From an uncultured Gemmatimonadaceae bacterium (GTDB lineage: Bacteria; Gemmatimonadota; Gemmatimonadetes; Gemmatimonadales; Gemmatimonadaceae), in contig CAWHHI010000012.1 of NCBI GenBank assembly GCA_963829055.1, forward strand, positions 256,001 through 320,000: 64,000 nucleotides of DNA, written 5' to 3'. Under the pieces are notes generated by a model that saw nothing but the letters and a program-made list of their open reading frames with translations, made no database searches and was not told the origin of the DNA. Position 1 is the stretch's first letter. The number at the start of each line of letters is the position of its first letter. Of the stretch, positions 1 through 64,000 are shown one piece after another. The translations under genes were made by a program, and so were the position numbers.

Positions 1-141
1 GTCCGTTCGGCGGTGCACTTTCATCCGGTGCGCACCATGGACGAAGTGATGGCGCTCGTGCTGCGCGGCGTCGCCACACCGCTGCCGGAACTGCCCGTCG
101 CGAGCACGGTTGCCGCCGTCCCCTCCGCGGTGACACACTGA
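1..141 (+). CDS. 3' end of a gene cut by the window edge, probably Lon protease
   Basis: Frame 1 reads VRSAVHFHPVRTMDEVMALVL...VTH*, resembling the Lon C-terminal tail. Its TGA overlaps the engB ATG, and lon-engB is a common gene order. Confidence 0.6.
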   Translation, partial: VRSAVHFHPVRTMDEVMALVLRGVATPLPELPVASTVAAVPSAVTH

Positions 142-818
142 TGTCGTCCGATACGGGCACCGACCCGCTCGTCATCCGCGACCTGAAGTTTCTCGGGCCG
201 ATGGCGACCGTGGACGGCTGGCGGCCGACAACGACACTGCCGGAAGTCGCGTTCGCTGGACGCTCGAACGTCGGCAAGTCGTCGCTGCTGAACAAGCTCG
301 TGCGTCGAAAGGCGTTCGCTCGAGTCAGCCGCACGCCCGGCCGAACGCGCGAGATCAACTTCTTCGAAGTGAATGGGCAGTTCGTGTTCGCGGACCTTCC
401 CGGGTACGGATACGCCCGGATCTCGAAAGAACGCCGCGCCGAGTGGCGTCCGCTGATCGAGTCGTACCTGCGACGGTCGCCAAACCTGCGCGGTGTGGTC
501 CAGCTCATCGACGTCCGACGGGAACCAAGCGACGATGATCTGCAGATGCTCGACTTTCTCGCTGAGGTCGGCGTCCCTACCATCGTTGCCGTGACGAAGG
601 TCGACAAGCTATCGACCGCAGCGGCCGCGGCGCGCGTCAGCGAGATCACGATCGCGTTAGGTCTCGACGGCGATCAGGTGATTCCGTTCAGTGCGCACAC
701 CGGCCTTGGCCGCGACGAGCTCGCCACTGCCATCGTGTCGCTGATGCAGTCGTCGTCCGACGAGGACGCGGGCGAGCCACCGGAACCACAGGAACCACAG
801 GAACCGGAGTTGGCGTGA
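141..818 (+). CDS. engB: Ribosome biogenesis GTP-binding protein YihA/YsxC
   Basis: PEVAFAGRSNVGKSSLLN, SRTPGRT, DLPGYG and TKVDK G-motifs. Confidence 0.95.
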   Translation: MSSDTGTDPLVIRDLKFLGPMATVDGWRPTTTLPEVAFAGRSNVGKSSLLNKLVRRKAFARVSRTPGRTREINFFEVNGQFVFADLPGYGYARISKERRAEWRPLIESYLRRSPNLRGVVQLIDVRREPSDDDLQMLDFLAEVGVPTIVAVTKVDKLSTAAAAARVSEITIALGLDGDQVIPFSAHTGLGRDELATAIVSLMQSSSDEDAGEPPEPQEPQEPELA

Positions 819-1525
819 TGGCACGGGCGGCATTGCACCGGTTTGCGTTGCTTGCCACGTCGTTCTCGGGGCTCTTCGGCTGCACCAGCACCGCCGGCAC
901 GCCGGCGCCATCGTCGGGAGTACCATCGCCGGTCGCGTCCGCAGCCGATACCTCGCGCGCCCAGCGCCGAGGTCCGAACGACCCGGTGTCGGCGCAGGAG
1001 GTCCCACCCGGATTCGGCACGCTCCGCCAGGACGACGTGTCTCTCCGCATCCGGAGCTCCAGCCTGCAGGTCCGCGCGACGCCGCTGGATGAGTTCGTCA
1101 TCCGGCTGCTCTCGCCCGATTCGTATCGAGCGATGTCCGAGCTCAGGCGCAGCAAGAGCGACGCGATCGCCCAGGTCGCGCGTCGCAACGGGGCGCGCGA
1201 CGTGAGCGTGTGGTACGTCTCGTTCTTCGCCGTGGAGCGTGGGGAAACTCGATTCAGTCCCCGTGAGTTCATCATCACGAACGTTGGCAGGGACTTTCGG
1301 CCGCTCGACGTCCTCCCGTTGACGCCAGGCTTCGGCGAACAACGCCTTGCACAGAACGGCCGGCAGGATGCGCTGTACGTGTTCGATGGTCAGCTCGATG
1401 TGCAGCAACCGCTCACGGTGTCCTACACGACGGAGCGCAACGACGACTGGGCGAGCATCCTGCCGCGCATCGAGCGCGAGCGCTCGCTCGTGAAGAGTCG
1501 AGCATCCGCCGGACGCGCTCCGTGA
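815..1525 (+). CDS. Hypothetical lipoprotein
   Basis: Signal peptide with lipobox (LFGC), Pro/Ser/Ala-rich linker, and start overlapping the engB stop. Confidence 0.7.
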   Translation: MMARAALHRFALLATSFSGLFGCTSTAGTPAPSSGVPSPVASAADTSRAQRRGPNDPVSAQEVPPGFGTLRQDDVSLRIRSSSLQVRATPLDEFVIRLLSPDSYRAMSELRRSKSDAIAQVARRNGARDVSVWYVSFFAVERGETRFSPREFIITNVGRDFRPLDVLPLTPGFGEQRLAQNGRQDALYVFDGQLDVQQPLTVSYTTERNDDWASILPRIERERSLVKSRASAGRAP

Positions 1526-1553
1526 CGGCCAGCCGTCGTTCGCCTCGCCTTGG

Positions 1554-1585
1554 GACTCGTTAGGATACGTGACGAGTCGTTAGGT
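1554..1585. promoter_or_regulatory. Intergenic inverted repeat overlapping two tandem TCGTTAGG copies; candidate operator
   Basis: GACTCGTTA-ggatacg-TGACGAGTC (1554-1578); CGTTAGG at 1558 and 1578. Confidence 0.35.
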
Positions 1586-1620
1586 TACTCCGATCCCCCA
1601 GCACTTCCGGGACTGTCGCC

Positions 1621-2548
1621 ATGGTACTTCGTCCTCTTCGCGCGCTTCCGCCGCGCTCCGATGTCGCGCTCGCCGACGCCTGGCTCGAGGAGCTCGCCGG
1701 CGCACTCGCCGACCCGCGGTGCGACCGCGCCCTGTTCTGCCGGCGGACGCTGGCCGAGTTGGCGTACCCGCAGTACGCCGCCAACTGGGACACCGCGGTC
1801 GCCGACGCGTCACTGCCTGTCGCCACGCGCCTCGCGCTCAGTGCCCTCGACCCGCGCAACATCACGCTCGAGCCGGAATACTACGCCGAGTGCGACGACG
1901 CGAAGTTCCAGGCCGTCAAGCCATTGTTGTGGCTCTGGTACTCGTTCGATCGCCTACCCATCGGCGGGCAGAACGTCGATCTCGGGATCAAACTCCGCCG
2001 ATTGCTCGCGCCGTACATCTTCAAGCGCTGCGGCGCGAACTTCAAAGCGTTCCAGAACGTCGAGTTCTCGTTCGGCTACAACATCGAGGCTGGCGACAAC
2101 GTGGTGGTGCACCGCCACGTGCTGCTCGACGATCGCGGCGGCATCGTGATGGGGAACAACGTTTCCATCAGCGACTACGCCAACATCTACAGCCACACGC
2201 ACAGCATCGTCGATCAGCGAGACGTCACCAACGCGGTGACCGTCCTCGACGACGGCGTGCGCATCACGTACCACGCGACGGTGCTCGCGGGCGTACACGT
2301 GGCTGAACAGGGCATGGTGGGCGCCATGGCGGTGGCGACGAAGGACGTGCGCGGCTACCACGTCTACGTCGGGCATCCCGGCGAAGAGCGTGCGCGTGAA
2401 GCCGAACGCGCCTCACGAGTCGACGCGCGTGACGAGCGTGCGCGGTTCGGCCGCCGGGCGACGGCGGCAGCAACGGGTAGCCGACGGGACCAGCCGATCA
2501 GATCACGCGCAGCACGTCCTCGGCTGGCCCGGCATCGCCGGTGCCTAA
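1621..2548 (+). CDS. Hexapeptide-repeat (left-handed beta-helix) acyltransferase; apparent frameshift near 2371, 3' end uncertain
   Basis: GDNVVVH, GNNVSIS, DDGVRIT and VLAGVHV repeats. Removing one G at 2371 restores the typical VYVGIPAKSVR tail. Confidence 0.8.
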
Positions 2549-2962
2549 CAAGATCTGGATGTGGGACAGCGCCTCGCGCTCCCGCGGCCACGTGAAGCGA
2601 GTGGATGCGTCCGCCAGCGTGAGCCATTCGTGACGCTGGTGTTCGTCGCCGAGCTTGACGTCGCTCGTCTCGCTCACGAACGCGGCGAACACGACCGCCA
2701 TCTGCACGACGCCAAGGGCGTGCAGGTAGAACGGCTGACAGGTGATGCTGTAGAGCCGATCGATCGTGAGCCCAGTCTCCTCGCGCACTTCACGGACGGC
2801 GGCGTCCTCGGGCCGCTCGCCGGTCTCCATGCGCCCGTGCACGGTCTCCCACGACGCGGGGCAGCGGGTATTCAGCCCGCGCTGGAGCGCGAGGACGAGC
2901 CAGTCGGGGCGATACGGGCGGATGACGTACACGTCCACGACGCCGACGCGAATTTCAGTCAT
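2498..2962 (-). CDS. NUDIX hydrolase (NudB-like)
   Basis: Nudix box GRMETGERPEDAAVREVREETGL; EHQRHEWL motif. Confidence 0.9.
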   Translation of the reverse strand: MTEIRVGVVDVYVIRPYRPDWLVLALQRGLNTRCPASWETVHGRMETGERPEDAAVREVREETGLTIDRLYSITCQPFYLHALGVVQMAVVFAAFVSETSDVKLGDEHQRHEWLTLADASTRFTWPREREALSHIQILLGTGDAGPAEDVLRVI

Positions 2963-3001
2963 TCGCGTAAGCTATCAGCGATCGACGTATGAGCTGCTCG
3001 C

Positions 3002-5242
3002 CTACGCTTTCATCTTCAACAACGCACGCAGTCGCGCACTGAGCGCACGTGGGCGGAACGGCTTCGTCAGAAAATCGTTTGCGCCCGTCTCGAACACGCG
3101 CACCTCGTTCTCTTCGTCGCCCTTCGCCGTCAGCACGATCACCGGCAACTTCGCGGTCGACGGACGGGCGCGCAGGTGACTCAACACGCCGTAGCCATCG
3201 AGACGCGGCAGATTGAGGTCGAGCACGATCACATCGGGCGCGCTTCGATCGACCTCATCGAGCGCGGCAACGCCGTCAGCGGCTTCGACGACGGTGAACC
3301 CGTCCCGCTCGAGCAGGTCACGCAGCACGCGACGGAGCGGCTCCTCATCCTCGACGAGCAGCACCGTCTTCTTGCCGTTGAACGTCTCGTCGAACAGGTC
3401 GTCGAGCAGCTGTAGCGCGTCGTCGGGAATGGCCGCTGGCCTGACGACACCATTGCGAGCCGGAGTCCGCGTGGACTTCGTTGTCCCCGAGTCCTGCCGG
3501 CCACGTCCCGTATCGCGATTGTCGTCGCGAGGCGCGGGAGCGCGACGCACCGGCGTCTCGGTCGGCGGCTCGACGACGCGGAGCAGCTCGTCGAGTGTTG
3601 TTTCTCCTGACCGCACATGCTCGACGCCCGACTCCCACAGCGTCTTCATCCCGCTCGCGCGCGCCGACTCGGCAAGCACGTCGGCGGTTTCGCCGTCGGC
3701 AATGAGCCGCTCGAGATCGCTGTTGACGGTGAGCACTTCCATCACCGCCATTCGACCGCGGTACCCGGTCTGCGAACATTCGGGACAGCCGACCGCCTTG
3801 AACAGCGTCATGCCGTGCGGAAGCCACCGGCGCATCCGCTCGGACACCGGATCGTTCGATTCCTGCCGGCACACCGTGCACAGGCGACGGAACAGCCGCT
3901 GCGCGACGACGCCCTTGAGCGCCGCAGCGATCTTGTAGCCGTCCACGCCGATGTCCACGAGACGTGCGATGGAGCTCGCGGCGTCGATGGTGTGAAGCGT
4001 CGACAACACCAGGTGGCCCGTGAGCGACGCCTGCACGGCGATGGACGCGGTCTCCTTGTCACGGATCTCACCGACGAGAATGACGTCCGGATCCTGACGC
4101 AGGATGGACCGCAGCGCGTTCGCGAAGTTGAGCCCGGCCTTCTCGTTCACCTGCACCTGCACGATGCCCTGCAGCTTGTACTCGACGGGATCTTCGACCG
4201 TCACGATGTTGACGGCGCGCTGCTGAATCTGGCGGAGCGCGGAGTACAGCGTGGTGGTCTTGCCGGAACCAGTGGGCCCGGTGACGAGCACGATGCCTTC
4301 ACGAAGGTTCACGAGCTCGTTGAGTCGCCGACCCTCGTCGGCGAGCAAGCCAAGACTGTCGAGCGACAGCACGGTCGAGCGGCTGTCGAGAATTCGGATG
4401 ACGACCTTCTCGCCGTACGACGCCGGCAGCGTCGACACACGCAGATCGACGCGCGTCCCGTTCACCGACACGCGCGCGCGACCGTCCTGCGGGCGCAGGC
4501 GATCGGCGATGTCCATCTGCGCCATGATCTTGATGCGCGACACCAGCGGCAGGCCGGCGGCGCGCGGCAGCGTCATCGTCTCGCGAAGCACGCCGTCGAT
4601 GCGGTAGCGAACCGCGACGCCACCCTCCTCGGGCTCGAGGTGGATGTCGCTCGCGCGCGTCGTGATCGCTTCGGCAATGATGTGATCGACGAGCCGAATG
4701 ACCGGCCGTTCCGACGCGCGATCGGCCGAGAGGTTGAAGTCCTCGTCGTCTCCCGTTTCGGCGATGGTGTCGATGTCATAGCGACCGGCGACGCCCGCGA
4801 GAATGTTCTCGACAGCCGTCTCGGGCTGGTAGAGCTCATCGATGCGGGTGGCGATGGCCCCCGGAGCCGCGAGCTGCATACGCACTGTACGGCCGGTCGC
4901 GAACGCGAGCATCCGCTCACAGTCGAGGTCATGCGGATCGGCCGTGGCGATGTCGAGCGCGGAGTCCGAGACGGCGAGCGGTACGATGCGATACTTGCGC
5001 GCCAGCGACTCGGGGACGACCTCGCGCGCTTGCGACGTGGACACCGCGAGGTCGGCGAGCTTCATCCGAAATCGCGACGCGAGCGCTTTCAGAATCGCAT
5101 CGTCGGCGACGGAGCCTCCGCGAACCGCTGCGTCCCAGTAGCTCTCGGTGTCCTGCTGCTTCAGCTGTTCGAATAGGTCGCGCGCAATGAGCCCCTCGAG
5201 CGTCGGGAGCAGCCATTCATCGCGCACAGGGCGGTGGGCCAT
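3002..5242 (-). CDS. PilB/GspE-family secretion/pilus ATPase with C-terminal response-regulator receiver domain
   Basis: ASDIHLEP, GPTGSGKTTT, TVEDPVE, LRQDPDVILVGEIRD, CxxC...CxxC zinc site, then VLLVEDE...LDLNLP...LTAK...FLTKPF. Confidence 0.92.
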   Translation of the reverse strand: MAHRPVRDEWLLPTLEGLIARDLFEQLKQQDTESYWDAAVRGGSVADDAILKALASRFRMKLADLAVSTSQAREVVPESLARKYRIVPLAVSDSALDIATADPHDLDCERMLAFATGRTVRMQLAAPGAIATRIDELYQPETAVENILAGVAGRYDIDTIAETGDDEDFNLSADRASERPVIRLVDHIIAEAITTRASDIHLEPEEGGVAVRYRIDGVLRETMTLPRAAGLPLVSRIKIMAQMDIADRLRPQDGRARVSVNGTRVDLRVSTLPASYGEKVVIRILDSRSTVLSLDSLGLLADEGRRLNELVNLREGIVLVTGPTGSGKTTTLYSALRQIQQRAVNIVTVEDPVEYKLQGIVQVQVNEKAGLNFANALRSILRQDPDVILVGEIRDKETASIAVQASLTGHLVLSTLHTIDAASSIARLVDIGVDGYKIAAALKGVVAQRLFRRLCTVCRQESNDPVSERMRRWLPHGMTLFKAVGCPECSQTGYRGRMAVMEVLTVNSDLERLIADGETADVLAESARASGMKTLWESGVEHVRSGETTLDELLRVVEPPTETPVRRAPAPRDDNRDTGRGRQDSGTTKSTRTPARNGVVRPAAIPDDALQLLDDLFDETFNGKKTVLLVEDEEPLRRVLRDLLERDGFTVVEAADGVAALDEVDRSAPDVIVLDLNLPRLDGYGVLSHLRARPSTAKLPVIVLTAKGDEENEVRVFETGANDFLTKPFRPRALSARLRALLKMKA

Positions 5243-5308
5243 TTTGCGTTGCGGGCTCGTTCGTGATGCGGCTTGGGCGCACCGCACCAAGTCCGCGGCC
5301 CGCCGCTG

Positions 5309-7402
5309 CTACAGAATCGACCAGAAGTCTCTAATCACGTCGACGGAGAACGTCCATCGTCCGTCACGGAATCCTTTCGCGACATCGAATCGCAGGAGGT
5401 CGAAGACGGTCAACACGCCGATCCCCACCGCCGGGTACCACCCTGCTCCCCGCCCGCCCGGATCCGCGTTCTCGACCCGCGCGAGATAGGCGGTATGCGC
5501 GAACGGAGCGAGCGTCGCCGAGCGCCCCGTATTCCCATACCGACCGAGCGAGACTGACGGAAACGGAATGGAGAACCGCGTCTCGACACGCTGGCTCGCA
5601 CCGAACCGTCCGACGAGCTCATGGAACTCGTAGCCCGGCGCCGTGGTCGGCCCGCCCAGATAGACGAACTCCTGTGGCGGAAGGTCAGGGCCAATCGCAC
5701 CGGCGGCGGAAGTCCGCAGGACGACCCGCGTGCGACCGATGGGACGCTCTCCCTGGAGGCCCACCCAGCCACGCCCGAACGTCATTTTTGCGCCGCCGCC
5801 GGCGGTATCGACCGTGGCGCGTGTCGCTCGCGCTTCGCCCCCAAGCCGCACCTCGAAGCCGCCCACGCTCAGAGCCGTGGGGCGTTCGAATGAAAGCACG
5901 GCGCGAGGACCGTGGAGCTTCCAGGCGGCGATCGTAGGCTCGTATTGGCCCGACGCCGGGGTCGCATTGACCTCGAGGCGGTCCTGCCATTCATAGCCGC
6001 CGGTCAGCCGCCAGCGGCCTCCCGCGCGGTTCCCGAGATCGAGCGTCAGTGAGCCGCCCCGGGTGTCATACGGGTCGGTGTAGTCGCTTCCGAACTCCTG
6101 GGCAGCAATGGTATTTCGGAGCAACGAGGTCTCGGGCTCGTCGCCCGCGTCGCGGAACGAGCGGAACAACCGAAGCTGTAGGCCGCTGGCGTTTGCCCGC
6201 TCCCACCCGAGGACGAATTCGCCTTTCGGCTCGTGGTCATCGAAGCCGAAACGGCCGGACACTCGTGAGTAGACGCCGTCTCCGAATCGTTTTCCGACGC
6301 CAACCCCGAGCGCGAGCCCCTCCACCCGGTTCACGCGCGCGAACTCGGAAATCGACCTCGCGCTCAACGACGTCTCTCGAGTCCTGGCGAGTGCACTCGC
6401 GCGCACGAGCGAGCGTGCCTCTTCCTGCACGCGCCGGACGTCTTCGTCGGTCACGGCTCGAACGTCCGGCGGAAGCGAATCGAGGATCCGTCCCTTCCAC
6501 ACGTGCGCGCGTTGCTCGGCGCGCGGCGCCTGCACGATCTCCGGTCCCGTGAACTGCGCCGGACTGAACCCCTTGTTCACCTGATAGCAACAGATCTCCC
6601 ACCGCCCGCGGATGATGCCGCGTGCGGGATAATCGAGCCACGAGCCCGTTCGACGGATCTCGATCTCCTGCCGGCGCGGGAGCCAGAAGCGATTCTCGAT
6701 GAGGGCGTTCTCGAGCACGATCGACACGTCTTCGAGCTGCTTGTCGATGAGCGCGGCGCGCGTGAAGCTGAACGCCATGCGGACGACGGTCGCCTGCTCG
6801 CGATCGATGTAGACAGCCCCCACCGCCGCCGGCACACGGTCGTCCTTGGGGCGTACTCGCACTTCGAGAACATCGATGGCGCGATCCGGTAGCTGGATGC
6901 GAAGCGAATCGCTGATCGCGTAGTCGTACGCCGCGAGTCCACGGGACGACAGCGGGTGAGGCACGTCCCTCACCTCGTCGCCATCGCCCAGCCGCATGAT
7001 GTTCGGAAAGTTGTTCTGGACGATGCCGAGGTGGTCGCGGTGGTAGTTGATGTCCGTCGGCAGTAACAGCGTGTCGCGCCGCCCGACGATCCGCTGCTTG
7101 CTGAGGTCGGGCGAGCGCCAATAAACTTCCAGCGCGAGCTCGTCGGCTTTCACGATCTTCGGCGGCTCGGGAAATCCCTCACCAACTTGCGCGAGGAACG
7201 TCAGGTAGCCGTGCGCGGCCGCCTGGTAATCCACGAGCGCCGTATCGGCCAGTTGCGCCGCTCGGCGCGCGGTTGCGCGCTCGACGAGGGCACGAGTTCG
7301 CGCGTCGTTCCACGTTTGAGCCGCCACCGCGCTCGGCGCGAGTGCGACAACCCCTGACGACACCAGAACCGCGGCGGTCAGCGCCGCGAGAGCCCGAAGC
7401 AT
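5309..7402 (-). CDS. Exported protein, probably outer-membrane beta-barrel
   Basis: Signal peptide; C-terminal half with alternating aromatic/hydrophobic strands ending WTFSVDVIRDFWSIL. Confidence 0.65.
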   Translation of the reverse strand: MLRALAALTAAVLVSSGVVALAPSAVAAQTWNDARTRALVERATARRAAQLADTALVDYQAAAHGYLTFLAQVGEGFPEPPKIVKADELALEVYWRSPDLSKQRIVGRRDTLLLPTDINYHRDHLGIVQNNFPNIMRLGDGDEVRDVPHPLSSRGLAAYDYAISDSLRIQLPDRAIDVLEVRVRPKDDRVPAAVGAVYIDREQATVVRMAFSFTRAALIDKQLEDVSIVLENALIENRFWLPRRQEIEIRRTGSWLDYPARGIIRGRWEICCYQVNKGFSPAQFTGPEIVQAPRAEQRAHVWKGRILDSLPPDVRAVTDEDVRRVQEEARSLVRASALARTRETSLSARSISEFARVNRVEGLALGVGVGKRFGDGVYSRVSGRFGFDDHEPKGEFVLGWERANASGLQLRLFRSFRDAGDEPETSLLRNTIAAQEFGSDYTDPYDTRGGSLTLDLGNRAGGRWRLTGGYEWQDRLEVNATPASGQYEPTIAAWKLHGPRAVLSFERPTALSVGGFEVRLGGEARATRATVDTAGGGAKMTFGRGWVGLQGERPIGRTRVVLRTSAAGAIGPDLPPQEFVYLGGPTTAPGYEFHELVGRFGASQRVETRFSIPFPSVSLGRYGNTGRSATLAPFAHTAYLARVENADPGGRGAGWYPAVGIGVLTVFDLLRFDVAKGFRDGRWTFSVDVIRDFWSIL

Positions 7403-7498
7403 GATTGCCGAATATCGCCGACGTCAGAGGCGCCTACAAGCGTCGTCCCACCTCCAGCACGCGCGGGTTCATGCTGCCCGACCAGCAACGGACCGCGC

Positions 7499-8981
7499 GT
7501 GACGTTCGATCGATTTCGTGACCTCTCCAGAACGGCCGGCCTCGTCCCCGTCTGGCGCGAGATTCTGCTCGACACGGACACACCGGTCTCGGCCTTCGCG
7601 AAGCTGCGGCGCGGTCAGTTCGCGTTCCTGCTCGAGTCGGCTCCCGCCGGGAGCGAGACATGGTCCCGCTACACGTTCATGGGAACCGAGCCGCGAGCCG
7701 CCTGGCGATTGCGCGATGGCAACGTGGAAGATTGGACCGCGGAGCGCGGTTGGCATGCGCAACGCCAAACCGTTGATGCGCTCGCCGATCTGGAACGCAT
7801 CGTGACGGAATACGCCCCGGCCGACGTGCCCGAGCTCGGCGCGTTCTGGGGCGGGGCCGTCGGCTACTTCGGCTACGATGTCGTTCGCGAGATAGAGCAC
7901 CTGCCCTCGCCGCCACCGAGAGGCGTGAACGCGCCCGACGCGCTGTTCGTGCTGACAGGTGCCGTCGTCATCATCGACAACTTGCGAGCCCAGGCACGCA
8001 TCGTGGTTGGCGTTCCTGTGCCTCCGAACATGTCGGACGAAGCGCTGCGAGCCGCCTATCGACGTCGCACAGCGCGAGATCGATGACATTGAGCATCGGT
8101 TCCGACAACCGCTGCCGCTCCCACCGCTGCGCCTCGATCGCGGTGCCGCCGCGGTCGTCGGCGAATCGAATTACGAGCGGGAGAAATTTCTCGCCGACGT
8201 CGAGCGCATTCGCGAGTACATCTTCGCCGGCGATTGCTTTCAGGCGTTGCTGTCGCGCCGCATCCGCGTCGCACACGATTTTCCGTCGGACTCGCTCTAT
8301 CGCGCGCTGCGCGCGCTCAACCCGTCGCCGTACATGTATCACCTCGTGCTCGACGGGCTGGAGCTCGTCGGCAGCTCACCGGAGTTGCTCGTTCGCGTCG
8401 CCGATGGTCGGGTCACGGTGCGCCCCATCGCCGGCACGCGCCCCCGCGGCGCGACCGCGCCCGAAGACGAGCGTCTCGCGGCCGAGCTTCTCGCCGATGA
8501 GAAGGAACGTGCGGAGCACGTGATGCTCGTGGACCTCGGTCGCAACGACGTCGGACGCGTAGCGCGGTACGGCTCCGTGTCGGTGACGGAGTTGATGCGC
8601 ATCGAGCGGTACTCGCACGTGCTGCACATCGTGAGTCAGGTCGAGGGCGAGTTGCGCGAGGGCGTCACCGGCCTCGATGTATTTCGCGCGACGTTCCCGG
8701 CGGGCACGATGACGGGAGCACCCAAGGTTCGCGCCATGGAGATCATCGACGAGATGGAGCCTGAGCGACGCGGCCCGTACGCGGGCGCGGTCGGATACAT
8801 CGCCGCCGGCGCCCAGCGCATGGATCTGGCGATCACGATTCGCACCTGCGTCATCGCCGACGGCGTGGCGTCGGTGCAGACCGGCGCCGGCATCGTCGCC
8901 GACTCGGTGCCGGAGCGCGAGTGGGAGGAGACCGAGAACAAGGCTCGGGCTCTGCTCACGGCCATCGGTCAGATCCGCTAG
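7499..8981 (+). CDS. trpE: Anthranilate synthase component I (chorismate-binding); frameshift near 8058
   Basis: AFLLES, SRYTFMG, GAVGYFGYD in the first ORF; NPSPYMY, SSPELLV, PIAGTRPRG, EHVMLVDLGRND, GAPKVRAM in the second. Confidence 0.88.
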
Positions 8982-8990
8982 CTTCTGCGC

Positions 8991-10583
8991 ATGGCGTTTC
9001 GGCTCGTCAGTCCAGACGGCGATCAGGTGTTCGAGCTGCGCCGCGGAGCGGCGTTGACGGTGGGACGCGCGCTCACGAGCGACGTCCCACTGCTCGACCC
9101 CACCGTATCCCGCCGGCACGCGTCGCTCGTCGCGGACGAGGCGGGCATCGAGCTCAACGACCTCGGCTCGAGCAACGGCACGTTCGTGAACGGCGCGCGC
9201 GTGGAGCACGCGCGCGTGTCTCCGGGCGACGTGCTGACGTTTGGCAAGCTGTCGTTCAACGTCAATCAGATCGAAGCGTCGGAGAACGGAGGTGACGGGC
9301 ACAGCTCGCGCTTCGCGCCAACCATCGTGCGGCAACGCGCGGTGCCTGACGCGCAACAGGCATTCGCCGACGCGTTGCGAGCGAGCGGCTCGCAGGCGGT
9401 GGTGGACGAGACGGCCATCGTCCTGTCCGAAGAGCAACGCATTCGTCAGAAGCTCGCGTTGCTGCTCGAGGTGTCGAAGGCGCTCACGCGCGCGCCGGAT
9501 GTCGTCACGCTGCTCGAGAAGATCGCCGAGATGGTGTTCCAGATCCTGGACGTCGATCGTTTCTCGATCCTTCTCCTCGACGAATCGGGCGACCTCATTC
9601 CCAGCATTGCCCGCGACAGGAGCGGCGCAAATCTTGGACGGACAGTGCCGCTGTCCATCGCTCGAAAGGCCATCGAGGAGAAGATCGCGATTCTGTCCGA
9701 CAACGCGCCGGAAGATCTGCGCTTCGCGGGCCAGTCGATCGTGCATCAGCAGGTCCGGTCCGCGGTCTGCGCACCGCTGATCGGGACCGAGAGCCGCGTG
9801 GTGGGCGTGCTGTACGTCGACAGCCTGACGAGCGCCCATCGCTTCAACGAGGATGACCTCGACTTCGTGGTCGCGTTCTCCGGCATCGTCGCCGTCGCAA
9901 TCGAGAACAGCCGCTTCGCCGAGCGTATCCGGCACGAGACGGTCGTGCGCAGCAACTTCGAGCGGTTCTTCAGCCCTGGGATGGCCGCGCGGATCGCCGG
10001 ATCGCCGGACGCCATCGCGTTAGGTGGCGAGCGACGATCCGTGGCCGTGTTGTTCGCGGACATCCGCAACTTCACGCCGCTCTCGGCCACCATGAGCCCG
10101 GATCAGACGGCACTGCTGCTGACGGAGTTCTTCACCGAGATGGTCGAGTGCGTGTTCAAGCACGGCGGTACGCTCGACAAGTTCATCGGCGATGCGGTCA
10201 TGGCCCAGTGGGGCGCGCCCATCACCGAGCTGGATGACGCCGATCGCGCGCTCGACGCGGCCGTCGACATGATGCGGTCGCTCGACGGTCTCAACATCCG
10301 CTGGCGCGAGCAGAAGCGTCCCGAGCTTCAGGTGGGGATCGGTCTCAATTACGGCGAAGCGTTCGCCGGTAACATCGGGTCGGAACGGCGACTGGAGTTC
10401 ACGGTCATCGGCGACACGGTGAACACCGCGAGCCGGTTGTGCGCGTGGGCCGAGGGTGGCGAGATCCTGCTGTCGCAGGCGTTCCGAGAGGCGCTCACGC
10501 GTCCGCACCCGCTCGTCGAGCGAACGCCGCTGTCGCTTCGTGGAAAGACCGAGCCGGTGGTCGTCTACCGAGCTCTCGCCTGA
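8991..10583 (+). CDS. Class III adenylate/guanylate cyclase with N-terminal FHA and GAF domains
   Basis: FHA (VGR, VSRRHA, DLGSSNGTFVNG), GAF (CAPL, VLYVDS), cyclase (FADIRNFT, DKFIGDAVM, GDTVNTASRL). Confidence 0.92.
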   Translation: MAFRLVSPDGDQVFELRRGAALTVGRALTSDVPLLDPTVSRRHASLVADEAGIELNDLGSSNGTFVNGARVEHARVSPGDVLTFGKLSFNVNQIEASENGGDGHSSRFAPTIVRQRAVPDAQQAFADALRASGSQAVVDETAIVLSEEQRIRQKLALLLEVSKALTRAPDVVTLLEKIAEMVFQILDVDRFSILLLDESGDLIPSIARDRSGANLGRTVPLSIARKAIEEKIAILSDNAPEDLRFAGQSIVHQQVRSAVCAPLIGTESRVVGVLYVDSLTSAHRFNEDDLDFVVAFSGIVAVAIENSRFAERIRHETVVRSNFERFFSPGMAARIAGSPDAIALGGERRSVAVLFADIRNFTPLSATMSPDQTALLLTEFFTEMVECVFKHGGTLDKFIGDAVMAQWGAPITELDDADRALDAAVDMMRSLDGLNIRWREQKRPELQVGIGLNYGEAFAGNIGSERRLEFTVIGDTVNTASRLCAWAEGGEILLSQAFREALTRPHPLVERTPLSLRGKTEPVVVYRALA

Positions 10584-10587
10584 CCGC

Positions 10588-11356
10588 ATGACGCAGGCAC
10601 CCGCCGGCTACACGCGGTTCGTGCTCTCCGGCGCCGACGTCGTCGCGCTCGGCACCTGCGCGGACGCCGTTAGGCACGCGATCGGCGAGCGATCGCTGTA
10701 CGCGTACGCGGCCGCGCACCCGGCGCGACGCGAGTTGCGTGGCCGCGGCGCCGCCTACGCGGTTCCCCTCCCCGACGGTCAGACGCGCGTCGTCGTGCGA
10801 CATTCCCGCCACGGCGGCTTGCTCGCTCCCGTCACCGGCGATCGTTTCCTGCCACCGACGCGGGCGCCTCACGAGTTGAAAACGGCGCTGCGGCTCACCG
10901 ACTCGGGCGTCGCCACGCCGGAGGTGATCGCGTATGCCACGTATCCAGCCGGCACGCTCCTGCGGCGCAGCGACGTGGCCACCCGCGAGGTCGTCGGGGG
11001 ATCGGACCTGGGCGCCGTGCTGGCTGGCGGCGATGCCGCCGGACGCGCGTGCATCGGTCTGGACCGCGACGGCGGAGCTGCTGCACGCGCTCGAGCGTGC
11101 CGGCGCGCGGCATCCGGATCTGAACGTCGGGAACGTACTCATCGTCGAGAATGGCGACGGATCGCGCCGAGCACTCGTCCTCGACGTCGATCGAATGGTG
11201 TTCGGGCGCGCGAACGACCGTCGAATCGGCGCGGCGAACATCGCGCGCCTCGTGCGCTCGCTGCGGAAGCTCCGCTCGCAGAGGCGCCTAACGGTCACCG
11301 ACGACGAGATGGAGAAGCTCGCGGTGCTCGCGACGAAACGAGGTAACCAGGAGTGA
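10588..11356 (+). CDS. Lipopolysaccharide/Kdo kinase (InaA/KdkA family); frameshift near 11040
   Basis: GRGAAY, VVRHSRHGG, HPDLNVGNVL and VLDVDR motifs; adjacent to a GT9 gene. Confidence 0.8.
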
Positions 11357-12416
11357 CGCGGGAAACGCGCGCAACGCCGGCGCTCGAGCGCATCTGCATC
11401 GTGATGATGAGCGCAGTCGGCGATGCCGTTCACGTGCTGCCGGTCATCAACGCGCTCAAGCGCCACCGCCCATCGTCGCACATCACGTGGGTCCTTCAGC
11501 CTGGTCCGGCGACGCTCGTGCGCGGTCACCCCGCGATCGATGACATCATCCTGTTCGATCGGTCGAAGGGGATTCGGGCGTTCCTCGACGTTCGGCAGCG
11601 CACTCGCCACGCGGCGGTTCGACGTCGTGCTCGCACTGCAGGTCTACTTCAAGGCCGGCGTCGTGACGAGCTTCACGCACGCCGACGTGAAGCTCGGATT
11701 CGATCGTGCGCGGGCGCGCGATTTCAACTGGGCCTTTACCAATCGCAAGATCCCGCCGCACCACGCCGGCCAACACGTGCAGGATCAGTACTTCGAGTTT
11801 CTCACTGCGCTCGGCGTCCCGCACGAACCGGTGACGTGGAACCTCGGGCCGTGGCCGCTCGGAGCGCGCGTGGCAGCGTGACTTCTTCGCGCCGCTCACG
11901 CGCCCCGTTGCCGCCATCGTTGTCGCCACGAGCAAGCCGCAGAAAGACTGGCTCCCGGAGCGATGGGCCGAGGTGGTGGACGAGCTGTACGAAGCGCACG
12001 GGCTTCAGCCGGTTCTGGTCGGCGGCCGGTCGCCGCGCGAGGTCCACGCCGAGTCGGTGATCATGGAGCGGGCGCGCCACAAACCCGTGTCGGCGTTGGG
12101 CAGCGGCCTGCGCAATCTCGTGGGCATTCTGGACGGCGCCGCACTCGTACTCGCGCCGGACACGGGTCCGCTGCACATGGCCGTCGCACTCGACCGGCCC
12201 GTCGTTAGTCTGATCGGCTACACGAACCCGAAACGCACCGGGCCGTACCGACGCTTCCACGATCTCATTGTCGATGCGTACGGTGATCCCGGCGAGGACT
12301 ACCCGCTGTCGATGGAGACGCGCCTCGACCGCATGCCACGCATCACGGTACGCGACGTCATGGCGAAGGTCGAGCTGTGGCGGGCGCGTTATGCATCGCT
12401 GACGCTGACTCGGTGA
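11353..12416 (+). CDS. Glycosyltransferase family 9 (LPS heptosyltransferase); frameshifts near 11605 and 11860
   Basis: SAVGDAVH, FDVVLALQ and DTGPLHMAVA motifs spread over three frames. Confidence 0.85.
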
Positions 12417-13016
12417 TCGGCCCGAACCGATACTCGACCCCGAGCTGCGCCATGAGCCGCACCATCAGGCCTAACGCGAGCCCCATCACGGCGAAATAGT
12501 CGCCGTCCACGCGCTCGACGATCGTCGCGCCGAATCCCTGAATGCCGTACGCGCCCGCCTTGTCCATCGGTTCGCGCGTCGCGATGTAGCGCGTGATGTC
12601 ATCGTCGGTCAGGCGTCGGAACGTGACATCCACCGACTCGACGCCCGAAACGAGTCGACCGCCCCGTGCCACGGCGACTGCGGTGAGCACCACATGCGTG
12701 CGCCCGGACAACCGACGCAGCATCACCGCGGCGTCGCGCTCGTCACGCGGCTTTCCGAGAATGTCGCCGTCGACGACGACGATCGTGTCCGCACCGATGA
12801 CCACCGCATCGTGTTCGAGCTCCGCGACCGCGGTCGTTTTCTCGCGCGCGAGACGTTCGGCGTGCGCGCCGAGGTATTTCGCCCGCGTAAGCGCGTCTCG
12901 TCGATGTCGGCAGCGCGTACGGCATGTCGGACACCAATCAGCGTCAGGAGCTCGCGACGCCTTGGCGAGGATGACGCGAGGACGACTCGTGGACCGCTCA
13001 GCGGTTGCTCAGTCAT
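12358..13016 (-). CDS. maf: Maf family nucleoside triphosphate pyrophosphatase; frameshift near 12860-12890
   Basis: [41 protein letters not shown]. Confidence 0.9.
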
Positions 13017-13464
13017 CGCTCGAGCCACAACGTGACCGGTCCATCGTTCACGAGCTCCACATCCATCATGGCGCCGAACTCTCCGGTTTCCACGTGAAGA
13101 CCGCCGGAACGAAGCAATGCGATGAAACGCTCGTACAGCGGAATCGCCAGCTCCGGCCGCGCGGCGTCGATGAAGCTCGGGCGCCTCCCCTTCCGCGAGT
13201 CCCCGTAGAGCGTGAACTGCGAGACCACGAGTACCGACCCAGCGACGTCCGCGAGCGCTAGGTTCATCTTGTCCTCCGCATCCGCGAACAGGCGGAGACC
13301 TGTTACCTTCTCCGCCATCCACGTGCAATGGTCGTCGGTGTCGGTGGCGGTGAATCCCACGAGCAGTACGTACCCGCGCTCGATTCGACCGCTGACGCGT
13401 GGCGCGCTGCGGTCTCACGAATCCGGACTTCGGCCCTGCTCACACGTTGCAAGAGCACACGCAT
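13013..13464 (-). CDS. dtd: D-aminoacyl-tRNA deacylase; frameshift near 13410
   Basis: [37 protein letters not shown]. Confidence 0.93.
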
Positions 13465-13736
13465 ACGGTCTCGCCCTTCTGGTCCTGTGCAGCATCTTTG
13501 TGTCCTGGAACCGCAACGCAAAACGGCCCGGGTGCCGGATTCCGCTCCTCCCCCGGCGGCCCGAATACTGCTTGCGACGCCAGTAGCTCGCCATTCCGAC
13601 ACTCGGGAAATTGGGGAGATGTCGCCCGAGGTGGCCACGCTTTCGCGATGCTCTCGCGCATGGCTGTACCATGAGAGCGCCCCGTTAGCCTACCAGGACA
13701 CAGAGTCCGCCCTTCAGGACGAGACCAGCGAGCTCT

Positions 13737-15207
13737 ATGGCGCACGGCGGCGATTGGGTGGCTAGCAACATCGACGGGGAGGCGATGGCCGAGGCGGCGG
13801 CGCACACGCCTGGTGCCCCCGCCCGCGACGGTGTTGCCACGCCGCCGTCCACCTCAGAGGCCGGGCCGTTCAAGACATCCCGGTTGTCATCGAGTGACCT
13901 GGCGCGCCTCATCGTGCGCGGCGGTGTCTGGTCGCTCATCATTTCCGCGAGCGGCGCGGCGCTCTCGCTCGGCGTCCATCTCATACTGGCGCGCGTACTT
14001 GGAAGCGAAGAATACGGACGCTACGTGTTCGCGCTCGCGTGGATGAACGTCCTGTTGCTGGTAGGAAAATTCGAGCTCGACACGGCGTCGGTTCGGTTCG
14101 TGGGCGCGTATTCGGGAACCGATCAATGGGCGTTTCTGCGCGGGTTCCTCACTCGAAGCTCCCAGATCGTCTTCCTCATGTCGGTCGGGATCATGCTGGC
14201 CAGCGCGGTGCTGATCGGCGTACTGATGGGCCAATTCGAGCGCGGTACAGCCCTCAGCTTTCTCGCGGCGAGCCTGCTCCTCCCCGTGTCGGCCATGGGG
14301 CAGCTCAAGGCCAGCGCACTCCAGGGATTCAAGCACGTCGTGCGCTCGCAGGCGCCGAGCATGGTCGTTCGGCCGGTGGTATTCGTTCTCGGCATTGTTG
14401 TCTTGCACTATGGCTTCCAGCGCTCCGTGAGCGCTCCTGTTGCCATTCTCCTACAATTTGCCGCAACGACTGTTGCGCTGGTTCTGACGATCTGGTTTCT
14501 CCAGACCGTGATGCCGGATCGCCTGCGGCAGGCGACTGAAGCGTTCGACACGCGCTATTGGATGAAGACGGCCGCGGGACTGCTCGTCATCTCCGGTGGG
14601 CAGACCATCCTCTCTACAAACGCGGACGTCCTGGTCGTGGGGAGCTTGCTCGGTCCCGAGCTCGCCGGGCGCTACGGGGCCGCGAGCCAGCTCGCATCCG
14701 CGGTGAGCTTTGGCGTGTCGGCGATCTCGTTCATCGCCTTGCCCTTCATTGCCGACCTGTACGCGCGTCAGGCAATGGGGCAACTGCAAGCGTTGATCAG
14801 CCACGTCGCGCGGCTGGCGTTGATCCTGTCGGTACCGGTGCTCGTCGTGCTCGTCGTCGGTGCGCGACCCGTGATGTCGGCATTCGGGCCCGTCGTTCGC
14901 CGACGCATCATGGCTCCTCGTACTGCTCGGATTCGACCAGCTGATCGGCGCGCTGTTCGGCATCGCCGGATATCTGCTGGTCATGACGGGCCATCAGGTC
15001 ACAGCCGCGCGCGTCATCGTCGGCTGCGCGGTTCTCAACCTGCTCCTGACGTTCGTGCTCACGCCGTGGCTCGGCACCATGGGCGCCGGCCTGGCAACGA
15101 CGCTCACGACACTCGCCCGGTGCTATCTCCTCGTGACGCGGATGCGCTCGGCGCTCGGCCTGAGCCTGTCGCCGTGGGCATCCCGAACAGCGGCGCCCGC
15201 TGCGTAG
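13737..15207 (+). CDS. Polysaccharide/oligosaccharide flippase (Wzx/MOP superfamily); frameshift(s) near 14890-14935
   Basis: LARVLGSEEYG, many TM helices, ADVLVVGSLLG, AGRYGAA, NLLLTFVLTPWLGTMGAG. Confidence 0.8.
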
Positions 15208-15212
15208 TCCCG

Positions 15213-15245
15213 TGGCGCCGTCCGCCTAACGGTGGACGGGCGCCA
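15213..15245. terminator. GC-rich hairpin between convergent flippase and glmS genes
   Basis: TGGCGCCGTCCGCC-TAAC-GGTGGACGGGCGCCA; no U-tract. Confidence 0.5.
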
Positions 15246-15262
15246 TGCCGCGCGATATCGCG

Positions 15263-17089
<1,827 letters not shown>

Positions 17090-17110
17090 GGTACGTTGAG
17101 CTAGAGTGAC

Positions 17111-18481
17111 TCAGGCAGTGAGCGCATCGAGCGGTTCGCGCGAGCGCGCGACGAGTGCACGCGCCGCGTCCACCGACGGCGCCTCGGCAATGACGCGCAC
17201 GATTGGTTCCGTTCCTGACGGGCGGATGTGGACCCAGCTGTCCGGCCAGGACAGTCGAAGTCCGTCCTGCGTGTCGACGTGTGCCCCGGTAAATGTCTTC
17301 CGTAGTGCTTCGTACACCGCATCCAGCGCGACGGGTGGACGATCGAGCTTGTCCTTCACGATCGCGTAACGCGGGTACTGAGAGACGATCTCCGACAGCG
17401 TTTCTTCACCTTCCGACAGCAACTGCAGCACCAGCGCGGCGGCCAACGGCGCATCCCGCCCAAGGTGCAACTCGGGCAGGATCACGCCACCGTTGCCCTC
17501 GCCACCGACAACGGCCTTCTCGTCGCGCATACGAATCGCGACGTTCACCTCGCCCACCGGCGCCCTGACGACTCGGCCGCCAGCCCTCGCCGCAATGTCG
17601 TCGACAATCCGACTCGTCGAGAGATTCGTTACAACCGTGCCCGGCCGCTGCGAGAGCACGACTCGGGCCGCAAGCGCGAGCGTGTAATCCTCGCCAATCG
17701 CGACCCCACCGTTGGCCACCAGCGCGAGTCGGTCGACGTCAGGGTCAACCGCGAAACCCACGTCCGCACCGGAGCTCGCGACGAGTCGCTCCAACTCCCC
17801 CAGGTTCTCCGGAACTGGTTCGGGCGGGCGTGGAAAGCGACCGTCCGGCTCGAGGTTAATGACCGTGACCTGGCAGCCCAGTCGTTCCAGCAGCGCCGGC
17901 ATGATCACCGCGCCGGCCCCTCGGCAGCAGTCCAGCGCCACCCGAAGCTTTCTCGCGCGAATGCGCGCCCCGTCGATCATCGGCAGCGCGAGAACGGCAT
18001 CGATGTGGCGCAACGGAGCTTCGTCGTCGGCTTCAACGAGGCCCAGCCGCTCCCAGGTCGCACGGGCGAACGGCTGACCGACCAGTGAACGCATGGCTGT
18101 CCCTTCGATCGCATCGAGGAACAGGCCCGTGGAGCCCACGAACTTGAGCGCGTTCCACTCGATCGGGTTGTGGCTGGCCGAGATCATGAGGCCGCCGCCA
18201 GCGTGATGGTGTTCGACAGCGAGCTGACAGGTTGGGGTCGTTGTAAGCCCCAGATCGATCACGCGGACGCCGACGGACTGGAGGGCGGCAATGACGCAGC
18301 GATGGAACATGGGGCCCGAGACGCGGCTGTCCCGACCGACCACGACCGGTTTCGTGCGGTCGGCCGCGGCCACCCAAGCCCCGAACGCTGAGGCATAGCT
18401 CGTTACGACTTCCGGAGTTAGGCCAGCACCAACGCGCCCGCGGATTCCCGAAACGCTCACCATCAACTGTTCAGCCGCCAT
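17111..18481 (-). CDS. glmM: Phosphoglucosamine mutase/phosphomannomutase family
   Basis: SGIRG, GRDSR, SASHNP, DPDVDR, GEGNGG, RPSGTEP; GGAGG RBS before the ATG at 18481; directly upstream of glmS. Confidence 0.85.
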   Translation of the reverse strand: MAAEQLMVSVSGIRGRVGAGLTPEVVTSYASAFGAWVAAADRTKPVVVGRDSRVSGPMFHRCVIAALQSVGVRVIDLGLTTTPTCQLAVEHHHAGGGLMISASHNPIEWNALKFVGSTGLFLDAIEGTAMRSLVGQPFARATWERLGLVEADDEAPLRHIDAVLALPMIDGARIRARKLRVALDCCRGAGAVIMPALLERLGCQVTVINLEPDGRFPRPPEPVPENLGELERLVASSGADVGFAVDPDVDRLALVANGGVAIGEDYTLALAARVVLSQRPGTVVTNLSTSRIVDDIAARAGGRVVRAPVGEVNVAIRMRDEKAVVGGEGNGGVILPELHLGRDAPLAAALVLQLLSEGEETLSEIVSQYPRYAIVKDKLDRPPVALDAVYEALRKTFTGAHVDTQDGLRLSWPDSWVHIRPSGTEPIVRVIAEAPSVDAARALVARSREPLDALTA

Positions 18482-18713
18482 TCGCCCTCCAATGCAATGT
18501 CGCAAAGGTAGTGGGCACCGGGGGGTGGGCAAGCGCGAATCCAAGCCACGTCCAGGTCGATTCCGGCCACGGTGACTGTGCTCCGCGTGTGTCGTCTCCA
18601 TCGAGCAGCTGGGCACGCCAGTAGCGTCGCCCATCGTCGCGTCACACCGGAGGAACGTCCTGTCTTCGTCGTCGCTCGGAGCGCGAGCGTCGCGACTCCC
18701 CTTTCGCTGGAAG

Positions 18714-20405
18714 ATGGCTGGGGTCAGCGCGGCCGCGGTGCTGCTCACGCTGATCGTCGTTCTCTTGCCAGTCTACACGCGCTCGCGCGACAACCTCGCG
18801 GAAGTGCATGGCCAGCGACTCGCCGCCATCGCGCGCAGCACGAGCGTGGCGATCTCGGCGGACTCGCTCGACGTCATCGCGCAGCCGGGCGGGCAGAACA
18901 CCGAAGCGTTCATCGCGACACGCGCGGCGCTGAAGCGGCTCTGGTCTGTCAACGGCGGTGACGTGAGCGAGCTGGCGAATGGGATCGCGGTCATCCGTCG
19001 CACCGGGAACGGGTACCGGTACCTTGCGCACTCCTCATGGAATGCCGGGCAACCGCAGTACACCACGGGCTGGCTTCCCCCCGACTCGCTGGTTGACGCA
19101 CTACGCGGCGGACGCGGCGGCGTGAGTCCGCTGGTACGTGATGACGCCGGTGAGCTGCTCACCGCCGCGGCACCCGTCAACCGCGCCGACGGCTCGGTCG
19201 CCGGTTTCGTGATCACCACCATGCGTGCGGACGTCTTCCTGAGCGAGATCCGGAGCACGCTCATCCGCTTCACGATCTATCCGCTGCTGGCGTTCCTCCT
19301 TCCCGTCGCGCTGTCCTTCTGGGCTGCGTCGCGCCTAACGCGCGGCATCGACGCCGTGGCCGCGCATGCGGACGCCGTCGCGCGTGGCGGGCTCCGCCGC
19401 GAGCTCGGCTTCACGTCGGGCGACGAAGTCGGGCGACTTGCGGATTCGGTCCGCCGGATGACGTCGAGCCTCCGCTCGCTCCTGCGCGACATCGACGGCG
19501 GTGCCGGCGAGGTCGCCGCGACGGCCGAGCAGCTCGCGTCAGGCGCGCAGCAGATGAGCGCCAGCACGGAGCAGGTTGCTGGGGCGGCGCACTCCATCGC
19601 GGAGTCCGTCGGCACGCAGACGCGCGGCATCGGCGCGGTGGCGGCCGGCTCATCACGTCTCGCCGAGCGTGCGTCACGTGTGGCCGACCACGCGCGCAGT
19701 GCTCAACGAGCGGGCGATTCTGTCGTGACATCCGCCCGTCGCGGGGCACAATCGGCGGCAGAGGCCCTCGAGAGCATGGCGTCGATCAGCGCCGTGACGA
19801 ACGAGGCGGTCCCGGTAGTCGCCGAGCTCGGCGAAAAGTCACAGAGGATCGGCAAGATGACCGACACGATTGGGGCGATCGCGCGTCAGACGAATCTCCT
19901 CGCGCTCAACGCCGCGATCGAGGCGGCGAGAGCTGGCGAGCACGGCAAGGGTTTCGCAGTCGTCGCGGATGAAGTGCGCAAGCTCGCCGGCGAGAGCGCA
20001 CGCGCGCTCGATACGATTCGCAAGCTCGCCGGCGAGATGCGCAGCGCTTCGCTCCGCACCGCGGAGCGCATCGCCCTCGTCAGCGATCGCGTGACGAACG
20101 GCGAGTCGGTCATTCGCACCTCGGCCGCATCGCTGACGCGCATCTCGACCGAGATCGAGAGCAGCCGCGACGCGATCGCGCTCATCGTCGATGCGAGCGA
20201 CGCGCAGCGCGAGGAAGCGGACGCGCTCGCCCGGGAGATCGAGGCGATTGCCGCGGTCGCCGACCAGAACGCGGCGACGTCGCAGGAAGTGAGTGCGGTC
20301 GTGCAGCAGCAGACCGCATCGATGACCCATGTCTCCGAATCCAGCCAACACCTGGCGGAGATCGCGAATCGCCTCAAAGGTGCGATGACGCGCTTCGAGC
20401 TATAA
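18714..20405 (+). CDS. Methyl-accepting chemotaxis protein (TM-sensor-TM-HAMP-signalling); true start may be near 18660
   Basis: [48 protein letters not shown]. Confidence 0.93.
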
Positions 20406-20416
20406 GCTTCTCGGCC

Positions 20417-21887
20417 GTGAGTGATCCTCTCGGCCTCCTCCCAATTGCTGTTGCCGCCGGCGGCGGACACGTCGACGGTTTCGAAGCGCAGCAACTCGTC
20501 GCGGCAGGGCTTACCCTGCTCCAGCGATGCGCGCCACTCGTGCGCGCGTTGCAGCGTCGCCGCTCCGCGATTTTACTGCCGACGTCGCCCGCGTTCGTGA
20601 CGGCGCTCGCGGCTTCCGAAGGGCGTGGTGCGGTTCTCATCAACCCGCTCGCGTCCGCTCCCGAGGTGGCGTATCAGATCGCCGACGCGAGCGTCGGCGC
20701 GGTGTTCACGACCGCGGATCTCGCGCGCCGCGTACCCGATCACGTTCCCCGTGTGCTGCTCGACGACGCGCCGCGAACGGCGCGCTTCGTCGCGGACGCT
20801 GGCTCTCGCGACGTGGATCTCGGGTCGCATCACGGCCTGACGTTGGAAGGCGATGCGGACGCGGTCGGCGCGAAGGAGGAGGCGGCGATCGTCTACACGT
20901 CCGCGTTGGCCGGTACGTTGTTAGGCGCGTCACTGACGCATCACAACTTGCTCTCGAACGCGCGTGCCACCATGACCGCGGCGGCAATGACACGCGACAG
21001 CCACGCTCTCGCCGTCCTGCCCTTCGCTCACTTGTTCGGCCTCGTCGTATCGGGAGCGGCGCCGCTGTTGGCGGGCGGCCGCGTGACGACGATGGCCCGC
21101 TTCAACCCCGGACGCGCGATCGAGCTGCTGGAGAGCGAGTCGATCTCGGAGCTGGTCGCGGTGCCGTCCGTTTTCGCGGCTATCGTCGCACTCCTCGACC
21201 GACGGAACGCACCACTACGAGGCGAGCGCCTCCGGCTCTGCATCTGCGGCGGCGCGCCGCTCGACGTCGCACTCCAGGACCGGTGGTATGACGTGACGGG
21301 GACCGAGCTGCGACAGGGGTACGGTCTCACAGAAGCTGGGCCGGTCTGCCTGTTCAACCGTGTCGATCAGCCGAACCGGCGCGGCACGTTAGGCGTTCCC
21401 TTCCCCGGCGTCCGCGTTTCCGTCCGGGCGGATGCCGGCGGCGCGGAGCTACCGCCGGATGTCGAAGGTGAGATCTGCATCGCGGGACCTAACGTGTTCG
21501 CCGGCTACGTGAACGCGGCCGCCCACCCCGTCAGGCCGGACGATCCCTGGAGCGCGGGGTTGCGACCGCGATGGTGAGTGGCTCCGCACCGGGGACCGCG
21601 GTGTTCGGAACGGCGATGGCACCGTTTCGTTTCGCGGCGTGCTCAAGCCGATGTTCACGCGAAACGGGTTCAACGTCTACCCGCGGGAGCTGGAACGCGT
21701 GGTCGGGGCGATGCCGGGCGTGCGCAGCGTGCGCGTGATCCCAATTCCCGACCCGCTTCGCGAGAACGACATCACCCTCGAGATCGAGGGCGACGTCACG
21801 GAGGCGGACGTGAAGGCATGGTGTGACGTACAGCTCGCCGCGTACAAGCGACCGTCCGCCATCACCGTTCTCGCCAGCATCGCCTAA
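20417..21887 (+). CDS. AMP-binding (acyl-CoA synthetase-like) protein with degenerate motifs; frameshift near 21565
   Basis: LPFAHLFG, CGGAPL, QGYGLTEA, GEICIAGPNVFAGY, WLRTGD, GFNVYPRELE. Confidence 0.82.
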
Positions 21888-21905
21888 CGCCGGACGACCT
21901 TCGGC

Positions 21906-22964
21906 TCAGTGGGCCAGGGCGCCGGTCGGCGACAGATCGATCGCGCCCGAGTCGAGCGCCTCGAAGAACGCCGCGACACAGATCGGGTCGAACTGTGTCC
22001 CGCTGCACCGTCGCAGCTCAGCCAGGGTGTCCTGGAGTGGAACTCCCGGGCGGTACGGGCGAACGCTGGTCATCGCGTCGAACGTATCGGCGACGGCCGC
22101 AATGCGAGCTTCGAGCGGAATCGCGTCTCCACTCATGCCATCGGGGATTCCGCTCCCATCGTACTTCTCGTGGTGCCAGCGCACGATGTTGAGCGCCATC
22201 GGCATGTCTCCGAGGAGTGGCGAGAGGATGCGCCAACCGACGATTGGATGCGTCATGATGTGGTCGTACTCGACGTCGGTCAGCGGGCCGGGCTTGTTCA
22301 ACACCGCTTCGCGGACGCCGATCTTGCCGATGTCGTGGACCCGTCCGCCAATCTCGATCTCGCGGAGCGCATCCGGGCTCATGCCGATCGCCTGAGCGAT
22401 CGCGACCGAATAGCGACTGACGCGTAACGAGTGGCCGTGCGTGTACGTGTCCTTGACTTCGAGCGCGTCGGCCAGCGATTGAATGCTGGCGAGAAAGAAC
22501 GCTTCCAGGCGGTGTGCCTGCTCCGCGACACGCGCTTCGAGACTCTGCTGATAGCCGCGGTTTTCGAGAATCAGTCGCCGCTTCTCGAGTGCCTGACGCA
22601 CTCGCGCTCGAACCTCGTCGAGGTGGAACGGCTTCGTCAGATAATCCATCGCGCCTACCGCCAGCGCGCTGACCGCGGTTGCCACATCTGCAACAGCGGT
22701 GATCATGATGATGGCCGTATCGGGGTGCCGCTCGCGAGCTTCGCGCAGCAGGCCCATCCCATCCAGCTCGGGCATGTGGAGATCCGACAGGAGCAGCGTC
22801 GGTCGCACACTCTCCAGCAGATCGAGTGCAACGCGGCCGTTGGGGGCCTCGTGACACGAGAACCCCTCCCCCTGCATGAGCCGCACGAGCACTCGGCGCA
22901 GGTGAGCCTCGTCGTCGGCGACTACGCAGTGCAGCGCCGTTCCCGTCGAATTATCTTGACCCAT
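21906..22964 (-). CDS. Response regulator with HD-GYP-type phosphodiesterase domain (RpfG-like)
   Basis: REC (VADDE, DLHMP, KPF) plus YTHGHS, HDIGKIG, HHEKYDGSGIP, ADTFDAMTSVRPYR. Confidence 0.92.
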   Translation of the reverse strand: MGQDNSTGTALHCVVADDEAHLRRVLVRLMQGEGFSCHEAPNGRVALDLLESVRPTLLLSDLHMPELDGMGLLREARERHPDTAIIMITAVADVATAVSALAVGAMDYLTKPFHLDEVRARVRQALEKRRLILENRGYQQSLEARVAEQAHRLEAFFLASIQSLADALEVKDTYTHGHSLRVSRYSVAIAQAIGMSPDALREIEIGGRVHDIGKIGVREAVLNKPGPLTDVEYDHIMTHPIVGWRILSPLLGDMPMALNIVRWHHEKYDGSGIPDGMSGDAIPLEARIAAVADTFDAMTSVRPYRPGVPLQDTLAELRRCSGTQFDPICVAAFFEALDSGAIDLSPTGALAH

Positions 22965-22988
22965 TCACCACCCGGACAGAGCAAACGA

Positions 22989-24158
22989 ATGACGCGCGTT
23001 TTCGACGAGGACCTCGACGCAGGATTCGCCACGCGGGCCATCCATGCCGGACAGCGACCAGAGCCGCTCGCCGGCGCGATCATGACGCCGCTGTACCTGA
23101 CGTCCACCTACGTGCAGGATGGACTCGGAAAAAACAAAGGCTACGAATACGCGCGCGGCAAGAACCCAACGCGCGAGGCGCTCGAGCGCAACGTCGCCGC
23201 CCTGGAAGGTGGCCGCCATGGTTTCGCGTTCGCGAGCGGCATGGGCTGTCTCGACTCGATCATGAAGCTGTTCCGATCGGGAGATCACATCGTCTGCGGC
23301 GAGAACGTGTACGGCGGAACGTCACGGTTGTTCGATCGCATTCTCGTCAATCTCGGCCTGCGATTCACGTACGTGGATACGCGCTACGCCGATCGCGTCG
23401 TGGATGCGGTGACTCCGGAAACCAGGGCTATCCTCGTCGAGACGCCCACGAATCCGATGATGTGGATCGCAGACCTCGCTGCGATGAAAGAGATCGCGGC
23501 CCGCGCCAATGCCCTGCTCATCGTCGACAATACGTTCGCCACGCCGTACTTCCAGCAACCGCTCGACTTCGGCGCCGACATCGTATATCACTCGACGACC
23601 AAGTATCTCAACGGGCACAGCGACATGATCGGCGGTATCGCGGTCGTGCGCGATGATGATCTCGCCGCCAAGCTGCAGTTCATTCACAACGCTGCCGGCG
23701 CCGTCGCCGGCCCGTTCGACGCCTGGCTCGCGTTGCGCGGCACTAAGACGCTGCACCTGCGCATGCGCCAGCATGACGCGAACGGACGCCAGATCGCGAC
23801 GTGGCTCGCCGCACGGTTCGGAGAGGAGCGCGTCATCTACCCTGGGCTGCCCTCGCATCCACAGCACGAGCTGGCGTGTCGCCAGATGAAGGGGTTCGGC
23901 GGAATGATCTCGCTGGACCTCGAGACGAGAGAACGCGCCGCGCGTGTCCTCGATCGCGTGAAGGTGTTCGCGCTCGCCGAGTCACTTGGTGGCGTCGAGA
24001 GTCTCATCTGCCTTCCGGCCGCGATGACACACGCCTCGGTGCCACCTGAACGTCGCGCGCGCATCGGCATCGGCGAGGGGCTGATTCGCCTCTCCTGCGG
24101 CGTCGAGGATCCAGAGGACCTGATGGCCGACTTGGAGCAGGCATTCGAGGGGCTTTAA
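22989..24158 (+). CDS. Cystathionine gamma-lyase/synthase (PLP-dependent transsulfuration enzyme)
   Basis: YEYARGKNPTR, ETPTNP, VDNTFATP, HSTTKYLNGHSD, AESLGGVESL. Confidence 0.92.
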   Translation: MTRVFDEDLDAGFATRAIHAGQRPEPLAGAIMTPLYLTSTYVQDGLGKNKGYEYARGKNPTREALERNVAALEGGRHGFAFASGMGCLDSIMKLFRSGDHIVCGENVYGGTSRLFDRILVNLGLRFTYVDTRYADRVVDAVTPETRAILVETPTNPMMWIADLAAMKEIAARANALLIVDNTFATPYFQQPLDFGADIVYHSTTKYLNGHSDMIGGIAVVRDDDLAAKLQFIHNAAGAVAGPFDAWLALRGTKTLHLRMRQHDANGRQIATWLAARFGEERVIYPGLPSHPQHELACRQMKGFGGMISLDLETRERAARVLDRVKVFALAESLGGVESLICLPAAMTHASVPPERRARIGIGEGLIRLSCGVEDPEDLMADLEQAFEGL

Positions 24159-24261
24159 CAACGCGCGGTGGCGGGTGGGCGCTTGTTGTTTGATGCTGGC
24201 TCGCCCCCGTGCCTCAGCATACCTTCGATCGGGCGGACACTTCAGGCGCGAGTCCGCCGTA

Positions 24262-24308
24262 GGGACTGGGTCTCGACTACCCGTCCCCTGTAACAAGTCC
24301 CCAGTCCC
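24262..24308. repeat. GGGACTGGG...CCCAGTCCC inverted repeat
   Basis: Arms at 24262-24270 and 24300-24308, directly before the M48 peptidase start; same arms recur at 45.5 kb. Confidence 0.55.
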
Positions 24309-24316
24309 ACGTCTCT

Positions 24317-25288
24317 ATGGCTGACCGCAAAGTCCTCACCCAGATCTCCTCGACGGCCTGGGAGCACGCGGCTGATCGGGCCGCCCTGAACAGCCTTCGC
24401 GCCATTCCCGGCTTCGACGAAGTCGTGCGGAAGATCGCCGGCTTCTTCGGCGAGAAAGGCGTTCGCCAGCTCTTTCTCGCGAACGCGGTGCTCGTCGGAC
24501 CGAAGCAGCGCCCTGCCTTGAACGCATTGTATGGCGAAGTCGTCGAGACGTTGGACTGGCCGGAACGCCCCGACCTGTACGTGTCGCAAACACCGTTCGT
24601 GAACGCCGCCGCCGTCGGCTTCGACAAGCCGTTCATCGTCCTCAACTCGGCCACCATCGCGCTGCTCGACAAGGAAGAGCGTCGCGACATCCTTGGCCAC
24701 GAGTTGGGTCACATCATGAGCGGCCACACGACCTACACGACCATCGCGATCATCATCATGACGGTCGGGCTGCGTAACCTGCCCTTCCTCGCTGGCATGG
24801 CCCTGCTGCCGTTCCAGCTCGCGTTGCTCGAGTGGTATCGCAAGGCGGAGCTCTCGGCTGATCGCGCGGGGCTGCTCGCGACGCAGGATCTCGACGTCTC
24901 GATGCGCACCTTCCTGAAAATGGCTGGCGGCGGACCGGGCGACGACGAGATCAGCCTCGAGGCGTTCCTCGAGCAGGCCGAGACGTACGAGACCCAGGGC
25001 GATCTCGCGGATCGCGTCTGGCAGGTGATCAATACCGCGTTCAAGACCCACCCGTTCGGCACGGTGCGCGCGGCCGAGCTGCAGCGTTGGGTAAAGAGCG
25101 GGCAGTACGACGCGATTCTCAACGGCGACTATCCGCGGCGCGGCGACACGGGCGCGAAGTTGAGCGACGACTACGTCGATGCGGCTGGCTACTATGGGAA
25201 CCAGGCGCGCGAGGCAATGTCGCAGGTTGGCGACGTCCTCGCCCGCGCGCGCGACGCGTTCAACAGCGCGTTCAGAACGGAACCGTGA
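24317..25288 (+). CDS. M48 family zinc metallopeptidase
   Basis: VNAAAVG, GHELGH, RKAELSADRAG, THP motif. Confidence 0.9.
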   Translation: MADRKVLTQISSTAWEHAADRAALNSLRAIPGFDEVVRKIAGFFGEKGVRQLFLANAVLVGPKQRPALNALYGEVVETLDWPERPDLYVSQTPFVNAAAVGFDKPFIVLNSATIALLDKEERRDILGHELGHIMSGHTTYTTIAIIIMTVGLRNLPFLAGMALLPFQLALLEWYRKAELSADRAGLLATQDLDVSMRTFLKMAGGGPGDDEISLEAFLEQAETYETQGDLADRVWQVINTAFKTHPFGTVRAAELQRWVKSGQYDAILNGDYPRRGDTGAKLSDDYVDAAGYYGNQAREAMSQVGDVLARARDAFNSAFRTEP

Positions 25289-26573
25289 AGGCACTGATTG
25301 TCGGCGGGGGCGGTCGTGAGCACGCCCTCGCCTGGAAGCTGAAGCGGGACGACCCCACAATCGAGCTCCTCGCTGCGCCGGGCAACCCGGGCATCGCGGA
25401 GCTCGCGCGTTGTGTGGCGGTATCAGCGACGGACGTCACGCGGATTGTGGACCTCGCGGCGCAGGAACGCGTCGACCTCGTGGTCGTGGGGCCGGAAGCA
25501 CCATTAGCCGCCGGGCTCGCGGACGCGCTGTGCGGGCGCGGCCTTCCGGTGTTCGGGCCGTCGGCTGCGGCGGCTCGTATCGAGACCTCGAAGCGGTTCG
25601 CGAAAGAGGTCATGGCCGACGCAGGCGTTCCCACGGCGCGCGCGTCGCATCACTCGGAAGTCGACTCGGCGCGTCGCGCCGTCGCCGACTTCGGTGCACC
25701 GGTGGTCATCAAGGCGACGGGCCTGGCGTCGGGAAAGGGCGTCGTCGTCTGTGAGTCGGTCGACGCAGGCCTACGCCGCGGTCGACCGCATGCTGCGGGA
25801 CGGCGCGTTAGGCGATGCCGGCAACGAAATCCTCGTCGAGGAGTTCATGGAGGGCGAGGAGCTGTCGCTCTTCGCGCTGACGGACGGCGAGCGGTACCTG
25901 ACGATGATCCCCGTGCAGGACCACAAGCGGTTGTTCGCCGGAGACGCCGGTCCAAATACCGGGGGGATGGGCGCCTACGCGCCCGTCGCCGTCGGCACCG
26001 ATGCGCTCGTTAGGCAGGCGGGCGCGCGGATCATCGAACCGACGCTCGCGGCGCTGCGCGAGCGTGGCGCGTCGTTCAGTGGTCTGCTGTACGCGGGACT
26101 CATGCTGACCGACGAGGGCCCGAAGGTCGTCGAGTTCAACTGCCGCTTCGGCGATCCCGAGACACAGGCGATTCTGCCCACTCATGCGCAGCTCGCTATT
26201 GGACGCGTTCGTCGCGGTCGCGTCAGGCGACGGGCTTTCGGGAATGGACCCGTTCGACTGGAGTGAGCAGTTCGCGGTCACGACCGTTCTCGCCGCGCCC
26301 GGATATCCTGATGCCCCGGCTACCGGCGACCGCATCACGCTCCCGGAGCAGCACGGGGACGTCATCGTATTCCATGCCGGCACGAGCCGCGACCGCGACG
26401 GCGCGCTGGTGACGGCCGGCGGACGCGTGCTCGCCGCGACAGGCGTGGCGGCTTCGTTCGACGTCGCACAGCGCGCAAGCGTGGAGTACGCGGAGGCGGT
26501 GCAGTTCACCGGCAAGCAGTACCGTGCCGACATCGGCTGGCGAGAGTCAGCCCGACGTGCCCGAGCTACCTGA
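25285..26573 (+). CDS. purD: Phosphoribosylamine--glycine ligase; frameshifts near 25770 and 26180
   Basis: GGGGREHALAW, PGNPG, VGPEAPL, QDHKR, GPNTGGMGAY, EFNCRFGDPETQ, FHAGT, GGRVL, YRADIG. Confidence 0.95.
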
Positions 26574-27384
26574 AACGGAGACGATCGCGCGTGACCTCGA
26601 CCGCGCGATCTCCGGCAGCACGATCAGCGACGTCCGGGTCACGCGACCCGACGTCCTGCGGGAAGTGGATCCGGCCGAACTGCAACGTCGCATCGTGGGG
26701 ACCGTCATCGAGCACTCGTGGCGGCGCGCGAAGCTCGTCGTGCTCGATTTGTCGTCCGGCGACCGCATCGTAGTGCAGCCGCGATTCACCGGCGCCCTGC
26801 TCGTCGATGATGGGAATCTCCCCGAGAGCGAGCGACGCTACTCCACGATCGAGTTCGTCCTCGGTGATGGGCGGTCGCTTCATTATCGAGACATCCGCCG
26901 CCTCGGCACGGTCAGCCTGATGGACGACGGCCGCTTCTCGCGGTACTCCGCGGCGCTCGGCATGGAGCCGTTGGACCCAGCCTTTACCGCCGAGCGACTG
27001 TCGGCCATTCTTCGGGCTTCGCGACAAGCAGTGAAGCGAGTGTTGATGGACCAACGTCGAGTCGTTGGAGTGGGAAACATTTACGCGAACGAAGTGCTCT
27101 GGCGTACGGGCATCGATCCCTCACGGTCGGCGGCGACCCTGTCGCCGATCGAGGCGGAGCATTTGCACCACGAGCTTCGCAACGTACTCCATGCGGCGGT
27201 CGATGCCCGTGGTACGAGCTTTCGCGATTACCGTGACGCATCTGGCCAGCGCGGTTCGTTCGCCGAGCAACTCGACGCCTACGGGCGCGAGGGCGAGCCG
27301 TGTCGGCGCTGCGGACGCCGCCTCTTCGTCACGCACGAGATCGACGGGCGCTCCACGGTGTTCTGTTGGTCATGCCAGCGCTGA
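26557..27384 (+). CDS. mutM: Formamidopyrimidine-DNA glycosylase
   Basis: N-terminal PELPE, RRAK, GVGNIYANE, C-terminal zinc finger CRRC...CWSCQ. Confidence 0.95.
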   Translation: MPELPETETIARDLDRAISGSTISDVRVTRPDVLREVDPAELQRRIVGTVIEHSWRRAKLVVLDLSSGDRIVVQPRFTGALLVDDGNLPESERRYSTIEFVLGDGRSLHYRDIRRLGTVSLMDDGRFSRYSAALGMEPLDPAFTAERLSAILRASRQAVKRVLMDQRRVVGVGNIYANEVLWRTGIDPSRSAATLSPIEAEHLHHELRNVLHAAVDARGTSFRDYRDASGQRGSFAEQLDAYGREGEPCRRCGRRLFVTHEIDGRSTVFCWSCQR

Positions 27385-28479
27385 GAGCGTCGCGGCGCGA
27401 GCCCACGTCGGACGCGGAGCTCGCGCGCATGCGCGGCGTGGTTCGCGAGGGAGCGCAGGACCGCCCTGGCATTTACCGCATGCTGTCGGCCGACGGCGAG
27501 GTGGTATACGTCGGCAAATCGAAGCGCGTTCGGACTCGGCTCCTGAGCTACTTCCGCTGTGCGTATCCCGAGGACAAGGGTGCGCGCATTCTTCGCGAAG
27601 CTTCGACGATCGACTGGGAGTACACGCCGAGCGAGTTCTCCGCGCTGCTCACGGAATTGCGCCTGATCAAGCGATTGCGACCGCGCTTCAACGTCGCGAT
27701 GAAACGCGACGCGCGTCACTATGCCTTCATCAAGCTGAGTCGCGGCGCCGCACCCAAGCTCCTGGTGGTTCGCGGGGCCGGGAGTGAAGACGGCGGGATC
27801 TACTACGGTCCGTTCGTGGGTGCGCAACGCATCGGAGACGCGGTGCGCGAGCTGAGCGATGCGCTCGGATTGCGCGACTGCTCGCTGGACCAGAAGATGT
27901 ACTTCGCGGACCAGGCTGACTTGTTCGGAACGCCGACGCGCACTCCGGGTTGCATCAGGCACGAAGTCCGGAAATGTCTCGGTCCCTGCGTTGCCGCTTG
28001 CACGCTGAGCGCGTACATGGAGCGCGTGAAGATGGCTCGTGCGTTCCTCGATGGCGCCGACGACGGACCGATTGAACGGCTTCGCGCGGACATGCAGGGC
28101 GCGAGTGAGCGCATGGAGTTCGAACGCGCCGGGTCGTTACGAGACAAGCTGCACCGCCTGGAGGAGCTCCGCGAACAGTTCGGGAGGCTGCGGTTCGCAG
28201 TCGAAACGTTGTCGTTTCTTTACACGGTCCGCGGGCACGAAGGCGAGGACCGGTTGTATTTGATTCGGCGCGGGCGCGTGAGGGCCGAGCTGCCGACACC
28301 GCGCACGGCGAAAGACCGCCGGTCGGTAGACGAGTTGGTGCAGTCGGTCTACTCGCAAGTCAGAACGGAAGAGCTCGTCGGTCCCCACCCACGAGATCGA
28401 TGAGCTGTTGCTGCTGTCGTCATGGTTCAGAAGAAACCCAGCAGAGCTCGATAACACTCGCCCTGCCGAACGCGGTTAA
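27372..28479 (+). CDS. UvrC-like GIY-YIG endonuclease with UVR domain (Cho-like, short); frameshift near 28360
   Basis: PGIYRM, YVGKSKRVRTRLLSYF, LIKRLRPRFN, YGPF, CLGPC, MEFERAGSLRD. Confidence 0.85.
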
Positions 28480-28614
28480 ATGGTGTAGTATCCGTCTAAC
28501 CGCGACTGACAACTGGCGCCGCCCATCGTGCTTAAGGTGGCCAGTGTCTTGCACATTCGCTCGAAGCACGCCGCGCCGCCGACGGTTCGTGGCCCCTAGC
28601 TCCGGGAGTAAGCG

Positions 28615-28833
28615 ATGACGACCTCTTGGCAACCGACGACCCTCGTCCAGTGCATCAGCGTGCGACCGTGGCTGACGTACCCCGGTTGCGACGAGCCCGG
28701 TGGGTGTCATGACCTCACCTTGGGCCGCATCTACGAGATGCTGGGCATCGAGGCGAGCGGATCGTTCTACCGCATCGTCGACGATTCCGGCGAAGACTAC
28801 CTGTACCCTGCTTCGCACTTTCGAGTCGTCTGA
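28615..28833 (+). CDS. Small hypothetical protein (72 aa)
   Basis: GGGAG RBS; coding-like codon usage; C-terminal RIVDDSGEDYLYPASHF. Confidence 0.7.
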   Translation: MTTSWQPTTLVQCISVRPWLTYPGCDEPGGCHDLTLGRIYEMLGIEASGSFYRIVDDSGEDYLYPASHFRVV

Positions 28834-28851
28834 GCGCGACTCAGCGGGCTC

Positions 28852-29346
28852 CTAGGCGAGTAGCGGTATCAGCTCTGCCTTCGCCCGCCCGCCCGCGATC
28901 GTGAGTCGAGCAACGCTCGGCGTGAGATCGAACCGCCGGGGACCCGCAGCACCAGGATTGAGCGCGAGCCGGCCGCCTGCACCGGCGATCAGCGGTCGAT
29001 GGGTGTGCCCAAATACTACGACGTCAGCACTGTAACGCTCCAGTAGCTTCACCGGCGTCGGAGACCCGACCTCGTGTCCGTGGCTCACGTGAATCGAAAC
29101 GCCACCTATGGTCAGCTCGATCGACTGTGAGAGGCGGGGGTCACCGGGGGCATCCGTATTTCCATAGACCGCGCGAATCGGCGCGATGAGCGCCAACTCG
29201 TCGAGCACGTCGTCGCCGCCAACGTCGCCGGCGTGAAGGATCATCTCGACGCCCGCGAGCGCAGTATGAACGTCGGCTCTCACGAGACCGTGCGTGTCGG
29301 AGATGATGCCAATGACGCGCGGCTCCTCCGCACCCGAATCGCTCAT
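28852..29346 (-). CDS. YfcE-family metallophosphoesterase
   Basis: ISDTHG, HAGD, GNTD, HGH, GHTH, NPG. Confidence 0.9.
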   Translation of the reverse strand: MSDSGAEEPRVIGIISDTHGLVRADVHTALAGVEMILHAGDVGGDDVLDELALIAPIRAVYGNTDAPGDPRLSQSIELTIGGVSIHVSHGHEVGSPTPVKLLERYSADVVVFGHTHRPLIAGAGGRLALNPGAAGPRRFDLTPSVARLTIAGGRAKAELIPLLA

Positions 29347-29954
29347 TCGCTGGACTCGCTCCCCCACCGCGGGACCAGCGCCTGTTCGACGCCGAGTTGA
29401 TCGAGCACGCGACCGACGATGAAATCGACCAGGTCTCCGATCGTGCGCGGACGGTGATAGAACCCCGGTGACGCCGGAAGAATGACAGCGCCGGCCCGCG
29501 TCAACGTCATCATGTTCTCGAGGTGGATGGCGCTGTACGGCGACTCGCGCGGCACGAGAATGAGTCGGCGCCGTTCCTTGAGCGTCACGTCGGCGGCACG
29601 CTCCACGAGCGATCGTGACGCACCGACCGCGATCGCCGACATGGTGCCCATCGAACACGGGCAGATGACCATCCCGGCCGACAATGCCGACCCGGACGCC
29701 GGCGCTGCGCCACGATCGCGATCATCGTACACGCGGACGACCGTATCCCAGCCGGCGGCCCCTACACGTTCACGCAGCGCCGCGACCGATTCGATGTCCA
29801 TCTCGGTCTTGAGCAGACGCACGCCGTGATCGGACACGATCAATGACACGCGTTGCTGGCGCTCCACCAGCGCCTCGATCAGTCGCACCGCGTACGGCGC
29901 ACCCGAGGCACCGGTGACCGCCACAATGATCGGGCGATCGGCAGCAGCCGTCAT
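29343..29954 (-). CDS. ubiX: Flavin prenyltransferase
   Basis: VTGASGAPY, ASGS, PCSMGT, RAADVTLKERR, PRESP, PASPGFYHRP. Confidence 0.95.
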   Translation of the reverse strand: MTAAADRPIIVAVTGASGAPYAVRLIEALVERQQRVSLIVSDHGVRLLKTEMDIESVAALRERVGAAGWDTVVRVYDDRDRGAAPASGSALSAGMVICPCSMGTMSAIAVGASRSLVERAADVTLKERRRLILVPRESPYSAIHLENMMTLTRAGAVILPASPGFYHRPRTIGDLVDFIVGRVLDQLGVEQALVPRWGSESSE

Positions 29955-30850
29955 CGCACCAGGCGTTCGGCGAGCACGAAGCCGAAAAACGTTAGGCTGA
30001 TGACGCCGTTCATGGTGAAGAAGGCGGCGTCGAGCCGCGACAGGTCATCCCCCCGGACGAGTGAGTGCTCGTAGAGGAGGAGGGCGGCGGCGACGGCCAC
30101 GCCGGCCGCGTACAACCAACCGACCGGCACCGCAGTCCCCACAGCCGCGAGCGCGACGATCGTGAGCACGTGCAACCCGCGCGCGATGGCGAGCGCGCCG
30201 CGCCGGCCGAACACGACCGGCACGGAATGTAGACGCTCGGCGCGATCGAACTCTTCATCTTGCAGCGCGTACAGGATATCGAAGCCGGCAGTCCACGACG
30301 AGACGCCAAGTGCCAGGGCAATGAGCATCCACCACGGCGTGCTCCATCCCCCCGCGACGGCGAGATAGCCACCGACCGGAGCAATCGCGAGACCGATACC
30401 CAGCACGATGTGTGACCAGTGCGTGAACCGCTTGGTGTAGCTGTACCACAACACCCAGCCTAACGCGATTGGACTGAGCACCGCACACAGCGGGTTGAGG
30501 CGCCACGCGGCGAACACGAAGACGATGCTCGCGAGGACGACGGCGAGCGTCGCCTCACGGACGCCAAGCAGCCCACTCGGAAGCTCGCGCCGCGCCGTGC
30601 GCGGATTCTTCGCGTCGATCTGTCGGTCCACGATGCGGTTGAAACCCATCGCGGCGAACCGGGCGGCGGTGAACGCGATGACGATCCACGCGACCTCGGC
30701 GACCGTGACGCGTCGCGTGAAGCTCGCCAGCGTCGCGCCCACGAGCGCGAATGGCAGTGCGAACACCGTGTGCGGCAGCTTCACGAAGTTCACGTATCGC
30801 ACGAGCCGTGAGCCGCCGTCGAACGTCTGTCCTTCCCGCGGTCGCATCAT
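29951..30850 (-). CDS. UbiA-family polyprenyltransferase (MqnP-like)
   Basis: [51 protein letters not shown]. Confidence 0.9.
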
Positions 30851-32235
30851 TCCCCTCGCCCTCCGCCACCAAACCGTGAAACGACATCGCTGAGTGAGCT
30901 CGCCGAACCCTCGAGCGCATGCGCCGTCTCGCGCAGTTGCTCGGTGAGCGACCGTTGATGATGCATTGCGCGCGTGGCCTCGTCGGCGGCTCCGGACGAC
31001 GCGTCCGCCGCATCGGCCACCAGCGCCGACGCCTCATTCACCTGCCTAACGAGCGCATCCTGCCGTTCCGACGCTCGCAGTACCGCGTCGGCGAGCGCCA
31101 ACGTGCGGCGCGCGTCCTGCTCGATCGATTGAAAGACGCCGACCGCTTCGCGCATGACCTGCTCGCCGCGCTTCACCGCCGATTCCATGCGCGCCACCCG
31201 TCCCGACGCATCCTCGATGCGGTCGGTCATCTCGCGCACCAGTACCTCGATGCGCCCCACCGACCCGCCACTCTGCATCGCCAGCTTCCCAACCTCTTCT
31301 GCCACCACCGCGAAGCCTCGCCCGGCTTCGCCGGCGCGCGCTGCCTCGATCGACGCGTTGAGCGCCAGCAAATTGGTTTGTCGGCCGATGTCGCCCACGA
31401 CCGTCGTCACGTCGCCGATCGCGCCTGACGACGTGCGCAACGCATCCATACGCTCGACGAGATCGCGGGCCAGCTCGGCGAGTTCGGTGACAGCGGTCAT
31501 CGCGGAGGCGGCACGGCCAACGCCGAGCTGCGCGCTGGCCTCCACTTTCGCGGAGATCTCGCGCGACTCGCGCGCGGACGCATGCGTGGCGGCGGCGGCC
31601 TCATCGAGTTGCGTCGCGGCGAGGCGAATCTGTCGCGCGGCATCCATGCTGCGCGCGACGCCGCCCGTCACGCCAGTGAGTTGTGTCGTGACCCGGCCTG
31701 CACCGTCGGCGACAGTCGCGCCAATGCGCGCGACATCCGACGACGCGCCCAGCACCTGGGTAGCAGTTTTCTTCGTTTCGCCAATGAGCCCACCGACTTC
31801 GCGCAACGCGGCAGCGATGTCTGCGCGGCCGGCAACGTCGTCATCGCCCTGGAGGAGAACGGCCCAGTCGCCGCGTCGCACCGCGCCCGCGAGCTGCTCG
31901 AGCAGCGCCAGCGGCCGCGACATGATCGCGTTCAGCCTAACGACGAACCACGCGATGGCGGCGAAGGACAATATCCACGCAATCACGAGCTCGATCGGTC
32001 GCAGCCCGCGAAAGGCAACGGTGTAGACGATCGTGCCGATGACCAGCAGGAACACACCGAGCGTCGACGCGATGTCGGCGATCAGGCTGCGAGCGTAACG
32101 CATGCGCACGAACGCCACCGCGGCGCCGACCACGACGAACATGAACGCGAGCGTGGCGTACAGGCGCGACGGGTCGTACGCTGCCCCCGGCTCCTGGAAC
32201 GCGGCCGCGACCAGCGCGGCGACGGGCATGGTCAC
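30847..32235 (-). CDS. Methyl-accepting chemotaxis protein with multi-TM N-terminus
   Basis: [34 protein letters not shown]; about three N-terminal hydrophobic helices; start approximate. Confidence 0.88.
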
Positions 32236-32239
32236 GCGG

Positions 32240-33724
32240 TCACCGGCGAGACCCGATGCCCAACTGCCCCCAGATGCCGTCAACGGTCGCGCGCGTCGTC
32301 TCGTCCATCTCGATCACCTTCGGCCAGTTGCGGGTGAACCCTTCCTCGGGCCATTTACGCGTCGCGTCGATCCCCATCTTCGAGCCGTACGTGAATGCTC
32401 GGCTCGAGTGATCGAGGACGTCGACAGGGCCCATCGTGAACCGCGTATCGCGCTCGGGGTCGATGTTGTTGAGCGCGACCCACCACGCCTCCTGCGGGTT
32501 CCGCACGTTCACTTCCTTGTCGACGATCACGAGCACCTTCGCGAGCGACATCAGTCCTTGCCCCCACATGGCGTTCATCACCTTGTAGGCCTGGCCGGGA
32601 TACTGCTTGTCGATCGAGACGAACACGAGATTGTGGAAGATGCCCTCCGCCGGCATGTGATAGTCGACGATCTCCGGGATCGTCAGCTTCAGCAGCGGGA
32701 GGAAAATGCGCTCCGTTGCGTGTCCGAGATAGAAGTCCTCCATCGGTGGGCGGCCGACGATCGTAGACGAATACACCGGATTTCGCCGCATGGTGATCGC
32801 GGTGATGTGGACTTGTGGGTAGAGATCAGCCTCGGAGTAGAAGCCGGTGTGGTCGCCGAAGGGTCCCTCCGTGACGAGCGGCTCGCGCGGATCGATGTAT
32901 CCCTCCAGCACGAACTCCGCTTCCGCGGGCACCTCGAGATCACACGTGACCGCCTTCGCCAGCTGCACTGGCGCGCTGCGGAGAAAGCCGGCGAACAGGA
33001 ACTCGTCGACCGTCGGCGGCAGCGGTGCCGACGCCGAGTAGATGGACGCGGGATCGGCGCCGATCGCAATGCAGACGGGCATCGTTTCTCCACGCTCGGC
33101 CATCTCGCGCCAGTGCGCCGCGCCGACCTTGTGTCGCTGCCAGTGCATCGCGATGGTGCGTGGGCCGAGCACCTGCACGCGATACATGCCGACGTTCCGA
33201 ATGCCGCGCTTCGGATCGCGGGAGATCACCATGGGCAGCGTGATGTACGGCCCTCCATCCTCCGGCCAGCATGTCATGACCGGGATCTTGCGCAGATCCA
33301 CCTGATTGCCCTGCCAGATCACTTCCTGGCACGGCGGCGATCCCCCTTTCATTCGGGGAGGAAAGCGAGCCACCTCGAGCAGCCGGGGCACGAGCGACAG
33401 CTTGGCCACGAGACCATTCGGCACCTTGAGGTCCATGAGCTGCGTGATCCGCGCGCCGATGGCATCGAGATCGGTCACGCCGAGTGCGAGCGACATGCGC
33501 CGCATCGACCCGAACAGGTTGATGGCCACCGGGAAAGCCGAACGTGTCCCGTCATCGAGCACCACGTGTTCGAACAGCAGCGCCGGGCCGCCGCCCGGCA
33601 TTTTCATTGCGCGGTCGGAAATCTCGCACATCTCGAGGCGGGCGGCGACTGGATGCCTAACGCGTACGAGCTCGCCGATCCCTTCGATGGCGGCGATGAA
33701 GTCGGAGAGCGAATCGAGGCTCAT
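32240..33724 (-). CDS. UbiD-family decarboxylase (menaquinone biosynthesis, MqnL-like)
   Basis: [47 protein letters not shown]. Confidence 0.93.
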
Positions 33725-33752
33725 GTGGTCCGGGGACAGCGGTGAGCAGTCG

Positions 33753-34523
33753 CTACGATTTCGCATTGCGAGATAATGGTTTGTCGCCGGAGTGAATCGC
33801 CGCCACGCCGAGCGTCAACGATTCCCAGCGCACGTCGACGAAGCCGGCGTCGCGCATGGCCCCCGCAAGCGCTTCCTGCACCGGAAACCTGGCCACGGAT
33901 TCGGGAAGGTAGCGATACGCGGTGCGATGCCCGCTCACCACGCGGCCCACAGCCGGGAGCACGGCGTGGAAATACGCGTGGTACGCGCCCCGAACGATGG
34001 TCGAGCGCGGCGTCGAGAACTCGAGAATGACGAAGCGGCCGCCCGGCTCGAGAACCCGGTACACCTCTGACAGCGCGTCCGTCAGCGTGGCGACGTTGCG
34101 GATGCCGAACGCGACGATCGCGCCAGCGACGCTGTCACCGGCCAGCGGCAATTCCACGGCGTCAGCCGTAACGGGCGCCACGAGAACGCGAGGGGCCTTC
34201 GCCAGACCGGCGCGGAGCATGGGCTCGGCGAAGTCGGTTCCGAGCACCAGGCCTCGAAAGCCGCGGGTTCGTGACAGCTCCGCGGCGACATCCAGCGTGC
34301 CGGCGCAGAGGTCGACGAACACGCCGCCTGGCCGCCGAGTAGGATCGAGGATGGCAATCGCCCGACGCCGCCAGCGCCGGTCGATATTGAAGCTGAGCAG
34401 ATGGTTCAGCAGATCGTAGCGCGGCGCAATCTCCGAGAAGATGCGACGCACGTACGCGCGCTTCTCGGCACCACCGGCCGCAGCGGCGCGTGCTTCGGTC
34501 GTCTCGAGATCTATTGGTGGCAT
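33753..34523 (-). CDS. ubiE: Ubiquinone/menaquinone biosynthesis methyltransferase
   Basis: FSEIAPRYDLLNHLLSF, DLCAGT, AFGIRNV, PGGRFVILEFS, AYRYLPES. Confidence 0.93.
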   Translation of the reverse strand: MPPIDLETTEARAAAAGGAEKRAYVRRIFSEIAPRYDLLNHLLSFNIDRRWRRRAIAILDPTRRPGGVFVDLCAGTLDVAAELSRTRGFRGLVLGTDFAEPMLRAGLAKAPRVLVAPVTADAVELPLAGDSVAGAIVAFGIRNVATLTDALSEVYRVLEPGGRFVILEFSTPRSTIVRGAYHAYFHAVLPAVGRVVSGHRTAYRYLPESVARFPVQEALAGAMRDAGFVDVRWESLTLGVAAIHSGDKPLSRNAKS

Positions 34524-34676
34524 TCGCTCGAAAGGTGGACGGCCACGCAAGGCCAATCAAGCGCCGTTGTCACGCAGTCGTCACCCCGCACGCTGGATTG
34601 GCGGACCAAGCATAAGTAGCTTCCTCGAATCGCCGGCGACGCTTCGACCTCTCGGGCTGCCGCCGTCGTCCCCTGC

Positions 34677-35285
34677 ATGGCGCCATCACTCGACTTAGCG
34701 ACTCTCCCGGATGCCGACGTCGTCACGCTCGCCCAGCAAGGGCGGGAGGCGGCGTTCCGGGAGCTTCTCCGTCGATACGAGCGTCCGGTTTTCTCCCTGA
34801 TTTTCCGTATGGTTCGTGACCGCGAGATCTCCGAGGATCTCGCGCAGGACACCTTCATCAAGGTGTTGAACCATATCGACCGGTACCGGCCGGAGTTCAA
34901 GCTCTCGAGCTGGCTGTTCAAGATCGCCAACAACGTCGCCATCGATTACCTGCGGAAGCGGCAGCTGGATACGGTCAGCATCGACGGGTCGCCGCACGCG
35001 TCCACCGCCTCCGAGGTCGAGGCGACGTCGTTCGACCTCGCCGCGCGCCAGGAGTCGGCGCTGGACGAGATGGAAGCGCGCGAGCTCGGGACCGCGATCG
35101 AGAGAGCCATCGCTCGGCTCCGGCCTGAGTACCGTTCGTGCATCATGCTCCGCCACGTGGAAGGCCGTTCGTACGAAGAGATTGCCGCGACGCTCGATCT
35201 GCCACTTGGCACCGTGAAGACCTACATCCATCGCGCACGCCACGAACTGCGAGAGGCGCTCGAGCACGTAAAGGGATCCGGGTAG
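34677..35285 (+). CDS. ECF RNA polymerase sigma-70 factor (SigW/RpoE-like)
   Basis: EDLAQDTFIK, SWLFKIANN, SYEEIAATLDLPLGTVKTYIHRAR. Confidence 0.94.
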   Translation: MAPSLDLATLPDADVVTLAQQGREAAFRELLRRYERPVFSLIFRMVRDREISEDLAQDTFIKVLNHIDRYRPEFKLSSWLFKIANNVAIDYLRKRQLDTVSIDGSPHASTASEVEATSFDLAARQESALDEMEARELGTAIERAIARLRPEYRSCIMLRHVEGRSYEEIAATLDLPLGTVKTYIHRARHELREALEHVKGSG

Positions 35286-35349
35286 CTGTGTCGCCGATCA
35301 CCCTGAAACCTCGTCACTTACCCGCCCGTACGGCCCGGCTGGAGGATTT

Positions 35350-35934
35350 GTGAAACACAGGCACCTACTTCCCGACGAAATCGATCAGCTCCTCGACGGC
35401 GAGGCCGGATTCGGCCTCGCGCCGCTGCATGCGCACGTCGAGAGCTGTGCCGAATGTCGCGCCGAGCTGGCTGAGGCCCGACAAGTAGTGAGCGCGCTCG
35501 AGCGATTGCCTCACCTTGCCCCGTCACCGCACTTCAGCGACCGGGTAATGTCGCAGGTCCAGGTCTTCGAGCCCTGGCACGTCTCCGCCGCCGATAGCGC
35601 CAGGCGCTGGCTTCCAGCCTCCCGGTCGGCTCGTGCGATCGGCCTGGCGGCGGCCTCCGTGGTCGCGCTGGTGGTCTCGATTGGGGCGGTCTGGATGGCG
35701 GTCCGGTTGGACGCCTTCCTGTTCTTCTTCGATCTGGCGGGTCAGCGTGCTCGCGCCGCGATGTTCGACTCGGTGGGCGGTGCCATCGCGAACACGTTCG
35801 GCGCGACCGCGGTCGATGCGCTTCGAGCCGGCGGGATGACCGCTGCGCTCGGGGTTACCGGATTCCTCGCATTGGTCATTCTGGCGGCGTTCGGCCTTCG
35901 GGCGCTCGTCGCTACCCGCCGCCGTCGGACCTGA
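35350..35934 (+). CDS. Zinc-binding (ZAS/zf-HC2) membrane anti-sigma factor
   Basis: HVESCAEC motif, two TM helices, directly after the ECF sigma gene. Confidence 0.8.
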   Translation: MKHRHLLPDEIDQLLDGEAGFGLAPLHAHVESCAECRAELAEARQVVSALERLPHLAPSPHFSDRVMSQVQVFEPWHVSAADSARRWLPASRSARAIGLAAASVVALVVSIGAVWMAVRLDAFLFFFDLAGQRARAAMFDSVGGAIANTFGATAVDALRAGGMTAALGVTGFLALVILAAFGLRALVATRRRRT

Positions 35935-35936
35935 CA

Positions 35937-37157
35937 ATGCGTGCAGCGATTCTGGCGCTGATCCTCGCGGTCCCTCGGGTGCCGCTGATGGCTCAGCAGG
36001 CCAAGGCCATCCCGGCTCCGCCAGCGAGCCCGACACCCGCGTCTGCGCCAGCGCAGTCTGCCACCGCCGCCACGTCAGCGCCGCGAGTCGTCGAGGCGCC
36101 TGGACCCCAGGCGCAGCCTCTCTCGGCAGCGGCTATCGATTCACTGCGTGAGTTGGTGAACAAGGCCCGCAGGGATCCGGACGTCGGGGCGTTGCCCGGG
36201 AACGATGACGTTGCGATGGGAGGCCGAACCATTGCCGCGAACACCCAAGCTGCCGGCCCCATCGCCGTCGCTGGTGGGCCGCTGCACGTGTTCGGCACCA
36301 TCAACGGCGATGCGATGGCGATCGGCAGCGACGTGATCATTCACCCCGGTGGCCGCATCACGGGCAACGCCGTGTCCGCGTTAGGCAAGGTGACGCTGCT
36401 GGCGGGCGGAACCGTCGACGGCGAGATGCGCCAGCTGGCGGGCCCGTTGGGCAGGGTGTCCACGGCGACCGCGGTCGCCGCGAGTCCGATGACCGCGACA
36501 CGGAACGCACTGGCGCTGTCGTCGAGCTGGTTGGTCATCCTCGTGCTCATCGGCATTGGCGTCCTCGTGTTCGCCGGCAACTATCTCGAAGGTGTCGTCG
36601 AGTCCCTCGAGGGCCGGTTCGGGCGATCGTTCTGGGCGGGCATCGCCGCACAGCTCGCGCTCGCGCCCGCGCTCGCGCTACTCGTCGTTGCGCTTGCCGT
36701 CACGATACTCGGCGTTCTCCTCATTCCGTTCGCGATCGTCGCGTTCATTCTCGCGGTCGCGGGCCTCGTCACGCTCGGGTTCCTGGCCGTGGCCTGTATC
36801 ACGGGCGAGTCGATCTCGCCAGGTGCGAGCAAGAAGTACCACGCGCGCGGCGCAGCGTTACGCGGATTGGTGGTCGGCGTGACGCTGTACATGGGCCTCT
36901 GGGTTCTGGCGTCCGCATTCGCGTGGGCGCCGATGATCGAGACTGTGCTCCGCGGAGTCGCCGTGGCGATCACATGGGTCGCCGCAACCGCCGGTCTCGG
37001 CGCCGCGGTGCTCTCGCGCGGTGGCACCCGGCGTTCGCTCTCGGTGCCCGAGGTACTCGCGCCAGTAAACGACGTGCCTTGGCAGACGCCAACTCCGGTC
37101 ACAGGCGTCGTCGCGGCGCGCCGGCCAACGCCATCGTCGACGGCCCGCGAGCGATGA
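35937..37157 (+). CDS. Membrane protein with beta-helix (bactofilin-like) exported domain and several TM helices
   Basis: GTINGDAMAIGSDVII, GRITGNAVSALGKV, GTVDGE repeats followed by a hydrophobic C-terminal half. Confidence 0.7.
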   Translation: MRAAILALILAVPRVPLMAQQAKAIPAPPASPTPASAPAQSATAATSAPRVVEAPGPQAQPLSAAAIDSLRELVNKARRDPDVGALPGNDDVAMGGRTIAANTQAAGPIAVAGGPLHVFGTINGDAMAIGSDVIIHPGGRITGNAVSALGKVTLLAGGTVDGEMRQLAGPLGRVSTATAVAASPMTATRNALALSSSWLVILVLIGIGVLVFAGNYLEGVVESLEGRFGRSFWAGIAAQLALAPALALLVVALAVTILGVLLIPFAIVAFILAVAGLVTLGFLAVACITGESISPGASKKYHARGAALRGLVVGVTLYMGLWVLASAFAWAPMIETVLRGVAVAITWVAATAGLGAAVLSRGGTRRSLSVPEVLAPVNDVPWQTPTPVTGVVAARRPTPSSTARER

Positions 37158-38009
37158 GGCTGCGCTCGCCGTGTTTCGCCGGCGTCGTGCTCGGGACGTT
37201 CGTCGGCGCTCTCCCCGTTGCCGCTCAGAACTGGCGCACACTGGATGTCTCGCGCCAGCTCGCGGACTCGACGGCCGCGGCGGTTCGCGTCGTGTATGGC
37301 ACGGGAACGTTCGGCCTTCGCGGCACGGCGAGCCCTCTGCTGTATCACATGCAGCTGCGCTATGACCGCGAACGCACGAAGCCGCGCCACACGTTCAACC
37401 CTTCGACTCGGGAACTGCAGATCGGCGTCGACAAATCCGATATGCGATTCACCGGTCGTGGTGACGAATGAGCAGGCGCACCTGCAGCTCGAGCTCTCGC
37501 GCACGACGCCAATGGATCTATCGCTCGATCTGGGTGCCGTCGAAGCCGATCTCGATCTCACCGGGTTACGCCTGTCGCGCTTCCACATCGAGTCGGGCGC
37601 GAGCGACGGAAAAATCCGCTTCGACTCGCTGAACGCGACGCGCATGAGCGCGCTCGACGTCTCGCTCGGCGCAGCCAGCTTTCGCGCTGAACGGCTCGCG
37701 AACGCGAACACGCCGTCGATTCGCGTCGACGCGGGAGTGGGCAACGTCGAGCTCGACATGAGCGGCCAGTGGACGCAGGATGTCGAGCTCCGTGTCGAGG
37801 TCGCGCTGGGATTCGTGACGATCCACGTGCCGGCCGACGTTGGCGTGCGTGTAACGCTGGAGAAGACGTTCGCGTCGTTCGACCACGAAGGCCTCGTCGA
37901 GCGCGACGGCGCCTGGGTGTCGCGCAACTGGGAAACCGCCCCTCACAAGCTGCGGGTATCAGCCGAGACCGTCTTCGGAAAGCTGAGCATCGACAGGACT
38001 GGTCGATAA
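37154..38009 (+). CDS. Exported hypothetical beta-repeat protein (LiaF/toast-rack-like); frameshift near 37460
   Basis: Signal peptide; repeated LSLDLGAVEADLDL, IRVDAGVGNVELD, VEVALGFVTIHVP. Confidence 0.65.
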
Positions 38010-38072
38010 AGCCAGACCGCCACGCGCGCACACCGTTTGCCCTTGGTACGCTCCACACGCTTGGAGCGGCAC

Positions 38073-39029
38073 ATGGTGGTGATGGGGTACAAGGTCCAGC
38101 CTCTCGTGAAAAGGGCGCTCACGGAGATCATGGATGACAACCTGCTCGGGCTCTCGGCGCAGACAGCGTACTACTTCTTTTTCTCGCTGTTCCCGATGCT
38201 CCTGTTCGTCGCTCCGCTGCTGAGCCTCGTCGGGAACAAGCAGGAAACGTTCGGCCTCCTCGCCGGACAACTCCAACAAGTAGTGCCGAGCGAGGGCTGG
38301 TCGCTCATCGGTGGCGTGATCACCGACGTCGTGTACGCGAAGAATGCCCCTGGCCTCATGTCCGTGGGCGCGCTACTCGCGATCTGGGCTGGCTCCAACG
38401 TTTTCAGCGCGTTGATCGACGCGTTGAACGCTGCGTACGACGTCAAGGACACGCGCCCGTGGTGGAAGAAGAAGCTGATCGCGATGGCAAGTGTGCTCGT
38501 CACCGGCCTCATCCTGCTCGTGGCGACCGTACTGATTCTCGGCGGTGATACTCTGGCGGACTTCGTCGCCGACCGACTCGCGTTCGGGGCGACGGCGCGC
38601 GCTGCGTGGACGTACCTGCAGATGCCGATCGCGTTCGCGATGCTCGTGGCGATCGCGGCACTCTCGTATTACTTCCTGCCGAACCTCCGCCAGAGCAAGC
38701 GGCAGGTACTCGTTGGTGCCGTCTTCACGACCATGGCCTGGGCGGTCGTAACGTTCGCGTTCCGTGCCTACGTGACGAATTTCGCGAACTACAACGCCAC
38801 CTACGGCGCCATCGGTGGGGTGATCGTTCTCCTCACGTGGATGTACTTCTCGATGCTGGTGTTTCTGATCGGCGGCGAGATCAACGCCGAGCTGCATCAA
38901 GGCACGGGGGCGGTGGCGTCTCGACCGGGGTTGATGTACGGCGGCCGTATCGAAACCGGGACAGCGGCGGGCGTATCGTCCGTGGAACGCGTGGAGCGCG
39001 TCGAGCCGTTAGGCGCGCGGCGGACGTAG
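38073..39029 (+). CDS. YihY/BrkB family membrane protein
   Basis: AYYFFFSLFP, ALNAAYDV, NYNATYGAIGGVIVLLTWMY, GGEINA. Confidence 0.9.
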   Translation: MVVMGYKVQPLVKRALTEIMDDNLLGLSAQTAYYFFFSLFPMLLFVAPLLSLVGNKQETFGLLAGQLQQVVPSEGWSLIGGVITDVVYAKNAPGLMSVGALLAIWAGSNVFSALIDALNAAYDVKDTRPWWKKKLIAMASVLVTGLILLVATVLILGGDTLADFVADRLAFGATARAAWTYLQMPIAFAMLVAIAALSYYFLPNLRQSKRQVLVGAVFTTMAWAVVTFAFRAYVTNFANYNATYGAIGGVIVLLTWMYFSMLVFLIGGEINAELHQGTGAVASRPGLMYGGRIETGTAAGVSSVERVERVEPLGARRT

Positions 39030-39764
39030 CACGACAGGAGTGCCGCGCGCGATGACCAGAGCGCGCGCGGCACTCCCGTCACGCTGCGCCACCTCGACGA
39101 ACCCGCTCGACCCCACGAGCGCCACCAGCTGTCCGACGGGCGTGTCCGCGTATGTCCTCATGATCGGCAGCACGCGACCACTGATCTCGACGCTTCCGCC
39201 TCGCGGCGCGATGAGATTACTGATCGCGTTTCCGAAGCGATCGATCGCGATCACTTCGCCGATGACCGACCCGTTGTCGCCTCGACGTGCTTCGGGTGTT
39301 CGACGAATCACCGGATCGAGGCACGCGGCACCGAGCGTGTCGATCGACATGCCGCCGACGAGACTCGCGGCCGCAGGCGCAAAGACATCACGCCCGTGAA
39401 ACGTGGGAGCGGCGAGTGCCGGCACGCGTAACGACACGGCGCGGGATCCACCCGCGAGCAGTGACGGGCTGAGAACACCGTTGTCGGGACCGACGAGGAA
39501 ACGGCCTTCGCTGCTCACCGCGAGCGCAGCACGTGCCGACCCGACACCGGGGTCGACGACCACGACGTGCACCGTTCCCGCTGGAAATCGGCGCCAGTAC
39601 CGCGCGACCGCGAGGCGCGCCGTCTCGATGTCCTGGGGCGGAATGTCGTGCGAGAGGTCGACCACTACGGCATCCGGTGCCGTCGATGCGAGTACGCCCT
39701 TGATCTCGGCGACATAGCCGTCGGCGGTGCCGAAGTCGGTGAGAAGCGTGATGGTCGGCCGCAT
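39009..39764 (-). CDS. SAM hydroxide adenosyltransferase (DUF62, chlorinase/fluorinase family)
   Basis: ITLLTDFG, VVDPGVGSAR, GPDNG, TFHGRDVFAPAAA, IDRFGN. Confidence 0.92.
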   Translation of the reverse strand: MRPTITLLTDFGTADGYVAEIKGVLASTAPDAVVVDLSHDIPPQDIETARLAVARYWRRFPAGTVHVVVVDPGVGSARAALAVSSEGRFLVGPDNGVLSPSLLAGGSRAVSLRVPALAAPTFHGRDVFAPAAASLVGGMSIDTLGAACLDPVIRRTPEARRGDNGSVIGEVIAIDRFGNAISNLIAPRGGSVEISGRVLPIMRTYADTPVGQLVALVGSSGFVEVAQRDGSAARALVIARGTPVVLRPPRA

Positions 39765-39767
39765 GCG

Positions 39768-41210
39768 CTACACGGATTTGCGCTTCCAGCCGCCGGCGCG
39801 CCAGAGGGCAATCATCGCCACGCCGCGCGCCGCCGCCGTCAGCGAGATGGTCCACCAGATACCGTCGACGCCCCAGCGTTCCGCCGCCCACCATGCAAGG
39901 GGAATGCGCAACACCGTGAGCGTCGTCGATGTCAGCATGGGCGGAATGGTGTGGCCTGCCCCGCCAAGCGCGCCCTCCAGCACTATCTCGGCGCATACCG
40001 TGAGATCAGCGATCGCGCCGATGCGCAGGTAGCGGGCGGCGACGTCGACGACTGCGGGGTCCGACGTGAAGAGCCCAGCCAGCTGTGCCGGAATGAGCAG
40101 CGCCGCCACGGCCGCGACACAGGCCGGGCCAGTCGCGTACCCCAGGGTGACCCATCCTGCTCGCTCGGCGCGATCTGGCCGCCCCGCGCCCAGGTTCTGG
40201 CCGACGATCGCGGCGGCAGCCGCGCCGAAGCCGACACCAATCGTGTACAACCAGCTCTCTACGCGGTGTCCCAGACCTAACGCGGCAAGCGCTGGGGTTC
40301 CGAACTGCGTGGTGGTGCGCGTCAGGGCGACGTAAATGAGCGAGAACATGATGCCTGTCAGCGCCGTGGGCAGCCCGACGCGCGCGATCGATGCGATCGT
40401 CGGCCAGGTCACTCGTCGTACGCGCATCAACCCGCGCTGAGCGAGGATCACAACGCCGGCAATGAAGGCGCCACTGCGCGTCAGGAGCAACGCGATCGCG
40501 GCGCCGGCGATCCCGAGCTTCGGCGCGCCCCACAGGCCGAGGATCAACACCGGGTCGAGCGTCAGCGTGCACAGCGTGGACACGAGCAGCAACACGAACG
40601 GCGTGCGCGTGTCGCCCGACGCCCGGAACGCGGCGTCGACGGCGAAGTAGCCGTAGATGAGCGGCGCGCCCATCAAGTAGATCCTGAGGTAGTCGCGCCC
40701 GAGCGCCGTAACCTCTGGCGGCGTCTGCATGACGGCGAACAGACGTTCCACGTTCAGGGCACCCACGATGCCGATCACCGCGCCTAACGCGACCGAGAAA
40801 ACCACGGCCTCGCCCACGATGCGCGCCGCTTCCGCTGGCCGACGCTCGCCGTGCCGGCGCGCCGCGACCGCCGTCAGTCCCACACTCACCATCTCGGCGA
40901 GTGCTATGACCATCCAGATCCAGAACACTGCCGTGGACACGGCCGCGAGACCGCTCGCACCGATTCGAGTGCCAACCCAGAAGGCGTCGACAGAGGCGAA
41001 CACCGTCATCAGCACGTTCGACGCGACCGCCGGCAAGGCGAGACGGCGGATCACGACGGCCAGCGGATCTCGCACGACGCTCGACGCAGCCGCGGGACCG
41101 TTCAGCGAGACGGTCGCGGCGCCATCGTGAGCCTCGAACGGCAACGCGGCCGACGGAGTCATCTCCGGCGGCCGCGCGACTTCATCCTGTCGAAGCTCGC
41201 GCCTCGTCAC
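39768..41210 (-). CDS. MATE family efflux transporter
   Basis: RLALPA, FRASGDTRTP, LDPVLI, LGIAGAA, VGQNLGAG. Confidence 0.92.
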   Translation of the reverse strand: MTRRELRQDEVARPPEMTPSAALPFEAHDGAATVSLNGPAAASSVVRDPLAVVIRRLALPAVASNVLMTVFASVDAFWVGTRIGASGLAAVSTAVFWIWMVIALAEMVSVGLTAVAARRHGERRPAEAARIVGEAVVFSVALGAVIGIVGALNVERLFAVMQTPPEVTALGRDYLRIYLMGAPLIYGYFAVDAAFRASGDTRTPFVLLLVSTLCTLTLDPVLILGLWGAPKLGIAGAAIALLLTRSGAFIAGVVILAQRGLMRVRRVTWPTIASIARVGLPTALTGIMFSLIYVALTRTTTQFGTPALAALGLGHRVESWLYTIGVGFGAAAAAIVGQNLGAGRPDRAERAGWVTLGYATGPACVAAVAALLIPAQLAGLFTSDPAVVDVAARYLRIGAIADLTVCAEIVLEGALGGAGHTIPPMLTSTTLTVLRIPLAWWAAERWGVDGIWWTISLTAAARGVAMIALWRAGGWKRKSV

Positions 41211-42343
41211 CGCTCGGCAGTCGCTACCAGCGCCGCTGCAACACGCTCGGCCAGTGCCCGGAGCGCTCGAGAGGCCGAGGATTCCGGCTCGGCAACGATG
41301 ATCGGCGTACCGCGATCTCCACCTTCGTGCACGCGTGGATCCAGCGGAATCTCGCCGAGCAGCGGAAGCTCCAACTCATCCGCCAGCCGCTTCCCGCCGC
41401 CAGTGCCGAAGATCGCAGTCGGCTTACCACAGTGAGGACACTCGAACCAGCTCATGTTCTCGACGATCCCCAGCACGGGAACATTCACGCGCTGGAACAT
41501 CTTCGCGCCGCGGAGCGCGTCGCCCGTCGAGACGTCCTGCGGCGTGGTCACGATGATCGCGCCATGGACGTGCGTCGCCTGAACGAGCGAGAGTTGTGCG
41601 TCACCGGTGCCTGGTGGCATGTCGACCAGGAAGTAGTCGAGCTGTCCCCATGCCACATCACGCAGGAACTGCGTGACGATCTTCATGACGATGGGACCGC
41701 GCCAGATGGCCGGCTGATCCCGCTCGATGAGAAAACCCAGGCTGATCAGCTTCACCCCGTGCGCTTCCAGGGGGATGATCTTTTCGTCGACGACGGGTGG
41801 CGGTGCGTTCACGCCCATCATACGGGGCACGTTAGGCCCGTAGACATCCGCGTCCATGAGGCCGACGCGCGCTCCCGTAGCCGCGAGGGCGACCGCGAGA
41901 TTGGTCGCCACAGTCGACTTGCCGACGCCGCCCTTGCCGCTCGACACCGCGATGATGCGTCCGAGCGCCGGGTACGAAACAGGCGTGGGCGCCGACGGGC
42001 GCGGCGCAGCAGCAGGCGCCGCGTTCATGACGGGAAGCGCACGCGCCGACGGCGCCGCAGGCGGCGGCGCGTGCTTCGCGGCGGGGCGGGCGTTCGATTC
42101 GGACGCGTCCTTCACGTCGACGAGCACGTCGACGACGCCGTCGACACTGGCAATCGCCTCGCGAACGTCTCGCACGAGCGTGGCCGGATCGCTCGGCGAC
42201 AGGAGCATCGTTAGGCGTACCTTGCCGGTCGTGGTCGTCGCGATGTCGCGGACCATCTCGGCAACCAGCACATTGAGCCCGGTACGCGGGTTGATCACCG
42301 TCGCGAGCGCGTTGGCGATCCCTTCCTGAAGGGTCTGACTCAT
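41207..42343 (-). CDS. mrp: Mrp/NBP35 (ApbC) iron-sulfur cluster carrier ATPase
   Basis: SGKGGVGKST, DADVYGP, WRGP, DMPPGTGD, TTPQ, ENMS..CPHC. Confidence 0.95.
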   Translation of the reverse strand: MSQTLQEGIANALATVINPRTGLNVLVAEMVRDIATTTTGKVRLTMLLSPSDPATLVRDVREAIASVDGVVDVLVDVKDASESNARPAAKHAPPPAAPSARALPVMNAAPAAAPRPSAPTPVSYPALGRIIAVSSGKGGVGKSTVATNLAVALAATGARVGLMDADVYGPNVPRMMGVNAPPPVVDEKIIPLEAHGVKLISLGFLIERDQPAIWRGPIVMKIVTQFLRDVAWGQLDYFLVDMPPGTGDAQLSLVQATHVHGAIIVTTPQDVSTGDALRGAKMFQRVNVPVLGIVENMSWFECPHCGKPTAIFGTGGGKRLADELELPLLGEIPLDPRVHEGGDRGTPIIVAEPESSASRALRALAERVAAALVATAER

Positions 42344-42350
42344 CGAGCGA

Positions 42351-42611
42351 TCACGTCTGGATCCTGCGCACGTCTTTCACCTCAGGTACCCGCGCGCGCA
42401 GATGAGCGCCGATCCCCTCCATCATGTTGGCCGCCGACAGGTCGCAGTCGGGGCAGTCTCCTTCCACACGCAGCGCGGCGGTTCCCGTGTGCTCCTCGAA
42501 CTGTACCAGCTCGATCGTTGCTTCCATGTGGAGCAGCGCGCGAATCTCGCCCAGCGTCTCTCGTATGCGATCGTCGACGTCGTTGTCTCCGCGAGTACCC
42601 CGCGTGAACAT
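42351..42611 (-). CDS. NifU C-terminal domain family protein
   Basis: GDCPDC motif, ARVPEVKDV tail, upstream of mrp. Confidence 0.8.
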   Translation of the reverse strand: MFTRGTRGDNDVDDRIRETLGEIRALLHMEATIELVQFEEHTGTAALRVEGDCPDCDLSAANMMEGIGAHLRARVPEVKDVRRIQT

Positions 42612-43660
42612 CAGACGAGCACCTCCTTCATCGTCGGACCGGCGTTGGATACGAAGGCACGTGCTGCCGAAATTACTCGCAGGCGCACGTCCTCCATGGT
42701 ACCGGGAATCAGCGCGCCCGCGGCCTTCGCGTGCCCGCCCCCACCGAACGTTCGTGCAAACCGGTTCACGTCGACATCCCCGGTACTCCGAAACGACACC
42801 TTGACCTTGCCGTAGCCCAGATCGCGGAAGAACAGCGCGAGGCGCGTGCCGGAAATGGAGCGCGGGTGCTCGACGATGCCCTCGAGATCCTCAGAGCTCA
42901 CATCGTAGCGATCGAGCGCATCGGCAGGGACGGAGATCCAGGCAATGCCGTAGTCGCGATCGACCTCGAGCGTACTCAGAGCGTCACGCAGGAGCGCCAG
43001 GCGGCCGGGCGAGACGGACGCGTAGATGCGCCGGTACATCTCCTCCGGGTCCACGCCTGCGGCAAGGAGTTGCCCGGCGATCGCATGCGCGCGCGGCGTC
43101 GTGTTGCTGAAGCGAAAGCCACCGGTGTCGGTGAGAATCGCGCAGTAGAGCGCCGTCGCGATCGGCTCGCTGAGCTCGAGGCCAAGCACAGACGCGAAAT
43201 CGAAGACCAGTTCGCCCGTGGCACACGCCGTCGTGTCGGAGACCATGATGTCTCCGGCCGGCTCGTCCGTGGTGATGTGGTGATCGATGACGAGCCGAGG
43301 CACGTCGAGCTTGCGGACCGCGTCGGCGAGGCCACCGAGCCGCTTCACGTCACTCACGTCGAGCACGATCAGCGCGTCGAGCGGAGTGAGTGCGGCCGTG
43401 CCCTTGGCCGTATGGTCGACGAGGTCGTCGCCGAGCAGGAAGGAGAACGTCGCCGGCCACGGAGTCGGGTTCACGATGCGGGACTCGATCCCCATCTGGC
43501 GAAGCAGCCGAGAGAGGCCGGCAACCGAGCCGCACGCGTCGCCGTCGGCATTCATGTGCGTCGATAGCACCACGCGCTGGCCTGCCTTCAGCTCGGCGGC
43601 GAGACGTTCGATCGCGACTTGACGCTGCGCTGGAGGTTTGATGAGATCGGAGGGATGCAC
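42611..43660 (-). CDS. nrnA: DHH/DHHA1 oligoribonuclease-PAP phosphatase
   Basis: THMNADGD, IDHH, TDTGGFRF, KVSFRS, GGGGHAKAAG. Confidence 0.9.
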   Translation of the reverse strand: MHPSDLIKPPAQRQVAIERLAAELKAGQRVVLSTHMNADGDACGSVAGLSRLLRQMGIESRIVNPTPWPATFSFLLGDDLVDHTAKGTAALTPLDALIVLDVSDVKRLGGLADAVRKLDVPRLVIDHHITTDEPAGDIMVSDTTACATGELVFDFASVLGLELSEPIATALYCAILTDTGGFRFSNTTPRAHAIAGQLLAAGVDPEEMYRRIYASVSPGRLALLRDALSTLEVDRDYGIAWISVPADALDRYDVSSEDLEGIVEHPRSISGTRLALFFRDLGYGKVKVSFRSTGDVDVNRFARTFGGGGHAKAAGALIPGTMEDVRLRVISAARAFVSNAGPTMKEVLV

Positions 43661-43674
43661 GATCAGCGTTCGGG

Positions 43675-43710
43675 AAAAAAAGCGAAGCGGCGCCTCACGT
43701 GAGGCGCCGC
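43675..43710 (-). terminator. Rho-independent terminator downstream of the amino acid permease
   Basis: Perfect 24-bp palindrome GCGGCGCCTCACGTGAGGCGCCGC (43687-43710) followed on the minus strand by TTCGCTTTTTTT. Confidence 0.7.
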
Positions 43711-43768
43711 CACAAAACATAACCCCTACGGGCGGCCGGTGCTTGCAGCACCGGCCCTGAAATACCCC

Positions 43769-45316
43769 CTACGGAGCCCGAGCGTCGACAATGTCGCGGC
43801 GCCCTGCGATCGAATGCGCCCGACCGTAGCCGAAGTAGATCGCGAGGCCGATCACGAGCCAGATGATGAGCCGATACCAGGTATCGGTCGGAAGGCCGTA
43901 CATCATGTAGCCGCAGATCAGAATGGCGAGCACCGGCACGACGGGAACCATTGGCGTGCGGAACGGCCGATGGAGATCCGGCGAACGGTACCGTAGCACG
44001 AGGATGCCCGCGCTCACGATCACGAAGGCGAGCAACGTTCCGATCGCGACGAGCTCACCGAGCAAGCCGATCGGGAACAATCCCGCGATGCACATCGCGA
44101 CTGTACCGGTGATGATCGTCGCGAGCCACGGCGTGCGGTACTTCGGATGCACGGACGAGAACACCTTCGGAAGCAGTCCGTCACGCGCCATCGAGTAGAA
44201 GATGCGCGGCTGGCCGAGGAGCATGACGAGCACGACGGACGCGAGTCCGGCAATGGCGCCGATGTTGATGAGGTACGTCAACCAGCGCAGCGACGGCCCG
44301 GCCTTCTCGATCGCCACGAACACCGGGTGCGGAACGTTGAGCTCCTGGTAAGGCGCCAGGCCGGTCATGACGAGCGCCATCAGGATGTAGAGCACCGTGC
44401 AGATGGCGAGCGAGCCGAGAATGCCGATCGGCAGATCGCGTTGCGGATTCTTCGCTTCCTGCGCGGCGGTCGATACCGCGTCGAACCCGATGTAGGCAAA
44501 GAAAATCACACCTGCACCGCGGAGGATTCCGCTCCACCCGTAGCTCCCGAACGTCCCCGTGTTGGCCGGAATGAACGGGTGCCAGTTCGCCGAGTTCACG
44601 TAGAAGAAGCCGAAGCCGATCACGAGGAGAACGATCGCGATCTTGACGAAGACGACGATGTTGTTGAACCGCGCGGATTCCTGGATACCGATGACGAGCA
44701 GCACGGTGAGAATGGCCACGAGCGCCATCGCCGGGATGTTGAGAAACCCATGGAACTGCGAGTACTTCGTCAGGTCGCAGGTACCGGCGGTGATCAGTGC
44801 GTTGTTCGCAGGGTCGACACAAAGCACCGACCGCACGAGCGTGTGGGTTCCTTCCACACCGAACGGTGCCGAGGTGAACTGCCGCGGGATGTGAATCCCG
44901 ATCTGCCCCATGAATTCGGTGAAGTATCCTGACCAGCCGACCGCGACGGTCGACGCGGCGAACAGGTACTCGAGGATGAGGTCCCAGCCGATGATCCAGG
45001 CGATGAACTCGCCGAGGGTCGCGTAGCCGTAGGTGTACGCGCTGCCGGCGATCGGAATCATCGAGGCGAACTCCGCGTAGCAGAGCCCCGCGAAGACGCA
45101 TCCCAACCCGGCGAGCACGAACGACAGGACGATCGCCGGCCCTGCGTATTGGGCTGCGGCGGTGCCCGTCAGAACGAAAATACCGGCCCCGATAATGGCG
45201 CCGATGCCGAGTAGGGTGAGGTTGAGTGCTCCGAGCGAGCGTTTGAGGGAATGCTCCCCCTCAACGGTTGCTTCGCTCTGAAGGCGCTCGACGCTCTTCA
45301 AGGACCATAAGCCCAT
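43769..45316 (-). CDS. APC-family amino acid permease
   Basis: GIGAIIGAGIF, CYAEFAS, GSAYTY, FFAYIGFDAVSTAAQEAKNP. Confidence 0.95.
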   Translation of the reverse strand: MGLWSLKSVERLQSEATVEGEHSLKRSLGALNLTLLGIGAIIGAGIFVLTGTAAAQYAGPAIVLSFVLAGLGCVFAGLCYAEFASMIPIAGSAYTYGYATLGEFIAWIIGWDLILEYLFAASTVAVGWSGYFTEFMGQIGIHIPRQFTSAPFGVEGTHTLVRSVLCVDPANNALITAGTCDLTKYSQFHGFLNIPAMALVAILTVLLVIGIQESARFNNIVVFVKIAIVLLVIGFGFFYVNSANWHPFIPANTGTFGSYGWSGILRGAGVIFFAYIGFDAVSTAAQEAKNPQRDLPIGILGSLAICTVLYILMALVMTGLAPYQELNVPHPVFVAIEKAGPSLRWLTYLINIGAIAGLASVVLVMLLGQPRIFYSMARDGLLPKVFSSVHPKYRTPWLATIITGTVAMCIAGLFPIGLLGELVAIGTLLAFVIVSAGILVLRYRSPDLHRPFRTPMVPVVPVLAILICGYMMYGLPTDTWYRLIIWLVIGLAIYFGYGRAHSIAGRRDIVDARAP

Positions 45317-45459
45317 GCGCTGTTCTCCGCGATCGGTTATTCCGTGAGCCGGCTATAGACAACTACAGCCGAAGATGACCTCAAAACCGCGCGGGAAGGT
45401 GGGAGGCGGTTGCGAGTGTTGTCAAGGCAACCGACACGGCTCGGACAGACGTCAGAGAC

Positions 45460-45544
45460 GGGACGGGAACGGGACTGGGGAAGCACCCTCGGGAGCCTCC
45501 GTACGAGAGCACCCGAGGGTGAGTCCCGTCCCATCCCAGTCCCG
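45460..45544. repeat. Large nested inverted repeat immediately after the guaB stop
   Basis: GGGACTGGG...CCCAGTCCC outer arms and CACCCTCGGG...CCCGAGGGTG inner arms, with GGGAC/GTCCC subrepeats. Confidence 0.6.
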
Positions 45545-47623
<2,079 letters not shown>

Positions 47624-47627
<4 letters not shown>

Positions 47628-48040
47628 GACCGTGCCTCCCCTGTCGGCGGTGGAGGCGCGTCCGGCGGTTGCTGGATCTGCGGCGCCGGAGGCGCCGGCG
47701 TGGCCCCATCACTCACAGCACCCGAAGGGGCGATGAGGCTGTTGGCCGCGCCGACTACGTCATTCGCAACAGACTTGCCAGCGGCCGCGACGCCGCTGAG
47801 CACGCCCATCGCCTTGTTCATGAGATTCATCGTCTCGGAGATCGTCGCCGCCGAGACGCGGCCGGCGCGGAGCTTGTCCTCGACCGTTTCAGCGAAGCGC
47901 TGCAGGACGTTCGTGGATGGATTCTGCCGCTCCGCATACTTCGATTCCAGGAACTCGACGAAGTCGAGCACCTGGTACGCGCGCTCATCCGAGATGGTAT
48001 CGAGCTTTCGCAGGATGCGGTCGCGCAGGAATTGATTCAT
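47624..48040 (-). CDS. Hypothetical protein (DUF2281-like N-terminus)
   Basis: QVLDFVEFLESKY helix; coupled to both neighbours. Confidence 0.7.
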
Positions 48041-48043
48041 CGA

Positions 48044-49096
48044 TCAGCCTCGCCATCGGACCCGTCTTCCGCGGGCGTCGATGTGAACATACGAGGCACC
48101 ACCCTTGTTGTAGAGGCCCATCCCGCCAACCAGGTCGGGATGCTCACGCTCCACGACCTCGACGGCCTTCGCGACGAGGCGCGTGTCGGAGAACGTCAGC
48201 TTGCCGTCGCCGTTGCTGTCGATGGCGACGTCGGCCGCGTCACCATACTGGTGGCGGCTGTCGCGCGCCGCGCGCTTGACGCGCCGATTGTGAATCGGGG
48301 TGCGAAATCCGGAATGCACGTCCAGCGCGAACCGCGCGTCGTCGCCCTTGCCGCTCAGCCGACCGATCTCCGCCACCACGAGCTCGATCTTGTCGAGCAA
48401 CCGCGCGTCGAGCGCTGCATAACGCGGCCAGCTTTCCTGGTTGTCGTGGGTCACGAAATCCGACAGACGCAGGTGCTTCGTGATAGGCAGGTCGAGCACG
48501 TCCTCACCGATCTCGACGAAACCCGGCGGGGCTGGCTCCTCGGTGCGCGCGCCAAGGCGTTCGGCGACGTAGGTCCCGATACGGTAGCCATTGAGCGTGC
48601 TGCCGAGCTTGGCCGAAAAGGGCACCATCACCGACAGGGCGGGTCCATCGACGAGGACACGTTCGGTCCCCTTCATCAAGGCAAGCCGGTAGAAGCCGGG
48701 CTTTTGCGGGGCCTCGAAGCGCGCCTCGAGCGGCCGCGTCGATTCGCGCGCGAGAGCCTGCACGGCGCCCGTATCGGCGAACGGAATCCACGCATAGGCG
48801 AGGTCGGCTGGGTCACCTCTGAGCTCGACAGGATACGTTAGCTGATCGCCCGGAAGTGCAAACAATACGCGGACTTCGCCACTGAGCCCGAAAGCATTAC
48901 GTGAGGCGAACGCGAGTGGCCCGAGGCTATCGCCGATCGCGATGTCGCCCCGGCTCTCGATGAACTGGCGCGGCGGCTCGTAGAACTGCACCACGCCTAG
49001 CGCGGCGGAACCGAACACCGCGAGGGACGCGAGACGGGACGCGACCCGCTGCGTACGACGGTTGGACGGATTGCCCGGCGAGGCGTCGACGCTCAC
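48044..49096 (-). CDS. Peptidase M15 (YcbK/D-Ala-D-Ala carboxypeptidase-like) family protein
   Basis: SGFRTP.HN, SRHQYGDAAD, GGMGLY, YVHIDARG zinc motifs. Confidence 0.85.
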   Translation of the reverse strand: MSVDASPGNPSNRRTQRVASRLASLAVFGSAALGVVQFYEPPRQFIESRGDIAIGDSLGPLAFASRNAFGLSGEVRVLFALPGDQLTYPVELRGDPADLAYAWIPFADTGAVQALARESTRPLEARFEAPQKPGFYRLALMKGTERVLVDGPALSVMVPFSAKLGSTLNGYRIGTYVAERLGARTEEPAPPGFVEIGEDVLDLPITKHLRLSDFVTHDNQESWPRYAALDARLLDKIELVVAEIGRLSGKGDDARFALDVHSGFRTPIHNRRVKRAARDSRHQYGDAADVAIDSNGDGKLTFSDTRLVAKAVEVVEREHPDLVGGMGLYNKGGASYVHIDARGRRVRWRG

Positions 49097-50058
49097 GATC
49101 GGCCCCAGCGTGCTCGTGCTCCGCGCGTATCGACGTGCGCGAATGGGCCGTGCGCCCGGGTGGCACGGTAGACCGAGGCACCGCCCACAAGCTCCGGGTG
49201 AGCGCGTTCAACCCTCTCGACCGCCTGGAGGATCACGCGTGCGTCGCGAGAGTCGACTCGGCGATCATGATTGAGGTCATCCATGCGGCCGTTGCCGTCG
49301 TTGTCGACGAACACGTCCGCAGCATCGCCAAACTGGTGGCGGCTGTCCCGTGCGCGACCGCCGCGCCCAACGCCTTGCGCGTTGTACTGCGGTGTCCGGA
49401 AGCCAGACATCACGACCATGTGCTCGACGCGCACGCCGTGTCCAGCGAGGTCGTCGATCACGAGCTCGAGCTTGTCCACCAGCGTTTCACGAAGCACGAG
49501 GTACTTCGGCCACACGTTCTCCTGGTCGTGGGTCAGGAAGTCGCGGAGGCGGAAGTGCTCGGACACGAACGTGTCCTGGTTTTGAGGCGTCACCTCGATG
49601 AAGCCCTCGGGGTTTTCGTACGCCTCGGTTCGATTGCGCCGACGCTCGGAGGGCCAGAACCCGACTCGATAGTCACCGACGGTTCCGCCAGCCTTGGACG
49701 CGAACGGAATCAACGAGATGAACGCGAACGGGCGACCCATGATGTCTTCGGCCGCCTGATACACGCCGGGGCGCGCCTCATCGGGCGCGTTGCCAAAGAG
49801 CCGCTCGAGAATCGGAAGCGCGAACACGTGCGTCGAGCTGAACAGGCGGAAGCGGAGCTTCCCGCTGCGACCGAACAGAGAGTCCGGCACAACGACGTGG
49901 ACGGTCGTCGTGTTCGCGACCGCCGCGCCCGGCAGTGCTGGAGCCCTCACAGGCAGGCCGGCGTGTGCCATGCCCGCCGCGGGGAGCAGCGAAGCAAGCC
50001 CCACGGAGCAGCTCACCATCACGCGCCAGCCCAGCACGCGCAGACGTTTTTGGTACAT
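49093..50058 (-). CDS. Peptidase M15 family protein, paralog of the adjacent gene
   Basis: SEHFRLRDF, SGFRTPQYN, SRHQFGDAAD, FAHVDTRG; GGAGGAG RBS before the ATG at 50058. Confidence 0.85.
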   Translation of the reverse strand: MYQKRLRVLGWRVMVSCSVGLASLLPAAGMAHAGLPVRAPALPGAAVANTTTVHVVVPDSLFGRSGKLRFRLFSSTHVFALPILERLFGNAPDEARPGVYQAAEDIMGRPFAFISLIPFASKAGGTVGDYRVGFWPSERRRNRTEAYENPEGFIEVTPQNQDTFVSEHFRLRDFLTHDQENVWPKYLVLRETLVDKLELVIDDLAGHGVRVEHMVVMSGFRTPQYNAQGVGRGGRARDSRHQFGDAADVFVDNDGNGRMDDLNHDRRVDSRDARVILQAVERVERAHPELVGGASVYRATRAHGPFAHVDTRGARARWGRS

Positions 50059-50259
50059 GAACTCCTCCCTGGTAACCAGACTGGCGGCGCCGAAGCGTCG
50101 TCTCACGGCTTTGCGTATCGGCGTTCCCTGCCGAGTTGCCCTTTGCAAGGAGCCTCCGCAGCCGTGCGGAGGAACTGTAACGTTGCTAATTCTATAAGGT
50201 TGAAGCTATTCGCACACCCCAAAAATCGCCCGATCACCGCACCACAGCTAACTCAGCAG

Positions 50260-51123
50260 TCAGTATATGTACACCGGCGTGCCGACCGGGACCATCTGAT
50301 ACAGCGTCTCAATGTCCTCGTTTCTCAGGCGGACGCAGCCATGACTCACTGAACTGCCGATACTTGATGGTACGTCCGTGCCGTGGAGGGCGTAACCGTC
50401 CCCTAGGTTCAGGCGGTTGGTACCCAAGACTCCACTGTACTTCCGCTGCGTCGTTCCGAAGGGCGGAATGATGATGTTCTTGTTCGCTACGATCTCCCGC
50501 CCTTCGGCGACATCGAACGGGATCTCCTGGCCATCCGCCGCCTTCCGCACGACCTCGTTTCCTTCGACGGTGATCGCTGACCCATCTGGCAACTTGATCG
50601 GCTGCCCGCGTACGAGATGCACGAGGCCCAGGCTCTTCTTCTTCGCCATCTCCACGTAGTGCCAGTCAGGCGGCACCCAGGTCGGCTCCGTCTCCTTACT
50701 CTCGACGACCAGCCGCCCCCGAGGGGTTTCGAATTTCCATTTGTTTCCGCCGCCCTTCGCCAATACCTTCCCGCTCCCTGTCGCGACCTGCGTCGTGAAC
50801 AGAATCTGGTCACCGCGTTTGTACCACAAACGGTGATCCGCGATGCTGACGACGATGTACGGCAAGCTGTCGGCCGGTGCCGATTCCGTGCTGTCAACGA
50901 GGATCTTCTTCAGAGTATCGGTCGATGCACCGATCCGGTGCTTGATCCCGTCCAGCACATCGAGATTGTCATTGAAGACCATCCGTGAGACATCGCGCTC
51001 GTAGCGCGCGTTTACCGTCGACCTGAACAGGTACGCGCTCGCACCCGCAACGAGCACTACCAGGCCGATGAGGATCCAGGCTGCCCGCCCGCCGCTCACG
51101 AAGAATCCACCTCGCTCAGACAT
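50260..51123 (-). CDS. L,D-transpeptidase (YkuD family)
   Basis: YIVVSI, VATG, TPRG, PTWVPP, YALHGT...SHGCVRL. Confidence 0.93.
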   Translation of the reverse strand: MSERGGFFVSGGRAAWILIGLVVLVAGASAYLFRSTVNARYERDVSRMVFNDNLDVLDGIKHRIGASTDTLKKILVDSTESAPADSLPYIVVSIADHRLWYKRGDQILFTTQVATGSGKVLAKGGGNKWKFETPRGRLVVESKETEPTWVPPDWHYVEMAKKKSLGLVHLVRGQPIKLPDGSAITVEGNEVVRKAADGQEIPFDVAEGREIVANKNIIIPPFGTTQRKYSGVLGTNRLNLGDGYALHGTDVPSSIGSSVSHGCVRLRNEDIETLYQMVPVGTPVYIY

Positions 51124-51153
51124 TCCTGCCTCGTTTCCCGTTCGAGACGCCGA

Positions 51154-51861
51154 TCAATACAGATATACCGTCATGCCCGGGGACAGGTTCGGCGCGATAG
51201 CGCGCAGATCCTGCGTACGGGCGCGAATCGCTCCTGGCAGCACATAGGAAGAATCGCTCAATGGGCCGCCTGTCGGGTGGCTGTAGATCACTGCGCCACC
51301 CGACAGCACGATAGCACCGGCCCCCAGGGCGCCCGCAATCGCGCGGTCTTCCGGTACCGGCATCCCGCGATCGACGTACACCCACTTGGGGACTTCCCAC
51401 TTGTCCTTCGCGGTCAGCACTCGCTCGACAGTCCTCGATCCGCGCGGCGCAACAATCTTGAGGGTGTCGGCCGCCGCGCCAACGCTTTTTTCCGGACCGA
51501 CATCGACCGGCATTTCACGAAGCAGCGCTCCTTCGCGCTCGAGGTACATGACCCCACTGTCGACCGCGACCGACAGGTGGAGGTCCTTGTCCAGATTTGC
51601 CTGCCGGCGCATCAGCTCGAGCGTGACCCGCATGCGATTCTCTTCCGCGGCGACGACCATGTCGGCCTTCCGCCGCTCCTGATCCGTCATGCCGGTGCGG
51701 AGCCTCGTGGTTTCCCGCGAGTACCTAACGCGTTGATAGATCAACCAGCCGTCGATCGCCAGCATCGACATGAGCAGCACCAACAGAACGGAGATGATTC
51801 CAGGATAGGCGAGCCGAAACTCGCGCCAGCTTTGGCGGCGGCGTTCTACAGGCGGCGTCAC
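51154..51861 (-). CDS. L,D-transpeptidase-like protein lacking the catalytic His/Cys
   Basis: Colinear with the neighbour (APRG, WEVPKWVY, LG, PGMTVYLY) but has VIYSH and LPGAIR in place of ALHGT and SHGCVR. Confidence 0.7.
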   Translation of the reverse strand: MTPPVERRRQSWREFRLAYPGIISVLLVLLMSMLAIDGWLIYQRVRYSRETTRLRTGMTDQERRKADMVVAAEENRMRVTLELMRRQANLDKDLHLSVAVDSGVMYLEREGALLREMPVDVGPEKSVGAAADTLKIVAPRGSRTVERVLTAKDKWEVPKWVYVDRGMPVPEDRAIAGALGAGAIVLSGGAVIYSHPTGGPLSDSSYVLPGAIRARTQDLRAIAPNLSPGMTVYLY

Positions 51862-53096
51862 TTGCGCGGGGTGATGGACAGGAGATCCAGAATCGGTACG
51901 CCGACGAGCTCACTCTTCCCGGTGCGAACACGGGCCGTGATCATCGCCTGCGTGAGCTCGGGCATCGCGTTCGCGCTCGACATGAGTGACGCCGGGACGA
52001 CAAGGTAGAGGAGCGCGTTCTCCTCGTTAGGGCCGCGCGCGAGCAAATACACCTCGTCCGGCGCGAGATCGCGGCGGAGCACGTCGGCCTTCTGCTTCGC
52101 GAGCACCTGCACGTTCCACCGCACGACCTTGCCGCGGCTTCCCTGTGGGTCGGCGCGAAGATCCGCTGCGCTCGTGCCCGTGCGCACCGCCGTATCCGCT
52201 GGCACGAGGTCGCGCTCCTGAACCCACCCCTCCAGCCGGACCCGAACCCACCCTCGCTCACGCGCGAGTGGAACGAGCGTGGTGCCCTGCGCGACCGTGG
52301 CGAGCGGACGGGCGTCGGGCGCGGCGCGCAGGGCGATGTTCGACGTTGGAACGAGCGTCGAATCCGACAGCGGTGATGACGATGACTTGGTGGCAGCTGC
52401 GGACTTGGTGACGGCAACGGCAGTCGGCGCGGAGGTCGCGGCCAGCCGAGCTTTCGGCTCGGGCGCATTGCCGCGTGCGGCCGACGGCTCCGCCGGCTTC
52501 TTCACCGCTGCCTTGCTCGTTGGCGACGATGCCACCTCGCCCCCGCTCGCCTTGCGAGACGAAGCGGCAGTGCTCGCGGCGGGTCGGCGCGACGGCGACG
52601 ATGCGCGCGCGACGTCCGCCGCAGATGCTCGATCGAGCGCGGACTGCAATACCCAACCCTCGCGCGAGATGCGCACCCAGCCTGTCGGCGCCTCTCCCGT
52701 GCGGACCACCACGGACGTGCCCGCGTCGAGCGACGCTACGCTGCGGGCCGACGTCGCACCACGCGACCGCACGACGGCGCTCCGACTTCCCACCCGGGTC
52801 GACGAAGCGCGGCGGTCTGGCGAGAGACGCGTCCGTTCGACGAACCCATCGATGGACACTTTGGCATAGGCACCACGCGTTTCGAGAACGCGGACCGACA
52901 AGCCCGGGTGGACGCTTCCGACTGCAGCACCCTTTGGCGACCCGAGGACTGCGGTCGGCGTGCTGACGACCCTCGATTGTGCCCGCGCCGACGTGGTGAG
53001 CACGACGGCAAGCGCGGCTGCCGCGCCAACTTGGCGCGCAACGCGAGACACAAAACGAGACATGGGTGTAGAAGGGCGCATCGCTGGTTGGTCCAT
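51858..53096 (-). CDS. Exported protein with three SH3b-like repeats
   Basis: YAKVSIDGFV, WVRISREGWV and WVRVRLEGWV repeats; signal peptide; Ala/Ser/Pro linker. Confidence 0.75.
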   Translation of the reverse strand: MDQPAMRPSTPMSRFVSRVARQVGAAAALAVVLTTSARAQSRVVSTPTAVLGSPKGAAVGSVHPGLSVRVLETRGAYAKVSIDGFVERTRLSPDRRASSTRVGSRSAVVRSRGATSARSVASLDAGTSVVVRTGEAPTGWVRISREGWVLQSALDRASAADVARASSPSRRPAASTAASSRKASGGEVASSPTSKAAVKKPAEPSAARGNAPEPKARLAATSAPTAVAVTKSAAATKSSSSPLSDSTLVPTSNIALRAAPDARPLATVAQGTTLVPLARERGWVRVRLEGWVQERDLVPADTAVRTGTSAADLRADPQGSRGKVVRWNVQVLAKQKADVLRRDLAPDEVYLLARGPNEENALLYLVVPASLMSSANAMPELTQAMITARVRTGKSELVGVPILDLLSITPRK

Positions 53097-53187
53097 GTGT
53101 GCCCGAATACATTCAACCGGAACTGGCGACCGCCGAGCGCGGCGCGCACAAATCTTCCGGCAAACGTAATTCAGAACAAGCGTACGA

Positions 53188-54738
53188 ATGGCGAACGATG
53201 AACACCGACCCGTCGTCCTCGTGGTGCTCGATGGGTGGGGGTACCGCGAGGCTCAGGAAGGCAACGCAATTCGAATGGCGCACGTGCCCACGTGGGACCG
53301 ACTCTGGTCACGCGCGCCGCGGACGCTCCTGGACGCGTCGGGACTAGCCGTTGGACTGCCGGAAGGCCAGATGGGAAACAGTGAGGTCGGGCATCTGAAC
53401 CTGGGTGCCGGACGTGTGGTGATGCAGGATCTCGTTCGCATCGACCTCGCCATCCGCGACGGCTCCTTCTTCGCGCTCCCGGCATTCACCAACGTCTGCG
53501 CCCACGTTCGAAGGACGGGCGGAACGCTGCACCTGATGGGGCTCCTGGGCGACGGCGGCGTGCATGCGGTCGACCGCCATCTGTTCGCGCTATTCGATCT
53601 GGTCGAACGCGAGCGTGTACCGCGGGCGGCACTCCACGCGCTTCTCGACGGACGCGACACGCTGCCGAAGTCGGCGCTGGGGTACATGGAGCAGACGATC
53701 GCGCGCGCCGCTGGAAGAGTCGTGGTGGGGAGCCTCGGCGGCCGCTACTACGGCATGGATCGCGACAAGCGATGGGAGCGCACGCAGCTCTGGTATGACG
53801 CGGCGGTCCTCGGTGTCGGACCCCAGGTGCAGGACCCCGTGGCGGCAATCCGTGATGCGTACGATCGAGGGGAGACGGACGAGTTCATCAAGCCAGTCGT
53901 TGTCGCGAACGACGGCTCGCCGATCGCACCGTTCCGCGACGGCGACGCACTCATCTGCTTCAACTACCGATCGGACCGCATGCGTCAGATGGTGCGCGCG
54001 CTCACCGACGACGCCTTCAGCGGCTTCCCGAGCCGGCATCCGAAGATCCCAGTGGCGACGATGACGTCGTACGACCAGACGCTCAACGTCCCAGTCGCGT
54101 TCCCGCCGCAGTCCATGGCGCGCATCGTTGCCGAAACGCTGGCCGAGCACGGACGGACGTCATTGCGGACCGCGGAGACGGAGAAGTACGCGCACGTGAC
54201 CTACTTCTTCAACGGCGGCGTCGAGATCCCGTATGCGGGGGAAGAACGCATTCTGGTGCCGAGTCAGAAGGTCGCGACGTACGATCTCGCGCCGGAGATG
54301 AGCGCGCACGGCATCACGGACGTCCTGTGCAACGCGATCGACACGCGATCGCACGACTTCGTGCTGTGCAACTACGCGAACGGTGACATGGTCGGCCACA
54401 CGGGATCCATTCCCGCGACGCTCAAGGCAGTGGAGACGGTGGATGCGTGCCTAACGCGCATCGTCGCCGCGGCGGAGCGCACGGGCGCGCGACTGCTCAT
54501 CACCGCGGACCACGGCAACTGTGAGCAGATGATCGACCCGGCGACGGGGGGCCCGCATACAGCACACACGACGAATCCGGTGCCCTTCCTCGTTGTCGAT
54601 CCCGGTGGCGGCAACGAGGAGCTGCGTAGCGGCGGAGCGCTGTGCGACGTTGGACCAACGATTCTCCGGATGCTGGGTATCGACCAGCCGGATGAAATGA
54701 CAGGCACTTCCCTCAGACCTTCCGGAGTGAGCGCGTGA
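53188..54738 (+). CDS. gpmI: 2,3-bisphosphoglycerate-independent phosphoglycerate mutase
   Basis: LDGWG, GQMGNSEVGH, DGRD, MDRDKRW, AETEKYAHVT, DMVGHTG, TADHGN. Confidence 0.97.
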   Translation: MANDEHRPVVLVVLDGWGYREAQEGNAIRMAHVPTWDRLWSRAPRTLLDASGLAVGLPEGQMGNSEVGHLNLGAGRVVMQDLVRIDLAIRDGSFFALPAFTNVCAHVRRTGGTLHLMGLLGDGGVHAVDRHLFALFDLVERERVPRAALHALLDGRDTLPKSALGYMEQTIARAAGRVVVGSLGGRYYGMDRDKRWERTQLWYDAAVLGVGPQVQDPVAAIRDAYDRGETDEFIKPVVVANDGSPIAPFRDGDALICFNYRSDRMRQMVRALTDDAFSGFPSRHPKIPVATMTSYDQTLNVPVAFPPQSMARIVAETLAEHGRTSLRTAETEKYAHVTYFFNGGVEIPYAGEERILVPSQKVATYDLAPEMSAHGITDVLCNAIDTRSHDFVLCNYANGDMVGHTGSIPATLKAVETVDACLTRIVAAAERTGARLLITADHGNCEQMIDPATGGPHTAHTTNPVPFLVVDPGGGNEELRSGGALCDVGPTILRMLGIDQPDEMTGTSLRPSGVSA

Positions 54739-55448
54739 ACGTTCGGATGTGGGTGAAAACGGCAACAACGCTCGTCTGCTCTGCGATCGCGGGGCCGCTG
54801 GCGGCGCAGCAGGTGGTGGGACATGCGCCGCAGGCCAGCCCGTTTATCGATCTCGAGTACAAGCAGGAATTGTCTCTCTTCGGCGGTCATTACAACGCCG
54901 GCAAGGACGCTGTCGGTGTCGCGCCGCAGGACGGACCGATGGTCGGCCTGCGGTACGACCTCCGGCTCGGAGGTCCCGCGTCGCTGACAACCCGTTTCGC
55001 GTACGTGTCGTCCGAGCGAACCATCATCGACCCGCGTCGTCCAGCCGCGATACGGGTCGTGGAGGAGAACGCCTCGTGGCCGATCTACCTCGCGGAAGTC
55101 GGCATCTCCGTCAACCTCACCGGGCAGCGCAGCTACCGCCGATTCGTTCCGTTCCTGAACGGTGGGGCAGGTGTCGCTACCGACTTCAAGGGTGGCGCGG
55201 ATGTCGGCGCATGGAGCTTCGGCACCCCGTTTGCATTTTCGTTCGGCGGCGGAATGAAATGGGTGCCCACCGGTAACCTCCAGGCGCGGCTCGACCTCTC
55301 GGATCATCTCTATCAGATCAAGTATCCGAATTCGTACTACCAAACCGCGAGCGACGGGACGAGCGTGCTGAGGCCGAACGCCGCGAAGAGCGACTGGACG
55401 AACAACTTCGGGTTCGCGCTCGGGATATCGTACCTGTTCTTCCGCTAG
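54735..55448 (+). CDS. Outer-membrane beta-barrel protein (small, porin-like)
   Basis: Signal peptide; VPFLNGGAG, FSFGGGMKW, C-terminal ALGISYLFFR. Confidence 0.7.
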   Translation: MNVRMWVKTATTLVCSAIAGPLAAQQVVGHAPQASPFIDLEYKQELSLFGGHYNAGKDAVGVAPQDGPMVGLRYDLRLGGPASLTTRFAYVSSERTIIDPRRPAAIRVVEENASWPIYLAEVGISVNLTGQRSYRRFVPFLNGGAGVATDFKGGADVGAWSFGTPFAFSFGGGMKWVPTGNLQARLDLSDHLYQIKYPNSYYQTASDGTSVLRPNAAKSDWTNNFGFALGISYLFFR

Positions 55449-55501
55449 CGGCGCCGCCCGACCGGGCCGCCGTGCACGAAATTGCCACGGCGAGGTGAGT
55501 G

Positions 55502-56017
55502 ATGGCGCATGACTTCGAAGACATCGATGACATCGACGACCTGAGCGACGACGAGCTGCGGCGGCTCGTCCGCGATCGCCTGACGGAGCACCGAGCGCTC
55601 GATGTTCGCGACATCTCGATCGTCGTTCGCGATGGTGTCGTCGCGCTGAATGGACGCGTGGGCACCGAGGGCGAGCGGCGCGTCGCGGAGCACGTGCTCA
55701 CGGACGTCGTCGGCATCGAAACGGTGCACAACAATCTCGTGGTGGACTCACTCCGCAGAGCGGAGAGTCCCGAAGCGGTCGACGATCATCTCGCTGACGA
55801 GGAGGAGCACTCCGGCCTGCTCCTCGGCGACCGCGCAGTGCCACTGAGCCCGGAGGCCGAGCACCTGGAGGAGGATGTCGACGCGCGCCTGTACGGGACA
55901 ACCGACGTGGGGAACGCGATAGAGGAAGGCACGGCGTGGATCCCGCCGACGTCGCCCACACAGGAAGGCATAGAAGGCAGTGACGCGTCGTCCGCGGACT
56001 ACGGCGAGGATCACTGA
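55502..56017 (+). CDS. BON domain protein with acidic tail
   Basis: ISIVVRDGVVALNGRV...VVGIETVHNNLVV. Confidence 0.85.
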   Translation: MAHDFEDIDDIDDLSDDELRRLVRDRLTEHRALDVRDISIVVRDGVVALNGRVGTEGERRVAEHVLTDVVGIETVHNNLVVDSLRRAESPEAVDDHLADEEEHSGLLLGDRAVPLSPEAEHLEEDVDARLYGTTDVGNAIEEGTAWIPPTSPTQEGIEGSDASSADYGEDH

Positions 56018-56115
56018 GCAAGCAGGTACACCGAGCGGCGCGTCGAGGACGCGCCGCTTTCACATCCGCGCGGCGCTACTTGCCTTGGCGTGAGCCGCCG
56101 GGAGATTTCGATCGC

Positions 56116-57543
56116 ATGAGCGATACAACCATTGCCGGCGAGACAAGCGACTCGACGGCGGACGATCGATTGGACGCCGTCGAAGAGAGCGCGGTATGGC
56201 TCGAGCTCAACGGCTCACCCGCGGTCACGTGGATGTGTACGCCCGAGCGACTCGACGAACTGGTGGTGGGGTGGCTGTTTGGCGAGGGCTACATCGACAA
56301 CCAGGCCGAGATCGTGCGCATGCGACCCTGTGCGTCGGAGCTCGGATTCTGGGTCGAGGTGCCGCTCGACAAGTACGACACCGTGGAGCGCGCGGAGCGA
56401 CGCCGAGTACTCGCGTCAGGCTGCGGCGCTGTGACGACGATTCTCGGATCCATGAGCGATGTGCCACGCCGACGCACGCCGAACCCCGAGTTCGACACGC
56501 CGACGCTTCGCCGGCTGTTCAAGGATCTCTTCGCGCGCGGTGAGCGTTACAAGGAGACGGGAGGCATTCACGCCGCCGCGCTGACCGACGGCGCGACGCT
56601 GCTCTATCACGCCGAGGACATCGGCCGGCATAACGCGGTCGACAAGGTGATCGGTGCGGCGGTGCTCGACGGCCGTTCACCGGAAGACCTGACGCTGCTC
56701 GTCACGGGCCGCATTTCGGGAGAGCTGGCCTTCAAAGCGGCGCGCGCGCGTATCGCGACAGTCGCGACGCCGTCGATCCCGTCGACGATCGCGGTGGACA
56801 TCGCGAAGGCCGCGCGCATGACGCTCGTTGGACGGGCGGTGAGTGGGCGACCGCAAATCCACGCGGAATCGGGAATCGGGAATCGGGAATCGGGACCGGT
56901 CCGAATCGGGATCGACGTGAGAGTCACCGGTGCCATCCTCGCTGGTGGGCTCTCGACTCGTTATGGCGGATTGCCGAAAGGGCTCGAGCGCGTGCGCGGC
57001 GTCAGGATCATCGACCGCGTCCGAGCGGCGCTCGAGCCCGTGGTCGACGATCTGCTCATCATCGCCAATGATGAACGCGCGGCGGACTGGCTTCCCGGCA
57101 TTCGCTGCGAGCAGGATGTGCTGCGGAACGTCGGCAGCGTCGCCGGGATTCACGCGGCGCTCGTCCACGCGGCGTCGCCGGTGCTCGCGGTCGCGTGGGA
57201 CATGCCGTTCGTGCCAACCCCGCTGCTTCGCGCGCTGCGCGATGCTGGCGAGAATGCGGACGCCGCTGTGCCCGAGAGCGATTCGCGCCGCGGGCTCGAG
57301 CCGCTGTGCGCCTACTACACGCCGGCATGCGTCGTGGCGATCGAACGACGCATCGCGGCCGACGACCGACGCGTGATCGCGTTCTACGACGACGTCAGGG
57401 TCGTTCGAGTGCCGGCGACGGAGGTTGCACGGTTCGGGGACCCCGCCCTTCTCTTCATGAACGTCAACACGCCCGAGGAGCGCATCCTCGCGGAGGCACA
57501 TGGCGCGTCCACCGATGGTGGCCGTGATCGGCAAGAAGCATAG
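56116..57543 (+). CDS. FdhD sulfurtransferase read in-frame into MobA molybdenum cofactor guanylyltransferase (MobA part starts GTG 56917)
   Basis: FdhD: MCTP, SGCG, TGGIHAA, EDIGRHNAVDK, TGRIS. MobA: ILAGGLSTRYG..KG, AWDMP, EPLCAYY, FMNVNTPEE. Confidence 0.88.
   Translation: MSDTTIAGETSDSTADDRLDAVEESAVWLELNGSPAVTWMCTPERLDELVVGWLFGEGYIDNQAEIVRMRPCASELGFWVEVPLDKYDTVERAERRRVLASGCGAVTTILGSMSDVPRRRTPNPEFDTPTLRRLFKDLFARGERYKETGGIHAAALTDGATLLYHAEDIGRHNAVDKVIGAAVLDGRSPEDLTLLVTGRISGELAFKAARARIATVATPSIPSTIAVDIAKAARMTLVGRAVSGRPQIHAESGIGNRESGPVRIGIDVRVTGAILAGGLSTRYGGLPKGLERVRGVRIIDRVRAALEPVVDDLLIIANDERAADWLPGIRCEQDVLRNVGSVAGIHAALVHAASPVLAVAWDMPFVPTPLLRALRDAGENADAAVPESDSRRGLEPLCAYYTPACVVAIERRIAADDRRVIAFYDDVRVVRVPATEVARFGDPALLFMNVNTPEERILAEAHGASTDGGRDRQEA
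56865..56892 (+). repeat. Heptanucleotide tandem repeat (GGAATCG)x4
   Basis: Read directly; lies in the FdhD-MobA junction, with a partial copy at about 56903. Confidence 0.9.
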
Positions 57544-58036
57544 CGGTAAGACAACGCTGACCGTGCGCCTCTGCGCGGAGCTGCACCGACGCGGTCATCG
57601 CGTCATGACGATCAAGCACGGGTCCCACACGTTCAACATCGACCCGTCGACCACCGACACGTATCGCCACTACCACGAGGGGCAGGTCGAGCGGGTGGCG
57701 ATGGCGGCGCCAGACAAGTTCGCGCTGATCGTGCGGTGGGGCGAGGAGCAAGGGCCGGAGGAGATCGCGGCTCGTCACATGAGCGATGCCGACATCGTCG
57801 TCTGCGAGGGCTTCAAGCGGTCACGGCTCCCAAAGATCGAGATCTACCGTCACGCTGCCCACGCCACGCCGCTGTTCGACCCCACGATGGCGGCGCCTGG
57901 CGACTATGTTGCGATCGTCACTGACGCCCCGCTCCCGGCCGCGGGTGTCCCCGTGATCCGACTCGATGACGAAGCATGGCTCGACGCCCTTGCCGACCTC
58001 GTGGAGCGACGCATCATGAAAGCCGATCCGGTATGA
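57500..58036 (+). CDS. mobB: Molybdopterin-guanine dinucleotide biosynthesis protein B
   Basis: GKKHSGKTTL, IKHGSH, DTYRH, DIVVCEGFK, PKIEI. Confidence 0.92.
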   Translation: MARPPMVAVIGKKHSGKTTLTVRLCAELHRRGHRVMTIKHGSHTFNIDPSTTDTYRHYHEGQVERVAMAAPDKFALIVRWGEEQGPEEIAARHMSDADIVVCEGFKRSRLPKIEIYRHAAHATPLFDPTMAAPGDYVAIVTDAPLPAAGVPVIRLDDEAWLDALADLVERRIMKADPV

Positions 58037-59649
58037 CCAGGCATGGCGCTCATCACCCTCGAAGAGGTCTCGACATGATGCGAACGGAGTCGTCGAGGCA
58101 GCTTCGATCGCGGGTCGTGCACCGCCGTCCCGGCCACACTCGGCGGGCCGTGGCAGCGACGTTAGGCGTGCTCGGCGCGGTCGGCTGTGCATCTGCCCGC
58201 GGTCGCTCCGGCGGATCACCTGGCACACGAGCCGAATTACGCCACGCGATCGACTCCATGGTGGCGCAGCCCAAGTTCAGCAACGCTCACTGGGGAATCC
58301 TGATCGTGGACCCGGAGCGTGGCGACACGCTCTATTCGCATAACGCGGGCAAGCTGTTCATGCCGGCGTCGAACCAGAAGATCGTCACGGGCTCGGTAGC
58401 GCTCACGCTTCTCGGCCCGGACTACCAGTTCAACACGGTGTACTCCGCGCGCGGGCCGATCGAAGGTGGCGTGCTGCGGGGCGACCTCGTCGTAGAAGGT
58501 CGCGGAGACCCGTCGATGAGCGATCACATGCGGGGCGACGTGATGCAGGCGCTCCGCACCGTGCCCGACTCGCTTCGAGCGCACGACGTACGCTACGTGT
58601 CGGGCAGGCTGCAACGCGGCGGCGACGCGTTTCCGGACGCGTGGCACGGCTTCGGCTGGGCGTGGGATGACTTCGATTTCGGATATTCCGCCGGCGTCGA
58701 TGAACTGTTCTTCAACGAAGGCATGTTCACCATCACGGTGCGAGGCGGTCAGCGGGAGGGCGCGCGAGCCACCGTTACGGTGAAGCCGGACATTGGATAC
58801 CCGTCGCTGCGATCGTTCGTGACGACGGTCCGTCGCCCGGACTCCACGCGAGGGCCGGACGGAATGATGGGGCTTCCGCGAATGCGATCGCCGAACGCAT
58901 CCGCGGATAGCGCGAGCGGCGTCGTCACGCTCAGCGGGCAGATCGCCATCGGCGATTCGGCAACCGTCGAGGTAGCGTACCGGGACCCGGGACTCGCGTA
59001 TCTGTATGCGCTGCGCCGCACGCTTGCCGACCAGGCGCTCACGGTCGAGGGCGGGCTCGACCCGCGGCCGGGTCGCGATACCACCGCGAAGCTGGACACG
59101 CTCTTCGTGATGAAGTCGCCGCCACTCCGTGAGATTCTGCCGGCGCTCGAGAAGCCATCGCAGAATCAGATCGCCGAGATCCTCTACAAGACCCTCGGCC
59201 TGGAGCGGGCGGGTGTCGGCACGGCCGATAGCGGACGCGCCGTGATCGAACGGCAGCTCACGAGCTGGGGCATTGCGCCGACCTCATTCGCGGTTCGCGA
59301 TGGCAGCGGCCTCTCGCGTCACGACTACATCGCGCCCGACGCCGTGGTCCGTGTCCTGGATGCGATGCGTCGCAGTCCCAACTTCGCGGTGTTCCGCGAC
59401 GCGCTGCCGCTCGCAGGGGTGGACGGCACCATCGCGAATCGAATGCGGGGCACCGCGGCGGCCGGGAACGTGCACGCCAAGACAGGGTTCGTGGACAAGG
59501 CCCGGTCGCTGTCAGGGTACGTCACGACTGCGAACGGTCGGATCCTGATCTTCAGCCTCCTGTGCAACAACTGGACGACGCCGCAACGCGACGTAGACCA
59601 GGTCGCCGACGCGATCGCTGTTCGCCTCGCCGGCCTCTCCGGGCGCTGA
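58033..59649 (+). CDS. dacB: D-Ala-D-Ala carboxypeptidase/endopeptidase PBP4 (peptidase S13), likely lipoprotein; start uncertain
   Basis: PASNQK, GRGDP, SQN, DGSGLSR, AGVDGT, AKTG. Confidence 0.93.
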   Translation: MTRHGAHHPRRGLDMMRTESSRQLRSRVVHRRPGHTRRAVAATLGVLGAVGCASARGRSGGSPGTRAELRHAIDSMVAQPKFSNAHWGILIVDPERGDTLYSHNAGKLFMPASNQKIVTGSVALTLLGPDYQFNTVYSARGPIEGGVLRGDLVVEGRGDPSMSDHMRGDVMQALRTVPDSLRAHDVRYVSGRLQRGGDAFPDAWHGFGWAWDDFDFGYSAGVDELFFNEGMFTITVRGGQREGARATVTVKPDIGYPSLRSFVTTVRRPDSTRGPDGMMGLPRMRSPNASADSASGVVTLSGQIAIGDSATVEVAYRDPGLAYLYALRRTLADQALTVEGGLDPRPGRDTTAKLDTLFVMKSPPLREILPALEKPSQNQIAEILYKTLGLERAGVGTADSGRAVIERQLTSWGIAPTSFAVRDGSGLSRHDYIAPDAVVRVLDAMRRSPNFAVFRDALPLAGVDGTIANRMRGTAAAGNVHAKTGFVDKARSLSGYVTTANGRILIFSLLCNNWTTPQRDVDQVADAIAVRLAGLSGR

Positions 59650-59654
59650 CGCCA

Positions 59655-60905
59655 ATGCAGACCGTGGCGGAAGCAAGCGGCCGGATTCTCCAGCACATCA
59701 CTCGGCTCGGGGTCGAGCGCGTCCCGCTCCTGGACTCGTTAGGCCGCGTGCTCGCGGAGCAGGTGCGCGCGCCGATGACGCTGCCGGCATGGGCCAACTC
59801 GGCCATGGACGGCTACGCCGTGCGCGCCGTAGACATCGATGGTGTCACGCCCGAGCGGCCCGTTCGCCTGCGCGTGCTCGAGACCGTCGCCGCCGGCGGC
59901 TTCGCGACGCAGCCGGTGGCCGCTGGCAGCGCCATCCGCATCATGACTGGCGCGCCGCTTCCCGAGGCCGCGGATACCGTCGTGCGCGTGGAAGACACGG
60001 ACGGCGGTACTGAAACCGTGGTCGTTCGCGACGCGCGGGATGCACGCCGCAACGTGCGTCCCCGCGGCGAAGACTTCGAGGAAGGCGACCTCCTGCTGGA
60101 TGTGGGCGCGGCGTTGGGCGCCGCTCAGATCGGGATTCTCGCGTCCGTCGGACGATCATCCGCGGACGTCTTCCGCCGACCGCGCGTCGCCATCCTCGGC
60201 TCCGGTGACGAGCTCGTCGACGTCGACCGGTTCCACGAAGTGCTCGCCGGCCGCAAGATCATCTCGTCCAACGGCTACACGCTGCAGGCGCTCGTGCGTG
60301 ACGCCGGCGGAGTTCCCGTGCACCTCGGCGTGGCGGCGGACGATCCGGCATCGTTGCGGGACCATCTCCAACGCGCGATCGGGTGCGATCTCCTGATCAC
60401 GTCCGCCGGCGTGTCCGTCGGCGAGTTCGACTACACGCGCGACGTGATCTCGGCGTTAGGCGCCGAGATGAAGTTCTGGCGCGTGCGCATGCGTCCGGGT
60501 GCCCCGCTGGGGTTCGGCCTGCTCGGCACCATGCCGTGGATCGGTCTGCCGGGAAATCCTGTGTCGGCGATGGTCACGTTCGAGCTGTTCGTGCGGCCCG
60601 TCATCCGTCGCATGCTCGGACACACGAGGCTGTTCCGACGACCGGTGTCTGTCGTCCTCGAGGAGCGCGTCACGATTGGCGCACGACTGACGCACTTCCT
60701 CCGCGCCATCGTGAGCACGCGCGATGACGGAACGGCGACGGCTCGGCTCACGGGGCCGCAGGGTTCGGGAATCCTGACGTCGATGTCCCTCGCGAACGCG
60801 TTGCTCGTCGTCCCCGAGGACCGCCCCGTTGTAGAAGCTGGAGAGATGCTGCACGCGTTGCCGCTGGGCGACACCGCCGGCCTAACGACGCAGTTCGCAC
60901 TCTGA
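59655..60905 (+). CDS. moeA: Molybdopterin molybdotransferase
   Basis: SAMDGYA, RIMTGAPLP, GDEL, GVSVGEFD, GLPGNPVS, QGSG. Confidence 0.95.
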   Translation: MQTVAEASGRILQHITRLGVERVPLLDSLGRVLAEQVRAPMTLPAWANSAMDGYAVRAVDIDGVTPERPVRLRVLETVAAGGFATQPVAAGSAIRIMTGAPLPEAADTVVRVEDTDGGTETVVVRDARDARRNVRPRGEDFEEGDLLLDVGAALGAAQIGILASVGRSSADVFRRPRVAILGSGDELVDVDRFHEVLAGRKIISSNGYTLQALVRDAGGVPVHLGVAADDPASLRDHLQRAIGCDLLITSAGVSVGEFDYTRDVISALGAEMKFWRVRMRPGAPLGFGLLGTMPWIGLPGNPVSAMVTFELFVRPVIRRMLGHTRLFRRPVSVVLEERVTIGARLTHFLRAIVSTRDDGTATARLTGPQGSGILTSMSLANALLVVPEDRPVVEAGEMLHALPLGDTAGLTTQFAL

Positions 60906-61615
60906 TGATATCGCTGGAAGCACCCGCTCTGTCGCCGGAACAGGCCGCCGTCGTGCAGCAGACGCTCGACGACCTGAACACGCAGTTCGACGTCGTTCAG
61001 ACCGACATCCGCATCGGGCCGCGCGTGGTCACCTTGCACCATCCGCGGGACGCCGACGACCTCATCGACGAGGCTGCGTTCGCGATCGATGAGCGACTCC
61101 CGTACTGGGCGGACGTCTGGCCGTCCGCACGTGTGCTCGCGGAACGATTGCTGACGACGCGCGTGGACGAACGACGGTTGCTGGAGATCGGGTGCGGCTC
61201 GGGGCTCGTGTCGGTTGCGGCCGCGATCGCCGGGTTCGACGTCACGTCGACCGACTACTACGACGAAGCGCTCCGGTTCACGGCGCTGAACGTCCTCGTG
61301 AACACGGGCGTCCTCATCGACACGCGCGCTGCCGACTGGCGACGATTCCCGCACGACATCGGACGATTCGATCTCGTCGTCGCGTCGGATGTCCTGTACG
61401 AGCCAGAGCACGCATCGCTCGTGGCCGCGGTGATCGACCGAACGCTGACAGCGCGCGGCTCCGCGATGATCGCGGACCCCGGTCGGCTCGCCGCGCCTCA
61501 GTTCGTGGAGCAGTGCAAGGAACGCGGGATGCCTGCGGCAATCGTGGACCGGATTCCGTTCGAGGAAGGCGAGATCAGGCAGACCATCGACATCTACGAA
61601 GTGCGACGGCGGTAG
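60905..61615 (+). CDS. Class I SAM-dependent methyltransferase (Methyltransf_16-like)
   Basis: LPYWADVWPS, LEIGCGSG, TDY, ASDVLYE, ADPGR. Confidence 0.88.
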   Translation: MISLEAPALSPEQAAVVQQTLDDLNTQFDVVQTDIRIGPRVVTLHHPRDADDLIDEAAFAIDERLPYWADVWPSARVLAERLLTTRVDERRLLEIGCGSGLVSVAAAIAGFDVTSTDYYDEALRFTALNVLVNTGVLIDTRAADWRRFPHDIGRFDLVVASDVLYEPEHASLVAAVIDRTLTARGSAMIADPGRLAAPQFVEQCKERGMPAAIVDRIPFEEGEIRQTIDIYEVRRR

Positions 61616-61797
61616 CTGGTCCCTGGAAGTTTGGAATGAAGATCACCGTCTCGAGACAACGGCCTGCATAACGCGGCTCCCGGCATTACCGGCACCCCGG
61701 CTGAGGCGTCCAACCACGAGAGGCTTCGCGCGCCGAATCGGGTCCGGCCGGGCCCTGTGGACAATCGGCGAATTCGTTCCCAGTCAATCCGTTCCGC

Positions 61798-62412
61798 GTG
61801 GCGGTGAACTTCAAGTACGGCGCCGAGGCCTTCGCGATGGCCGGCATCGCATATGGTCTGATCAAGTGGGTTGGCCGCAACGTGCGGTCGCTCCTCTCGG
61901 ACGCACGCCGCGAGGAGGGCCGCATCGCAGCCCTCGCCGCCGACATTCCCGCCGTAGCCGGCGACGCGCTCGTTCGACGGGGCATCGTGTCGGCCGATGA
62001 CTTTCAACGCATGACGCCGCGTGAGCGCGGGTTCCTGCTCGCGTCCATGCGACTGCCGGCGGGTGAGAGTGTCGCGGAAGAAGGTGCGACGAAGCGCACC
62101 ACGCCCCTGCCTGGCACTAGCGCGGGCGCGAGCACCACCACAACCACAACGACGACGCGCCGCTCGGCCCCAACGCCGACGCGCCTGCACCTCATCACGC
62201 CGTCGCGACCGCCGCTCGGCGTCGCGGTTCACTGCCCCGGCTGCGGCGCGCTACTCGATCGCGACACGCTGCAGCGGCTTGGAGCGACCACGTGTCAGCG
62301 GTGCAAGCGGCCGATCTCCGCGCACATCCAGCGCGACCGCCTAACGGTGATCGTCGAGGCGACGCCGGAAGAGGCCGAGCATCGTCGTCGCGTGGACGGG
62401 AGTCATTCGTAG
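61798..62412 (+). CDS. Hypothetical protein with a TM segment and C-terminal zinc ribbon; start uncertain
   Basis: CPGC...CQRC motif; Thr-rich linker; coding-like codon usage. Confidence 0.6.
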   Translation: MAVNFKYGAEAFAMAGIAYGLIKWVGRNVRSLLSDARREEGRIAALAADIPAVAGDALVRRGIVSADDFQRMTPRERGFLLASMRLPAGESVAEEGATKRTTPLPGTSAGASTTTTTTTTRRSAPTPTRLHLITPSRPPLGVAVHCPGCGALLDRDTLQRLGATTCQRCKRPISAHIQRDRLTVIVEATPEEAEHRRRVDGSHS

Positions 62413-62521
62413 CGTCACGCGGACCTGACGGCGAGATACAGCGTCTGGAACGGCACCTCTACCGGGACGCCAAGGATTCTCTCGACTGCGCGGCTGCCGC
62501 TCGCTCGGAATGACATCGGTG

Positions 62522-64000
62522 TCAGCTCGAGAGCTGGCCGGCGACGACCTCGGCGATGTCGTACACGGGAACGTCGGAGCCGACCGACTTCGCGCCATCC
62601 GAGATCATCGTCATGCAGAACGGGCAGGCAACGGCGAGGGCGTCCGCACCAGTCGCGAGTAGCTCCTCGGTACGTTCGACGTTGATCCGCTTCCCTTCTT
62701 TTTCTTCCATCCACATGCGCCCGCCGCCGGCGCCGCAGCACAGGCCACGGCTACGATTACGTGGCGGCTCGGCAATGGTCACGACGGGAAGCGCTCGCTT
62801 GAGCGTCTCGCGCGGCGCGTCGTAGACGTCGTTATAGCGACCGAGGTAGCAGCTGTCGTGGTACGCCACCACGAGCTGCTTGCCGTTGTCCGTGCGGAGC
62901 GGCACCAGCTCCTGCTGCAGCAGTCGCTCGATGTAGGTCGAGTGGTGGATGACCTCGTAGTTGCCACCGAGCTGCGGGTACTCGTTGCCCATCTGGTGGA
63001 AGCAGTGTGGGCACGTCGTGACGATCGTCGTGACCTGGTAGCGATCCAGTGTCTCGATGGTCTGCCGCGCGAGCATCTGATACAGGTACTCGTTACCCAT
63101 CCGTCGCGCGGGATCACCGTTGCACGACTCTTCCTGACCGAGGATCGCGAAGCGGATGTTCGCCGCGTTGAGGATGCGCGCGAACGCGACGGCAATCTTC
63201 TTCGCGCGATCGTCGAACGATCCCATGCAGCCCACCCAGAACAGGACGTCGGGACGCTCGCCGCGCTCCGCGAACTCGGCCATCGTCGTCACCCCGAGGC
63301 CGTCGGCCCAGCGTCCACGGTCCGCGGGTTGGAACTTCCATGGCGCGCCATTCCGCTCGAGCGCTTCGAAGGCGGGCTGTATCTCCTCGGGAAATCGGGA
63401 TTCCGTGAGAACGAGATTGCGACGTAGCTGGTTGATGACATCGAGCTGATCGATCGAGACGGGACATTCCGTAACGCACGCGCGGCACGACGTACACGCC
63501 CACAGCTCGTCTTCCGTGATGTAGTTATCCAGAAGTCGATTCGACGTGAGCTCGCTGAGCGTCGTTGCTCCAGCGTCGGCACCTTCGCCGGCGGCGAGCG
63601 CAGGGGCGACCACTTCCGAGCGATCGCCGACGAGCAGCGGCGCAAGCTCCAACGTCCGCTGGCGAACGTTCACCACGATCTTGCGTGGGCTCAGCGGCTT
63701 GCCGGTAATGTTCGCGGGGCACGCCGCCGTGCAGCGGCCGCACTCGGTGCACGAGTACCCGTCGAGCAGATTCTTCCACGTCAGATCCTTCACGTCCGAC
63801 GCGCCGAACTGCTCGACCTCCGCCTCGAGGTCCATGGGGCGCATCACGCCGACCTGGCCAGGGCCGCTCGTGTTCGAGAAGTACGTGTTAGGCAGCGACG
63901 TGATGACGTGCAGGTGCTTCGAGTACGGCAGATAGTTCAGGAACACGAGCAGAAGCACGGCATGCATCCACCAGCTCACGCGAGCGATCGGCGATGCGAT
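62522..64000 (-). CDS. Membrane Fe-S oxidoreductase (FadF/HdrD-like, CCG domains), 5' end outside window
   Basis: PYSKHLH, CTECGRCTAACP, CTSCRACVTECP, TCPHC, YHDSCYLGR, CCGAGGG, ACPFC. Confidence 0.92.
   Translation of the reverse strand: MASPIARVSWWMHAVLLLVFLNYLPYSKHLHVITSLPNTYFSNTSGPGQVGVMRPMDLEAEVEQFGASDVKDLTWKNLLDGYSCTECGRCTAACPANITGKPLSPRKIVVNVRQRTLELAPLLVGDRSEVVAPALAAGEGADAGATTLSELTSNRLLDNYITEDELWACTSCRACVTECPVSIDQLDVINQLRRNLVLTESRFPEEIQPAFEALERNGAPWKFQPADRGRWADGLGVTTMAEFAERGERPDVLFWVGCMGSFDDRAKKIAVAFARILNAANIRFAILGQEESCNGDPARRMGNEYLYQMLARQTIETLDRYQVTTIVTTCPHCFHQMGNEYPQLGGNYEVIHHSTYIERLLQQELVPLRTDNGKQLVVAYHDSCYLGRYNDVYDAPRETLKRALPVVTIAEPPRNRSRGLCCGAGGGRMWMEEKEGKRINVERTEELLATGADALAVACPFCMTMISDGAKSVGSDVPVYDIAEVVAGQLSS

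Follow-up and report, generated by a model that had tools for sequence, protein, structure and literature searches.

Words that tag a whole genome are known mainly from the self tags by which a few bacteria recognise their own DNA, and we know of no uptake sequences outside Proteobacteria. A 64,000-nucleotide stretch of DNA (hereafter the window) from the Gemmatimonadaceae metagenome-assembled genome (MAG) G000, which comprises 7.78 Mb in 20 contigs and is 86% complete, raises the question of why one octamer, CGTTAGGC, recurs along it, and of what would read such a word. G000 is a soil bacterium. A literature search met no printed description of CGTTAGGC as an abundant word.

Results

Copies of the octamer in the window

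The sequence-only reading of the window had claimed 26 exact copies of CGTTAGGC, 12 on the + and 14 on the − strand, and a pattern search agreed at every coordinate. The word occurred 0.98 times on average, and at most 5 times, in 100 dinucleotide shuffles of the window, so the expectation of 2–3 copies offered in that reading was if anything generous. All 14 near copies that it had listed around a GTTAGG core were present, and each of the 40 GTTAGG/CCTAAC hexamers in the window sits in a match to the octamer of at least 7 of its 8 letters.

Use of the word in several frames was likewise verified. The TTA-GGC frame is read as GCG-TTA-GGC at 12469..12476 (−, in a gene on the − strand) and as xCG-TTA-GGC in glmS (15974..15981, −; retained in 4 of 5 relatives of the same genus), at 21387..21394 (+), 25806..25813 (+) and 36379..36386 (+), in a ubiA-family gene (30458..30465, −), in a MatE gene (40782..40789, −; retained in 5/5 relatives) and twice in moeA (59737..59744 and 60454..60461, both +). 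The copies at 21387 and 25806 are specific to G000; at the former, all five relatives carry CGCTCGGC, with CTC for Leu. The GTT-AGG frame occurs at 26008..26015 (+), in MCP genes at 31044..31051 (−) and 31935..31942 (−), and in a ubiD-family gene (33655..33662, −). CTA-ACG is used at 11286..11293 (−; GCCTAACG on the + strand), where CGC-CTA-ACG encodes R-L-T, and as xGC-CTA-ACG in an MCP gene (19333..19340, −), a ubiA-family gene (29990..29997, +), a Mrp/NUBPL-type ATPase gene (42209..42216, +), an iPGM gene (54449..54456, −) and moeA (60880..60887, −), and at 62339..62346 (−). CCT-AAC, encoding P-N, is found at 15224..15231 (−), and the Mrp/NUBPL-type ATPase gene uses the same frame at 41830..41837 (+). 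A TAA stop is supplied as GCC-TAA at 21882..21889 (−), whereas the copy at 39007..39014 (+) encodes P-L-G of one gene together with the TAA stop of a convergent gene, and is retained in 5/5 relatives, as is that at 58160..58167 (+). The copy at 10668..10675 (+) lies outside called genes.

Among the one-off copies, CGTTAGGT lies at 655..662, 1578..1585 and 10018..10025 on the + strand and at 21487..21494, 40275..40282 and 51723..51730 on the − strand; at 40275 the relatives G001 and G005 have the exact motif. CGTTAGGA occurs at 1558..1565 and 46375..46382 (both +), TGTTAGGC at 2543..2550 (−), 20919..20926 (+) and 63886..63893 (+), AGTTAGGC at 18416..18423 and 45556..45563 (both +), and CGTTAGGG at 52025..52032 (+).

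Genome-wide excess of the octamer

The whole G000 assembly holds 5004 copies of CGTTAGGC on all 20 contigs, at 0.48–0.80 per kb, and the strand balance claimed from the window holds throughout (2547 + and 2457 −). Markov models of orders 0–3 predict 102–297 copies, and masking the motif from the background lowers the expectation to 60, giving a 17–83-fold enrichment; under the order-3 model, CGTTAGGC has the top z-score among all 8-mers. Within called genes, 3321 copies were counted against ~160 after a synonymous-codon shuffle (21 times). The excess over codon-shuffle and Markov models, which the sequence-only reading had proposed to measure, is thus far above 1.

Such an excess could in principle carry no signal and be a by-product of base composition, of how codons or amino acids are used or of a recurring protein motif, or else an artefact of assembly. 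Word frequencies are strongly skewed in high-GC coding DNA, and an order-4 Markov model, with 2916 copies expected, would seem to account for most of them. That expectation is circular, however, since most occurrences of the motif's 5-mers come from the motif itself. The masked and codon-shuffled expectations speak against a by-product, as do the presence of the word on both strands, in all four stop-free frames, in stop codons and outside coding DNA, and the mere 6–60 copies in motif-poor relatives of similar GC. An artefact is contradicted by independent MAGs of relatives, from many separate assemblies, that also carry the word, and by four independent short-read metagenome runs, whose contigs cover the window region; none of the 40 listed differences (of 598) between the window and these contigs falls at a motif site. 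The shuffle, masking, frame and relative controls refute this explanation, to which we give practically no chance.

Strand, spacing and coding frame

CGTTAGGC is a non-palindromic, isolated octamer, and no flanking consensus was found around its copies in G000. The G-rich strand carries 51% of copies (n = 2541) vs 60% of genes, and 53% of copies within genes are in the sense orientation; the proposed test for replichore skew thus revealed no polarity. Copies are spaced more evenly than by random placement: gaps below 100 bp make up 1.4% (6.3% expected) and gaps below 200 bp 4.3% (12.3% expected), and the variance/mean of counts per 1–2 kb is 0.81, compared with 1.0 for random placement and 1.07–1.28 for equally common control words. 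Copies are not habitually arranged as terminator-like inverted pairs: of 4984 adjacent pairs, those within 100 bp include 30 in inverted and 41 in direct orientation.

The density is 0.56/kb inside called genes and 0.92/kb outside, a contrast that is approximate since gene calls span 76% of G000 owing to 1-bp indel errors in the assembly. Reading-frame bias is strong, and the motif overrides codon usage. Indeed, the motif accounts for 46% of the TTA codons in called genes, in agreement with the earlier claim that rare codons are forced, and contains 240 of 902 TAA and 194 of 1884 TAG stops. It encodes 22% of [ATSP]-L-G and 46% of P-N-[AGVDE] contexts. Tripeptides that it can encode are 1.1–2.0 times as frequent as reverse-order controls, and this excess vanishes once motif-coded cases are taken out.

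These strand data bear on a recombination hotspot, in which the single-stranded octamer would switch a helicase-nuclease (AddAB, RecBCD or AdnAB) to RecA loading and mark self DNA in double-strand-break repair. E. coli Chi is likewise an 8-bp non-palindromic word, and an AddAB-like pair is encoded on contig C15 of G000. However, a 17–83-fold enrichment is far above that known for Chi, which is not known to force rare codons to a comparable degree. Searches covering AddAB and RecC found no RecC in G000, and an AddB-like protein was found in just 7 of the 47 genomes searched, G004 being the single one among 25 higher-count panel genomes. Chi and KOPS/AIMS octamers are described as strand-polar relative to replication (available text of PMC5861425), and the absence of replichore polarity in CGTTAGGC therefore disfavours signals of this type, upholding the earlier prediction. 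Although a Chi-like role was suggested for the cyanobacterial word HIP1 (as related in 10.1101/2024.09.10.611283), we consider a hotspot improbable here.

Conservation at orthologous sites and depletion in atypical DNA

Alignment with orthologs, as the sequence-only reading had advised, covered five same-genus genomes with 77–79% DNA identity to G000. Window copies were retained at 15/24, 12/24, 7/22, 5/21 and 15/26 sites, against a baseline of 16–17% for all 8-mers; CGTTAGGC is thus preserved 1.5–4 times more than other 8-mers. Across genera, the glmS copy (15974..15981) has the motif at the equivalent gene position in 10 of 32 glmS sequences.

CGTTAGGC is depleted in compositionally foreign DNA. 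In 10-kb segments whose GC falls below 0.64 or exceeds 0.70 there are 2.1–3.7 copies, compared with 5.7–7.1 elsewhere, and a motif-free stretch of 49.6 kb (69% GC) carries a second, divergent FtsK.

Variants, dialect and relation to integron sites

Three one-off variants are themselves enriched genome-wide, CGTTAGGT 21-fold, TGTTAGGC 17-fold and CGTTAGGG 14-fold, while variants changed at position 2, 5 or 7 stay at 0.4–1.1 times expectation. GTTAGG is the essential core of the octamer. Among 401 Gemmatimonadota genomes, abundant CGTTAGGC is limited to some genera and patchily distributed, and one genus mixes rich and poor species, with 66 copies in G294 and 3479–4141 in the other three. A dialect, CGTTTGGC, with the core GTTTGGC, appears in G010 alone (925 copies vs 110 for a control word), besides 605 canonical copies.

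The R' box of integron attC sites, which we take to be GTTRRRY with the archetype GTTAGGC, could suggest that the copies are attC sites, their remnants or secondary integrase sites. The resemblance noted in the sequence-only reading is real in sister families, where CGTTAGGC forms the R' end of co-oriented attC arrays: the first 20 kb of contig C95 of G027 contain 23 copies, each with GCCTAAC and a paired stem ~90–110 bp upstream. G000 also encodes an integron-type integrase (TIGR02249, 265.7 bits vs a cut-off of 265). The G000 copies, by contrast, are not attC sites. An HMM built from 34 of these attC sites, which scored 56 hits in a positive control, gave none in G000 at thresholds as loose as E ≤ 10; the attC-like order, GCCTAAC followed at 40–150 by GTTAGGC, shows no excess over the opposite order (86 vs 66); nine copies adjoining intI lack attC structure; and housekeeping genes carry copies in frame at conserved sites. 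Of 41 relatives, 24 have an IntI over the cut-off, with no relation to the motif, and motif-rich G002 and G004 gave no match. Furthermore, the tolerated variants defy GTTRRRY, as GTTAGAC (0.4x) and GTTGGGC (0.6x) are scarce, whereas GTTATGC (9x) and the dialect core are not. An attC explanation of the G000 copies is thus disfavoured, and we hold an integron origin to be very unlikely.

Methylases and uptake genes

Searches for C5, N4/N6 and type I-like methylases (PF00145, PF01555 and PF02384) found none in G000 at 86% completeness. G000 has a single Dam-class methylase gene; this class occurs in motif-rich and motif-poor genomes alike and was not found in the relative richest in the motif; motif-carrying genomes without a match were G014, G010, G019, G020, G036, G038 and G040. 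A methylation-driven explanation, one of the options raised earlier, is therefore disfavoured. The same data weigh on a mutational ratchet, in which a methylase with very-short-patch-type repair, or biased conversion, makes a functionless word, as proposed for HIP1 by Elhai (cited in PMC5861425). The lack of enrichment of variants at positions 2, 5 and 7 could reflect their conversion into the motif, yet a pure ratchet leaves the deficit of closely spaced copies unexplained, and none of the three methylase families was found in G000. We consider a ratchet a slim prospect.

Uptake genes are present. G000 encodes ComEC and a small HHH_3/ComEA-like ORF. The N_methyl signal of type IV pilins is carried by seven of its ORFs, of which five exceed the Pfam cut-off. 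ComEC occurs in 40 of 41 relatives, motif-rich and motif-poor alike, and two profiled orphan pilins do not track the motif; the uptake machinery therefore does not discriminate rich from poor genomes. A ComP-like pilin, which the sequence-only reading had suggested looking for, did not emerge, as ComP_DUS (PF16732) matched nothing in G000, and no match exceeded the cut-off in the 15 motif-rich genomes searched.

Discussion

Every in-silico hallmark of uptake sequences that we could test is found in G000. Abundance, strand symmetry, even spacing, lower density in genes, frame bias, tripeptide enrichment and depletion in atypical DNA are given as common to all uptake sequences (available text of PMC2817400 and PMC2397512). 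By analogy, we tentatively propose that CGTTAGGC may be a lineage-specific self tag, most likely an uptake sequence akin to the DUS and USS. Among the three options raised earlier (uptake, a nucleoid- or repair-protein site and methylation), the first, favoured at the time because the strands were balanced, has gained from these hallmarks, and methylation is unsupported. Under the proposed mechanism, a sequence-specific protein would read CGTTAGGC as double-stranded DNA, and the transformation machinery (type IV pilus, ComEA and ComEC) would prefer DNA bearing the word. Homologous recombination of tagged DNA, with mutation and selection, would then spread and maintain it at about one copy per 1.5 kb in both orientations, and the word would come to rest where it burdens coding least, in synonymous Leu codons (TTA/CTA), Pro-Asn, stops and intergenic DNA. 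The reader protein may belong to an uptake or recombination pathway, and motif-rich bacteria may be competent for transformation. Our literature search found no uptake, binding or competence data for any Gemmatimonadota.

Any genome-wide protein-binding site kept under selection would produce all of the population-genetic hallmarks too, as argued for HIP1. The octamer might thus bind an abundant nucleoid-associated, repair or segregation protein and have no role in uptake. HIP1 is reported to be 15–300-fold over-represented and conserved by selection, its function having long been obscure, and the hyper-abundance, conservation above the 8-mer background and non-random spacing described for it are seen here too (available text of PMC5861425). 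The all-or-little distribution among close relatives is consistent with a single reader gene, whatever its nature, having been gained or lost, and no uptake-specific gene was found to track the motif. However, HIP1 is palindromic and tied to two cognate methylases (PMC4390886, PMC13756078, as far as their available text goes), whereas CGTTAGGC is non-palindromic and our searches found no cognate methylase. Nor would a site required by the chromosome be expected to be dispensable in a sister species such as G294. A role in transformation is now argued for HIP1 itself (10.1101/2024.09.10.611283 and PMC13756078, in the text available), so this alternative, which we judge unlikely though well worth weighing, partly merges with the uptake reading.

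Comparison with known systems

Like HIP1 (GCGATCGC, in cyanobacteria), CGTTAGGC is an over-represented octamer lying in genes in several frames, conserved above the 8-mer background and non-randomly spaced (available text of PMC5861425); unlike HIP1, a palindrome with two orphan methylases, it is non-palindromic, and no methylase tracks it. With Chi and KOPS/AIMS, words read by DNA-processing motors, it shares its 8-bp, non-palindromic form, but it is not strand-polar and is far more enriched, and unlike in Chi systems RecC was not found in G000 and an AddB-like protein is sporadic among relatives. It is letter for letter the attC R' end of the sister-family arrays, preceding C included; unlike attC sites, the G000 copies have no partner arm or fold and lie in conserved genes on both strands. 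DUS are 10–12 bp long, and USS have a 9-bp core plus flanks; CGTTAGGC, by contrast, is merely 8 bp with no flanking consensus. Unlike both, it belongs to the phylum Gemmatimonadota, lacks terminator-type inverted pairs and is patchy even within one genus, and no ComP homologue was found in G000 or, over the cut-off, in the 15 motif-rich genomes. Like the USS of Pasteurellaceae and the DUS of Neisseriaceae, as described in the available text of PMC2817400 and PMC2397512, it is short and non-palindromic, occurs at ~1 copy per 1–1.5 kb, is strand-equal, evenly spaced, denser outside genes, frame-biased and tripeptide-enriching, and is conserved at orthologous sites and rare in acquired DNA, with lineage dialects.

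The octamer is over-represented throughout the genome

The 26 copies of CGTTAGGC that the sequence-only reading had counted in the window, 12 on the forward strand and 14 as the reverse complement GCCTAACG, were returned at identical coordinates by a pattern search, and its 14 one-off copies (one mismatch each) were all present. Each of the 40 GTTAGG hexamers in the window agrees with the octamer at 7 or all 8 bases. In 100 dinucleotide-preserving shuffles of the window, CGTTAGGC occurred 0.98 times on average and at most 5 times, compared with the 26 observed. The surrounding genes are ordinary housekeeping genes (glmS, IMPDH, moeA, ubiA/ubiD, iPGM, MCPs and others), and the relatives closest by GlmS all have titles naming a Gemmatimonadaceae or Gemmatimonadota MAG.

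The proposal that 8-mers be counted genome-wide was followed in the window's own genome (G000; 7.78 Mb in 20 contigs, 66.6% GC, 86% complete), where CGTTAGGC has 5004 copies (2547 forward, 2457 reverse), or one per 1.56 kb. It occurs on 20/20 contigs at 0.48–0.80 per kb, and its overall density is 643 copies per Mb, compared with about 2–15 per Mb in motif-poor relatives. Among all 8-mers of the genome it has the highest z-score. Markov models of orders 0, 1, 2 and 3 predicted 297, 131, 102 and 258 copies with strands summed; masking the motif from the background lowered the order-3 expectation to 60, corresponding to an 83-fold enrichment. At order 4 the expectation of 2916 is circular, since the 5-mers behind it come from the motif itself, and the maximum-order Markov ranking is uninformative because the sub-words of the motif share the same excess. 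The flanks carry no consensus except a weak G on each side, together with the 3-base periodicity of coding DNA. Thus, CGTTAGGC is an isolated octamer and belongs neither to a longer repeat nor to a mobile element.

Metagenomes of soil, sediment and the rhizosphere from 17 studies contain near-identical strains, and contigs from four of these runs span the window region. Differences were taken from 40 of 598 rows, which compare the window with contigs. At 26180 and 37467, single-base deletions are agreed by contigs of three other runs, and each of these runs is also one base short at either 28361 or 28362. These omissions in independent contigs indicate that the assembly contains 1-bp indel errors, which explain why gene calls cover only 76% of the genome and why several genes are split across frames. 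One base is likewise missing, relative to the window, at 33743 in contigs of independent runs. We regard the chance that the abundance of the octamer is itself an artefact as negligible.

The octamer shapes both codon choice and protein sequence

A codon log-odds model called 7321 genes. The excess of CGTTAGGC survived a codon-preserving shuffle, a check that the earlier reading had suggested: the called genes contain 3321 copies, against a mean of 160 (range 154–169) in 10 permutations of synonymous codons within genes. All four stop-free frames are used (1319/453/613/936 copies), and 53% of the copies within genes lie in the sense orientation. The density is 0.56 per kb in called genes and 0.92 per kb elsewhere, with the calls covering 76% of the genome. 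In the window genes, the frames first read by eye (xCG-TTA-GGC, xxC-GTT-AGG-C, xGC-CTA-ACG and xxG-CCT-AAC-G) were all recovered, and the stop GCC-TAA noted at 21882 is correct. One copy serves twice: at 39007–39014 it codes for Pro-Leu-Gly close to where a forward-strand gene ends, and on the other strand it provides the TAA that terminates the convergent gene.

Within called genes, 46% of TTA codons fall inside the motif, as do 240 of 902 TAA and 194 of 1884 TAG stops. The share of contexts coded by the motif is 22% for [ATSP]-Leu-Gly, 24% for [RGSC]-Leu-Thr, 46% for Pro-Asn-[AGVDE] and 9.6% for Val-Arg-[RLQHP]. Tripeptides that it can encode are 1.1–2.0 fold more frequent than their reverse-order controls (PND 1.97, ALG 1.54); with motif-coded cases removed, the ratio is about 0.7–1.2, with most values near 0.8–1.0. 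Because the tripeptide excess is tied to the motif-coded instances, the word has changed the proteome, not codon choice alone.

Copies lack replication polarity and are evenly spaced

The sequence-only reading had also called for a test of replichore skew. In 100-kb neighbourhoods with an absolute GC skew of at least 0.008, no polarity was found: 1296 of 2541 copies (51%) lie on the G-rich strand, compared with 60% of genes. Weak local fluctuations in orientation were seen along long contigs. These figures bear on a Chi-like role, for which a possible partner exists in an AddAB-like helicase-nuclease pair at C15:9162–16046 (L193, L194), reading in six frame pieces. The AddB-like part occurs in only 7/47 related genomes, without correlation with the motif, and the pair is therefore accessory in this group; RecC was not found. 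A Chi-like role was rejected on the polarity, RecC and AddB results, and we consider a Chi-like word very unlikely.

Neighbouring copies avoid each other. Gaps shorter than 100 bp make up 1.4% of 4984 (6.3% expected), and gaps shorter than 200 bp make up 4.3% (12.3% expected). The variance-to-mean ratio of counts per 1–2 kb is 0.81, compared with 1.0 for random placement and 1.07–1.28 for five equally frequent control words, and the octamer is thus spaced more evenly than random. Inverted pairs of uptake sequences frequently act as terminators in the case of the Neisseriaceae sequence (DUS), and less so in that of the Pasteurellaceae sequence (USS). Inverted pairs are not a habit of CGTTAGGC: of 4984 neighbour pairs, those closer than 100 bp number 30 in inverted and 41 in direct orientation.

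At scales of at least 20 kb the distribution becomes patchy owing to motif-poor islands. Per 10-kb window, 2.1–3.7 copies are found where GC is below 0.64 or exceeds 0.70, compared with 5.7–7.1 elsewhere. The largest motif-free island (C6:5440–55037, L175–L177) spans 49.6 kb at 69% GC, has atypical codon usage and carries a second FtsK, 47% identical to the FtsK of contig C16. The stretch is probably either a recent acquisition or a chimera of the assembly. The island otherwise contains ordinary genes (PGM, NTP-transferase, DAHP synthase).

Tolerated variants and the relation to integron attC sites

Relative to a masked background, variants at the end positions are strongly enriched (T1 17-fold, T8 21-fold, G8 14-fold), as is G6>T (9-fold). 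T3>C and T4>C are weakly enriched, about 3-fold, and variants at G2, A5 and G7 are at or below expectation (0.4–1.1). Judged from these counts, the profile resembles the binding-energy landscape expected if a protein were to read GTTAGG with preferred flanks.

The sequence-only reading had remarked that GTTAGGC matches the integron core site GTTRRRY. The match itself holds: GTTAGGC fits this R' core consensus and is the R' of attC arrays, the cassette recombination sites, in three genomes of sister families (G027, G025, G029). The few copies present in the motif-poor family f2 genomes lie together on a single strand, roughly 500–750 bp apart. Contig C95 of G027, with the attC architecture GCCTAACA-AGCGCTTGAAGCTG...loop...CAGCTTAAGCGC-nnn-CGTTAGGC, is a chromosomal integron cassette array in which the R' core and the C before it together spell the octamer letter for letter. 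One locus on it (L183, C95:1–20000) has 23 attC sites, all in the same orientation, within 20 kb; its cassettes measure about 500–750 bp. Further sister-family arrays were seen on G027 C95, G025 C3 and G027 C80 (L184–L186), the last with a partial integron-integrase match.

An integron-related explanation thus has a precise sequence match in its favour, and G000 itself encodes an integron-type integrase at C20:208041–208958 (L187; 265.7 bits, cut-off 265). Beside this gene no attC array is recognisable, and the nine adjoining copies of CGTTAGGC lack an attC fold. Copies lie mostly on the reverse strand to the left of L187 and on the forward strand to the right, possibly by chance. Typical attC sites are imperfect inverted repeats (R''-L''...L'-R') some 60–130 bp long, standing in co-oriented arrays beside intI. 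An nhmmer profile of attC built from 34 G027-type sites gave 56 matches in the control file and 0 in G000, even at E ≤ 10. Pairs in the attC-like arrangement were no commoner in G000 than pairs in the mirror arrangement (86 and 66), and the presence of IntI among relatives does not track the motif. The variant profile of CGTTAGGC does not follow GTTRRRY, nor does CGTTTGGC, the dialect of the related genome G010, obey it. For these reasons the reading of CGTTAGGC as attC sites was rejected: the genome-wide copies in G000 are not attC sites. An integron-related reading of the copies is, in our judgement, highly improbable; the identity of the two words may be due to chance or to history.

The octamer is conserved within the genus and differs in number between sister species

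About 54–59 kb of the window could be aligned to five same-genus genomes at 77–79% DNA identity. The alignment of orthologs had been put forward as a way to see whether synonymous changes preserve or create the motif. The motif is kept at 15/24, 12/24, 7/22, 5/21 and 15/26 alignable sites (24–63%), compared with perfect retention of 16–17% for all 8-mers in the same alignments, and the copies at 39007, 40782 and 58160 are kept in 5/5 genomes. Opposite copies specific to G000, relatives typically have CGCTCGGC, so that a synonymous Leu change from CTC to TTA, two substitutions, creates the motif. Of 32 glmS sequences (79–93% protein identity), 10 have a copy where the window's glmS has its own, and motif-poor genomes have CTC or CTG there. 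Loci with the motif group together in a quick tree built from GlmS alone, with 49 rows (6 changes, 11.7 in shuffles). Two loci with nearly identical GlmS, L026 and L025, are 80% identical in DNA, with 0.51 and 0 copies per kb, respectively; all 7/7 copies in L026 face 1–4 mismatches in L025.

Copy numbers were compared in a first panel of 41 genomes of the order and in a survey of 401 Gemmatimonadota genomes. In the panel, 7/7 genomes of the window's genus hold 2501–5112 copies, and G014, from another genus, holds 6360 in 5.1 Mb. Intermediate counts were found in six genomes (345–605) and in G038 (177), and most other panel genomes have fewer than 60, well under the reversed-word control. Four unpublished genomes (G013, G086, G204, G125) are present only as motif-poor rows of counts, and none of the conclusions depends on them. 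Among the 401 genomes, at least 1000 copies occur only in G000, G305, G298, G241, G402, G324, G166 and G212; nine (G293, G350, G194, G364, G174, G122, G219, G299, G132) have 450–860, and 0/136 genomes of families f4–f12 exceed 70. The G305 genome is complete, in 4 contigs. Genus g46 comprises three rich species (G241, G298, G402; 3479–4141 copies) and a fourth, G294, with 66, and genus g77 likewise has both rich and poor species, four and two respectively. These genera are natural on/off contrasts, and comparison of G294 with its three sisters should expose the gene for the reader, the protein proposed to recognise CGTTAGGC.

In samples of 75–260 kb, CGTTAGGC is the top over-represented 8-mer in G014, G010, G040 and G019, and in the G020 sample it is joint first with one other word. 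The dialect CGTTTGGC has 925 copies in G010, compared with 110 for its control word; it is not enriched in the other 40 panel genomes, where it is near 1:1 with controls. As for alternative words in motif-poor relatives, no other dominant A/T-containing 8-mer was seen in the glmS loci of 80 genomes; at this small sample size, 2–14 kb each, such a word may still exist.

Candidate readers

No gene tracking CGTTAGGC was found among the candidates searched (methylases, ComEC, RecC, AddB, ComP, IntI and two pilins). Methylation had been one of the options raised from the sequence, and a D12-class DNA adenine methylase is indeed encoded at C8:134573–135647 (L171), the only one in G000 and split by a frameshift. 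Its N-terminal and DPPY halves lie in different frames; the open frames of genus relatives, 329–576 aa long, are mostly intact. The D12-class gene occurs in 15/41 relatives, poor ones included, and had no match in G014 and six other motif-bearing genomes. The methylase families PF00145 (C5), PF01555 (N4/N6) and PF02384 (N6_Mtase) had no match in G000. With no cognate methylase tracking the motif in these family searches of G000 and its relatives, a methylation-driven origin was rejected, and a repair or methylation ratchet appears very unlikely.

Of the components of natural transformation, ComEC is present in G000 and in 40/41 genomes, with or without the motif, and was rejected as a discriminator of rich and poor genomes since it is near-universal. 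G000 also has a small HHH_3 ORF and seven ORFs in which the N_methyl signal of type IV pilins is recognised, in five cases above the Pfam cut-off. Pilins diverge too fast for a clear comparison, and the globular parts of two orphan pilins gave no clean pattern: that of contig C16 matched 4/6 same-genus genomes at E ≤ 1e-8 and others more weakly, and that of C11 matched genomes of both kinds, rich and poor, with no match in G014, G194, G293 and G350, which are rich. A ComP-like pilin, also suggested earlier, was not detected: in a profile search with non-Neisseria control genomes, ComP_DUS (PF16732) had no match in G000 and passed the cut-off in 1/26 genomes, the motif-poor G016. On this search, ComP was rejected as a candidate receptor. 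The window itself encodes, at 3002–5290 on the reverse strand, a type II/IV secretion ATPase (T2SSE + MshEN) fused to a C-terminal response-regulator receiver domain.

Implications and comparison with known systems

No printed description of CGTTAGGC, nor a paper joining Gemmatimonadota with uptake sequences, was found in the literature searched. To our knowledge, sequence-biased DNA uptake is established experimentally in only two proteobacterial families, and the only other comparably abundant genomic word that we know of is the cyanobacterial palindromic octamer HIP1, unexplained for 30 years. Here a word with thousands of copies occurs in a phylum of soil bacteria for which genetics hardly exists, and the on/off contrasts and the dialect make its reader gene findable by comparative genomics and its function directly testable. 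If CGTTAGGC is an uptake tag, kin-biased transformation arose independently in soil bacteria, and adding the word to transforming DNA would offer a handle for the genetic tractability of Gemmatimonadota.

A fuller and more speculative proposal, which we hold to be less probable than an uptake-like role as such, is that CGTTAGGC may be the first uptake-type self tag outside Proteobacteria, with its own receptor, switched on and off between sister species, varying as a dialect, and with a specificity borrowed from or tuned to the attC core. Cells would then preferentially import kin DNA and integron cassettes, all of which end in the word. If the identity with the integron core is not a coincidence, natural transformation would be linked to cassette capture.

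Like HIP1, as described in PMC5861425, CGTTAGGC is abundant, conserved and non-randomly spaced. Unlike HIP1, which is palindromic and methylase-linked, it is non-palindromic (CGTTAGGC versus GCCTAACG), and no co-distributed cognate methylase was found. Second among our explanations, possible but rather improbable, is that CGTTAGGC is bound by a protein, as a word of the HIP1 type, and serves some other function of the chromosome; HIP1 itself is now proposed, in two reports (PMC13756078; 10.1101/2024.09.10.611283), to act in transformation. Chi, KOPS and AIMS are polar according to PMC5861425, and CGTTAGGC is not.

We rank first, though tentatively, the reading of CGTTAGGC as an uptake-sequence-like self tag. 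It differs from DUS and USS in coming from another phylum, in being shorter, in lacking terminator pairs and in the absence of a detected ComP. Like them, it is non-palindromic, has no replication polarity and has a dialect in a related lineage (G010). According to Findlay and Redfield (PMC2817400) and Treangen et al. (PMC2397512), uptake sequences are in hundreds-fold excess, occur equally in both orientations, are spaced more evenly than by chance and are under-represented in coding DNA; they are biased in reading frame, enrich the tripeptides that they can encode roughly 2-fold, are stringently conserved and are missing from genes acquired recently. Every shared property listed there is also found for CGTTAGGC.
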